Positions 1 to 64,000 of a stretch of DNA of 64,000 nucleotides are shown piece by piece. The notes under the pieces are model-generated. The model was not told the origin of the DNA and did not search any database. It saw only the letters and a list, made by a program, of their open reading frames with translations. The stretch is from contig CM119377.1 of the NCBI GenBank assembly GCA_051294905.1, forward strand, positions 2,728,001-2,792,000, read 5' to 3'. Position 1 is the first letter of the stretch, and the number at the start of each line of letters is the position of its first letter. The DNA comes from Botryllus schlosseri. Its lineage: Eukaryota. The translations under genes were made by a program, and so were the position numbers.

Positions 1-639
1 CATCATGCTACAATGCCGAAGTACTTGGCATTTTAAACGTCGCTAAATGTATCAACTGAGGCAATCGAAGGATATGATACTCCTATAAATCTATATCTTC
101 TGTCGCTTTGCCTACACTTTCGACGAGGACTTACCAGGGAATATCAGCTTACGCCTTGAGGGTCTAGGCCAGACCGGACAATGTATTCAGCGTCTGAGTA
201 TCGCTACATTGATATTGAGCCGCGTGTAAACGGATTTCTACACTGGCTGCCGATACTACCACATTAACATGTTATACAGCAGTAGCCAACACCTCAATCG
301 CAAGGATACAGTTAAGATATGAAGTCAAGATTAACCCCGTACGCCTGTTAGATTTTTTTTGCATCAAAAACGATATCAATCTCATTGATTGCTTGAATAA
401 GCATCATTCGCTGACTACGTATTTCGCTAGGGATGTTGTGTGATTGCGGGTCAAACTCACAGCAGAGAGTCACTAAATATTCACAAACGGAAAGCTGGAT
501 ATTTCGAGCAAATTTTTGTAACCAAGCAAGAAAGACTTTTGAGATTGTCAAGGTGCAAGCTCGTTTAGTGTTGATTTCTAATGCTGCCAGCGCCATGCAT
601 AGAGTTGAAATGCAATAAATATGAACCAAAGATTTTAAA

Positions 640-776
640 ATGAAGTGAAAATTCTAATATATGAAAAAGGTTCGCAGTGCAGAACCTACCAAGGTTCTGT
701 TGTGAACGCGAACCTCTAAATTTACGAGGTTCACACACAGAACGCGAACGTGAACCTCACGTTCACACCATCCCTA
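640..776. mobile_element. Terminal part of a DNA-transposon-like element (TAGGGATGGTGTGAAC terminus); element may extend to the window start
   Basis: GTTCACACCATCCCTA ending at 776 is the reverse complement of TAGGGATGGTGTGAAC at 28522; both carry the same GAACGCGAACGTGAACCTC subterminal repeats. Confidence 0.45.
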
Positions 777-1357
777 CCTACAAGTACCTTGATTTGCTCA
801 ATGCTTGACTGCATAGTCTTTATTCCTATGTGATCAATATCGCGACTTAGACTTGGGACAATTTGATAATTATAACGAAATAGAACAGAGATAGATCATG
901 TCTCACAATGTTTTATACATAAAAATCTATAATATGTTTTATACATAAGAATAGGACATGGTATATTTCTGTCCTAAAGAAATAGAATACACTAGGCCCG
1001 ATTTTGACATAAATCTCCTGACTGGACATCTTTCGTTGAACGCGGTATCTAAACCACCTTGGTGTGTACGACATATTTCCTTCGTAACACCGGCTGACAA
1101 CTATATAAAGTTCGATCTCTGCGTGACTGCTGGAGCGTGAAACTCTTGTGGAAATTTCAATAAATTGCAGCTCCATTACGGGGGCGATCTCAAGAAAATT
1201 GCTGCGGCCAAAATTTTTTTTTCGTTTTGCACTTTAATTTGAGACCACATCATTTTTAGAGTGCAGTGCCCCTTTAAGCTATGAAAAAGTTAATCACTCG
1301 TGCTGGCTCAAATATTTTGAGACTTGTCTAATGGATTGGGATGCATTTCTTCCGTAG

Positions 1358-4300
1358 ACTTTAGCAATGAAGACCGCGGATTCAAACGGATGTCAGGTGA
1401 TATTGGCTAACGATCCTGACGCGGACAGGCTTGCGATTGCAGAGAAGCAGAAGGACGGCAGTTGGAAAATATTTACGGGAAATGAACTCGGTGAGTCGTA
1501 CTTGCAGTATATTTGTGTGATATTCATTACTATACTTCCTGTCGGTGGGGGAATATCTTCGGATATTTTCAAGGTTGTAATGACTCGACTCGAGTCGCAA
1601 TTTTTCATTCACTCAAGTCATGTTTAAGCATTAGTCAGACTGCAGTTTTTGGTGAACGCTGTACAGTGAGAGAGAGATATGAGTATTCTTTTTCACCATC
1701 GAGTTGCTTTGACGATGGAGATGCGGCACGGCCTTTATAGCTTTTGTGTCGCTTCGTGGCCTAGTTGGTTGGTTAGGCGTTGACGTTCTGAATCCAACGA
1801 TATATTACTGGTTGGTTTCGCATCCCATTAAGGTCGTGTTCTTTGGTTTTGAAAAGTGGAGCAAAATTTTTTGGAAAAATCCGCCGGTGCCAATCGGTGA
1901 AATGTGCAACTAGAACTAGAATTACTCACTTCTCAAATCCGCAACTAGAATTAGAAATACTCAAAAAAAGTTGATAGTGAGCTATCTAGGTTGGTACTTT
2001 GTACAAGTCTGGTGCATGTATTGATTTCGCTTTGAACTTTGTCATATCAATACTGTGTTGTGATTTGGCCTTTTCTCAAATCAAACTGTCATCATACAAA
2101 GAAAATCTGCTGCATTGTTTAGGATCACTGTTTGGATGGTGGGCATGGCATTGTTACGTAAAGAAAAACAGTTCTAAAAGTAAAGTCGGTGACGTTTACA
2201 TGCTGTGCAGCACCGTGTCGTCCATGATTTTGAAGAGTATGGCGGAAGTAGAAGGCTTCAATTTTGAGGTAAGCGTTTCATTAGCAATTTCATGCCACCA
2301 CGTTGTCGGTTAGTGCAGAATTATCTCTCCCTTGCTGTAAAAGCAACGAATTCTTAATATTATTAACTGGGTTTTAAAATAATAACGGCTCTGAAGAGCT
2401 TCTTGGAGGTGCTGGACTTATATATACAATTGAAAAGTATATTCGTGTTGCAATAATCATGAATATTTTCGGCTGACACTCGTCAGGGGGAATCGGCAGC
2501 AACTTGTTAAGAATTGAAAAGAACATTTTATTATCTAGGACACTTTGACCGGGTTCAAATGGATGGGCAATCGATCGTACGATCTGATACAAAACGGAAA
2601 AACGGTTCTGTACGCATTCGAAGAGGCGATTGGTTTGTGAATTAGATTTGAATTAGTATTGAATTCGTCAGTGACAATAATTTTTTATCAAGGTTACATG
2701 TTTGGAACCAACGTACTTGACAAGGACGGGATCAGTGCGTTGGGTGCGATGTCTGAAGCGGCAGTGTATTTACGAACTCAAAATTTGACACTGACCGAAC
2801 AGTTGGAAAATATTTATGAAAAGTAAGCTCGCGATTACTATTCGTTTGTTTGTATCGACGCTGTCAGAGTAACGCTGTTGAATCACGATGTTGGTCATAA
2901 TGGTCGAAGCAGTCTGCGTTGCTACTCAAGTCTGTGTGTAGAACTGTTAAAAAAAAAAACTTTTCCTTCTGATTTCACTGGCTATGTTTTAAAATTGTTA
3001 GGTTGGTGAAAACAATGCTACACACCAACTTTGGCTCAATTCCAAACAGTAGAAGCGATATTCTTGCAGTATATAATTTTGAATTTATCATTGAAACACA
3101 AAAAAATAAATTTTCGAAATTTTTCTGTCAGCTCCATAAAGTTGTTAGGCTATTAGTCGAGATGATGCTCACCAAATCTGGCTCAATTCCAACCACCAGA
3201 AGTGAAGTTATTGCAGTAGAAAAGTTTGGATTTGAATAAAGTAGTATTTACGGTGGCTGACTCTTGATTATTTATTGTAAAATCGTGGAATTGGAAATTT
3301 TTCTACTGCAATAACTTCGCTTCTGGTGGTCGGAATTGAGCCGAATTTGGTATGCATCATCATTATTGATAGCCCAACAATTTTATGGGGTTGACAGAAA
3401 AAATTTCGAAAATTTATTTTGTTTTTTATTGATAAATTCAAAACTTTCCACCTCAAGAAAATCGCTTCTATTGGTTGGAATTAAGCCAAAGTTGATGTGC
3501 AGCGTTGTTTTCACCAACCTAACAATTTTATCACATAGCCAGTGAAATCTGAAGAAAAAGTGTTTTTTAACAGCCCTACAGTGTGGAATTTTCTGCACGA
3601 TCAAGAGCACAATGATTTGAGTACTCAAATCTGACTCGAGTACTAATTATAATGATTTGACTTGACTCGAGTAATGAGAGATCATTTTTCGAGTACTAAA
3701 ATTATATGCTCGTTGCCACGATGAGTAGTTCATTTATCAACGAGAATTATAGTTTCGATGCTATCTACCGTTAAAGTAGCAGTGTTGGGATGACTCGAGT
3801 CATGACTTGACTCGAGTCACCTTTTTCATATGACTTGACTTGACTTGACTCGACGCTTCAGAAATGCGGATTGACTCGTGACTCGGAGCAAAATTTTTCG
3901 AGTCAATTTCAAGTCATCAAGCAATCGCTGTCGGTAAAAATCGTTGTATCTCGCTTATGGTCGGATTGGTGTAAACCGTGCGTTTTATTGAGCCTCCATT
4001 GTTTTCTCACAAATAAATTGACCGCAAACGAAGTGATCGAAGCTTACAGCCTACGCTGTCGTAAACTAGTATAGTAATGTAATTGTACAGCAAAAATTCT
4101 ATTTCTGTTCTCTGTTCATACCTCGACCAAACCTCTTGTCTTGGGGAAATTGAATTCGAATATAGTTTATATAGTCATCAACCATTAGCGCAGGCTCGAA
4201 TTGTATCATATCAATTTGTAAATGGGTAATGTATTGCATCGTATCAATTCGTTTCTCTATTCTCTATATTAGCTGGTAACTATAAACTGATGCTATGTAT

Positions 4301-7126
4301 AATTACTTACGTAGATTAGCATTTCTACGTATATGTGAGCGATACAACGCTTTCTTGCGTATATTTCACTCTATTTTTGTTCATCGGTTCAGAATCTATG
4401 ACAGCTAGCAAAATGCCATGACGTAAGCATTGCCTCATACTTTCAAAATACAACTTGACTTGAATTGTGACTTGACTTGACTTGACTTGACTCGAGTCAC
4501 CTCCAAAAATCGAGTGACTTGACTTGACTCGAGTCACCTTCGAAAATCGATTGACTTGACTTGACTCGAGTCAAAATGTGCATTGACTCGAAATGACTCG
4601 TGACTCGAAGGTAGCGACTTGATCCCAATACTGTAAAGTAGTCTTAAACCTCGACTGGTCGTATGGCAGCATATGAAACTAGTACAGGGCTACAAACGTT
4701 ACTGGAAATGATATGTCTGTGAAGTCATGATCATCCCACAGCATTGTCATGAAACGCAATGAAATAAGTATAATCGGAAAAGATAACAAATTATCTTTAT
4801 TGCAATGCGCAACTGGCATTATATTCTTTCGCGTAAAAGGTACATGGTTGAATTTTAACATATTCATTCTGTTGCGATGTCGTAATGAGTGATATTCAAA
4901 CACTCGAATCAAAGCCTAATACTTGATTCAAAATCGAATCACCCAGGCAGTGTTGTAATGACTCCAGCCCGACTCGAGTCACGATTTTTTGATGACTCGA
5001 CTCGAGACCGACATTTCATTGTGATTTCGAATAGTAAAGTCACCACATTATTGGTATTTCGTTCATCAGTCCTGGCCAGAAACTGTTAGACCGAGGAAAA
5101 TTAAAATATGAATGCGAGCCATTTTGAATCACTCGAGCAGAGTTGAAGAATGTGGTTTGAACTGGATTTAAACTCAAAACTGAACAGTGAACGCAATGAC
5201 TCGGACTCGAGTCACAACACTATGACGAATTGAAAATGACTCGAGTCAAAACTATAAAAGTGAGATTGACTTGTGACTCAGAAGCTTGTAACTTGGTTAC
5301 AACCCTGCGCTCGGGTAATCGATGCCCAGCCCAGTCTTGATAATAAACAAATCTTCACAGGTATGGCTTCCACACGAGCAACAACGGATACTACATTTCA
5401 CACGATCGATCCAGAACCGCCGATATGTTCCGGAGGTTACGTAACTACACAGACGGCGATGAGCAAATTGTAGATGCCAAGCGCGGTCAAAAATATCCAA
5501 AAAAACTGGGCCGTTTCACGATCGCGCATATCAGAGACTTGACTACGGGATTTGATAGCAGGAGATCTGACGGAACTGCGGTAAGCACACTACAACACAT
5601 TAGACGGGTCAACACATATTTTTCGGCAGGCTAAGTGAGAGTGTTGTCATGGGTTCTGAAGGGCACTGATTCCAGATATGGCCTTTGGATTTTCTTCAAA
5701 TTTTCTCTAGTTTTGGAGATAACCACCAGACTATTTTGACCGAATTGTCTAATGCGCGAGATAAAAATAGCTCAGCTGTATTATAAATTTCTGTAATTAA
5801 ATTTCATCTGTATTTGTAATATTGCTAACAATCAAGACAAAGCAGTATGACCAATCACCAGGGCAAGTTTTCATTGCAGTCAAATCCGTGGCCTGAAAAA
5901 AATTGACCCGGTGAAAATATAATTTTCGGCGATCTAGCCTGAATGTACCTCAAGTCAGAAAGGACCTCAAATTTAAACGACAGTGGAATAATCAAGCGGT
6001 ATATTACATATAGCGCCAAATATTTCCAGTGAAAAGTTGGTTGCATGAAAAATCGAAAAAGTTCCATGAAATAAATGGCCAAAAGTTGCAATATAAGATT
6101 CCACCAAACGGCTTCTGAGTATTTACGAAGCTTGCGGAATCTGTAAAAATAAAGTTGCAAAATCTTGCCCTACTAATGACACTGCAAATAAGTCGTAATG
6201 ACAATTTTACTTATAACAGCAATTCAAAGTTGTACCAAAACTAGCAGTGTAAAAAGTAAGTAATTTTTGCCAAAAAAAGGTTATGAAATAGGAGTAGCGT
6301 AAAAACAATTGAATAAGTAGTGCAAGGAGGCAAAACCTAGTTGAGTATTCTAAATAAGTAGACGTACTTTGTTACTGACCAAGTACTGTCTTTTTTTGTC
6401 TCAGACTCTACCGACAAGCTCGTCCAGCGAGATGTTAACTTTTTACTTCGACAACGGCGTTGTCTTGACGCTCAGGACCAGCGGGACTGAACCGAAAATA
6501 AAATATTACTCGGAGAAGGCCGGAAGCATTGGCGATAACCAGTAAGCATAACAGTCTGGAAAGTGACAATTTCGCTGTACCTTGTTTGTTGATAAACACG
6601 ATGTTCTTTTGAATTCACTACTAGTTGCATACGATTACCCCTGACGAGTGTCAGCCAAACATATTCGGGTATATTTCAATATCAATTTATTATTCAATTG
6701 TATAATGAAGTAACACAACGCTTCTAACTGACAATTCTATCTACCGGTGATGTTTGTTGGAATTTAAGTGTTTCTCTGTCATAATTACTGGTTTTTGTAT
6801 TCGTTTCTTGTTTGTTATATTTTTCTGCTCAACAGAGGGAAGAAATTAATTATTACATCCAAATATGTATGGGTGACAGGGTTGCACAGCTGGGATATTT
6901 TCAGCTAATCTAAATTAGATTAGAATTATAGTTAGCCTATGCAGTATTTTTCAAAGTAGATTAGAATTACTGTATCGGAAACATGGAAATCAAATTTGAA
7001 CAACTCTCTCTCTCTCTCTCTAGAAATCGGGACCGTGATATTAAAGAATTACAAGAACTCATCGATGAAATGTGCGAGGACTTTTATCAGCCTGAAAAGA
7101 ATGGATTTTTGGCAAAGTCGACTTGA
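1358..7126 (+). CDS. PGM2: Phosphoglucomutase-2 / phosphopentomutase-like, 3' part (5' exons outside window)
   Basis: Exons 1358-1490, 2123-2268, 2539-2632, 2693-2822, 5361-5580, 6405-6541, 7024-7126, all AG/GT bounded and phase-compatible. They encode [11 protein letters not shown] (metal-binding loop), [46 protein letters not shown] and end ...[14 protein letters not shown], matching the eukaryotic PGM2/PGM2L1 family. Confidence 0.93.
2939..3578. mobile_element. Foldback-type MITE with long imperfect TIRs, in PGM2 intron
   Basis: Left arm (CTGTTAAAAAA...CACTGGCTATG...GTTGGTGAAAACAATGCT) is the inverted copy of the right arm (GCGTTGTTTTCACCAAC...CATAGCCAGTG...TTTTTTAACAG). Internal repeats TTTGGCTCAATTCC; related sequence at about 23960-24200. 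Confidence 0.65.
3780..4633. mobile_element. hAT-type MITE (GACTCGAGTC/GACTT-rich family)
   Basis: TIR CAGTGTTGGGAT...ATCCCAATACTG; perfect 8-bp TSD TAAAGTAG (3772-3779, 4634-4641). Confidence 0.85.
4948..5307 (+). mobile_element. hAT-type MITE family A
   Basis: Ends CAGTGTTGTAA...TTACAACCCTG; homologous, in opposite orientation, to the outer element at 44794-46035. Confidence 0.75.
5859..6172. mobile_element. MITE family E (TAGGGCAAG...CTTGCCCTA; GTTGCA-rich)
   Basis: Same ends and internal TTGCAA repeats as the copies at 24207-24756, 34317-34860 and 46675-47099. Confidence 0.75.
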
Positions 7127-7253
7127 AAAGACTTGTTGGATATCAAAGACTGATTTGTGTAATGAAATTGCCAAAAAAATTTAATGCCTCTGTTCCATGT
7201 GCTTATTGTTATTCGTAGTTTATATATATAATGCTTAAGGGTTCGCCACTGGA

Positions 7254-7649
7254 TAGGGTTACCATAAGTCTTTTTTTTCGACGAAATGTCCGCACTTTAC
7301 CTAAATGTCCACCTTTTGACAATTCGTCCTCCTCTTTAGCCTAAAATACCATGAAAGACGTCAAATTTTGGCTTAAAAGATAGACGATGGGTTACGCGGG
7401 AGTCAAATCTGAAAAATGACCTTTTTTAGTCAACACTGATAATAAAAGGTGAATTTCAGGAGTCAAATTGAAATAAATGACGTTTTTTCCTTAGTCGACA
7501 CCAGAGAAGTATCGATGCAAAGTGAGAGAGTCTAGTCAGAATGATGACCTTTTTTTAGTCATTTAGATTTCCAGTAAACATTTGAAAATCAGCTATTTTC
7601 AATTTTGATAAGTGTCATCCTTCCCCAATTCCAAAATATGATAACCCTA
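7254..7649. mobile_element. hAT-type MITE family C (TAGGGTTACCATA...TATGGTAACCCTA)
   Basis: TIRs at both ends; degenerate 8-bp TSD CCACTGGA/CCACTGAC; relatives at 46267 and 61235. Confidence 0.7.
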
Positions 7650-8089
7650 CCACTGACGCCACTGGGTTTACACCAGTAGGTTCCATTGAAATGGTGGCGT
7701 TTCCCATGTGATCAATTATTTATCGTAATTTTCTCTAAGCTATATCCTCTAGCAGCCTGTCGGAATAGGCCGCTAACAGTTGCCATTCCACCACTTGACG
7801 TTGTCGAAGGCTAAGACTCAGCTCGACAGTTGTATGGATCGTAAAATTTACCATGGAACCGCTGCTGATAATCACACGACTGGCGTAAACCCTTCCATGT
7901 GCTTTCGAGATTAACAGATGCGCTATTTATTCTGTTGACTTGTACAATAATTCCTTAGATTTAGTGTTCCTTATATGCGACCACAAGTTACTGTATGCAA
8001 CATTGTTCTGAATAAATCATTCGTCAGCAAAATGAATGGCAGAAAGAAAGCTTGGAGGTACAGAACTTCAATATGCAATTTTATATTAT

Positions 8090-9060
8090 ATTCATATTGA
8101 AATAGACCCAATAGACACTTGTCGGGAGGTAATCGTCAGTAGAGATTTGGAAAGAACATAGTATATCAACAATCGTATCACCAACTATGATGTCGCCGGA
8201 ATGAAATTTCAAATAATCAGGACGAAGAGATTGCTTAAGCTTAATTACTATTTTTAGACGGTACGTGAACTCTGTTGGCACATAATAGGCTAGCGTATTT
8301 TGATAAAAGTCAACTCCAAGGCGCACAAATGAAAGTGGCATGAAATCTGTTGAATAATTTTTCGGACAAACAGAAATATACAATTGAATAGTATATTCAT
8401 AATGAAATGAACCCGAATATTTTCTGCTGACACTCGTCAGGGGTAATCGTCAGCAACTAGTAGAGAATTGAAAAGAACAGCGTATATCAACAGTTGTAGC
8501 ACAAAATATGACGTCACCAGCATGAAATATCGAATACGAGAGCGTCTAATGTACTATTTTTAGATGATACACGAACTCGTTGTTGTAACAGACTTGGCTG
8601 GTGTATTTTGATGAAAGTCGACTCCAAGGCATACAAATGCAAGTGTGAACGACCCTTTCTGACTATGCGAAATCTGTCGTGTCGATAATTTTTCGCACAT
8701 GCGGGATTATCCAACAAGTGTCTGCCAATTGCAGAATTTATAGCCTTTGATTGTTCCGCATCAAAATTGAGCGGATGAGTTAAGGGTGAGCTTTTCACCA
8801 AGCGTGCTCTAATGAATCTAGGGACATGTTGAAAACAGAAATATCCAAAAATGTTTGCCAATGGTAGAATTCATGGCCTTTGCCTGCTGTGATTCGAGCT
8901 TCGGGAGACGAGTCAAGGGCGACCTTTTCTCCGAGGGTGATGCTCGTGTTCCGATAAATCTGAGGACATGCTATTTGATGTGGTACTGCAAATGTTTCGT
9001 CGTTCTTCCCACGATTCTGACGATTACCCTTAACGAGTGTCAAGCGAGGCTCAAAGAGCC
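8090..9060 (-). mobile_element. Tandem fragments of a Penelope-like retroelement (GIY-YIG endonuclease C-terminus plus terminal repeat)
   Basis: Minus-strand ORF 8514-8861 contains QHVPRFIR...SAIGRHLLDNPACAKNY...GRSHLHLYALESTFIK, typical of the PLE endonuclease C-terminus. A degenerate repeat of the same unit lies at 8090-8380 and another partial at 8860-9000; an inverted, degenerate copy of the terminal motif lies near 9018-9045. Confidence 0.8.
8410..8457 (-). ncRNA. Minimal type I hammerhead ribozyme motif (stem II closing pair disrupted)
   Basis: Minus strand reads TACCC-CTGACGA-GTGTCAGCA-GAAA-ATATT-C-GGGT: CUGANGA and GAAA cores, stem I ACCC/GGGT, palindromic AATATT stem III. Confidence 0.6.
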
Positions 9061-10052
9061 AAATCTTAACTTTCATTAGAGATGGGTAAAATTCACGGCA
9101 TCCGGAGACTTCTCAAGGCATACTGAACTACATTATATTCTGAAATTCAACACGTAAAACATGAAAATAGATATTTGACGACATAGAATGACAAATATAG
9201 TGCAAGCTACAGTAACAACTTCGAAACTACACTGGACAAGAAGTGTAGGAATGTCAAAGCAGGCAGTAGTCTGGCTACAGACCAGAGACGGCATGCCCGG
9301 GCAGGGTGGGTTGAAAAATAAAATGGAACTGAATTTCAAAATGCCCAAATATCAAATGAAATACTTCTATCATGATTTTGGGTTCCTACACTCTCTGTTG
9401 GTCATGCAATTTCACCGAACGAGGCAAAAATTGCTAATTTCACTATATCTTGAAAACCACCGCCTATATTAGAAAGCTAGTTTTGGGTTCAAAAGCTGCA
9501 GAAGTAACACATGTATGTGTATCAGTGTATGTGTTTCATTTGATATTTGGGACCCTTTATCAAGAACAATTTTGCAATTCACCCATGCGCCAGGGTGCCT
9601 GATTCATGCAAAGGTACTTAGTAACGAGATGTGGTCTCAAAGTAGTAATTGTTGGTGCTGAAGTAGTGATTTACATGTAAGTATTCTAGGTATCTGGTAA
9701 GAAGTAGTCTACAATTATAACCACTTCAGTAGGCAAATAAAACTTGAGTATGCCAACTATGAAAAAGTACCACTTCGTATACGCCATACTATTTCCGTTA
9801 GTAAGCTAACTGATCAGCATCCACTTTGGTACTATCATTTTTGAATATGGTAAAGCTACAGGAACTAAATATAATAAGCCTAGTGCACATAGGCCTATAT
9901 CTGTTTCCTAGCATAAAACTACATCAAAGTAAATAGGTCATAAGTTAGTAATCTAGTAGCAATGCATAGTATTTGATAGGCTATGCTTAGTTGCGCTTGT
10001 GGGCCAATTTTGCATCACATTCACAGATGACACGGTAGATATCATCCACACA

Positions 10053-11294
10053 TCAATTCAAACTGGGATAACGCCTTCTCCCATCTAAATACAGCATCGA
10101 CTGTCCATAAGTTCGCGGCAAAACAACAGGAACTTCACGGTCACATTCAAACGAAAAATTGAAGGTGTTACAAGTCGTATTTTTGCCAGTCATAGGATCA
10201 GTCACAACAGCATGGACTCTAATGTGGAACATATTCTCGTATGAGAAACAAACTTGTGATGACATCATTAACAAAGATCCGATTGAAACAGGGGAACGGA
10301 ATAAGATATCATCCACGGCTTTGATAACAGGAATAGTTTGACAGTAAACGCATGCATTCGCCCAGGCTTGTTCGAACCCTTTTCTCATTATAAATCCTCC
10401 AAAAATCTTATTGTGGATATTTCGTTTTTGAGGGAAGCATATTATCAAGCTTTTCAATTTAGTTTCCTCCATCCAAATTGAGTTATCCGGTAGTTTACGT
10501 TCAAACGATAAATCAGTGGCTAGCGTATTTGTGAACAGATCGTGCACCAATTTTCTTTCTTCTTCATTCGGAGGGTGTTTGAGGAGAGAATACTCGGCTT
10601 CTTGGAGACGTTGCGCTTTCCCTTTTTCGCCTTTCTCAAAAATAGCTTTCTCTTCATCATTCGAGATTTGCAGTGGGTGTATAACTGCGGATTTATTGCA
10701 AGGGTCTCTTGCTACCATGACGAAAGTTGCGTCAACCATAGGAAGCCCAGCTTGCGTCATACACATTTTGATCTCCATTGAGCTTTTCCCAACCCAACTA
10801 ACGTAACCTGTCATGTGTATATCATCATCTAATCCGAACTTATTGTTGTGCAATTGAATCTCATCCACCATGGCAGTGACAATAGACAATGGGCTGCCTC
10901 CGTCTGGTAATTTCGAAGGGTTGTTGTGTTCGTAACTTATGTGAACTGCGAACGTGTCAAGATTTTCTAACAGCTTTCCGAATTGTGCGTTATTACTCAA
11001 TCCACGGTATTCGTCTTTAATCTTGTTGTCAGATAAAGGAACGATCGCTTCGCAGTAACTGTCGTTCATAAATCTAGGGGTGAGAAGGTCCTGTTGTTTT
11101 GGTAAGGACTCTGCTAGTTTTGTACGAAATTCATCGTTTTGGCGCCATGCCGATGCTGCTCCGAGGGTAGTTTGCAGTTGCTTGCGTATTTCTTGAATTG
11201 ATTTAACATCGTGTTCTTGACCGCTTGTCCGAATGCCAGCGCTTTGCAAAATGCAAGGTCTAAAGATGTGACGTATTTTACGCAGTCCAATCAT
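10053..11294 (-). CDS. ACOT9: Mitochondrial acyl-CoA thioesterase 9-like (double hotdog fold), 413 aa in one uninterrupted ORF
   Basis: First ATG at 11294 gives a basic presequence-like N-terminus MIGLRKIRHIFRPC. Motifs FGKLLENLD, SIVTAMVD, GYVSWVGKSSME, FVMVARDP, PQKRNIHNKIFGGFIMRKGFE, VDDILFRSPV are characteristic of ACOT9. The ORF track starts 8 codons earlier at a TTG. Confidence 0.9.
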   Translation of the reverse strand: MIGLRKIRHIFRPCILQSAGIRTSGQEHDVKSIQEIRKQLQTTLGAASAWRQNDEFRTKLAESLPKQQDLLTPRFMNDSYCEAIVPLSDNKIKDEYRGLSNNAQFGKLLENLDTFAVHISYEHNNPSKLPDGGSPLSIVTAMVDEIQLHNNKFGLDDDIHMTGYVSWVGKSSMEIKMCMTQAGLPMVDATFVMVARDPCNKSAVIHPLQISNDEEKAIFEKGEKGKAQRLQEAEYSLLKHPPNEEERKLVHDLFTNTLATDLSFERKLPDNSIWMEETKLKSLIICFPQKRNIHNKIFGGFIMRKGFEQAWANACVYCQTIPVIKAVDDILFRSPVSIGSLLMMSSQVCFSYENMFHIRVHAVVTDPMTGKNTTCNTFNFSFECDREVPVVLPRTYGQSMLYLDGRRRYPSLN

Positions 11295-11499
11295 CAGGAT
11301 GGGTGACTTTAAGTCCAAATGAATCGATATACTTAAAGGAAAAAATAAGAGTCACGTTAAATGCTACAGGATGCCCTAGTAAAGAAACTATATCAGAATG
11401 GTACATTAATCCTAATCAAAAATACAGCTGTGCCAGACTTGGTCTATGTCTCAACCAGAGCTTGACCGGTTATTATCAGTTCGCCGATGATATTGAGTG

Positions 11500-11830
11500 A
11501 ATAGATCATATTTTGAAAGAGTTATCGGTACCGTATCAGACATTACACTTAACAAAATATCTGTAACTTTGATGACGTCACAACATACTAGCACGAATTC
11601 AGAGAGTATAATCCACGACTGCTGGACTGGGAATATCGATCAATTTCTTATATTGCAGGTGTCTAGATGCTTCATTTCTAGTATATTACATATCAAAGCA
11701 TGCAATCCAATAAGATGGCTGTAAAGCTGTTCAAATAAACGCTTTGAAGTTTTGGAAATGCGCCTAAGCTAGATTCCATATCTTTTAAATATTTCAGAGT
11801 TATCGGCTCCAAATATGATATTAGTCTGGC
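11500..11830. mobile_element. Degenerate copy of MITE family J
   Basis: Shares GATGACGTCACAACAT and GATGGCTGTAAAGCTGTT...AAATGCGCC blocks with 19743-20089 and about 40500-40790. Confidence 0.55.
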
Positions 11831-12015
11831 TCTACTCTTAAACCAACCGAACTATATGGTCCCCACTTGCAGTATCCCCTACTATATGCAGTCTATGAGA
11901 CCAACATTCTCCTCCATCCGTACTTATGCTACTTTCTCTTCAGGTTAGCCAAAACCAAAAGGCTTTGCTTTTGGCCAAAACACCGGGAGGTGACTGTTTG
12001 TTTATTTTTAGATGT

Positions 12016-14253
12016 AGCGACATCGAGCGACGAATACTTCGGTGATAAATGGGCACTAGGGTTGTCCATAATTTGGAAAATCTCAAAATGTATGCGTATC
12101 CTTGTCTCATTTTATAGATTATAGTTAAAAAACGTCAATGAGCCTGCAATAAGCTCACAGGAAAGTCGTTAACATTTGTCTAAATGCGTTTGAAAGTAGC
12201 TGCCGTAGAGTGGGCGTGTCAGCGACCATGGAGCGGCAAGCACACTAATAATCACGAAATCACGGCTCTTGATTGGCTAATCTGCTATGCTTCAATGATC
12301 ACGACGGTGACGGCTTGCTGATCAGCTGGTCAAGGAGTCGACTAACGGCGGGTTTTCTGTAAACGCATTGTAGGTTGGTCCGCAGATAATGATTTAAGAT
12401 TAGTTCAAAACATGTTGAGTGACGAAATAAATGATGAACAAAGAACAGCTGCTTCACAAAAACTTCAAATACATGACTTGATGGCTTATTGTGAAGGCAA
12501 CCGTTGTAGCCTGTATGCCTTGCTTTCATCGAGAGAAAGCACAAAAACACGAGAAGAAATATTGCAAAGGTGTTTATGCAAGTGGCGAACGAACTTCTAG
12601 TTTCAGAGGGTATGTTCCATGATTAAATGCAAAGATGAAACTTGACATGGACACTACCGTGTCTGAACTTATATCTTGCCGTGGTAGCCTATATAATTGA
12701 AGTCTTAAAAGCTGTACGGGCTGGATGAATCAGCCATTTATGCTTGGCACTTGTCACATTCTTGCAGCATAATGAATCATACCCGCGAGTGCTGTCTAAG
12801 TCCTCAATGATGCCCCGGACGAAGGTCTAAAGGCAAGCATAGACTATGCTGGTAGGACCAGCAAAATACTGTTCGCATGCATTGTTTAGCATGCCCATAA
12901 TGAATCTTAGATCATTACCGGCTGCATCACGACTAATGCTTGAATCAAAACAGACATGAAAATAAAAAAGAATGTATTGAAGCGAAGCGGTGCGGTAGTT
13001 GCATTTCTTTAGAGTCCCAATGCAAGCTACAGGGTCGGCCCACATATCTTCTGAGCATGCAGGATCCAGAATCCATCTCACATGATGTGCTGCACCAGTT
13101 TGGTGATAACTAATGTACTTTACCTGCACCGCACTCAGAAAAGCAGGACCACTTGGCGTAATCTCAATCACATCAGATAGGTATTTCAGGTATTTCAGTT
13201 CACAAGCATTCGCTGTTTCACCTCTGTCATGCCTTCAAGAGGGTATTGTTGTTCTGAACCTATCGTTATCTAGTTTTAACACTAAAAATTCAATGATCAA
13301 GTGTCTCATTTTAGTATTTAATCACCAACGTACAATGCGCTTACAGAATCATCATTGCCGTTAGCGTACTTCTTGAACAAGTAGAAGCACATAATCAGCA
13401 AGCCGCCGTGGTCGTGATCATTGAAGCATAGCTGATTAACCAATCAAGAGACGTGATTTCGTGATTACTAGTCTTCTCGCCGTTCTATGGTCGCTAACAC
13501 GCCCACTCTGAGGCAGCTACTTTCAAACGCATTTAGACAAATGTTAACGACTTTCCTGTAAGCTTATTGCAGGTTCATTGATGTTTTTTATCAATAATCT
13601 ACAGAATGAGACATGGATACGCATCTTTTTTGAGATTTTCCAAATTTTGGACAACCCTAATGGGCACATTGGGCAGTGGGCACTACTGGCGCCAGTAGGC
13701 AATAAGCATTGGGCCCATCAAATCACTAGGTGTCGCCAGACTTTTGGTGCTAACCGCCTTTGTTACGTATGCGGTTGCCGTATTCAGAAACCTGTAGGTT
13801 ACTTTCTCGATTGTTTAAGGGTATTTTATATGGAAATAATGGCTACAACATATTCTACGTGGACCGTGAGCTCGCTGTAAAATGAACTAAAACTTCGGAA
13901 AGCTTCTACGGAAGGAAATAAGGCCGATTTGATAACTAGGTGAGAATGTGAAATTGTCAACTAAATGTCGGCTACCAGCTCAGCACCAGAAGTTTTCGAA
14001 GTTTTAGTTCATTTTATAGCGAGTTCACGGTCCACGTAGCCATTATTTCCATATAAAATACCCTTACACAATCGAGAAAGTAACCTACAGGTTTCTGATA
14101 ACTGCAACCGCGTACGTAACAACGGCGGTTACCACCGAAAGTCTGGCGTCACCTAGTGATTTGATGGACCCAATGCTTATTGCCTACTGGCGCCAGTAGT
14201 GCCCACTGCCCAATGTGCCCATTTATCACCGAAGTATTCGTCGCTCGATGTCG
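12016..14253. mobile_element. Foldback element I with about 290-bp inverted arms, left arm interrupted by element H
   Basis: 12016-12056 joined to 13660-13905 is the reverse complement of about 13990-14253 (GCGACATCGAGCGACGAATACTTCGGTGATAAATGGGCAC...). Confidence 0.8.
12057..13659. mobile_element. hAT-type non-autonomous element H with about 270-bp TIRs
   Basis: TIR TAGGGTTGTCCA...TGGACAACCCTA; perfect 8-bp TSD ATGGGCAC (12049-12056, 13660-13667); no intact internal ORF. Confidence 0.85.
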
Positions 14254-14680
14254 CATGGATGAGCATGGATTAGGATTAGGTTTTGAAAAAACAGGATTTG
14301 TGAAATTTTGTCGGATTTGGATTGGATTTGGATTAGACATTTTTTTCAGAACGGATTAGGATTTGGATTGGATTTACATGTTTTCTGGGAGATTGAAATG
14401 TCGTGTGGCGAATCGCGACAAACTTTATTCAGATCAGTTATTAATGTAATTATGGTTACTAAGTTATCTTGAATCAAGTGAATCGTTGGTTGTGGAAGAA
14501 AATTTTCGAATCCCTCCATTGCATGAATTAGTATTTTTTCTGAATTTCCAGTTGGAATCGGATTAGGATTGGACATGGACTAGAATCTGAAAAAGGTATG
14601 GATTAGGATTTGGATTTGGATTTGAAGGTTCGGATTTGGATTGGATTAGGACATAGAAATTTCAAATCCGCTCATCTCTG
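14254..14680 (+). mobile_element. hAT-type MITE family B (GGATTA/GGATTT repeats)
   Basis: Near-identical along its length to 45106-45532; ends GCTCATCTCTG; left end eroded. Confidence 0.85.
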
Positions 14681-15339
14681 CTATGGGTATCCGGTAAATT
14701 TGTGACAATGATCAATCGTATTAGAGTATGTCCAGTTGCCGTAACATAGTCACATTCGATAATGACATATATCATTGATTCGTGACGCTTGCGGCCCGCG
14801 TGTCAAGGCTTCGACCGCCCAATATAGTGCTATCTAGGCTGCACCCAGCGAATGCTCAATACTCAATGCTCATAGCACAGGCTATGCTCATTCATGCTCA
14901 TAGTATGTGTGCGGCTGTGTGCCTATCGCCCACATTACGCACGTAACGCTGAATGCATTGTTCAGTTAGAAATTTGGATTTTAAATGAATATATATGCTG
15001 GCACTGTCCAGTGTCCATATTCGGTACTTGTTGTCAAAGTGACTTGGGTGCTTACTGCTTAATGTGGCGAAACGTGTGAGACCTGAAGCAGTTATTTATT
15101 CCGCCACCGGCACGAGAGACTGCGGCAAGGTTCTCGGCATTAGCACGTTTCGAAGTATCGGACTGTTCCCCCACCCCATTTCGCTGTTATTCTAGTGTAC
15201 TTACAAAAATGGTCGAAGAAGGAAGAATACAATAAGCGTCAAGGACATAACCTAGACTAGACAGGGTCCACAGTCGAAAGATCAAGTACCAATGCTGTTA
15301 CTTTGGGCATCAGACCGAGGTCGTGCCCGGTCAATATCT

Positions 15340-15460
15340 AGAATGCTATCACCGAGAATGTGCATTACCGAAAAATGGAAGACCGAGAAAGTATATTACG
15401 GAGACCGAAAATGAACATCACCGAGAAAGACACTACCGAGAATGGACATTAACGAGAAAA
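15340..15460 (+). repeat. Short tandem array of ACCGAGAATG-type units
   Basis: Imperfect ACCGAGAA repeats; the same family occurs inverted at 17750-17960. Confidence 0.6.
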
Positions 15461-16293
15461 TAATAAAATTATTCAGTGGCATTCGAAACGATAAAATTTA
15501 GATCGGAAAGGAAGGTAGGAAAGGACGTAGTTTATTTTTGTCCTTGATGTTTATCACTCGCAAGACGCGACTCATGGTCAGCACTCACCCTCAGCATACA
15601 TTATTGTTGCGCTATTGATCGAATATTAGAGAGAGAGAGAGAGAGAGTTTTTATTTTCTTCCAATCTCAAAATACGTAAAAAAACAGACAACAATGATGG
15701 CGGTACAGAAAATATGCATGCACAGTATTCGGTATCAGATGGAAATGATCGATACGACCGTGAAGGTCAACTAGTCTGATCACACCAGCAACAAACATGT
15801 ACACTTGACTCTATACCAGTGATTCCCATCCGCGACTCCCAGAGCCGCGTGCGACTCCAAGGTAGCGCTCTTGCGGCTCTGATTTACCTCCAAATGTGTC
15901 ACGAAAATATAACAGATGACACTTGATAGTTTCTATGAATAGTTATAGTCAATTTCTGTATATCAACGCTAAAATGAGGAATATTATTTATGTCTAAAGC
16001 CGTGCAAGGCCTCTTCTGAAAACTTGGAAACAGAATTCTTGCAGACTCCGTCAAACGCATGGATGAATTGAATACCCATCAGACAAGGAGATATCTTGAG
16101 TTCTGCTGGTCATAGATCTTTCGTCTCTGTGAAGAGTGAATTTCAATGCGAGTTTACTAACATCAAAATCACGGCTCACAGTCAAGTATAAATTACAATA
16201 AGTCCAATTACTCGGCGCATAATAATATTAAAGTGCTGGAATGTATGAAGACTGAAGAGCTATCTCACGTAACGACATAATAGTATGTTTGTT

Positions 16294-16697
16294 TAGGGCT
16301 GCATTTAAAACAAATATGTTTAAAACAAGGCTCTTGTTTAAATGTTTTTATTTTTTTTTTTTCAAGCCAGGGCGTCACGAATATTCAATTGTGACGTCAT
16401 ATTGGATTGACATTGACAATTGAAAATATAGGGTAACTGTAGAGACGAAACATCTACGTAGTGTACTATAGCTGTTGAACCGACTGTTCTGAGGGTTTCC
16501 AACCATCCCATATAGTATACGTCGGCTATATTTGGTGGTAATCGTCCGTAGGCTCATACAACATGTGTTTTGGAAAGTATTTACACAATTATAGCATGAT
16601 TTTACAACTTCAAAAACACATTAAAAAAAAGGTTTTGTTTAAAACACTGTTTTCAACAAAGTGTTTTAAACAACCATTTGTTTTAAAAGCAACCCTA
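16294..16697. mobile_element. MITE family D (TAGGGTTGCATTTAAAAC...GCAACCCTA)
   Basis: Homologous to 32314-32859 and 37638-38149. Confidence 0.75.
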
Positions 16698-17749
16698 GTA
16701 ATGATATTCATTTTCGTTTATTTCAATTTATAGGACTCGCCAATCTGCGTTTATCAATGCTGAAATAACTGATATAGAATCTACAGAAGTCTATGTGCAT
16801 GCTTCTAAATTAGCTGGATGGTGCGTTCCAGAGGTAGGTTAGCTACCTTTAAATCTTCGTAGTAAGTAGCCTACTCGAGCGTTCTCATGCGGCTCCGCTC
16901 CATACGTACTCTGGAGTTTGAAATGCGGCTCCGACATCCAAAAAGGTTGGGAACCACTGCTCTATACAGTCTGGCTGTAAAAAATGTTAGTTTAAAAAAG
17001 GGAAAGAACACATAAAAAGTAAACCATGGTAGCAAATATTAGAGCAGGACGATCAGTAATATTTAAAAGATAAAAATCACAAAATGTATCACGATATGTT
17101 AGACGCCGCCTTGGATATATGATTACTATCCACGAAATCGGGTTCTGACTGGTATGATATCGAGCCGAGGTCGATGAGATCTCATGCTTGACCGTATGTA
17201 TGTCTACTTCGTCGCAACCCGCTTTTTGTGATTTTATGCGTAAAACCAGTTAGCTACGTACGACACTGGACCTATATTTTATTGCAACTGAGTTATGTAG
17301 GCCGATATGCGCAGTGTGAACGTTGTCGTTAACACGGGCAATTGCGATGAAACACTTACGCGGTTACGTGTTGTCGTGTAACTCGATTTCAGTAATTAGC
17401 GAGGGCAAAAACCAAGTTGCGTCTCCCAGATGGGCAAAGACGTCTTTCTACATGCGAAGACATTTTGCGTACGAGGACTATTGCAGATGCGATTGTTCAG
17501 GCCATCGATGATGTCGTGCGCATCAGGCCAGCAACTTCACTAAAGTCAGAACCATTCTCAATGACGCAAACTCAATCTCAGTTTTGTGTTAAACTTCATT
17601 TTTACTGCCAACGTGACACAAGCAGTGACAGTAAGTCGACATTCAAGGAATTTTGATCACCGATGTTGAGATTACCGAAACCATGCGTGGGCATATATTC
17701 GCTGTCAAATTTCAGGTATAGATATCGTTGTTAATGTCCGTCTCAATAA

Positions 17750-17960
17750 TGTCAATTCTCGGTCGTGTCTATCTCGGCAATGTCTGTTCGGTCATGTCTG
17801 TTTTCGGTAATGACATTTTCGGTAACGTCCAATCGTCCATTCTCGGTAATGTCATTCTCGGTATTGTCCATTCTCGGTGATGTACATTCTCGGTAATGTC
17901 CATTCTCGGTAATAGTATTCTCAGTAATGTCCATCTCGATAATAGCATTCTTGGTATTCA
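17750..17960 (-). repeat. Tandem array of CATTCTCGGT(AATG) units
   Basis: Repeated TTCTCGGTAATG-type units; reverse complement of the 15340-15460 array family. Confidence 0.7.
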
Positions 17961-18557
17961 TAATCGCCCTATCGCAGGTCAAGGATACATTTCTTTTGCT
18001 GTGTATTATTTAGATAACCTATAATATATTACAAGCAATACACATAATTCATACTTTTGTAATAGAGCTACTGAATGAATGTATATGTATTATGCATTGG
18101 TAAAGTCGATGCACAGATAGTCGGTATAGGCCTATACAATGATGGATAGATCTGGATAAGAATGGATTGTTTATGTTCTTGTTTTGGTGCCTATGTATTA
18201 TGCAGCGTGCAATTTAAAGTTGAAATCTCAACAAATTAAATTTAGGATTGCAAAAACTTTGTCCTAGCCACTGTCACAGTCAAATCGATCAAATACTTCG
18301 AGCACGTCCCTGAAACAATATACAAATGTTGTCAATACCAAACTGAAATAAGTTTTAAGACACCCGCCCTGTTTGCAAATAGACGGCGGTCAAAAATAAT
18401 ATGCGGGCTCAATTTGTTTGCTGAGATACTTTCACGAGATTTCAACTCGCGTATCGGCCGCGGACTGTAACGGCATGATCGCTTTCTCAAAATAGGCGAT
18501 ATAATTCAAAGGGGATATGTCACGTAGCATAACTGGTTTTATAGCAGCTGGGTTGAG

Positions 18558-21500
18558 ATGAAATTAAGATTGAGCGACAGTCATCATTTTGGTCTTCTTT
18601 TTCTGCTACTTGGTTTACAATGCTCTTCGCAAGATGATGGGATTTCAGTCTTATCTAGTGAATTGAGTGAGCTAGTAACCTGGGAGGGCTCCGCAGAACC
18701 TCCCGTCAACGAACTGAAATATTTTCTAAAGAAGAAGAAATGCTACTGGCAATGTAAATATACGATATATGCATTTTGCGATTGAAAATTAGGCCTAGCC
18801 ATCAAGCTTATTATCGATCTGTATATATCTTGATACGCATATTATAGCCACAATTTAATAGAATATAACGTGAATTACCACGTAGCCTAAATATTTTCAC
18901 AGTGCAGAGGAAGGCAATGTGTTGTTGTCTACATATACTATTAATGAGCTATATTGTACAATGTACAATTGTACAGCGTACAATATATAAACTACAAGAT
19001 GTATGGTAGCAATGGCCAGATTCCCCTCCTTATGTGGTGCAACGTAACTAGGAAATCATATTCAATTTATTAAGAATTTTTTCATCAATTCAAAACACCA
19101 CAAGACTGCGATACAACGAAAAGATAGGAAGGTGACGAAACGATTCGGAGTAGTCTTTGAAATCAGACACCCACCCGGGCATAGGCGATGTAAAGAGGAG
19201 GCATGCACATTGCACAGTGCACACTAAATGAAAAGTAAAAGAATATAATATAAAAAGACAAGCGACAAAATGAGGTGTTATGTGACGGAAGGCGAGATCG
19301 ATACGTCAGGTCGTGGTCCCGTAAACTTGCGGGCTGACTAGTATTGATTTAGTAGAAATTACTTGTATTCCGACTTGAATGGGGACACTGGACATGCTCG
19401 ATGACTGTCGGATAGCCGGCGAGATACTGTTCCACAAATTAGGTCCGGCATATTTGATATATATTGTTTGCTAGGACACCGGGTAGTGTTTCAATTTTAA
19501 GCAGGTGAAAGGTATTCCTCAGGCTATTGACTTCATTTACTGGCAGAACTACGCTAGCGCTAGTAATATCGGTCAACTTTATATCGAAGTCGACCAAGTA
19601 GGCCTATATGGTCTCAGGAGTTATCAGAACTCACAGTAAAGAGCCGCGTACTATCTAAAGTTGTGAATCGCGCTGCTGTATTTTGGATTACGACCAAATT
19701 GGGACTCGATACAAATGGGTTAACTACATATACTATCAGCAATAGGGCCCGAACGATTATATCGGTTCGCCAATTATATCGAGTCGATGTTACACTTTGA
19801 AAGAATTATCAGTATCGGCTATTGGAGGTGAAAAAATATAGGTAATTTTCGTGACGTCACAACATGATGGCAGGAAGTCAGAAAACTATAATTATAATCC
19901 TTGACCGCTAGACTGGGAATATTGCTATATTTCATGTTCAAGTATGACAATGGCTGTAAAGCTGTTGAAATAAATGCTCTGAAGTTTTGAAAATACACCT
20001 TTTAGGCAGATTCCACGTTATTTGGATATCGGCTGAATAGATGGGTTTTATCGGTATCGGCCTTAAAATCCAATATCGGTCGGGCTCTAATCAGCACAAC
20101 CCTGCAACGATCTGACCAGCCGAGCGATATCTTTCGATTTGAAGTGATTTTTATAATTATAAATGGTTATAACCTGCTTGGTACAAGACGACAGTGTCTG
20201 AAATGACAATGTTTTCAGACAAACATCTTTGTGACGTGCAATGTGATCAAGGGAAAATCCGTTACAGTGACAACTGCTGCTTGTGTGTCTGCAAGAAGAA
20301 TTACGCTTTGGTTCGCGATACACAATGTATTCGAGGTATTAGCGTATTACAATGTGACTGACTGACTATCCTACTCATTTGTGGTGGATTAAAATCGGCT
20401 CGAATTCGCAGCAAAATGGACGACATGGTCGTCTTGGAGTGGATGTCTCAAATCCAATTGGGGCGGTTTGCAGACTAGGGAGCGTGTGTGCAAGGCTGGT
20501 TCGTCGGTATCGGCCGGGGCGTGTGCAGGACGGGGCAGTGCGTCAAGAACCTGCGTACCGGTTACGAAGGGTAGACTATAGAACCATAGTATTGTCAACG
20601 ACGTTATGTGGAGACATATTCCAAGGCTATATGTAACTTATTAAAGCAACTTTACGTAGGCATGTTACTTCCCGAAAACGGCTCTGTGAGTGTTATTTAT
20701 TGTAAAATTACAGGTGCAATTATAGGATTACCTAACTTTTCGATTCTTTCTTGGAAGGGAAGCAGTGTTCCAAACGTTATTTTGCGACTAATTTTAATTT
20801 TTGTCATAATTATCATACTCGTTGACTAGAAGAGACACATACCGAACAATTATAATGGCAATAATGGCTAGGAGACGACGAGGGTACGCGAGGCCTTCAA
20901 AGTCTGTCGCCATTGCGTTTGCATATATTTTTATGTTAAAAGGTGCGGTAATATTCCATGCATCCAGGTTTTCGCATTCGCAAAAACGTCCGAGACTTAT
21001 CCGCGTATGAAATCCACGATCTAATCCAAGCCATGACGAAATTCAAGAAGGATTCTTCAAAAAATGGATACCGGGTAAGTAGCCTATATACTAAATCATG
21101 GACGGGCAACATACGACGAGATTTTGAGAGGTCCGCAGCAGAGAGTTTCTATCCTGAAAGTGAGATTATAATGTGAAAGTATTGACGAATTGATGCGTCA
21201 CAGAATGAATCCAAGTTTGCCAACTTGAGAAAGATGGTAATGAAAATACTTGTTCTGTTCGGGTCTACATAGCCTACACTACATTTATGAGCAAACATTT
21301 TCGACCATGATCACTAACAAGACAAGACTGCGTTCCAATATTACTGATGTTCACGTGCAGTCGAAGGGTTTACACGCTCGTCAATCAGCCAGAGTGCAGA
21401 GAGCTAGTTGATAACTTTGATCGATCACAGATGTCTCATTGAATTCAACAGCTACATTAGGTTTATAAATTCATCAAACACTGCTTTTGGTCTCTATGCT

Positions 21501-24500
21501 TCAAACATAAAGTTTACATTAAATCCGATTTATTCCTTATGTGCAGGTGGATAAATACGCGATTAATGTATCGATTCTGTAATCCGGCCCGCCAGGTACT
21601 TAGTTTTCCCAAATCAGGCCCGCCCCTAAACCAATGCCCTTCATAACAGATACTTTGGAGGGTGCGTCTCAAAGGTATATGAGTCCTGTTTTCCTTTTAG
21701 AATATTATATCGTGGCATGGATGGCCGGGTCGCTGTCCTTGGTATCATGAGGTTCACCACGATAACCATTGCAGTTGGCATCGACATCCGTTGTTTCTAC
21801 CTTGGCATCGACTTATCACGGTTCAACTTGAAGACGGTAAGTCATTAAATTATTATCACATTTTCGTTAATTCCCGGAGAGGATGAAGGAAGTTTCAATG
21901 AATAAGTTAAAACTCAAATATTACTCTATATATAACTGTCTATAATGAATTGATATTGAATAAGATTGTAATCCGGGATTGAAGTGTTCGATTATGGTCA
22001 GAATTCTTCACACAATCCATCTTATTCGTGGATGGGGGTATATTGATAGCATTACGAAATGCATGACTTCATTTGAGTCTTCTGTCTTCGATGTTTATAA
22101 TGCATCTTTATATTTATAAAACGTAAATATTGGATCGCTGATGACAGTTGTATGGTATGTGTTGCTATAGGCATAGTAGGTCCGATACCTATGATTCACT
22201 TCTTTTGAGCAGGGAAATAACCTAACTATAAGTCAGTCATTGTGACGAAATATCACTCAACTGATGTGCGGGATTTTGTACATGCTTTGCATGCTGTGCG
22301 GTTAATTCAGGCTTTAAGGCAGAGGTCTCAAACACGCGGCCCGCCAGAACATTTTGTGCGGCCCGCGACGACATTTTAGATTTTTACTAATTTGACAATA
22401 TATAAGTGTCACATATATCTTTTCAGGTTATAAAGTGAAAATGCCCTCTTAAATTACTCCGAAAGCCTCAAACTATTCATCAAACTTCACTATCACATCA
22501 ATTGCAAACGCTACCATGAAGTGGAAGATTCACTATTTCGCCAAATTTCCAATTCATGATGACAAATCGTGACCCTTAGACGATTCGTGACTGAAATTTG
22601 TGAGTTGGACTTAGGCGCGACCTTTCCTAAATTACTCAGACTCGGGCTAACTCGAGGGCAAAATGAAAATGACTCGAGTGGACTTGGAGTGACTCGGAAT
22701 GCCGTGAATTTGTTAGAACCATGGACGCAACAAACTAATCGCGTATCAGGGGAGTAATATATCAGAAGGTCGCAGCTTGGTATTTCGCTAACTAAGCAAG
22801 TTATTATGGCAACCATAGGCAATCTGTTAGTTACATCTCTGGTCGCTAAACCGTGTTATTAAGGCCACTTAAAGGTATCGAGTACCGTAGTGAGACGCTC
22901 CAACGATGTAACAGCAATGGGCCGTTCGGCGTTCCGACATTTCAATCAGTAGGACACATTCATTAATATATTTTTATTTTATTTATATTTTTTTCTGCTC
23001 CTATATTTGAAGATATGTGGCCATGAGATTAATAGCCTACTTATCAGAAGTATACCCGAATCATGGATTGGAATTACAATGCTCAAATTAAAAATGTTTT
23101 GATATCAGATCAGTCTCTATTATCAATCTGTTAAATTCAAAAAATTCATAGTAGCTGAAAAATAATAACCCGATAGCTTTTATGATGGTATCATACATTT
23201 GTCCGCCATACGGTGTCTATATATAATAATTATATATATATATATCAAGTACGACAGCAATTCTATTCAAATAGTTATAAATGTGAGGATTCTATTCGTG
23301 CCAGGCTTAAATTGATACAAGAGTACATCACATTTTGACGATGTGTGTTCACTGTCAGTCTGCTGGATCGGCTCACTTTCGATAGGACAATTCATTCCCG
23401 CAAAATAAGGCCTACTTGGAAAGACACAGAATACCCCCATAAATGCTGTGGCCCGCGGTGTTGTCAAAACTGGAAAACTGGCCCGTGAGCACATTTGAGT
23501 TTGAGACCTCTGCTTTAAGGAATCCACGAAAAAGTATAGAGACAATATATCTCGTTGATAATGTAATTCCTGGTGCAAAAATAACGAATAATTTCACACA
23601 CTCGAGTCGAATCATTACAATTAACACCGGGTTCGGATTCGAGAATCATTATGCTCAGCCCTAACCTTAAAACACGTCAGAAATTGATGTTGCTCGTACA
23701 GGTTTGTCTCGATATTTGCGCGACCAAACTATCGGCATACCATTTTGGGACTGGACGGAGACAGCGGACGATATTCCGTATTTGTTGCGAGATCGTAAAA
23801 TCTACGACCCGATTCTGAAAAAAGTAGTCGACAACCCGTTCCATAGCTCGTTTATTAAAACAAAACACGGAATACCCCTGTAAGTATAACCTCGGTATTG
23901 ATCATCAGGTTAGTTTGATAACTAACTTCTTTGGAAGCGCACAAAGCGACTCCGCTTAATTTGGAAACTTTGTTCCCGCTCACTTTTTTCAAATTTTACT
24001 GTCAACCTCATGAAATTCAGTTTTCTAAAAGAACGACGTAAAACAAATTTGATGCAATTCAAACCGGTAGAAGCGAAGTTATTTGAGTTGTTCATTCATA
24101 ATTCTGGGATCACCCACCGCCCAGGCTATTTTTGCGAATCCAAAATTTTCAACTGGAATAACTTCGCTTCTACCGGTTGGAAGTGAGCAAAATTATTGAT
24201 TATCATTAGGTTTTGCAGCTTTTGCAACTTTTTTACAGCTACCTGCAGCTTCCTTCATGCTCAGAAGTTATGCAGTTTCAAGCAGTTTGGAGGATTCTTA
24301 TATTGCAACTTTTCTCCACTCTTTGCATGCAACTTTTTTCGATTTTTCATGCAAATTTTTCCAAGATTTTTAGTTATTTTTCGTGCAACTAACTTTTTAC
24401 TGGAAATATGTGGCACTATATGTAAATATATTGCTTGATTATTTCACCGTCGTTTAAATTTGAGGTCCTTTCTGTTTTGACGTATATTCAGGCTAGACTG

Positions 24501-27500
24501 CCGAAAATCATATTTTCACTGGGTCAATTTTTTCAGGCTATTGTTTTTGTTGAAGTCGCCAACACCGAGTTTTGCTACAGTGCCTTGGATACGGATCGAT
24601 TCGAGTATCTCATACCCCAATAATTTCAAGGAACTTGTCCACAAATGCAACTTTTTAGTGCAACTTTGTGAAAAATAAATGTAACTTTTTGCAGCAACTT
24701 TTCTGAAATTCAAATGCATCTTTCCACGGATTTGATTGCAACAAAAACTAGCCCTAATAATAACGTAAGGTTGCGATTTTCAACTTATGTTTAATTCTAG
24801 TGGAAGTAGAAAATAGAAGGTCCAAAAGGTACCCAAGTAAGTATAGTTTCAAAATGTAGATGTCATCAATTGGGTGCATACTTTGAGCAGTTGATTGGAA
24901 GTGGCTAGTTTTAAAATTGCAAAATGCATCATTGCGACTAATGAAAAATGAAGAAGGAGACTAAAATAGGAGCAATATTCGAGAATATATCTCTTACTGT
25001 GATGTAGGGGTTATTTCAAACGCACGATGCGACTATTTCACTCATTATTATTATTATTATTAATGATGAGTTTTAAGTGGCGCGTGTCGCCGTTTCCGGC
25101 CTTGTGCACCACGGACAAAATATGTTATCAAGGATCGAGTTTTGGTGCTCTGGGACATAGGCTTATAATAAATTTCAAACTATATAAACTTTCAAACTAT
25201 ATATACAAGTTACATGCAATAATAAACTCGGCGACCGGCGTAAATAATTGCGGCATAGTAAGTAAATTGGTTAAAGTAAGCGGTACATTGAGCGTGGTAC
25301 ATGCGTCGGCAAGAAATGTTCGGTGAAAGTCGTATTTTTCGCAATGCAAGAGTATGCCTATTTCACTCATAAAATGAACGCAAACTCCTTGGAACTACTT
25401 ACTGCTAGCGGTATTGCCCGAAAATTGTTAAGTACAAGTTAAAGTATACCCCAATACACAACCACATTAGTAAGTTGCGTAAAGTAGACGAAACCTACTT
25501 GGGTATCCCGAGAATGTAAAAAATACTTAGTTACAGAACACCTCTGGTTTCCAGCTACACAACACGACTACCTTCGTATTCCGGCCTTCTGATGGACGCG
25601 TATCTCTTGAAGGGGACCGTCCGCGCGGTGCTTACTCGCAACTATTTCAATTTCGTGGAGCAGCTTTCAAAAAATCCCCACGACCAGGTATCTATAAGTA
25701 TCTATACATAATCGTGGATTCGTATTGAGAGAAACCGGTGTTGCGCTAGTTGTCAGGAACTACATTCAGATTTGAAAATGAGGTAGTATATAAAATATCG
25801 TATCACCAGTTTAGCAAAAGGCTAAAGAACCCTTGCTCGAAACGTTCAAATAGCAGAAAAGCATGATGTGAACAACACAATGTTTTCGTTTACCAGGAGT
25901 TCAGCGCCCGTAATTACTCAGGTGTGTAGCCTACTTTATACTGGTCTGCCGCACTGAGTTGCAGTCGAAAAAGGTTGGTGGCAATGAAGCGACAGAAACG
26001 ACATTTTGTAGTAGTAATAACATGCAATAGCTATAATCAGAAATGTCCAAGAGGGCGGGAGATCAAGTGACGACTTGATTGACGGGCCAATAAATATTGG
26101 CTGGAGCGTGTCGATTCCGGTGTTACCACGAAGGCAGATATCGGCGCCGTTATATCTAGACTATCGTAATTAGGGAATCGGATGTTTGGTTATGCCCTTA
26201 AAGTAAACTCACACTGAACGCTGCTGCCAGCGACCAGCATGCAAACCGCATGAATTCACCGCTTTACCGATCAAATGATCGGAAACTTGACAGTCTTCAA
26301 ACAATATACCAAATCACTAAAACTAGACGGTTGCTAATATAAATTACGTCTAGCAATTCGTAAGAGCGGCTATCAATATCCGTGTTAGGTGAAGTGCAGG
26401 TATATTCAGTACCCTAAAAGAGGACGTTTTTTGGCGGCAAGTCAAACGAAAGTAAAATTCTTACGTTTGAGCATTTCCTTTGTAGTCGCAGGCAAAAGTT
26501 ACAAAACAAAGCAAAACAAAAGCTATAAACAGACACAAAACAACAACTCAAATTGGTTTTTCAAATTCAGCCCAAAATACTTTGCGGATCCGTTTCGTTG
26601 ACCAATAACAGATGATCCTTTTTAATGAGTTCGTGAAATTGTTTACACGAAATATCATTGAAATTATATACAACTTCCCAAATGGTTGAAACTGGTCCAG
26701 CCCATAAGTATGTTAGGCTCGAACCAGCGCCAGAATATATGCGACAGATGCTCGTATGCAAAAAGGGCCACTTTTTACAGAGAACTGATACCGACATTGA
26801 TACCAACGCAAAAACAATCAATAACAATCAAGACGGTATAAGGCTGACAGGGTGATTTGTTGGAAAACGCGATTTTTAAATCAGCAATTCAGAGTGTTTT
26901 ATGGCTGCAGTAATTTTGTAAATAAATAGAACGCCTTGCCTAAAAGTCTCGTTGAAAGTATAATAAGAAAGTAACTCAAAATCTGAAAGAAATAGGACAT
27001 CTGGGCATTTTAGGGCACTCGGAAGGTCATTCACTTTTCTTGAGGAAAAGATAACGAAGCCTCCTAAAAGATGACATATGGAAGAGATGGGGCTATATAC
27101 TGGTATAATAGCCTACATACGTGTGTCACCGTTACGTTACGACAAGGATTATTCGTCGTGCTAGAATTTTGTGTTCATATATTGTCTTTTCCCCCGATGA
27201 TCTTACTTGAAGCAGGGGCAGCTGTGATTTTAAAAATTACAGCCTGATCGCAATCTTCATATTTATTTTACACTCTTGGGCTCAAGTTCACGGAACCAAA
27301 ATAAATGTCACCGTCAATAATCGCGATTACATTATTATCCATGTAGTCGTAATGGTAATCGAATAATGTGAGATTAAGCTGTAATTCTAATCGTGTGTTT
27401 CGGAAGTAATCTTAATCGTAATCGATTAAATTGATGCACTAATCGTCGCATGTCCGGATTGTAAGCTACTAAATACATATCTCGAATATCCAAAAAGAAG

Positions 27501-29637
27501 AGAGATAATGGACGCATAGAGTTGGGATCGGAAATGTCGTTAAGAATATAGATTTGTTAACTTTTCCTATATTATTTGGCCATATCATTCTCAGATCCAC
27601 AACTGTTTTTGCTGGAGCAACGAAACCGTACTCGGCCAGTATCGTTGTCACTACAGCATCCTATCGCCCAAGTACGCTTCGTACGATCCGGCCTTTATGC
27701 TTCACCACAGCGCTGTCGACAGGCTGTTCGTGATGAGGCGAACTTTGGAGGAAGAAGCGGGAATATCGGACTGGACGTCGAGCAGTGTTGCTGGAAATTG
27801 CGCAAAGGTAAATTCAGAATGCACACCACCGCCCAATTGAGTATGCTACTGCCGCATGTAAACATATTTACGTGGCCAATTAGTTTTAGCCACTAAGCGT
27901 AGGCGGGACAGGAATTTGAGTTTGCAAGAAATCAGCCATATACGCGGCATTACAAAAAAGGCTAAACTACTTTTTTTTTTAAACTTTGGATTCTGTGAAT
28001 AGGAAATAGTCTCGGAATATGTTTGCATCACTGCTATATGGATGAACTTTCATGATAACTGGCCGAAATAGGCTAGAATTACAGTAATTGGATATTCCAC
28101 CTCTAATTAACTGTCAAAACTACACGACTCGTCGAGCAAGTTTACATTTTCAAACCACTTACTTGGGTACTTTCGAGACCTTGATTTTCTACTTCCGTTT
28201 GAAGTAGTGTTGACATGTCTTGGGAATCGCTACTTGTTCTTCCAATTGAGTAGAAAAGGACTACTTCTACTTGACCAAATATAAAACATGACAAGTACGT
28301 ACTGTTTCGAGAACCGCAGAAGTGGAAGTCGTCTAAAAGCGATCGCTTCGAATGAGTATAGTGCGAGTAGAAAACTATTCTCGATTACCAATAAAAGAAA
28401 AAGTATTTCGTTACGTAACACCTCTGCGACATATATTGGACCATGACCTCACGCGTTTTAAAGTATAGTCTCCCAAGTCCCCGTCAGTACCAAATACTGG
28501 TTGGAGATGCGATGTGGGCAGTAGGGATGGTGTGAACCTCTGAAAGGTTCAGGTTTGTGTGAACGCGAACCTTTTTGAAAGGTTCTGTGTGGACGCGAAC
28601 GTGAACCTCATGACGTCTCGTGACGTCATATTGACACGTAATATTTATGACCGCGATATAATTCAGATTTAGGTTCTGTTTCCGTGTAACACTCTTTGGT
28701 TGTGAAAATGCACACTTGTTTCGCTGAGAGTGTAGGTTCTATACAGCCGTTTCACGAAGTTTTACGATATCATCTAACCGACTAGCATTACTGGTTATTG
28801 TCAATGACGTTTTGTATCAGGATTGGCTGAGAATATATGACTTTGTGACAGCTAAGATCAGTAATTTTTTAAAAATCTTATCACGGGATAGAAGATGCCC
28901 AAATAAGTCTTTGAGTTGATAAATTGATATCTGCGGCGGATATTATCTAAAGCAGAGTTTTTTCAACTTTTTTGATTGGGGAACCCTCCAAGTTTTGTGG
29001 GCGATGGAAAAAATTCACCAGACCAATATCAACTCTATTCCATGCCTAAAATAAGCTCATAATAACTAGACAAGGTAGTCACAATCCTACGCATGGCGTC
29101 ATTGCCAAAAAGACAATCAATCTAGTTTAGTAGTTTCTTGATAATGTAATTGACCATTGCCCTTCACGAACCTCCTAAAACTAGTTCACGGACCGCTAAA
29201 GGGACCCCAGTTTAAGAACCTCTGATCTATAGCATTCTATATATGCGAAACAGGGAATGGAGAAGTTGGGTATGGGTGTGACAAGCGACATTTCAAGATC
29301 CTTCCGGTGGCCCATGTCTCCCTTCTGCAACAAAACCATGAACCCGAACCCGCTCACGAACGGATACGAACGCTCCACGACGCACAAGTCGTACTACGAG
29401 TCTCAGCTGTTCGGTTACAAATACAGCAACTTCAATATCGGCGGAAAGTATTCTTGGGAAGATTTGAAAGCTGATTATAAGAAACTGGTAGTTGATTCCA
29501 AATTTTGGAACGACGAATACTTTGAGACTAAGATTGGCCTGCTGTATGCGGAGAATTCGAAAGACTTGGAATTAACGTGGGGTTGCGCTATTGATTATTA
29601 TAATCCTCCGTTTAATATGTCGATATCATGGAACTAA
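18558..29637 (+). CDS. Secreted Cys-rich module + TSP1 + type-3 copper (tyrosinase/hemocyanin-FU-like) protein, copy 1, about 511 aa
   Basis: Exons 18558-18666 (signal peptide; least certain), 20219-20335 (Cys-rich), 20412-20570 (TSP1), 20968-21074, 21701-21836 (CuA: WHGWPGRCP...HCSWHRHPLFLPWHR), 23702-23879 (GIPFWDW), 25555-25687 (...PHDQ), 27595-27807 (IH...YDPAFMLHH), 29254-29637. Total 1536 nt, all GT-AG, no internal stop. Confidence 0.85.
19061..19341 (+). mobile_element. Family L interspersed repeat, probable non-autonomous Helitron
   Basis: 3' hairpin CCCGTAAACTTGCGGG (19318-19333) followed by CTAG|T; homologs at 52297-52560, 57393-57642, split copy 39453-40230, partial copies near 31190-31370 and 50810-50910. 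Confidence 0.55.
19743..20089. mobile_element. hAT-type MITE family J
   Basis: TIR TAGGGCCCGA...TCGGGCTCTA; TSD ATCAGCAA/ATCAGCAC. Confidence 0.75.
22320..23512 (+). mobile_element. hAT-Charlie-like non-autonomous element F (1.2 kb)
   Basis: Ends CAGAGGTCTCAAACACGCGGCCCGC...GAGTTTGAGACCTCTG; perfect 8-bp TSD CTTTAAGG; full-length homolog at 59674-60889. Confidence 0.88.
24207..24756. mobile_element. MITE family E
   Basis: Reverse-orientation homolog of 34317-34860; ends ...AAACTAGCCCTA. Confidence 0.75.
28522..28700. mobile_element. Terminus of the TAGGGATGGTGTGAAC element family
   Basis: Same terminus and subterminal repeats as 640-776; right boundary approximate. Confidence 0.45.
28953..29224. 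mobile_element. Charlie-like MITE
   Basis: CAGAGTTTTTTCAAC...TTAAGAACCTCTG; TSD ATCTAAAG/ATCTATAG. Confidence 0.7.
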
Positions 29638-29799
29638 CACTGCCTAATAGCCGCAAAATACTAGAATCTTCCACCCGCAGATCTTTCTGTGACGCAGTTC
29701 CATTTCCGCAATATCTACTGATGTGCAATTGACTGTTTTTTGTCTTTATTGAACAATTTTGGCGCTTATCGCCGATATGGTCATTTGCACCCGATCATG

Positions 29800-29940
29800 A
29801 ATATTGTAATATTCAAATGTGCGGTCAGCGATGAGAAGCCCAGATAAACCTCCGACGCATGGAGTTAGGTCCGAAGCAGGATTCGAACCACTGACGTTGG
29901 TGTAGTGACGCTGGTGCTTAACCAACTGCGCCGTTCGCCC
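29800..29940 (-). mobile_element. tRNA-derived SINE head
   Basis: Minus strand has A box GGCGCAGTTGG and B box GGTTCGAATCC, but the acceptor and anticodon stems do not pair; left boundary approximate. Confidence 0.65.
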
Positions 29941-30837
29941 GCAATTGATTGTTATATCGTCACAAAGTTTTGTAAATTGCGCCAATGAGCAGGGCTGGGC
30001 GAAATAGAGTACCAGAGCGATTCGTTTCTGAACGGATATTGGGCTTGGAGCCGAGGCGAGTATCACTCATTATAACGCCATAACAGCATGATGCGGAAAG
30101 TTCATATACGCACCTTTCATACTACCGCAAACAAGATAATGTCAGAGTTCTGCTTTGAATTAAATTTTGCATATTTTTCGACCTATCTAGGTTTCAAGGC
30201 TTCCATGGTGGAATGTCGAAACTATCATTTTAATTGATATATTCACTATTAGTGGCAAGGAGCGTATAATTTGTGTATACACGAAAAATCATCATTTATC
30301 AGACAACACCATTTCCATTTTATTCGGGGCTACATCGACAATACATAAGCATTGCAAGTGCAAATTCGATTTAGATACATATAAATATTCATATAATATT
30401 TGAAGTGTTGAATTATCAATATATCTGCTCTGTGAATATAGCTTGATGCACTTTTTAATGTCAATTTCATTCATCAGCACTTCGTATGCCTTGTGCTGGA
30501 TGTAACATTCGCCCACCGCGGCGGTAATTGTCGGCGTTGTATTCATCGAACAGCCGGTATAACTCCTTTCCCTTGTTTGTCTTCCGTTGTCAGGCAGGTC
30601 TGGGAAAACGCGGAAATGCTGTCAGACAACGATTAGTAGTAATCTGTCAGACAATCGCGGATTCCACAAAAAATACAGACTGATGTATCAGTACGCGTGT
30701 GAGACTTCATCAGTCTGTCTTGGATATCCGGTTATTTGCCAAATTGAAATTGTATCTAAACACTCGCTTATAATCGAGTCAGCGCCTAGCCACAAACCGC
30801 GGTTACCACCCACAGTATATTATTGACGCACAGAAAA

Positions 30838-33800
30838 ATGAAAGTTATATCACCAGTAGTAGTCTGTGTCGCGGTGGCAAGTCTGGTAACACCAATCAGG
30901 GCAGAGGCAGTAAAAGGCGAGATTCACGATAGAGTAAGATCATTTTTTAATCGAGTCTTCGATGATGACTTATCGCCTGGATACAACGTTGTTTTTCGCT
31001 ACAAAGGTGGGTCTTAGAACTGTACAGAATAGCCGCTGTATGTATGTGTATTGTGTACAACTGTACATTGTACAATCCTTAGGCTTAGATGATAGATATA
31101 GGCCTACGTTCGGTTCGGAGCAATGGCGAGATAGCGTTGTGGTATAATCCACAGCTGCAACACCAATGGGTTGCGGGTTCGACATAAATGCTGTCTCATT
31201 GTGTCATTTGCTCCTTTTGTTATCTTATATTTCTGTGTCTCTATACACACCCTGGGCCCATGAGAGTCTGATTTCAAAGACTACTCCTCGTTTCGACACA
31301 TTCGTACTATCTTTTCATTGTATCGCAATCTCGTGGTGCATTAATCTGAAAAAATTGTTAATATTAAACTAAACCGAACTATCTGTGATAATGTTGCGCA
31401 TGAATTTTAGTAGTGACACTACCGTAGGCCTACTAGTTGAACTAAGATATTCAGCGATGCTAATTTCAAAGGGCTACGCTACAGTAGGCCTACTGCACAC
31501 TTGTACATTTCCAGGCCAGGCGCTTTTTAATTTATATAAATCTTTGAGAAAAGATTTGCTCATCTTATAAACGTTTGGAGGTCGATTACAGACGGGGAGA
31601 GGTTCATTACTGTTACGAGCCGATATGACTATTGAAACTCCTCGTATAGACATGCAATGAAAACGTCAAATCTGCATTGTATCCCTGTTCATTCTCTCAT
31701 ATAGCTGTTACTCAATTTCCTGAGATTTCAACCCGTAATATGATACTTCTATCGGTATATAAATTACGAGTGTGCGTTATGGGTTAGCATATCAGTGTCG
31801 AGGATACAGTAGGCTACTATTGGCTGTGCACTGTGCAGTGCATGTGCAATGATGATCTCTCACTCTAATACTCGGTTAAAGTTTGACTGCATCCTGACCT
31901 TATGTGATTTAGTTGCGCTCATCCACTTCGAGTGATTGCATTATTATCATACGATTACGTGTACCAAAACATAATTCCGCATAGAGCATGTGTGAGTGTG
32001 TTACATGTGCGTTTGATTCGTTACATGCTTCCAAAGCCCGAAAAACGGCCGAAAAATCATCAACAACACTCATGCGACTATCACGCGACTATACTCATGC
32101 TGTATTCTTTGATATAGAATGCGAGATAACATAGGGATAAACAGCGGCTAAAATATTGCAATCGTCTTAAGGTTCGACTGTTTGCGCTTGGAAATGTGAA
32201 CAGGGAACTATATATTACCCGGACAGCTCATGCAAATGCGTGTGTAGGAAGAACTATGCGCTGCAGTTTAACACTCGATGCCAACGAGGTACGTGTTTAC
32301 ATGGCATTACCATTAGGGTTGCATTTAAAACAAAAATCAATTTAAAACAAACATGTTCAAAACATGGCCCTTGTTCAAAACATGTTTATTATTGTTTTTT
32401 ATTTGTTTTTTAGCAATGACGTCACAATGTATTGGCATTGACAATCGAAAATATAGGGTAAATATGACTCCTTTGACGGCAAAGGCTTCCGACCACTGTC
32501 ATGAACAGACCAAAAATATCTTTAACCAGGACTACATCGTTATGCAGCATTTTTACGGTTGGCGGTCTTCATCATCAGAACACCCATTCCGTAGCCTACC
32601 AATGATCTATATCTGCATGCTATAACTGTTGAACCGACGACGATTTCGAGGGTTCCAGCCACCCCACATCGTATACGTCGACTAATTTGAGTGCAAACGT
32701 CCGTAGGCTCATGCTACATGTTTTAGCGCGAGTATTTACACAATTATGGCATAATTAGACAACGTTTGAAAAAAAATGTTTTAAAAAAAGGCATTTGTTG
32801 TTTATAACATATTTTAAACAAATTGTTTTCAAACAAAGTTTGTTTTAAATGCAACCCTAATTACAATACTGATATATAATGTAAATATTAATCAGTAATA
32901 ACTCTATTCAACTTTGTTCGGGCTCCATAACTACGTAACTTCTTCTTTCATTTACTTGTGTCGAGCGTGAATGTCAGATTAGCATGCATACAGGCCTCTG
33001 GATTTCTTTGCGCAGGTCATCGCGTAGAAAAGAGGACATTTGCCGATATAATATAATTTAAAAACGACAATCATCAGTCACACTCCCGGTGCATTTAGGC
33101 AATACTATACTTTCCCCGGAAGTTGACCTGATGGCTTGCGCATCCGTCTGATTCCAATCGATGCTTTCAGGGGTTCTCTATATACTGGTATACAGATTGC
33201 GATTCCCTATAAGCCTATATGCTCATGCGAACTTACTGAACTCCATATAGTCACTCTACACAATAGCCTACTCCATGCACACAATTATGCATGCATACGG
33301 ATTTCGAAAGAATACACATACGCAATGAACCTCAGACTTAGGCCTACATTCGATTCATTCATTCATTCATACATACATACATACACAGTACACACGTATA
33401 ATAGAAACATATTTCAATTTTCATACGATCGCAGCGAAGATTATATCGGAGTAGAATTCTTTATATATATCTGCATGACTGCATCACTATAGCTTAATTT
33501 AATTTGTTAAATATGTCTAAATTGATGATAATATACAATATTATTGGCATACGTAATGCTTAATAAATGGATCTTTGGCATATTTCTTCTATTGATCAAA
33601 GTCGTTGGCCCATACATACAGGGATATCCCTGAGTTATATATATCCCTTGAGAACGTATATTTTGGTGTATTATATATTTTGATACAATTGTTTCGTTGA
33701 CAAGTGTACAAGATTTTTTAGTCAAATTTACCGGCCCAAAATTTCTTCCATACCGCGTTGGGACTATTATATCGAGTTAAATGTGTTCACAATTTAGCCT

Positions 33801-36800
33801 ATTGGTCAAGTTGGAGTTCTTGGACAAAATGCTTGAGATCTAGTTGGGGCGGACTGCAACGCAGAGAGCGGGTGTGTAAAGCCGGCGGACAAAGCTCTCC
33901 CGGTTCATGCAATGGTAGGGGTAGCATGGCCAGAACGTGTACTCGTGTCACCAAAGGTAAGGGTACTGTGCACTATATAGTATACGCAGAGTACTTTCCA
34001 TTCTAGTGGGTACTCAATTACGATCTGTGAAATCAATCAGAACTATCATTTATTGCTAGAGGTGGCCACAACAGTCTGCGTTCGTATGCTCGAGTAATTA
34101 TAAGTATCCTCATATATTTTTACTCCATTACAAGTAAGTAGCGATGTCCAAGACATGTCAAAATTACTTCAAGTAAAAGTATAAAATTGAGGTCTGAAAA
34201 TACTCAATAGTTTGAAAATGTCGATTTGTCGTGGGTGTCGAATAATTTTAGCATTTAATCGACGGCGGCTAGTACCACCGAAAGTGCTACGTGCATCTAC
34301 GCCGGAAAATGACTACTAGGGCAAGTTTTTGTTGCAGTCAAATCCGTGGAAGGATGCACTTATTTTTCATAAAAGTTGCAGTAAAAAGTTGCATTTATGG
34401 ACAAGCTCCTTGAAATTATTAAGGTATAAGATACTAGAATCGATCAGTATCCAAGGCACTGTAGCAAAACGCAGTGTTGGCGACTTCAACAAAATCAATA
34501 GCCTGAAAAAATTGACCCGGTGAAAATGTAATTTTCGACTGTGTAGCCTGAATGTACGTCAAATCAGAGAGGACCTCAAATATCTCGACAGCGAAATAAT
34601 CAAGCGATCTATTTCCATATAGTGCCAAATATTTCCAGTAAAGTTAGTTGCATGAAAAATCGAAACGAATTTGCAAAAAGTTGCATGAAAATCATAAAAT
34701 GTAGCAAAAAGATTCATGAAATATCGAAAAACTTGCAAAAAGTTGTAATATAAGATTCCTCCAGACAGTTTAAAACACCATACTACATAACTTCTGAGTA
34801 TTATGGAAGCTGCCGGAACTTGTAAAAATAAAGTTGCAAAAGTTGCAAAAACATGCCCTACTAATGACACTATATTGTACACAAATGGGTGCGATTTTCG
34901 AAAATATATTCAGTTACTGTGACACTGATATTTTACCCAATTGTGATGGTAATTTGAGTCATAAAAGTGATGATTACCCCAGAACTACTTTTTACTTACA
35001 ATTTTAAAGGTGTAAAAAGTATTTTGACTTGAAAATGTGATGTGAAGGTAATCTAAAACATAACCATGTGAGTCAGTACTCCAAGTAAAGAGAACTTACA
35101 TGATTACTTCGAAAATGTAGAAACAATTCGTAACTGACTACGAGTCTGCTTATTGGTATACTTACTTCAGCGCTTTTGAGAGTAGCGGCATTTTAATCTG
35201 CTGGGGAAGTGTCCAGTTCTCGGTCGGGGCCTATATGATAATTAAAGTTGGACCCGCCTGAGTGTATAAAAATGTGTGAAACTGTCTTTGCTAAGCGTAT
35301 CGAACTAGTCGTTGACGCGAACACTATAACGAAATCACGCTGAATCCATGCGAAAGTTTATTACGCCTAGCCGTTTTCTTTCAGAATATAAAGTTCGTAA
35401 AAACTTGAGAGATCTGTCCGACGAAGAGTTCCATGATGTACTACAGGCGATGACGAGGTTTAAAGAGGACACCTCGAAAAAAGGATACCGGGTACTATAT
35501 ATACACATGGAGTAAATATATCAAAGCGTCTACTATACTAATATCCCAAAGCAACAATGCACATGTTACACCAGCTTCCACAACAAATCCACCATTTCAA
35601 AAGCATGAAGTTGTCCTAGACTAATCGTTCTTAGGCGCTACTAAACCGGTGAACCCTTCCACTAATCTGTAAGACTTCGGCGAACCGTCTATTTTCGCCC
35701 CACAAAAAGAACAACTGCCGCATTACACATCTAATACATAACTGTGTCTTGCACTGCAGCAACCCCCTGGGAGGGGCCCAGCGAACCCATGGGATTTGTG
35801 TAAGCCCCGGTTAAAAACCACTGACATCACCCTATTTTGAATGAGTCAGGCTACTAATAATCGTTATCTTAATCTATTGTTACTTGTGATGCAAACGACA
35901 AGATGGTTATCTACGGCAATTACAGAACATCATATCATGGCACGGTTATCCCGGAAGATGCCCGTGGTATCACAACATAAAAGAACACAAGGACAACCAT
36001 TGCAGTTGGCATCACCACCCGATGTTTCAACCCTGGCACAGAATGATAACGGTTCAATTAGAGCTCGGTAAGTTTCCGCCACTTTGCGAAGAGATTTAAT
36101 AACGATATAATAATAAAAATGATGAATGTCCCTAAATACCCCCCCCCAAAAAAAAGTAATTAAAATAACAATAAAAGGATTAGAAGCTTGTAACCATGTG
36201 AGCATATATTAGGTAACGTGAAGTATTTCAAGTATGAGAGTTTGGTGTAGAATAGGTTTACCTATCGGGCTATTGATATACAGTCGGCTTTGCTTAATTC
36301 GGACATCGGATAGCCCGAAAAACCGCTCTGTTCAGTCAATAATGCTCAGGAACGGTACAAACAAATATTGAATTTACAAACTGCGGCTATTTCGGACAAT
36401 TCTAGGCTTTGTTAAGACGCAGGCTCGCAATTCCAATTAGATTAGAATTACGGCAAAAAAACATTTCACAAATTAGATTAGAATTATATTACCGGACTTC
36501 CGTTCAAGCTCAGGGGTTTTAAACCAGTGTGACATTGCCCACTGGTGAACCACATGAGATGGACCACTGAGCTATTTTGGGAATTGGATTTAGTGAAAGT
36601 TCATTTAAATTTGTCATATTATTCCCGCAAAAGACAGATTCAGATTGTCGAATTATAACGCACATCAAGATTTTCAGCCGACTCTGAACATGAGATTTAA
36701 TGTCACGTTTGGCGCCACAACGTAAAAAGTCGGAATGGAAGGGGGGAAGGCGTCTTTTGCCCCTGGGTACGCCTCTGATGACAACCCAAGGCTTACAGTA

Positions 36801-39800
36801 ACGAGAATAATTTCGATTATAATAACCGGAAGTAACCAAGTATCACGGCAATGTCATGTCCTATGTCGCTCGAAAAGGTATCTTGTAAATTCGCAAATAA
36901 TAATTTATAATTGATTGCCATGTATATAGCTATAACAAACCCAGCTAACCATAATTATAGTCACACCGAAAAGAATCCGTCCCAGCTTCAAATTCAACCT
37001 TGTCCTAGTTGACTGGAAATCTTCAGATGCATGATACCTTGCGACTATAAGGCTACATTACAAGTTAAGAACTCATGCTCGATTTTCAGCAGCACTCTAG
37101 TCTAAGAGTTGGGCCACAGAACATTTTCAAACTGGAAAATGGGTCACGATTTTCACGACCAAAAAAGGTTGAAAACCCCTGCTCTAGCTAGTTTAATTGG
37201 ACACCTGTAGAATTATCTAGCTCTCCAAGTCTGGTCAGTAGAGAGAGAATAGCATGGCTATCTGATTAATAATTGCAAAAGAGAGAAATTAAGGTGCCTG
37301 TCTCGAATTTCAGGTCTATCGCGTTATCTGAAAAATAAGACACTCGGAATTCCATACTGGGATTGGACGGAGCACGCCACCGACTTGCCATATCTCATCA
37401 GGGACGCGAAGATTTACGATCCTGTACTAAAGAAATACGTCATCAATCCGTTTTACAGAAATTTCATACGAATGGTTTACAGCGTTAAGATGTAAGTAGA
37501 ACGAATCGCTTCCAACTCAAAGGCCGTCGTGCATGGCGCAAATATTGACCACTCATTCTGTTCTACGCAGACGCGGCCAGGAACGAAGTCCTTCTACTCT
37601 TTCAGTGCATTCAAGTATAGGTTCTTAGACTTGCACTCAGGGTTGCATTAAAAACAAAAATCAATTTAAAAAAAACATGTTTAAAACAATGCCCTTGTTC
37701 AAAACATGTTTTTTTAGTCATGACGTCACGAGTATTTAATCGTACGTACATCGACAATTGGTGAATATGGCTCCTTCGACGCAAAGAGCTTCCGATCACT
37801 GTCCTAAACAGACCAAGATTATCTTTAATCAGGACTATATCGTCAGGCAGCATTTTTACGGTCGGCGGTCATCATCACCAGAACACCCCTTCCGCACCAT
37901 TGATCTATATATACATGCAAAATCTGTTGAACCGACGACGATTTCGAGGGTTCCAGCCACCCTACACCGTATACGTCGACTAATTTGGGGCAAATCGTCC
38001 GTAGGTTCATACTACATGTTTTTTCGGACGTATTTACACAATTATGGTACAATTAGACAACGTTTGAAAAAAAAAACACAATTTTGTGTTTTTCAAAAAG
38101 GCATTTGTTTAAAACAGTGTTTTAAAACACCGTTCTAAGTACAACCCTAATTGCACTATTTACTATGTTTATGTTTTGGACATCTTCCACTTCTACTTAT
38201 TGAATAACTTATTTCTATTGAGATAAGTCTAACCACATTTCGTTCATATCAATGTGAAGCTTGATTTAGAAAAGATAAAGCCGATGATCTCTGCCATTGG
38301 CAAACATTTGTTGGATAATTCTGTCTGTGCGAAAAATTATCGAGACGACAGATTTCGCATCTTCGATAGAGGCCGTTTACACTTTCATTTGTGTGCCTTG
38401 GAGTCGACCTTTATCAAAATACGTCAAACTGTAGTTTGTGCCAACAGCTGGCGTTCGTGTACCCTTTAAAATAGTACATTGAGCTAAAGTGATCTCCTCG
38501 CTTCCATTTTTCGAGATTTCATACCGGTGACGTCATATTTGACGATACGATTGCGGATAATCTATGTTCTATCCAATTCTCCACTAGTTGCTGACGCTTA
38601 CCCCTGATGAGTGTCAGCCGAAAATATTCGGGTTCATTTCAATATGAATATACTTTTCAATGTTGATATGTTATTCAATTGTTTTTTGAAGTCCTGTACC
38701 TCCAAGGTTCACGGATACTTTTGGCATACGTCTGCATCAGTTTTTTAAAGTGTAATCTCCACGACAATGGGGGCGGTAGAGCACATGTATGACGGTAGCT
38801 GAATGTATTTTGAAAATCGCGCGATTTGAAAGTAAACATCTGCGAGCAACTATGCTAAAATTATGCGAACCATCGACAAAAATCACATTTTCAAACCTAC
38901 TTTTCAGACATTGACTTGATACTTTCACGTGTAGTGGGTTTGAAACGTCTTTCAAAATCGCTTCTATTCGCAAATGACCGAGTAGAAATATACGGCGTTA
39001 CTTTACATTTCATCTTTCCAGAAAACACTAGAGCTGACTGGGACAACTGTAGATAATTCTAAATGGAGCGAAATGCTATTAATCTAACATAAATCTAATA
39101 TACGAAATTGTATGTCGCGGAGCAACGAGCCAAGCATGCTGAACAGACATTTGCCATTCTCGTGTTCATGAGAATTTACTGTTATTTGATATAAACCGAA
39201 CTTCATTTTTGATGTATTTATTTTTAATTCGGATTTTAATTCAACTTTCAACATTTTACGAATTCCATAATTCTAAATTCTAATCTAATTTTGATTAGCT
39301 GAAAATTTTCTAATCGCTCAACTCTGGTTCCAAGTAAGCTCGCAGAGATAGCGATGCTTTTTTAACGAGTTTTCATCTTCTTGAGAATATATATTACGTG
39401 TTTGGCTTGATTGCCAGCTTATTTCCTCTCCATGGTTTCTACTAAATAAATACTAGTCCATCCTCAAGATTGCCGGACCACGACCTGACCTATCGATCTC
39501 GTCATCCATGACATGCCACCCAATTTTTGTCGCTTGCGTTTTTCCATACTATTGTAGCGTCTCTTTCCTAGTCTGGTTCAATAGTCCGATTCTTTCATAT
39601 ACTGCTGATTTGCACTTTATGCAGCCACAGACTCCAATCGTATTATCTTAGTAACATTTAAATAAATTGATATAATAAATAAAATAAAATAAATTAAGAT
39701 CTTCCTTTACTTTTAATTCGCCCTTTTAATTCAACCTACTTTTAATTCACCCTTTTAATTCACCCTACTTGATCACCTCTTGTCGTTACACTAACACTGT

Positions 39801-41987
39801 TGCCCTACCTCGCCCAGACATTGCTTCATTGATCATTTGCCACCATTGTTTAATTTTTTTTCTATTTTCCTTTAACGAAACATTTCTTTACAGCCAGACT
39901 GTTCAGAGTCAAGTGTACCTGTTTGATGCTGGTGTGATCAGACTAGATGACCTTCACGGTCTTATCGATCATTCCTATCTAATACCGAATACTGTGCACG
40001 CATATTTTCTGTACCACCATCACTGCCGTTTGTTATGTATTTTGGTTCGATGAAAATAAAGACTCTCTCTCTCTCTCAGTGTGCATGCCTCCTCTTTACA
40101 TCGCCTGCCCTAGGCCAAGGTGGGTGCCTGATTCCATAGACTACTCCAAGTCGCTTCGACACCTTCCTATCTTTTCATTGTATCGTATTTTGTGGTGTAT
40201 TGAACTGATAAAATTTGCTAATAAACCAATGATGATGGTCACCGATTTCAATGCGGAAATCATTTTATTTGCCAGTATCTTTTATCCGCTGTGGCATTCT
40301 AATTCAGGTACAACCAACGGAGCCCATCGTACTCGGGTATTCTTATGGATCGATACATACTTAAAGGTACAATCCGGGCGATGATGTGTCACGACTACTT
40401 CAATTACGACGAACAGCAATCGGCTATACCCCACGACCAAGTAAGGATTAGTCAAGACAGTCTAGAATGTCCAATACATACGACTATGTCCGATTATATC
40501 AGTTTGCGTATAATATGGAGTCGATATCGGCCATTACACGAAAAAAGATCGGCAATTTTCGTGACGTCACAACATGGTATCATAGGGAGTCAGAAAATGA
40601 TAATCTGCTGCCTCTATACTGAAAATATTGATTTATTCCTTATAGATTACAGGTGCCCAGATGCAGCCTTTCTAGTATATTTCATGCCCAAGCATAGCGA
40701 TGGCTGTAAAGCTGCTCAAAAAAAATGCTTCCAGGTTTTGAAAATGCGCCTTAAGCTGGATACAGCGCATCCCCTCAAAAAACTTGAAGGGGTACGCTTT
40801 CAAACCAAACCAACGATGATGGACCAGCTCGTAGAAGGTTGTTATTCGAATTAACCTTATGTATAGGCCTACTGATTGCCGTTACCTATCGTTGTCACCA
40901 TGCGGTATATGCAATTTTATGGTAGGAAGCATAATATCACTGACTATATATATATAGACTATTATCTTTTTTTTTCATTCCGCTCATCCGTTATCACATG
41001 AATACGCCATTGCAGCCTTCGATTTAAAAACGATTCGTTTTCAGATACACGATTGCTTCTGCATTGTCAAAAAGATAATGGGGGAAGACGTTTGCGATTT
41101 CGGGATGCCTACCGTCGAATACGCTGCGTGGGACCCCGCCTTCATGATACACCACAGTTCCATGGACAGGCTGTACGTCATCAGGAGAGAGCTTGAGGAA
41201 ATTCACGGTGTCGCGGATTGGACAAAGAGCAGAGTCATCGGTCAATACGTGAAGGTGGTGATCATATCGTTATTTGCATGCAAACTTAGAAAACTTTTAC
41301 AACACCGTAACAAATAAACCTGGTGGTACTCATGGTTTAGATCTGGTAACACCTCTTTCATGCCAAGACATGAAACAACACTGTCCTGTTCATGTCAACT
41401 TGTTGACACCCATCTTTGGACCTGCATGACATGCATAAAGTGATGTCTTAAATATGATTCAAATTGAATTAGATAACCAACATCCTTCTCTAATATAGTC
41501 TAATTAGGCGACTAGAATTACATAGTTGTCCAATTTTGCTTTTAAAGTTCTTCTGACAGTGTATTTGATATTCACGACAGCGAGCAGCCTTGGTAAAAGT
41601 TCGTTTTAATCATTTCAGGCAAAAGGCAACGCGCGAGATATAGCCAAAGCATTCGACTGGCCGCTGTCACCTTTCTGCAACAGCAGCATGAATCCAGAAT
41701 CCGAGACAGGAAAAAAAGGAATCTGGACTATGCACAACGCTTACTATAACGAACAGCTTTTCGGTTACAAGTACGACAAATACGATTTCGGCAACAATTA
41801 CAAATGGGCGGATTTGAAAAAAGACTTCGAAAGAAATGTTGTCAGAAGGAATTTTTGGAACGACGATTATCATGTGACTAAATTAGGCGCATTGAACATT
41901 GCGAACTCCCGCGATTTACCCGTAGTATCAGGATGCACGGTCAAATACTCTAATCCTACATGGAATATTACGATTAAATGGAATTGA
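30838..41987 (+). CDS. Secreted TSP1 + type-3 copper (tyrosinase/hemocyanin-FU-like) protein, copy 2, 488 aa
   Basis: Exons 30838-31006 (MKVISPVVVCVAVASLVTPIRA signal), 33798-33956 (TSP1), 35385-35491, 35926-36067 (WHGYPGRCP...HCSWHHHPMFQPWHR), 37314-37491 (GIPYWDW), 40308-40440 (PHDQ), 41045-41254 (IH...WDPAFMIHH), 41619-41987. Total 1467 nt, GT-AG, in frame. Confidence 0.92.
32314..32859. mobile_element. hAT-type MITE family D
   Basis: TIR TAGGGTTGCATTTAAAAC/GTTTTAAATGCAACCCTA; TSD ATTACCAT/ATTACAAT. Confidence 0.85.
34317..34860. mobile_element. MITE family E
   Basis: TAGGGCAAG...CATGCCCTA ends; homologous to 5859-6172 and 24207-24756. Confidence 0.8.
37638..38149. mobile_element. hAT-type MITE family D
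   Basis: CAGGGTTGCA...TACAACCCTA; TSD CTTGCACT/ATTGCACT. Confidence 0.82.
38250..38660 (+). mobile_element. Penelope-like retroelement 3' fragment (GIY-YIG C-terminus plus terminal repeat)
   Basis: ORF 38254-38469 SAIGKHLLDNSVCAKNYRDDRFRIFDRGRLHFHLCALESTFIK; reverse-complement homolog of 8400-8760. Confidence 0.8.
38590..38634 (+). ncRNA. Minimal type I hammerhead ribozyme motif with intact core
   Basis: ACCC(38600-03)-CTGATGA(38604-10)-G TGTCAGC C-GAAA(38620-23)-ATATT-C(38629)-GGGT(38630-33). Confidence 0.72.
39453..40230 (-). mobile_element. Family L copy split by an about 0.5-kb secondary insertion ending in AATAAA-(CT)n
   Basis: 39453-39560 and 40075-40230 are contiguous in the intact copy at 52297-52560. 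Confidence 0.6.
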
Positions 41988-43791
41988 CAATGCGCTAGAA
42001 TAATATCGTTTGCGAACATTACTATGCACATAGACTGAATGAAACTTATGCATATGTTTTTTTATTTATAATAGGCAATGTGCAACACATATATCATATG
42101 TGCTGTGTAATTTAAGCGGGCTGATAAACATATTTATATAGATTATAGAGTTTATATAGAGTTTATACTGTAAATAAAGAAACACATGAACGTGATGTAG
42201 AGTGCGAATGAATTCAAAGTCTTATAGGGACCGATTCAATTATAGGTAGAAGCTAGAACATATATCCGTTTCTATGGAAATATTTTGCATCGCCATATAG
42301 GTCAAGTGAAGATGCTCGCAACAATGAGTTATATGTGAAGTAAATAATATTGTTTGTTAATAATACTTGGGTTATTAAGAGTGCTGTGCTTACAATCATA
42401 GATTATATATACCGTTCGTCGTTCATCAATTTAGGTTAGTTGTGAATCAGGGATCAGCAAAGGATCAATTCAAGCCATTCTATAATCGTATGCAATTTTT
42501 GCCTTGCGGTGTAAGCACCCCTGTTTTTAAAATCCCGAACAGCTTTTGGCGAGGATTCGAAGTCAAAGTTACCTACTTTAAAACATCGTGCAGAATATAG
42601 GCTTACACCGTTATTCCAAAATTATCGCCCATTTATTTGTGCTCGTAAATTCTATCTATTTCCAAGCCCGCAAATAGCCCAAAACGGAATCAGGTTCGTG
42701 GGATACACAGATGTTCGACTGCGCATAGTTTTAGCTTCACATAAACGAGGTTGGAGGATAAATTTATGCACGCTGGATTCTATTGTTAGTCAAAAGTCAT
42801 TGCGGTTATAGTTGAAGGCATGTCGAAGCTATATATTCTGTAATGTCGAGTCTGGAATGGATTGGAAGGATTGATATCGAGGACGTGGTTATTACGTTTG
42901 GATGTGAGGTTCAGGATACCTCACGAAGTTTATAATATTTGACTTTGAAAATTGACGTCACGAGTCATTCCCCCTTTTCATACGCCGACTACGAGTCAAG
43001 TCACAGTCTAGTGAAATACGTTATTCGAGTCTGACTTAAACGGAGTTTTTGTTTTTGTTTGTGATGTTCACGGCGTTTTTCAGGCAGAATTTACTTATTT
43101 TTAACACTTTCTAGTTAGGAAAGTAAACTGGAGTTCAGGGGGTATGTATCGCGTTTGTGAGTGAAATTGTCACAGAGGTGGTGAAAGTAGTCAAGAAAGC
43201 TACTCAACTAGAAGAAGTAGCGACGCAAAAATCTACTCAAGTACGAGTAGAAGTATAGTCCTTTTAAAAGCAGCCTAAAACTACTTGAAGTAGGAGTAGA
43301 ATTGACTGACTTTGAATCTGCTCAAGTAAGTAAGTAGTTGTGAAAACGATCATAAAGACTGTCAAAAGCTGCAAATTAAGCTATGCGAAATGTGCAGAGC
43401 TTGATTCATATTAATGCATCTCAGGAGGTATAAATTTTCTACAGCATAACTATTCACAGTATCATGGATGAAAATGATAGCATTGATATGGGAATGCGAT
43501 ACCAATCCTCTATATACTTGAACACCCCGATTTAGAAACTATCATGGTATACATCCAGCCCTATATTATAAGGCCTGTAGTTTGGTTGATGAGCAACACG
43601 GAGAAGTGGTGTCGGATACGGTGTTAACACTTTGCGCGACTAGCTAACGTTAATAAACAATGGCTGATTGTAAAAATGCCATATTGTGTAGCTTTATTTT
43701 CGTAAAATAGAGGCATTACTACACTTGCTTTTATACTTCAACATGTATGTTTTCAAACCAAAAGAACAGAAACTAATTAGAACTCGACAAG

Positions 43792-44110
43792 ACAGCGTAA
43801 TGGTGAAGCTTCTTGATCGGTAGGTCGTGGGTTCGATTCCCGGCCGGGTCAGATCAAACACCTGATTAGTAACACTGTTATCCACGACTTCCCGCTTGGC
43901 GCTCATGCATTACTGGGATAGCATGGAGGGGTGGTGCAAGACTTAGAAAGCCGCACAAGGCTATACCTGCACCTTCCTTGCCCATCGGCATATGCACATC
44001 ATGCACTCATAGTCTGCATATGCACAGATCGTGTGTATGTGTATCATGAGTTGGTGGATATGCCGCAAAATATCAAGGACAAGAATAAACTACGTCCTTT
44101 CCTTTCCTTA
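43792..44110 (+). mobile_element. tRNA-derived SINE
   Basis: B box GGTTCGATTCC (43830-43840) and (CCTTT)n tail; second copy at 48801-49166. Confidence 0.8.
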
Positions 44111-44793
44111 CGATATGATAGGTAAAAGTTGGATTGCGAAATGAGAGTTTCAAACGTTATGGTGGGACATATTTGCTGTGATTTCATATGGGCGACAATG
44201 CGGTGTGAGCGGAACCATACGCAACTCGCTACCTAAATTATATTCACCAATACGTTTGTGAAATCATATTGGTCGAAGCGAAGCGCAACGAAAGTTATGA
44301 GCTGAACTCAACTTTTATAAAAAGTAAATGTTGGTACTCCGTGAAAACAGCCCCGAAATTCATCAGGCTATCTTTCTGATTTTTAGAGGATAAATTCTAC
44401 TTGACAAACTGAAAATAGCGAAAAGTAAGTAAGTAGATCACAAAATAATACGAAGTAGAAGTATAGAAATAGCGGGAAATTAGATCTACTTGGAGTTAGT
44501 ACCCAAGTTACGAAAAACTAATTCAGTACTTCAAAAAAGTAGAAGTACTTCTTTACTGACCGCCTCTGAATTGTCATGACGACTAACCCCTATATCACCG
44601 TAGCTGAATATATTTTTGACAATTGCACAAATCTGTTGTGTCATGGTAGTTTTACGTTAGTCGCAAAGACGTATCTTGCAATATCGAAAGTGACAACGTC
44701 CGGTTAAGAGCTAAAATTATGTAACAACTGCCCCCTACCAGATCTATACTTTTTGAAACTATACTTCCTCGAGTACTTTTCATATCTTCAATC

Positions 44794-46035
44794 CAGGGTT
44801 GTAACTGCAAGTCACAAGGTTCCGAGTCACAAGTCAATCTCACTTTTATAGTTTTGACTCGAGTCAAGTCGAGTCATTTTCAATTAACCACCTAGTCTAG
44901 TCCGAGTCCAAGTTAGTGAGTAGCGGGTCGATTTCGAGTCATAGTGTTGTGACTCGAGTCCGAGTCTAAATCATTGCGTTCACTGTTCAGTCTGAGTTCA
45001 ATCTGGCTCAACAAATTCTTTCAGCTATGCTCGAGGGATATAGAATGGCTCGCATTCAAAATATCGTAATTTTTCTCAGTCCCAACAATTTCTGGCCCTA
45101 TTTTCCAGAGATGAGCATGGATTAGGATTAGGTTTTGAAAAAACAGGATTTGTGAAATTTTGTCGGATTTGGATTGGATTTGGATTAAACATTCTTTTCA
45201 GAACGGATTAGGATTTGGATTGGATTTACCTATTTTCTGGGAGATTAAAATGTCGTGTGGCGAATGGCGACAAACTTTATTCAGATCAGTTATTAATGTA
45301 CTTATGGTTACTAAGTTATCTTGAATCAAGTGAATCGTTGGCTGTGAAAGAAAATTTTCGAATCCCTCCATTGCATAAATTAGTATATTTTCTGAAGTTC
45401 CAGTTGGAGTCGGATTAGGATTGGACATGGACTTGAATATGAAAAAGTTATGGATTAGGATTTGGATTTGGATTTGAAGGTTCGGATTTGGATTGGATTA
45501 GGACATAGATATTTCAAATCCGCTCATCTCTGCTATTTTCCAAGTATCAGGACTTATAGACGAAATACCAAAGTGGTGACTTTATTACTCTCCGAAGTTA
45601 AAATGGAATATCTGTGTTAGCCGTCCTGGTCTCGAGCCAATACTAGGGTTAACATATTTTGGAATCGGGAAAGGAGCGTTCAAACTCAGAATACTGGAGG
45701 AAAATCCGGTAAAAATAGTAAAAATTTTCCCCGACTTTGTGTCTGGTTGACTAAAAAAACCACATATTTCCTATTTAGCGTCATTTATGCTCATTTGGAC
45801 TCGAATCTGTACACCATCTTTACTCTAAAAGCTGTAAAGGAGGACGAATTCCCCAAAAGGAGGACATTTAGGCATCCTCGGACGACATTTTCAAAAACCT
45901 GAAAAACGAGGACAAATCCTCCTAAAGGAGGGCATATGCCGGCAATACATTTTACGCATTTCAAAAAATGACTTGAGTCAAGCCAAGTCACCAAAAAATC
46001 GTGACTCGAGTCGAACTTGAGTCATTACAACCCTA
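44794..46035 (-). mobile_element. hAT MITE family A carrying two nested insertions
   Basis: CAGGGTTGTAA...TTACAACCCTA; perfect 8-bp TSD CTTCAATC; removing the inserts restores colinearity with 4948-5307. Confidence 0.85.
45106..45532 (+). mobile_element. hAT MITE family B (nested in A)
   Basis: TIR CAGAGATGAGC/GCTCATCTCTG; perfect 8-bp TSD CTATTTTC. Confidence 0.9.
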
Positions 46036-46266
46036 CTTCAATCATTACTTCTACTTGAAGCAGTGTTCTGTTGATGTCTTGTAAATCGCTATTTCCCATT
46101 GAGCGGAATGTTACAGCGTTACTTCTACCTCTGCCTGAGTAGGCCATACCAACCTACGATGACTATACTTTTACCACTTCTGGACTCTTTTAAACACGGA
46201 ACTCTGACAACTACAGGGTTGAGAAGAATCGAGTCCGCGATTGATTGGATTCTGAATCAGTAAGAT

Positions 46267-46639
46267 TAGGGTTGCCATATTCTGAGATCCGAACAAGAGA
46301 ACACTTTTAAAAGTCGCAAAAGAGACAATGGTGGACCAGAAAACGGGTAATTTGAAAAAAAAACAGGTCATTTCACCAACTCGATTCCCGAAAGACCCCT
46401 TCCCACGTAAAATCAGTTATCGTGTTGACCTTTGTTTATATAATTTTTTAGTCAACTGTACCCGCACTGCCGGGTCAATTATGGCAATATTTAAGTCGTC
46501 CACATGCAATAGCCTAGCTCTGAAAGCCATTAAGGAGGACGAATTGCCAAAAGGGAGGACATGTGGGCGTCCTCGGAGGACATTTTCGATTTCTTGAAAA
46601 AGAAGGACAAATCCTAAAGAAGAACGTATGGTAACCCTT
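46267..46639. mobile_element. hAT MITE family C
   Basis: TAGGGTTGCCATA...TATGGTAACCCT; degenerate TSD AGTAAGAT/AGCAATAT. Confidence 0.7.
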
Positions 46640-46674
46640 AGCAATATGCCTCGAGTCGACCATTCGATTATCAC

Positions 46675-47099
46675 TAGGGCAAGTTTTTGCAACTGTTTGC
46701 AACTTTTTTACAGCTTCCGGCAGCTTCCTAAATACTCAGAAGATATGTAGAATGCTGTTTTAAGCTGTTTGAAGGAATCTTATAGTGCAACTTTTGTCCA
46801 TTTTTTCATGCAACTTTTTGCAATATTTTGCAACTTTTTCGATTTTTCATGAATGTATTTTCGATTTTGGTGAAATACACGGCCAAATTCGACTGAAATA
46901 CCGTAAATCAGCACTGAAGGAACGCTCTTACGGGTATTTCGGGAGCTGAACCGGAAACCTGACCTTTTTTTAGTCAACCAAGCAAAATGTGGCCTTAAGT
47001 GCAACTTTTGTGATAAAATAAATGCAACTTTTTACTGCAACTTTTGTCAAAAATAAATGAAACTTTCCATGGATTTAACTGCAACAAAAACTTGCCCTA
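46675..47099. mobile_element. MITE family E
   Basis: TAGGGCAAG/CTTGCCCTA TIR flanked on both sides by TTATCAC. Confidence 0.8.
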
Positions 47100-48800
47100 T
47101 TATCACTCATACTGAGGTAATAAGAATATGAGAAAGTCAACTCAACTATGCACTTTTCTTGCTACCACAAAGAATATAATGCGAATTTCTACATCCATGG
47201 CCTACTAGTAGGCCATGCTACATGACATTAAAGATAATTTGGTATTTTTCCAACATGCCTATACTTCATTGCATTTTGTTAAAATACTGTGGGTTGATCA
47301 CGATTCCACAGATAGGCTATGCCATTTCAACTAACGTGCCTAGCTCTGTAGACCTGTACTGCGTGTTTCGTATGGTATGAGGTGCAACAAATCGAGGTGT
47401 CGAGGCTTCGACGGTGGAGAATCGTATCGAAACTATAATTTTCGCTGATAAATACGCTCCTAGTGGCAAGGAACGTACAATTTCAGCACTCGAAAAACCA
47501 TCTGCCACTGTCCGACTCGAATCATTGGAATTAATACTCCATTCTGATTTGAGTTGAATGATTGCGCCCAGCCCTTATGATTACGCAACATGAACACTGA
47601 ACAGTGAAGGCTATGCTAACGTCTAGTTCAGTGGTTCTCAAACTTTTTTAGACAAGCCTCCCTTGGTGATATTGAAAACTTTCGCGCTCTTTTATTGCCA
47701 TATCAAAAAACGATTAAAAATAACAATAAGAATGTTTGCAAGCCCAACGCATAGTTTTGGGCATTTAAGGTTACGACTGTTGAGAGATCTCTCAGATATG
47801 AAATTCGGACCATACAAAGAGCAATAACCATCAGCTGAAAGTAAATGGCGCGAAGCGAGAAAGAATTTCAAAGGAATGATTTTTCAAAAATATTCATGTG
47901 CAAGGGTATAGCAGGTAGCATATAAATATTTTAGCTATTGTATTGTCTAATACCTAAAATTTCCTGAATTGGGCTGGGCTATATAGTTTTGATCCTCTCT
48001 CCGCCCATATGATCAGAGTTAGTGATAGAACTGATGGAGGAAGATGACTTTGAAATTGCAGGGAGCGTAATTGTACATCGTTAAGTCATGTTCAGGTCAC
48101 ACCGATAAGATTTATTTATCAGCCTAATGTTTGCAAGGCCCGCCACTGAGTTATATAAACACCACATATCCGGTGGTTTCCAACTTTTATGGTCACGACC
48201 CATTCCCAATTTGAAAATGATCCGTGGCCCAGCCGAAAATTTGACTAATTACTAGAATAAGACGCAGCTTTGCCCAAACTTACTCGCGGCCTATTTTGGA
48301 AGCTGACTACGTTCAGATTTCTTCGCGAACCCCAGAATAAATGCAAACAATCCCCCAGGTCACTATCTTTGAATAAAGCATATAAACGACCATGAACGAC
48401 TCTAGGAATATACCTTATTCGTCCTACAATTGCGATCACAATTAGACTTATTTCAGTAAAGGAAGGTTATTTTTATTGATATACATTTTTAGTAGCAGTT
48501 TCTGCGTGGGCGGTAGACTCGTTACTAAAATCAATATAGCCTATGTGCTACTTATTCGCGCGCGGCGCGAAGAAAAACTCAAATTATAGCATAAATCTGC
48601 CCAAAAATAATGTTGTTTATGTTAATTTAGGAAAAAATTATGAGCCCACTTCAAGCCCCAAAAATTCCGGACATTTGGGCATATTTTCAAATTTCCTCCC
48701 GGACGCAGATTTAACAGTGAAATTCCGGACATGCCCGGGAAATTACGCACGTATGGCAACCCTAGGCTGGGCTAAAGTGTATGCGACGATAAGCTACAAA

Positions 48801-49051
48801 ATATCGTAATGGTGAAGCGTCCGGCTTCTTGATCGGTAGGTCGTGGGTTCGATCCCCGGCCGGGTCAGACCAAAGACCTGATTAGTAACAATGGTATCCA
48901 TGACTTTCCTGCTTAGCGCTCATGCATTAATGGGATGACATGGATCCGGAGGGGTGGTCCAAGACTTAGATAGCCGTAAAAGGCTATATCTGCACCTTCC
49001 TTGTCCAGCGGCATATGCACATCATGAACTCATGGTATGCATATGCAGAGA

Positions 49052-49093
<42 letters not shown>

Positions 49094-49166
49094 CATGAGT
49101 CGGTGTGTATGCCGCAAAAAAAACCCATCACGGACAAAAATACACAACGTCGTTTCCTTTCCTTTC
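48801..49166 (+). mobile_element. tRNA-derived SINE with internal (GT)n expansion (49054-49090)
   Basis: Colinear with 43792-44110. Confidence 0.8.
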
Positions 49167-49305
49167 AAAAACCAATGGCACGGCGCAGTTTTAAGACATT
49201 TCGATTTGAATCCGAATTTCTAAGATCCAAAAGGCATGTTACACATGGTACATGGCATGATCACAAAACGAAATAAAATTGTGTCTTACTGCGCGCGCTC
49301 TGTAC

Positions 49306-50044
49306 CAGATATGCGGATTTGAATTATCTATGTAATAATTCAATCAAACTCCGAAGCTTCAAATCCTAATCCTAAACCTAATCCATAACTTTGTATATTT
49401 CAATCCTAATCCTAATCCGATGCAAACTTGGATTTTCACTTATAAAGCATAAATCTTATGCCAATGCCTTATGTCTTTATTTATTTTTACAGAATTAGTG
49501 CCAAAATACATCAAGTAACTTTGGTATAGGACGAGAAACGTTATCGCAATTCGCCACGGGGCAGAGGACAAGCGGGGGAGATAGCATAGTGGTAAGGTAA
49601 CGATAAGCGCCTATGAATTAGGCGGCCCCGGTTCGATTCCCGTGGGAGATTCATCTGGGCTCGCCTTCCCCCGCCGTCGCCGTTGTTACGGCGATAAAAA
49701 AAGCCTAGAAAAACACCCGACGAAAGAAAGCACTCACAAGGAATAGAAATAACTAGAAAGTGCCGCGGCAACAAAAAGATCGACATGGAAAAGAACTGTT
49801 ACATCGGGCACATCGGATGTCAGTCTTACAGGATCACAACTGCGTGCCGTTCGATATCCTCTCATCTGTTCATTATATCGCATTGTGTCTTATCGCATTG
49901 TACATTGTGTGTGACTTGTTCAGATGAAAATATAGCCGAAAATCGGAAAATTCAATCCTAATCCATTCATAAAAAATCTCAAATCCTAATCCGCCAAACT
50001 TTCACAAATCCGGTTTTCCCAAATCCTAGTCCTGCTCATCGATG
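49306..50044 (-). mobile_element. Degenerate MITE family B containing a second tRNA-derived SINE
   Basis: AATCCTAATCC repeats at both ends; internal pol III boxes TAGCATAGTGG (49582-49592) and GGTTCGATTCC (49630-49640). Confidence 0.65.
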
Positions 50045-50224
50045 CTCGACAGCCAGACCCTAACAGCATCAGCTAACACCTACGCCCATCCGATATCCGG
50101 TTTTTTAATCACATTCGACTAAGCATAAACATACGCGTAGATCATTAGGTGGTTGATTAGTCGTTGATGAATTCCACGTATATAGGCTATATGCTTCCAT
50201 ATATTTCCATACATTCACAGCACA

Positions 50225-53200
50225 ATGTGTCGACGGAGCGCCGCTGGACTTGTTTTGCTGACCTTACTAGTATGGAAGAGCAGGGCGGATAGAGTAGAGC
50301 GAATTAACGATAGTACAAGGTTGTTTTTCAGCCACGTATTCGATGATAGCGTCAAGGCAGCTTACAGCGTCGCATTCGATTATAGAGGTTCGTTTAAGAC
50401 ATACGGCCATACAGCCATTGCTGAGCACATTTGAATGTCAACGTATATAGATTGTTTACGAGAAAATGAAATGCGTGCGGTCGACTCCACTTAATTCGGA
50501 CACCTGGCAAGCCCTCTATTCGGCTAAAATGCCCAGGACCGGAACAAATGTGAAAATAACACGTGAAACCTTCGGTTAATTCGGGCCGTTCTCCGCTTAA
50601 TTCGGACACATGCTCGCAATTTCTGTCGTTAGGTTATGAGACAATAAGCAAACTTCGTTTTAACACAAGATGAGTGATTATAGTGGAATGATGACGATCA
50701 ATGCAGTAACCATCGCCGTGACAGCTGCATCTTAGCATTAAATTAGGCACAATTGCGTCCATCCGGTAGAACAGAGTGCTTGGTACAGCAAAGTTGAGCA
50801 GAAAATGTGGAATTGATTTCAAAGACTACTCCAAGTCGTTTGGAAACCTTCATATCCTTTCATTGTATCACAGTTTTGTGGTGTTTTGAAATGATGAAAA
50901 TATTAATAAACTGGTACTTCTTATGAAAGTAAACGAAGGAAAAAGCAAAGACGCTCTCTTGACAGTTGAGCAGTTAGTTGCGTTGGTGGAGATATCAAAA
51001 AGTATTATTGTGTGACACAGTAATAACGTAGCCAATACAATAGGCCTATATGTTGATTGGTTTGGTATATAAAATACAGCACGATACAACTAACCTGAAG
51101 CTATAACTGATGTGTATTTTATGCGATTTGTGCCAATTATTGCAGTATAGCACAGCTGTAATCAATGTATTACACGCAGCAGCATTTTGAAAGTGTTATG
51201 TGCTGCCTTCACACGTGATCATGAAGTCAACCATTGATTTTCCGATTAACGCGGACAAAACCATTTCTCTGCCTAATTCGGCGAAAAGTGAGCGGAACAA
51301 AACTGTCCAAATTAAGCGTGGTCGATTGTCTACAATTGAAAAATATATACAAATAAACCCGCATATTTTCGGCTATGGTAGGGAATTGAGTAGAACATTT
51401 GAAATAAAAATTTCGAAAATTCGAATATTAATTCTTTTCTAGTGGGTGGCGAATAATCCTTATCGGTGTTAGCCGAACATATTCTGGTTTCAACATGCAT
51501 TTTTTAAATTAGAGAAATCACGAGGCAGTTAGCTTCATAACTGCTAAAACTTCACGACTCACATAAACAGAAATGCTGTCTTGAGATGAAATATTCTACT
51601 GTGCAAACTCATTTTAATTGCCAAATTGCCAATAGCCTACTGATACAAACATATTGCTGTTTAGAGATGTATTGTTTGGGATTTGGAAAAAATTGCTTCA
51701 AAAATGCATTTCTCCTGTGATGCATAACCGCTACTCCAGAATAACTTCAAGATGAGCTGCTAGATAGAAATGACTATATGCTGGACGTTACATGTTCACT
51801 AAAGATCTGTTCCTCAATTTTGGTGTCAGATATGTTCCGATCGTACCCAGAGGTGTCGTGGGAGGCGTTGCGCGTTATTATCGCATTCACCACCACCTAC
51901 ATTATTCAATAGTATATTATAGCCATGTAACTACAAGAGTCTCTTTAAAACGAAATACATAATACACCTAAAGCAACTGTAGTATTGTACCGTTCACAGC
52001 TCAACCCTAATTGATCGAGGCTGCGGGATGCTGGCCGAGACTGACTCCAGAAAGGAATACACATATAACGTTATTCAACAGTCATATTTCATCCCGGATT
52101 GTCACGATTATTTTGTTAGCTCGCATCCGAAAATCAATCCACGATCTTCGAGCTATCACGAACAAATTCTTTTAGCCTTTTATGCTTAACAAGTGAGACG
52201 CAGGCGCACTCACCTGATTTGGATAACGAGTCACAGCGTGAGAGTGCGATACCAATCAGTAATCAATCTCGACCAAATTTATTGTATGTAGTGGTGTTCG
52301 GTTTATTAGCACTTTTTATCAGTTCAATACACCACAAAATTGCGATACAGTGAAAAGATAGGAAGGCGTCGAAACGACTTGGAGTAGTCTTTGAAATCAA
52401 CCACCCACCTTGGCCTATAGGCGACGTAAAGAGGAAGCATGCACACTGAATGAAAAGTATACGATAATATAAAAAGCAAGCGACAAAAACGAGGTGATAT
52501 GTCACGGAAGGCGAGATCGATAGGTCAGGTCGTGGTCCAGTAATCATGAGGACGGACTAGTATTCATTCAGTACTGTACGTACAATGCGGATAGACTGCG
52601 GAATTAGATCAAAGAAACATTTCATAAAATTGATCAGAATTAAATTTCAATCAATCCAGGTTCGACCATTTGCATACGGAAGTGTCAACACGGTACGATA
52701 TTCTACCCAGACGGTACATGCAAATGCATTTGCAGGAAGAACTATTCGTTACAGGATAATATCAGATGCGCGCGAGGCAAGCTGTTACACCTCATCTATA
52801 CTATATCGTCTCATATTAATCATATACATTATTTAGCTTCGTGGTCAAGATGGAGCTCTTGGACTAAGTGCTTGACATCGCACTGGGGCGGCCTCCAACT
52901 CAGAGAACGGGTTTGTAAAGCAGGAGAAATCGATGCAGCTGGCTCTTGCAGTGGTAGAGGGAGCGCGGCGAGAACTTGCAATCGCATTACCAAAGGTTCA
53001 CGGTCTTCCACACGATATCACGCATTCGTTACCTTGTATGACCTTGCTGTTTCGTTTAGAGTTCAAAATACGTAAAAACGTTAACGACTTGACCGCTGAC
53101 GAATTACACGATATACTGCAGGCCATGACAAAGTTTAAAAAGGATACATCGAAGATGGGATATCGGGTAAATTTGAAAACAGTCAATGCAACTTGTCATG

Positions 53201-56200
53201 TTCCATATTTCCCTTATGGGGCACAGCGAATATTGTATATGCTTTTTAAATATAAGTCGGTGGCTACAGAAATTATTTACTGATATATAATTCGGATATA
53301 CTCATGGCCTACTAGTAGGACATGCTTAAAATTTATCCAAGTGACCAGAACGTGACAAACCGAATCGTCAGCATTGACTCCAGGATTAGAATGTGCGGAA
53401 TCTATTCAACCCTGACGTGACGCAGTTGCCAAAAATGGCGTCGAAGTGTGTATGTCTAAGTTACAGTGACTCTTTACGCGTACTAGCGATGACAGGGCAC
53501 ACCAGCATATTGATTGAGATCACCGTTAGAATCTGATGAGAACACCGAATACTTTTTATAACGCGATATCTCATTCTCGGTTAAATTATAGAATATCATA
53601 TCCTGGCATGGCTATCCCGGACGATGTCCATGGTACTACAATATCAAAAAGCACAAAGATAACCATTGCAGTTGGCATCATCACCCGATGTTTCAGCCTT
53701 GGCACAGATTGATAGCAGTTCAATTGGAAATTGGTAAAGACCTCTTTTTTCAAATATTAGCAAATTGGTATCTAAATCGTTGGGACGAGGCCTACATAAT
53801 GTTTCCAGCATCCTATTCCACTATTGACAGCGTTAAACCAGTATCCGCATTATTAGGCCTGTATTCATTATGATTTATTCGATTTTTGAGATTTATGCAG
53901 ATTTCAGGAACACTTCCGTCATTAGCATATAGCGTATACTTCTCGTCCTCAAATCTCAGGTCTTTCACGCTATCTCAAAAATAAAACCCTGGGAATTCCC
54001 TACTGGGATTGGACGACGCACGCGACTGATATTCCGTATCTACTGAGACTTCCGAAAATTTACGATCCAATATTGAGGAAACGCGTTGTAAATCCGTTTC
54101 ACAGAAACTTCATAAAAATGTGGCATGGCGTGAAACTGTAAGTATATAACGCATTCTTCCATACCTATTAATCCGAGGTGGCCAAAGTAGTCAGAATTAA
54201 CGTTGCAAATTTATACTCAAGTACAAGTATAAGTATCAATTTCCATGTAAGTATTCAGAAAAACAAGTATTCAAGACCTATATATAGTTTGCCCGAGAAA
54301 TGAAATCTGTTAAGTTGAATTAGAAGTAATACAAGAAGTCAAAACCTACTTGAATATTGCAATTAGAAGTGCAACAGTGGATGGTGGGATTTAAAGTAGA
54401 TTAGGCTACTCCTTTGTTCATACATCGTAAAACAACAAAGCTGTATTTGAGTGCGTACTGTGCAGCCTATATGATATTCGTCACATTCGAATCTACCTTT
54501 GGATTTCAGCTTTCTGAAATTTCGATATTTTTATGTTTGGAAATCAATAAACAAATGAGTTATAAATTCACCGAATTGTTCTAATCGATGACAATGAGAA
54601 TATACTACGGGACAATTTGTTAAAAATAGATCTAAATCGGAACGGATATTCGAATTACATTGGACAGATGACATGCTCATGGCTGCTGGTTATGAAAAAC
54701 TGAATCGTTCACAACACCACATATGCTATATTATGCCAAACGTTCAGGTACAACCAACGGAAGCCGGTGTACACAGGAGTGCTAATGGACCGGTACCTTC
54801 TGAAAGGTGTCGTCAGAGCGATGATGTGTCACGATTATTACGAATACGATCAACAGCAGTCTGTCATTCCTCACGATCAGGTTAGGTCTGCTTACTTGGG
54901 CTACGCCGCTAATGCTTGGCGGGTAATTTCAATATCGCCAACAGAACACGCAAATGTTTAACATAACTTCGAAACCGACTTCGTGAATGATCAAGATCGT
55001 TAGTAACGTATTCGACTCGACCTGTCATGTATAATGCAACTCGTGTACCACCTCGGCTCAGATAGGCCTACGGCACGGATCACATCGTAGTTTAACCAGC
55101 CTGCAATATATCTGCTCCTTGGGATAAACCAAATATCTTGATGAATACCGACGTATATAAGCTGAAACTGAAATACAGCACTTTTTGGTACAGTATATGT
55201 ACATTGTACATGCACAATCTGACGTCTAACAGGCCTACCTTACAATTAAACGCAATTTAAAGCGCTTTGGCGATACTTTAAAGAACAACTTGCGGTAACT
55301 TCACAAATAAACTGAACCAAACTTCACATGGACCAAACTAGTATACTAACGCATCATGACGGCTGTTGCGCGGATGGGTGAAAGAGTGTAAAGCGTTGAT
55401 TACCTTACCATGCGAGAGGAAATGTAATCAAAAAGGATACATGTATCATACGAGCGATAATTGCTCATCCGCGACATCCCCGTTGGAAAATTAATTTAAA
55501 TGATTATGTATAGAATGCAGACATAGGCCTACTAACACCGATTTTGTGTAACATGTCATAATTCGTATAATACATTATTATTCTAGATACACAATTGCTT
55601 CTGTATCGGAAAAATGCTACTTGGACAATCCGTGTGTGATTATGGCATGCCCACAGTGGATTACGCTGCATGGGATCCGGCGTTCATGCTACATCACAGT
55701 GCGATGGACAGGTTATTCGTGATAAGAAGAGAGCTCGAGGAACTGCATGGCGTTGCGGACTGGACAAAGAGCAGAGTCATCGGGCAATATGTGAAGGTCA
55801 TATAGTTATTTGTATTGCATATCATGTAAGCAGAAGTGTCAGTGAAGTGTCAAACTATTTAGCGTTATTACTTACTTTCTACCCTACAAAATATGAAGTG
55901 TAAAAAGTAGTATGTAGTTTTGGCTAAAACAATTGAGTGGAAATGGAAATAACTAATTGGATACGCACCGCAAGTAGGCAAAACCTGAGGCTACTTCGAA
56001 AGCGTCGAAGTAGGCTACTTCGTCACTGATCATATCTGGATGCATGAGACACACAGCGCCGTAACACCAAATATTTCACGGAAGGTTGATGCTCATTGCT
56101 CATGTCGGAATATAGTTTCAAACCACGCCATGCTACCTAGCAAACTGAAAGAAGGGCTTTGATATTACCGTAATTCACCCAGATACCGCTACCATGTCGA

Positions 56201-56633
56201 ATAATAAAGTAGCCTACTTGATACAGCAACAGCGGAAGCAAAACAATAGTATTTTCGTGCTCAGGCAAAGGGTAACGCACGGGATATATCACAAGCATTC
56301 GACTGGCCGCTTTCGCCGTTTTGCAACAGCAGCATGAATTCAGAACCAGTGACAGGGAGAAAGGGGGTCTGGACTATGCACAACGCTTACTATAACGGAC
56401 AACTTTTCGGATATAAGTACGACAACTACGATTTCGGCCACAACTACAAATGGGAGGATTTGAAGAGAGATTTCGAAGGGAACGTCGTGAAGAGGGCGTT
56501 TTGGAACGATGACTTTTTCGTGACAAAGCTGGGAAGCTTAACGGCCGCAAATTCACGACTTTTGCCGAGGACAAGCGGATGCGCTTTCCATTATTCAAAT
56601 CCCGTGTGGAATATCAGGATCCAGTGGAATTGA
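50225..56633 (+). CDS. Secreted TSP1 + type-3 copper (tyrosinase/hemocyanin-FU-like) protein, copy 3, 486 aa
   Basis: Exons 50225-50387 (MCRRSAAGLVLLTLLVWKSRA signal), 52837-52995 (TSP1), 53060-53166, 53592-53733 (CuA), 53960-54137, 54748-54880, 55587-55796 (CuB), 56265-56633. Total 1461 nt; exons 2-8 have the same lengths as in copy 2. Confidence 0.92.
52297..52560 (+). mobile_element. Family L repeat (probable Helitron)
   Basis: TTCGGTTTATT...GGACGGACTAG|T; homolog of 19061-19341. Confidence 0.55.
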
Positions 56634-57392
56634 AGAAATCTATTTATATATATCAGTGGTTTCCAAACTGGGCGGCATGGCCCACGTTTATCAGCTTGGA
56701 GGCTTCTCCACTATAGCAAAAGGAATAAATTAAAATTTAATTAAAATGCTAGTACACATTGGTACAACAATAAGCTACTTCTTCAACTTGAGTTTGCCGT
56801 CTTCCCTCCACCACCACACCAACAATTAGGACATTGTCAGAGCAAAAACAGGTTCAACCAACACTTTCACTGAACACGTAGTAACTAATTGAACCACTAT
56901 CATGTTTGTTGTGCGTTGTATTTATATCATTTTATGATTCTAACCACCGGTTATACTGTATAAATCCGGTTTCCCATTAACATAGCGTTTCCTATCACTT
57001 TCAAACGGGTGAAAATACCTTTGAATTTACAAAATTCTCAAGGGGCCACGGTGTAAGACAGATAGTGAACTCCTGATATGTTGTAGCCTACTAAAATTGT
57101 CGGTTGGTCATATTTTCGGGTAGTGTGGAATGTATACCAGGATGTAGGCAATTCATTCATTAGTGTAGAAAACTTTTACATTGCTCTGAGTTTATGAAAT
57201 AGATGGATTGAGTATAAGGCTGGTTGTATGCAATTATATATAAACGCCATGAGTTTTAACGCTATAAGCCAAGAGGTAAGTGATGTCTGGCTAGCCGAAA
57301 GGAATCGATAGTTTTCCGCTGATCGAACATACATTCACAGTGAAATTACTGAATCTGCGTGTTGGTGGTTTGAATGCGAGACAGAGCTGCAG

Positions 57393-57642
57393 TTCAGTTT
57401 ATTGGTAATAATTTTTCTTTCAAAACACCACAAGATTGCGACACAATGTAAAGATAGAAAGGTATCGACACGACAAGGACACTCCTCGGGCCTAGGCGAT
57501 GTAAATAACAGGCATGCCCACGGAGTGAAAAGTAATAGAAGATGACATAGAAGGACAAGTGACAAAACGAGGTGACACGTGATGAAATAGGCAAGACCAA
57601 TTTATCAGATCGTGGCCCGGTAATCTCGAAAGCTGACTATAG
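57393..57642 (+). mobile_element. Family L repeat (probable Helitron)
   Basis: TTCAGTTTATT...GCTGACTATAG|T; homolog of 19061-19341. Confidence 0.5.
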
Positions 57643-58726
57643 TATCCAAGCCCCTCAATACTTAATTCATCAGGAGATTAGGTGGTAATCATTGGTCACC
57701 TCAATGGATAATGTTGGCAGATAGCCTAAGTTTACATATTCTGATTTGCGCACAGACTCGCTAACGCCATTAACCATTCAAATTAAATCTTGTACATATT
57801 TACTGACATACTTTTATGTTCCTTCAAGTTATTGATAAATTTTGGCGAACCGACGTAATAAGAACTTAATTCGTGAACAACAGGTAAAACTAGGTCTCAA
57901 CCACTTCCGATTGCGTATTTGACTTCAATCAATATCCACAGAGACGTACGAAAACGCAATATCATGGTCACGAATTTTGCTGTAATTTTATTCTAGGTCC
58001 CCATGCAAGGTGTCTCAAAAACAAAACTCTTCGAAATCCATACCAGGATTTTACACCGAAAGTCAAAAAACATTCCGAAGCATAAAAAAATTACGATGTT
58101 ATTTCGAAATAGCCTGCTGTCATGAACCCCTTTTAACATAGAACAGGGCCAAGGAGTCGAAGTGAAAATATCTAAGTTTCTGCGTGTGGTGCTGTGTTTT
58201 AATTTTATGATATTGTCGCCCAAGGAAAGAACTGTTTTCGAACAGTACAGTGCTGGATCAAAATGCCTGGATTCAGAGAGCCGAGTCTTAGCGCAGAATA
58301 TCGGCCTGGTGTAAAATGAGCAAAGAGATCGAAACACATGATAACAGTAAACAACAATAATCTTAGCTTTAACGAATGTAATACAAAAATCCAACGATGT
58401 AGATGCCTCTTTTCCAGATCTACTGGATAATCTGTAGCTTCGATAGACCTAGGTATAGATATCTGCCAATGATTGAATACTTTACTCCATCAATTAATGT
58501 AAACGCAGGTCTGACGCCGAAGCACATAAATTCTATACCAGTACCGATGAGCGTCTCCGTCTAATCGATTTTTGATGCGCGGATTAAAAAATATAAATAG
58601 CCATAGTGGCGACTTTGATTTTGGGTAATAAAATATCACAATATTGACAAACACCGTATTTCCTTCATTCTAAGAAATCATAGGTTTTAAACAAAACAAC
58701 TTTCTCTGCAATAAATCAATAGTGCG

Positions 58727-59317
58727 CTATTTATCCGAGAACACTCGCTTTATGGAGTCTAGAAATGTCGGAAAAGTATACTCACTATAGGCAATATGTG
58801 AAAAAATCACATTTAAAACAAGCTTATTGCACTTAACTCCCAATACTCTATACTGCGGAGCAAAAAATTTGAAATTGAAAATTTGAAATATGGGCCAAAG
58901 TACAAGATCAAATGCGAGCATGATTGGAACTTTGTCCCTCGTTTCTTCAAACATCTGCGTAGAATTGTGACCCTGTAATAAACTCAATCCTCCAATGAAC
59001 CATGCATACAAAAGTGGCGACGACAACATGTCCACACCCAGCTTCTTGGATATAATCCTAAACGAATGTCCTGGATAACTTCTGTCCAGGAAACGGTACC
59101 AATAATGTATCATTGGACCCCATGACAGACACACTATTGTCATATCTCTAGTTCTCGTCTCATCCCATTGGAATCTCCCGGACTGTTGTTCCATTTTTTG
59201 CACTATAATATCGCTCAAGCATCCAAATCCTCCACTAGTGACGGTGTTCACAACAAGTGCGTACTTTCCCGTATAGCCTTCTTTTACAATAGCAAACGCA
59301 CGCAAAAGTAATCTCAT
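58727..59317 (-). CDS. MPV17L2: Mpv17/PMP22 family membrane protein, MPV17L2-like, copy A (196 aa, intronless)
   Basis: Motifs VNTVTSGG...DIIVQ, GPMIHYWYRFLD, KKLGVDMLSSP, LWPIFQIFNFKFFAPQYRV are typical of the Mpv17/PMP22 family and closest, by recollection, to MPV17L2. Confidence 0.82.
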   Translation of the reverse strand: MRLLLRAFAIVKEGYTGKYALVVNTVTSGGFGCLSDIIVQKMEQQSGRFQWDETRTRDMTIVCLSWGPMIHYWYRFLDRSYPGHSFRIISKKLGVDMLSSPLLYAWFIGGLSLLQGHNSTQMFEETRDKVPIMLAFDLVLWPIFQIFNFKFFAPQYRVLGVKCNKLVLNVIFSHIAYSEYTFPTFLDSIKRVFSDK

Positions 59318-59673
59318 GACAACGATATCGGTAGCTCCAACCTAATCTTCTTCACTGCTTCGTTCATCACGTGCGCAATAGAATGCATATATATTCTGGT
59401 GTACTAAAATTTGACGGCGCGACTAAAACAGGGAAATCCCCGATCATGGTGCAAGTGCTGCTGCAAACTGGCACGCCGAGTCTTGGCGTGCGTCAGTGCC
59501 AGCGTTGGGAGACAAAGTCACATCCTTCGAGTTACAATTAGTCATATCGAATCATTGTACATGCTGACTCGAGTCAAGTCATATCATTAGATTTTGAAGA
59601 GGGGCTCCCCATTTCCGGCGGCCCTTTCCACCACGACGAAAGAGAGAGCTTTATATATCGACAGTGTGTAGCC

Positions 59674-60889
59674 CAGAGGTCTCAAACACGCGGCCCGCGA
59701 GACCGTTTTGTGCGGCCTGCGACGGCATTTTGGATTTTGTAGTATTCGTCAATATTTAACTACCATTTTCTTTAATTTGAGAACTTAAAATTCGTTCTAA
59801 AACTACTCCAGAAACCAGAAACTACTCTTCAAACTTCACTATTAAATCAGTTTCTAAAGTTACAATCACAACGCAGTGGAAATTTACCTATTACGTGACA
59901 TTACTTCTTCATGATGGTTAAACATGTTGATGATTCGTACTGAAAATTGTGATTTGTACTTGGGCGCGAGTCGAGTCGCGTCAAAAGATACAAACATAGA
60001 ACGGCTATTGTGACGCGGACCGCCGTGACTTTGTGCAACCACGGACGCAACAAACTATCAAACTGGTATGAAAAATAGTAAAATATCGAAGGGTCGTAGC
60101 ACGCGTTTCGTAGTTCATTTCGATATCTAAGCAGATCGGTATGGCAACCATTGGCATGATGTTGCCCTCTTGATGTAGAGTTGGCTACATCCTGTGTTAT
60201 CATGAGTAGACTATCTTTATCCATGTTATCATATTCAATTATTGTGAGTTGTGACGAGTATAAAATAGTCGTAGCCGACGCTTCACAGCTGTAACACAAA
60301 TGGATTGTTCAGCGATTGGACATTTCTATTGCTATTGCATAGTAATCATTATATTGAAGTTGTTATTGATCTGTTCAAATATTCGAAGGTAAATATAACG
60401 CTGATTTAATTTGACCTTGGTAATGACATGACTAATAGCCTAGTTATCTGGAGTATACCCGAGACCCGGATTAGGCTGTATTGCTCCCATGTTCTGATAT
60501 CAGATCAATCTTTGTAAAATTCTAAATTCCTCACTATAATTGCGGCACGTCAAACGTTCGTTAGCTGCAAAATTATAACGCGACAGCTTTTACGATTTTC
60601 TGATGCATTTCTACACTGACATGATGTGTACAACTAATTATTTTGACAAACTATGCTACACCAAGTATTTTACTCAAATATCTAAAAAATGTTATTTTGT
60701 TCATGCCAGGCGTGAATTCACAATACTAAATCACATTTTTACGATGCGTGTAGAATGTCAGTCTGCAAGGTCCCGTCAAATAAGGCCTACTTGGAAATAC
60801 ATTGAATTCCCCTATTTCGGTGCTGCGGCCCGCGGCGCCATCAAAAAGTAGGAATTGGCCCGCGAGCACATTTGAGTTTGAGACCTCTG
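59674..60889 (+). mobile_element. hAT-Charlie-like element F
   Basis: CAGAGGTCTCAAAC/GTTTGAGACCTCTG; perfect 8-bp TSD GTGTAGCC. Confidence 0.88.
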
Positions 60890-61234
60890 GTGTAGCCTAT
60901 ATGTATATGTATATATTATGATGTAAATGATGTCTCTTCGCGTCAGGTCAATAATATTGGTGATTAAGATATATTACTATTACGTTTCTCCTCATTCATC
61001 CAACCTGATCAGATTTACTTGTTGTCTTGTTGGTATCCTGCGTCAAGGACATGAGTATTTGGTGCCAGCCGTTTAGGAGCCTATGGACTGTGGTATGATA
61101 ATTAGACAATTGGACATAGTTGAATATATATCCAAGATTACGGCTATGTTCGGTCAAGGTTTTCTCCCCACCGATATTTTTTTACAGCGCAATTCGATGA
61201 GTCAGATGGTAACCTAAACTTCATACGTGTTGAT

Positions 61235-61680
61235 TAGGCTTACCATACGTCCTCTTTTAAGAGGATTTGTCCTCTTTTTTGACTTTTTTGAAAGTGTCCT
61301 CGGAGGACGCCCTTTTGTCCTCTTTTTTTGAGATTTTGTCCTCTTTTTAGAAAATTGAGGTCAGATTCAGAGCAAATTGCGAGTGATATGCCGCAAATTA
61401 GCACAGAAGTGAAGCTCCGGCGGGTATTTCGGGGTGAAAAACGGTGATTTTAGCTCTGAGCGAAAAGATGACCTTTTTTTTAGTCATCCACCTGGCAACG
61501 TGGAGAGAAAAACGGTATTTTGAGCTCTGAGCGGAAAAGATGATTTTTTTTTTTTTTTTAGTCAACCGATCACAAAGTGGGAAAAATTCACCGGTTTTTG
61601 AGAATTCTTCTCCGGTTTTGCAAGTCTGAAATTTCTCATAAAGTGTCCTCTTTTTAGATTTCCAAAATATGGTAAGCCTA
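61235..61680. mobile_element. hAT MITE family C
   Basis: TAGGCTTACCATA/TATGGTAAGCCTA; perfect 8-bp TSD GTGTTGAT. Confidence 0.88.
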
Positions 61681-62325
61681 GTGTTGATCAAGTCTAAAAA
61701 TCTAGCAACATTAACTCGCGCGAGGCGCGAAGAGCATTGACAATTGTAAATTCTCGCACATATTAGCCAATAGTTTTGGTGTATTTACGTAATAATTTTT
61801 GGTCCGTTCGAGCTAGCCCCTCTAATTGGGGGTGGGTGGGAGTGGGTACGGCTGTTACAGCCCTATATATTCTGCGCGCTCGACTCCACATCGCCGTCAC
61901 AGTTAAGAGTTTAAAATTGCAACCAGTGGGAATTTCTCCCAGATTGTGAAACACAGATTTGTACTTCGGTAACTGAAATGAGGCTGGTGATGGCTTCACA
62001 CTTCATACCAACAAACTTTTAGGTTCCGTTCAGTTAATTAATATATCGGCACGGACGTAATAAGACATTAATCCGCCGAGAACAGGTAGAACGATGTCTC
62101 AACGATTTCCGATTAGGCATATTTTGCTTTAATCAATATTCACGCATTGTGACCTTTCCGTGCACGAAACTCTATACTAAAGTCGTGAGATATACTATGG
62201 CACATCAACAAACACAGGTTAATCATCGGAAGATATCTGCCAACGCACGACCATAGCTTAATTCATATTGAAATGTAAATGCAACACATCTCATATATTT
62301 TGCACTAGCACCGATAGCGTTCTAT

Positions 62326-62915
62326 CATAGTGTCCTATATGGTGTGGACGCAGGCAAATATCACGCCTCAGTGAAATTGTATCACGTCACAATTTCCATT
62401 TGGCTACAGGCAATTTGACGGTCATTTTTGACCGGCTTGCCGAGCATTAAATTTGGTAAAATTGGTATCAATCGAAAGCTGACTCTGCACTGATTACGAA
62501 AATATAAATTTTATTCCGCTCGTGGCCCTGGCACTCCCACAATCAGCCTCGAATTTTTCATTGTTATTGAGATTGGGACGAAACAATTCTGAACAATGCT
62601 GTCTGGCTCTTTTTCTCTTGAGCTATTCTCTCGTTTCGCCAGACAGCATTATTGCGTCCCAATGCCAATCTCGAAAACAATGAAAAATTCGAGGCTGATT
62701 GTGGTAGTTCCAGGGCCACGAGCGGAATAAAATTTATATTTTCGTAATCAGTGCAGAGTCAGCTTTCGATTGATACCTGTTTTACCAAATTTAATGCTCG
62801 GCAAGCCGGTCAAAAATGACCGTCAAATTGCCTGTAGCCAAATGGAAATTGTGACGTGATACGATTTCACTGAGGCGTGAGATTTGCCTGTGTTGACACC
62901 ATATAGGACACTATG
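62326..62915. mobile_element. 590-bp near-perfect palindrome: P-superfamily (Galileo/1360-like) foldback MITE
   Basis: CATAGTGTCC...GGACACTATG ends (CANRG type); arms about 250-270 bp; 7-bp TSD GTTCTAT on both sides. Confidence 0.8.
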
Positions 62916-63091
62916 GTTCTATAATCGCATTTAGAGGCGTCAATATGAAGTTTAAATGGTCAATTGGTCATAGTAGCGACGTCATTTTGGTTAATACAAT
63001 ATCACAACAATGGCGAGCACCATATTTCCGTCATTCTAAAAATTATACTATAGGCCACAGAGAAACAAAGCCCCCGTAACAAGCCAATAGT

Positions 63092-63688
63092 TCACTTTTT
63101 AGTTGAGGCCAGCACTCTCTGCATGGCGTCTAAGAAAGTCGAAAAAGTATACTCGTTATAAGCAACATGTGACGAAATCCCATTTAAAACAAGTTCATTG
63201 CACTTAACACCCAATACTCTGTACTGGGGAGCAAAAAATTTAAAGTTGAAGATTTGAAATACCGGCCAAAGCGCAAAATCAAATGTTAGTAAGATTGGGA
63301 CTTTATCTTTCGTTTCTTCGAGCATCTGCGTAAAATTGTTGCCTTGCAATAAACTCAATCCTCCAATAAACCACGCATACCAAACTGGCGACGACAACAT
63401 GTCTAAACACAGCTTTCTTGATATCATCTTGAATGAATGTCCTGGATAAGTCAGGTCCAGGAAACGGTACCAATAATGGACGAATGGGCCGAGCAATAGA
63501 TTCATTGTTGTGATATCTCTTGTTCTCTTCCCATTCCATTCGAATCGCTCAGATTGTTGTTCCAACTTCTGTGCTACTAAATCGCCCACGCATCCTAGTA
63601 CTCCAGACGTGAGAGTGTTCACAGCAAGTGCGTGCTTTCCCGTATAACCCTTTTTTACAGCAGCAAATGCACGCAAAAGCAATCTCAT
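63092..63688 (-). CDS. MPV17L2: Mpv17/PMP22 family membrane protein, MPV17L2-like, copy B (198 aa, intronless)
   Basis: Colinear paralog of 58727-59317 with the same motifs (GPFVHYWYRFLD, LWPVFQIFNF). Confidence 0.82.
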   Translation of the reverse strand: MRLLLRAFAAVKKGYTGKHALAVNTLTSGVLGCVGDLVAQKLEQQSERFEWNGKRTRDITTMNLLLGPFVHYWYRFLDLTYPGHSFKMISRKLCLDMLSSPVWYAWFIGGLSLLQGNNFTQMLEETKDKVPILLTFDFALWPVFQIFNFKFFAPQYRVLGVKCNELVLNGISSHVAYNEYTFSTFLDAMQRVLASTKK

Positions 63689-64000
63689 ACCAACGATTTG
63701 CGTAATTCCAACCGTTTTTTTTCACTGCTTCGCTTCCCACAAGCGCTATAGATGAAATTACATTTTCCCGTACGGCGAATGTCTCTCTGCCGATAGTATG
63801 GTCTACTTGCAGGACTTCCGTCAAGTGATTGATTGTGCAGTGCAGAACAACGATGGACTGGCAGTGCGCAAGGTGTAAGAATACATGCCGCCAACTGTGT
63901 GTGAAATGCGGGAAAACAGTAAGAACCGAAGAAGAAGAATGGATATCCCATTGCTCAAATGCGCAAAGTCAATGAAAATGAGGCCAAGGCTCAAGCCCCT

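What the first reader, a model, noticed from the sequence alone, without database searches (positions are those of the whole stretch)
18558..56633. Tandem array of three secreted TSP1-fused, hemocyanin-unit-like dicopper proteins
Seen: three head-to-tail intact genes with shared intron positions and phases, each encoding signal peptide + one TSP1 repeat + a type-3 copper domain (R-K-N-x-x-D-L start, WHG.P.RCP, FxPWHR, PYWDW or PFWDW, PHDQIH, DPAFMxHH, PxxPF, FGYKY). Copies 2 and 3 are closest (57/70 identical residues in the CuB exon); copy 1 is older. Established: this motif order resembles a molluscan hemocyanin functional unit or secreted tyrosinase rather than the arthropod-type phenoloxidase or the membrane TYR/TYRP enzymes; TSP1 repeats bind matrix and glycans. 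Inference: a matrix-anchored catechol/DOPA oxidase family for cross-linking a tunic, cuticle, adhesive or wound clot, or for immune melanisation. I know of no characterised TSP1-hemocyanin-unit fusion, although automated 'hemocyanin-like' annotations may exist.
Basis: partly seen in the sequence, partly recalled or inferred. Interest (0 to 1): 0.85.

Follow-up and report, generated by a model that had tools for sequence, protein, structure and literature searches.

The report
Three tandem ascidian TSP1-tyrosinase (Tuphoxin-like) genes
The window holds three intact, tandemly duplicated sea-squirt genes for secreted copper phenol oxidases that carry a thrombospondin repeat; the genes are real, but this protein type was already published in 2022 under the name Tuphoxin, so they are new members of a known family.

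Summary
Three head-to-tail genes on the + strand (18558-29637, 30838-41987, 50225-56633) each have 9 coding exons with identical phases and encode proteins of 511-525 aa. Copies 2 and 3 are 72% identical, are sisters in the tree, and have dN/dS of 0.06. Copy 1 is older.

The copper domain is closest to molluscan hemocyanin functional units by both sequence and fold.

The novelty claim fails. The nearest full-length relatives are ascidian proteins (Styela clava, Ciona, Phallusia, Clavelina), auto-named "hemocyanin-like", with the same architecture. Daugavet et al. 2022 (Sci Rep 12:14326) described this EGF-TSP1-alpha-tyrosinase architecture as "Tuphoxin". They found the protein in morula blood cells and proposed that it is secreted into the tunic. 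They called the TSP1 fusion a tunicate innovation and proposed tunic sclerotisation as its role.

The window genes look like the shorter, uncharacterised sister clade. They lack the cupredoxin-like C-terminal domain and have HCSWH where Tuphoxin and hemocyanin have CCxH.

Verdict: new members of a known kind, low interest. Enzyme activity is still unproven for the whole family.

The parts
18558..29637 (+). Gene copy 1 (c1), 9 coding exons, 511 aa
   Evidence: Spliced model. It is 55-58% identical to c2 and c3. The exon 1 donor and exon 9 acceptor are uncertain.
18558..18666 (+). c1 exon 1: start codon and signal-peptide-like N-terminus
   Evidence: The hydrophobic core has a Kyte-Doolittle score of 2.76. 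Donor 18666 was chosen by phase; 18657 is also possible.
20219..20335 (+). c1 exon 2: Cys-rich EGF-like module (7 Cys)
   Evidence: tblastn with c2 exon 2, E 3e-9; splice sites.
20412..20570 (+). c1 exon 3: TSP1 repeat
   Evidence: PF00090, 21.1 bits, E 3.5e-4.
20968..21074 (+). c1 exon 4: start of the tyrosinase domain (RKNVRDL...GYR)
21701..21836 (+). c1 exon 5: CuA site (WHG, HCSWH, PWHR)
23702..23879 (+). c1 exon 6: PFWDW region
25555..25687 (+). c1 exon 7: ends at PHDQ (first CuB histidine)
27595..27807 (+). c1 exon 8: IHNCF...DPAFMLHH (second and third CuB histidines)
29254..29637 (+). c1 exon 9: end of the alpha domain (PMSPF, FGYKY), short tail and stop
   Evidence: Acceptor 29233 has the better pyrimidine tract and would add 7 aa.
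30838..41987 (+). Gene copy 2 (c2), 9 coding exons, 525 aa
   Evidence: Spliced model. It is 72% identical to c3.
30838..31006 (+). c2 exon 1: signal-peptide-like N-terminus plus about 30 aa conserved with c3
32172..32288 (+). c2 exon 2: Cys-rich EGF-like module (6 Cys)
33798..33956 (+). c2 exon 3: TSP1 repeat
   Evidence: PF00090, 19.9 bits, E 8.6e-4.
35385..35491 (+). c2 exon 4: start of the tyrosinase domain
35926..36067 (+). c2 exon 5: CuA site
37314..37491 (+). c2 exon 6: PYWDW region
40308..40440 (+). c2 exon 7: ends at PHDQ
41045..41248 (+). c2 exon 8: second and third CuB histidines
41619..41987 (+). c2 exon 9: end of the alpha domain, tail and stop
50225..56633 (+). Gene copy 3 (c3), 9 coding exons, 523 aa, the most compact copy
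   Evidence: Spliced model.
50225..50387 (+). c3 exon 1: signal-peptide-like N-terminus
52660..52776 (+). c3 exon 2: Cys-rich EGF-like module. It is followed by a 60-nt in-frame intron with a GC donor, which may be retained.
52837..52995 (+). c3 exon 3: TSP1 repeat
   Evidence: PF00090, 24.0 bits, E 4.4e-5, above the 21.6-bit cut-off.
53060..53166 (+). c3 exon 4: start of the tyrosinase domain (after a 64-nt intron)
53592..53733 (+). c3 exon 5: CuA site
   Evidence: This exon hits only molluscan hemocyanins in the PDB.
53960..54137 (+). c3 exon 6: PYWDW region
   Evidence: PF00264, E 0.0036.
54748..54880 (+). c3 exon 7: ends at PHDQ
55587..55790 (+). c3 exon 8: second and third CuB histidines
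   Evidence: PF00264, E 1.2e-6. Single hemocyanin units are the best PDB hits at E down to 1.8e-8; the best tyrosinase/polyphenol oxidase hit is E 0.027.
56265..56633 (+). c3 exon 9: end of the alpha domain, about 70-aa tail and stop
   Evidence: This exon was the query.

Best explanation
These are three tandem paralogues of the tunicate-specific family of secreted alpha-class type-3 copper proteins that carry an EGF-like module and one TSP1 repeat N-terminal to a tyrosinase domain resembling a molluscan hemocyanin unit. Members of this family were published as Tuphoxin and its homologues.

Shown here: the genes are intact; all six copper-ligand histidines are present; the N-termini look like signal peptides and there is no membrane anchor; the genes are under purifying selection; and their nearest relatives are ascidian proteins with the same architecture and the same intron positions.

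Inferred mechanism: the protein is secreted and binds two copper ions that activate O2. It then oxidises catechols (and possibly phenols) to o-quinones, which cross-link or tan matrix proteins or kill invaders. By analogy with Tuphoxin, the secreting cells would be morula blood cells and the destination the tunic. The TSP1 repeat and the EGF-like module would tether or target the enzyme to the extracellular matrix.

The window genes appear to belong to the shorter sister clade of the characterised Tuphoxins. They have no cupredoxin-like C-terminal domain and no Cys at the thioether position. Their active site is therefore probably not capped by a C-terminal domain, which fits an enzyme rather than an oxygen carrier.
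For: Gene models with identical phases and no internal stops, and only three copies in the window.

Domain hits: TSP_1 and Tyrosinase Pfam hits on single exons.

Nearest solved relatives: the CuA and CuB exons, and the full-length homologue P0011, match molluscan hemocyanin units best. Single units score E 1e-24, against 1e-11 for bacterial tyrosinases. The AlphaFold model of P0011 also hits hemocyanin units first, at E 7e-16.

Ascidian relatives: the full-length homologues are all ascidian. Pfam finds Tyrosinase in all 11 scanned and TSP_1 in 9 of them, usually with a weak cEGF hit as well.

Tree: the window genes, three Styela clava proteins and one transcript-like sequence form a clade at 100/100, and c2+c3 are sisters at 100/100.

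Gene structure: intron positions coincide with those of the annotated Ciona genes.

Transcript-like support: homologue P0010 lies on a 2731-nt contig with an uninterrupted ORF that joins the EGF-like, TSP1 and tyrosinase parts.

Selection: dN/dS for c2-c3 is 0.06.

Localisation features: the N-termini are hydrophobic and no later 19-aa window exceeds a hydropathy of 0.9.

Literature: Tuphoxin has the same architecture, is found in morula cells and among tunic proteins, and its tyrosinase domain clusters with mollusc hemocyanins. TSP1 joined to tyrosinase is found only in tunicates, and there are two tunicate clades, one without the cupredoxin-like region (PMC9395347).
Against: No expression data for these three genes could be consulted, so which copies are transcribed, and in which cells, is unknown.

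Phenol oxidase activity has not been demonstrated biochemically for any member of the family. The published paper itself says 'putative'.

The characterised Tuphoxins appear to belong to the other paralogous clade (CCYHG motif, long C-terminus). Transferring their localisation and function to the window genes is therefore an extrapolation.

The TSP1 repeat is degenerate: it has 4 Cys, and two of the three copies fall just under Pfam's cut-off. Its matrix-binding role is only assumed.

SignalP was not available, so the signal peptides are judged from hydropathy and sequence pattern only.

My spliced window proteins could not be submitted to the search tools as single sequences. Domain evidence for them therefore comes exon by exon and from homologues.
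Confidence: 0.75

Rival explanations
1. The family has the same identity, but its main job is monophenolase action on protein-bound tyrosine. It would make DOPA or TOPA residues in tunic or adhesive proteins or in tunichrome precursors, rather than oxidising free catechols to quinones for cross-linking.
For: All six histidines are present, and the fold and sequence are tyrosinase-like. There is no C-terminal capping domain, so bulky substrates could reach the site. Ascidians make DOPA/TOPA-rich and halogenated-DOPA proteins and tunichromes (PMC13079984; the titles listed).
Against: Sequence cannot separate tyrosinase activity from catechol oxidase activity, and the Tuphoxin authors say the same. 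The residue after the first CuB histidine is Asp (PHDQIH). No substrate data exist.
Confidence: 0.12
2. A non-catalytic matrix, adhesion or pattern-recognition protein in which the copper domain serves only as a scaffold or binding module.
For: EGF-like and TSP1 modules are typical of matrix and recognition proteins. Earlier notes report degenerate tyrosinase-like domains that have lost their histidines elsewhere in this genome (unchecked).
Against: All six copper histidines and the flanking motifs are invariant across the 12 aligned ascidian homologues, and all are also present in the three window copies. Purifying selection is strong.
Confidence: 0.05
3. An oxygen-binding or oxygen-storage protein, that is, a true hemocyanin as the automatic names suggest.
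For: The nearest solved relatives are molluscan hemocyanin units. Public names read 'hemocyanin ... -like'.
Against: There is a single unit of about 520 aa, not a chain of 7-8 units. There is no beta-sandwich domain to shield the site, because the alignment to hemocyanin units ends at the alpha domain. The thioether Cys position holds Ser. The characterised relatives are products of blood cells that reach the tunic, not plasma oxygen carriers.
Confidence: 0.03
4. A gene-model artefact: the TSP1 and EGF-like exons belong to other transcripts and are not spliced to the copper exons.
For: No RNA data for this genome were available. Copy 3 needs a GC donor and two very short introns of 60 and 64 nt.
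Against: The order and phases are the same in all three copies. The junctions match those in annotated Ciona genes. A related species has an intron-free contig that joins all the parts. There is also published cDNA and peptide evidence.
Confidence: 0.02

Closest known systems
Tuphoxin (Styela rustica, S. canopus, Halocynthia aurantium; Daugavet et al. 2022, Sci Rep 12:14326, PMC9395347)
   Same: It is ascidian. It has EGF-like module(s), then one TSP1 repeat, then an alpha-class tyrosinase domain with six histidines that is most similar to molluscan hemocyanin. The TSP1 repeat shares the W..W..W...C....WGGLQ.R.R.CK pattern seen in Hau_Tuph1. The S. canopus transcript has a predicted secretory signal. 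The proposed role is matrix-tethered phenol oxidase in the tunic.
   Different: The characterised Tuphoxins have GCCYHG at CuA, where the window genes have HCSWH. They have SHN.IH where the window genes have PHDQIH. Hau_Tuph1 (756 aa) also carries a cupredoxin-like C-terminal domain. The window proteins stop about 70 aa after FGYKY at 511-525 aa. They therefore look like the paper's second tunicate clade, the one without the cupredoxin-like region. I did not build a joint tree with the Tuphoxin sequences.
Ascidian proteins auto-named 'hemocyanin ... -like' (Styela clava P0002, P0009, P0011; Ciona intestinalis P0012, P0013, P0016-P0019; Phallusia P0014; Clavelina P0015)
   Same: They are 40-55% identical over nearly the full length. 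The domain order is the same, the HCSWH, PHDQIH (HxQ.H) and FGYKY motifs are shared, the length is about 490-565 aa, and the Ciona genes have the same intron positions.
   Different: The two Ciona paralogues I checked are not in tandem within 10 kb. Here three copies lie within 38 kb, and the c2/c3 duplication is specific to this lineage.
Molluscan hemocyanin functional unit (e.g. 1JS8, 1LNL, 3L6W)
   Same: It is the best match by sequence and by fold for the copper alpha domain. It shares the CuA and CuB spacing, the PxxPF and FxYxYD motifs, and the Cys of ...RCP... together with the first Cys of the CC pair.
   Different: The window genes encode one unit, not a string of 7-8. They have no beta-sandwich domain. 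Ser sits at the position of the Cys that forms the Cys-His thioether in hemocyanin. That assignment combines the alignment with my recollection that the thioether Cys lies two residues before the histidine. The window genes also have EGF-like and TSP1 modules, which hemocyanins lack.
Other secreted alpha-class tyrosinases with accessory modules (nematode ShK-tyrosinases, molluscan CBM_14-tyrosinases)
   Same: Each is a secreted type-3 copper domain fused to a small extracellular binding module.
   Different: The accessory module differs. No large Atlas cluster near this family combines Tyrosinase with TSP_1, in line with the paper's statement that the TSP1 fusion is restricted to tunicates.

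Membership tests
Tunicate TSP1-alpha-tyrosinase family (Tuphoxin and homologues) | Tyrosinase (PF00264) domain with all six copper-ligand histidines | tested here: met
   WHG, CSWH, PWHR, PHDQIH and HHS are present in c1-c3. Exons 6 and 8 hit PF00264. Full-length homologues score 68-94 bits.
Tunicate TSP1-alpha-tyrosinase family (Tuphoxin and homologues) | One TSP1 repeat directly N-terminal to the tyrosinase domain in the same reading frame | tested here: met
   The exon 3 to exon 4 junction is phase 1 in all copies. PF00090 scores 24.0 bits for c3 (above the cut-off), 21.1 for c1 and 19.9 for c2 (just below the 21.6 cut-off). The same junction occurs in the Ciona genes and on the intron-free contig L001.
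Tunicate TSP1-alpha-tyrosinase family (Tuphoxin and homologues) | EGF-like module(s) upstream of the TSP1 repeat | tested here: inconclusive
   Exon 2 has 6-7 Cys and the pattern C.C.C(K/R)(K/R)NY.L.....C, but it gives no Pfam hit on its own. The aligned region of the Ciona, Phallusia and Clavelina proteins hits cEGF (PF12662) at 17-26 bits, below the cut-off.
Tunicate TSP1-alpha-tyrosinase family (Tuphoxin and homologues) | N-terminal signal peptide, no membrane anchor | tested here: inconclusive
   The N-terminal cores are hydrophobic (10-aa hydropathy 2.8-3.0) and are followed by small residues. No later 19-aa window exceeds 0.9. No dedicated signal-peptide predictor was available.
Tunicate TSP1-alpha-tyrosinase family (Tuphoxin and homologues) | Copper domain closer to molluscan hemocyanin units than to other type-3 copper proteins | tested here: met
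   sequence; fold.
Tunicate TSP1-alpha-tyrosinase family (Tuphoxin and homologues) | Nearest relatives are ascidian proteins with the same architecture | tested here: met
Tuphoxin proper (the clade of Sru_Tuph, Sca_Tuph, Hau_Tuph) | Cupredoxin-like C-terminal region after the alpha domain | tested here: not met
   The window proteins end about 70 aa after FGYKY at a stop conserved in all three copies. The alignment of homologue P0011 to hemocyanin units stops at unit residue 283. Hau_Tuph1 runs to 756 aa and has a CuOx region.
Tuphoxin proper (the clade of Sru_Tuph, Sca_Tuph, Hau_Tuph) | CCxH motif at the second CuA histidine (Cys available for a Cys-His thioether) | tested here: not met
   The window genes and all 12 homologues have H-C-S-W-H. 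In gap-free alignments to hemocyanin the Ser lies under the second Cys. Sru, Sca and Hau Tuphoxins have GCCYHG or ACCYHG.
Tuphoxin proper (the clade of Sru_Tuph, Sca_Tuph, Hau_Tuph) | Made in morula blood cells and released into the tunic | not testable with these tools
   This needs expression or antibody data for this species.
Molluscan hemocyanin | Polypeptide of 7-8 concatenated functional units, each an alpha domain plus a beta-sandwich domain | tested here: not met
   There is a single copper domain per gene, separate genes have their own signal exons, and there is no beta domain.
TSP1 repeat (PF00090, canonical six-Cys form) | Trp ladder W..W..W, Arg layer, and six Cys forming three disulfides, with a C..(S/T)C..G O-fucosylation site | tested here: not met
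   The Trp ladder and R.R are present, but there are only four Cys. C-L-(K/R/T)-S-x-W-G-G replaces C-S-x-T-C-G-x-G, so one Cys pair and the fucosylation motif are absent. The canonical pattern is from my own knowledge. The repeat is still recognisable as a TSP1-type repeat.
[quoted passage not shown] 2013, PMC3658974) | Secretory signal, no transmembrane region, no gamma-type architecture | tested here: met
   with the caveat above about signal-peptide prediction.

The most novel reading that the evidence does not exclude
The short clade to which these genes belong may be a functionally separate enzyme from the characterised Tuphoxins. Its distinguishing features are no cupredoxin-like cap, Ser at the thioether position, the invariant His-rich H-C-S-W-H-x-H segment at CuA, and a four-Cys TSP1. 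It could be a constitutively open oxidase that acts on bulky matrix-bound substrates, for example hydroxylating or oxidising peptidyl Tyr/DOPA in tunic or holdfast proteins. Its tandem expansion in this lineage would then reflect specialisation of tunic or adhesive chemistry.
Probability: 0.2. Interest if true: 0.5.

Novelty: new member of a known kind. Interest (0 to 1): 0.2.

Why it matters
The value is mainly in annotation. In public records these genes' relatives are called 'hemocyanin-like', which is misleading. They are single-unit, secreted, TSP1-bearing alpha-tyrosinases of a tunicate-specific family.

The window adds three things to the published picture. First, it gives a clean genomic picture of the short clade: 9 exons, intron positions shared with Ciona, and a recent tandem duplication under strong constraint. 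Second, it shows that the thioether Cys and the cupredoxin-like cap are both missing in this clade. Third, it shows that the TSP1 repeat has lost one disulfide pair.

No member of the family has been shown to be an active enzyme. These compact genes would therefore be convenient candidates for the first biochemical test, and that test bears on how ascidians harden the tunic and make DOPA-based adhesives.

Tried and rejected
- The exhaustive search of 1.84 billion representatives with c3 exon 9 gave only 8 hits, and only one was full length. The last exon is lineage-specific, so it could not sample molluscan or other outgroups.
- Searching again with a profile of the 12 ascidian proteins returned the same 12. 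I therefore have no outgroup-rooted tree, and no joint tree with the published Tuphoxins, whose sequences I saw only as text in a supplement.
- The Atlas look-up with a single exon returned chance hits to glycogen synthases and was discarded.
- P0002 has no contig on record. The contig carrying P0001 could not be read.
- The species of the window, and of runs SRR32906208 and SRR25569784, could not be identified.
All Pfam and PDB tests on them were therefore done exon by exon, and the structure was predicted for the Styela clava homologue P0011 instead. That model has a mean pLDDT of only 61.6 and is good enough for fold assignment only.
- I considered a fourth copy or pseudogene fragments in the window and found none.
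- I considered further 3' exons encoding a cupredoxin-like domain. I rejected this because coding conservation runs up to a stop at the same position in all three copies, and c2 starts only 1.2 kb after the stop of c1.
- I considered conserved tandem arrays in Ciona. None was seen within 10 kb of the two paralogues checked.

Full report
**Observation**

Aligning the three sets showed where similarity ends. I then chose splice sites that keep the frame and fall at the same place in all copies.

The resulting models have 9 coding exons each. The start phases are 0,1,1,1,0,1,2,0,0 in all three. Exons 2, 3, 4, 6 and 7 have identical lengths (117, 159, 107, 178, 133 nt). There are no internal stops, and the stop codon follows the same ...WN. 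The products are 511 aa (c1, 18558-29637), 525 aa (c2, 30838-41987) and 523 aa (c3, 50225-56633).

tblastn of c3 against the window finds these three copies and nothing else. Between c2 and c3, nucleotide similarity of 75-83% is confined to the exons.

Identities are 72% for c2-c3, 54.5% for c1-c2 and 58% for c1-c3. For c2-c3, dN is 0.17 and dS is near saturation, giving omega 0.06. For pairs involving c1, dS is saturated.

**Corrections to the observation**

It is present in all copies; in c1 it was found by tblastn at 20227-20334, E 3e-9.
- In c3 the intron after this exon is 60 nt long, in frame, free of stops, and starts with GC. It may be spliced as a GC-AG intron or retained, which would add 20 aa.
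- The exon 1 donor of c1 (18666 or 18657) is ambiguous. So is its exon 9 acceptor: 29254 is used here, and 29233 has the better pyrimidine tract.

**What the parts are**

- *TSP1 repeat.* Exon 3 hits Pfam TSP_1 at 24.0 bits in c3 (cut-off 21.6), 21.1 in c1 and 19.9 in c2. The repeat keeps the W..W..W ladder and R.R, but it has only four Cys and lacks the C..(S/T)C..G motif. From what I know of canonical repeats, this corresponds to the loss of one disulfide pair and of the O-fucosylation site.
- *Tyrosinase domain.* Exons 6 and 8 hit Pfam Tyrosinase.
- *PDB matches.* The CuB exon matches single molluscan hemocyanin units at E down to 1.8e-8, against 0.027 at best for tyrosinases and polyphenol oxidases. 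The CuA exon matches only hemocyanins. The last exon gives marginal hits to hemocyanin around the P..PF and F.Y.YD motifs.
- *Histidines.* All six copper-ligand histidines are present in every copy.
- *Localisation features.* The N-termini have hydrophobic cores typical of signal peptides, and no later segment looks membrane-spanning. No dedicated signal-peptide predictor was available.

**Relatives**

An exhaustive search with c3 exon 9 gave 8 hits, one of them full length: P0002, 533 aa. Using P0002 as query returned 12 proteins, all from ascidians: Styela clava, Ciona intestinalis, Phallusia mammillata, Clavelina lepadiformis and one unnamed run. Their automatic names are of the type 'hemocyanin, beta-C chain unit D-like'.

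Pfam finds Tyrosinase in all 11 of these that I scanned and TSP_1 in 9 of them, usually with a weak cEGF hit just upstream. The alignment shows the same Cys-rich module, the same TSP1 pattern and the same copper motifs as in the window. The window proteins are 52-55% identical to the Styela clava proteins and 41-46% identical to the Ciona, Phallusia and Clavelina proteins.

In a maximum-likelihood tree, c1, c2, c3, the three Styela clava proteins and P0010 form one clade (100/100). Within it, c2+c3 are sisters (100/100) and the rest is unresolved. The host of the window is therefore most likely a stolidobranch ascidian, but I could not name it.

**Support for the splicing**

- The exon boundaries of two annotated Ciona genes (P0016 on L002, P0018 on L003) map onto c3 residues 94/147, 183/230, 230/289, 290/334, 334/402 and 401. 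These positions coincide with the c3 exon ends at 93.3, 146.3, 182, 229.3, 288.7, 333 and 401.
- P0010 lies on a 2731-nt contig with one uninterrupted ORF that runs through the EGF-like, TSP1 and tyrosinase parts. The contig behaves like a processed transcript.
- Published cDNA and peptide data exist for the family.

**Literature**

A full-text search found Daugavet et al. [quoted passage not shown] The paper describes Tuphoxin in Styela rustica, S. canopus and Halocynthia aurantium, with the following points.

- The architecture is two Ca-binding EGF-like domains (predicted in S. canopus), one TSP1 repeat, an alpha-type tyrosinase domain, and in Halocynthia a cupredoxin-like C-terminal domain. 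A signal peptide is predicted for the S. canopus transcript.
- The protein is found in morula cells and is proposed to be released into the tunic.
- The tyrosinase domain clusters with mollusc hemocyanins.
- There are two tunicate clades, and only one has cupredoxin-like sequences.
- The proposed role is tunic sclerotisation, with TSP1 binding the matrix.

No later paper mentioning Tuphoxin is in the library. Aguilera et al. 2013 (PMC3658974) defined the alpha, beta and gamma subclasses but does not mention TSP1.

**Where the window genes sit in that picture**

The supplement of the paper prints parts of the Tuphoxin sequences. They have GCCYHG or ACCYHG at CuA and SHN.IH at CuB, and Hau_Tuph1 has a long C-terminus (756 aa).

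The window genes and all 12 database homologues instead have the invariant H-C-S-W-H at CuA and H.Q.H (PHDQIH in the window) at CuB, and they end at 490-565 aa. In gap-free alignments to hemocyanin units, the window Cys lies under the first Cys of the hemocyanin CC pair. Ser lies under the second Cys, which, as far as I know, is the one that forms the thioether to the histidine two residues on.

The alignment of homologue P0011 to hemocyanin units ends at unit residue 283, which is the end of the alpha domain. An AlphaFold model of P0011 is of modest quality (mean pLDDT 61.6, pTM 0.68). It nevertheless hits hemocyanin units first (E 7e-16 to 1e-10), then bacterial and fungal tyrosinases.

I therefore place the window genes in the clade without the cupredoxin-like region. 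This is a paralogue group of the characterised Tuphoxins for which there is no protein-level work. The placement rests on motifs and length, not on a joint tree.

**Mechanism**

Shown: the genes are intact and under constraint, they have secretory-type N-termini, and they have a complete binuclear copper site, a TSP1-type repeat and an EGF-like module.

Inferred: the secreted protein binds two coppers and uses O2 to oxidise catechols, and possibly phenols, to quinones that cross-link matrix or act in defence. The small N-terminal modules would tether or target it. The lack of a C-terminal capping domain would leave the site open.

Sequence cannot tell tyrosinase from catechol oxidase, and activity has not been shown for any family member.

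**Genomic context**

The two Ciona paralogues I checked have no tyrosinase neighbour within 10 kb. The three-gene array, and in particular the c2/c3 duplication, therefore appears to be specific to this lineage.

**Verdict**

The functional idea is reasonable but already published, and the novelty claim is wrong. These are new members of a known kind, of low interest beyond annotation and as convenient candidates for the first enzymatic test of the family.

Noticed in passing
window 58727-59317 (-) and 63092-63688 (-): Two single-ORF genes of 196 and 198 aa on the minus strand downstream of copy 3. Both hit Pfam Mpv17_PMP22 (E 8e-14 and 3e-13), so they look like a second tandem pair of apparently intron-free genes.
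   Followed up: partly
window 10053-11318 (-): A 421-aa open reading frame upstream of the array with no credible Pfam match (best E 0.027). It could be a gene, a mobile-element remnant or chance.
   Followed up: partly
window 43808-44042 and 48824-49065: Two copies, 90-92% identical, of an interspersed element in the 8-kb spacer between copies 2 and 3. Its start resembles a tRNA T-arm (GGTTCGATTCCCGGCCGGG), which suggests a tRNA-derived SINE. ARAGORN calls no tRNA in the window. A (GT)n run follows the second copy near 49.05-49.09 kb.
   Followed up: partly
window 32457-32776 and 37760-38074; 19079-19354 and 52313-52573; 24516-24719 and 34329-34523: Other interspersed repeats, 85-88% identical, shared between introns of the three genes. 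They lie in non-homologous introns, so they are insertions and not remains of the duplication.
   Followed up: no
Rfam finds nothing in the whole window at gathering score, and nothing in 38300-38900 at E up to 1. This does not exclude a minimal motif, but it gives it no support.
   Followed up: partly
window 52777-52836 and 52996-53059: Copy 3 has two very short introns (60 and 64 nt) flanking the TSP1 exon. The first has a GC donor and is in frame, so retaining it would insert 20 aa between the EGF-like module and the TSP1 repeat.
   Followed up: partly
P0001 (Logan run SRR25569784): A 140-aa ORF from a 1.6-kb contig is about 93% identical to exon 9 of copy 1, including residues upstream of my chosen acceptor. 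It probably comes from genomic DNA of the same or a sister species. The contig could not be read.
   Followed up: partly
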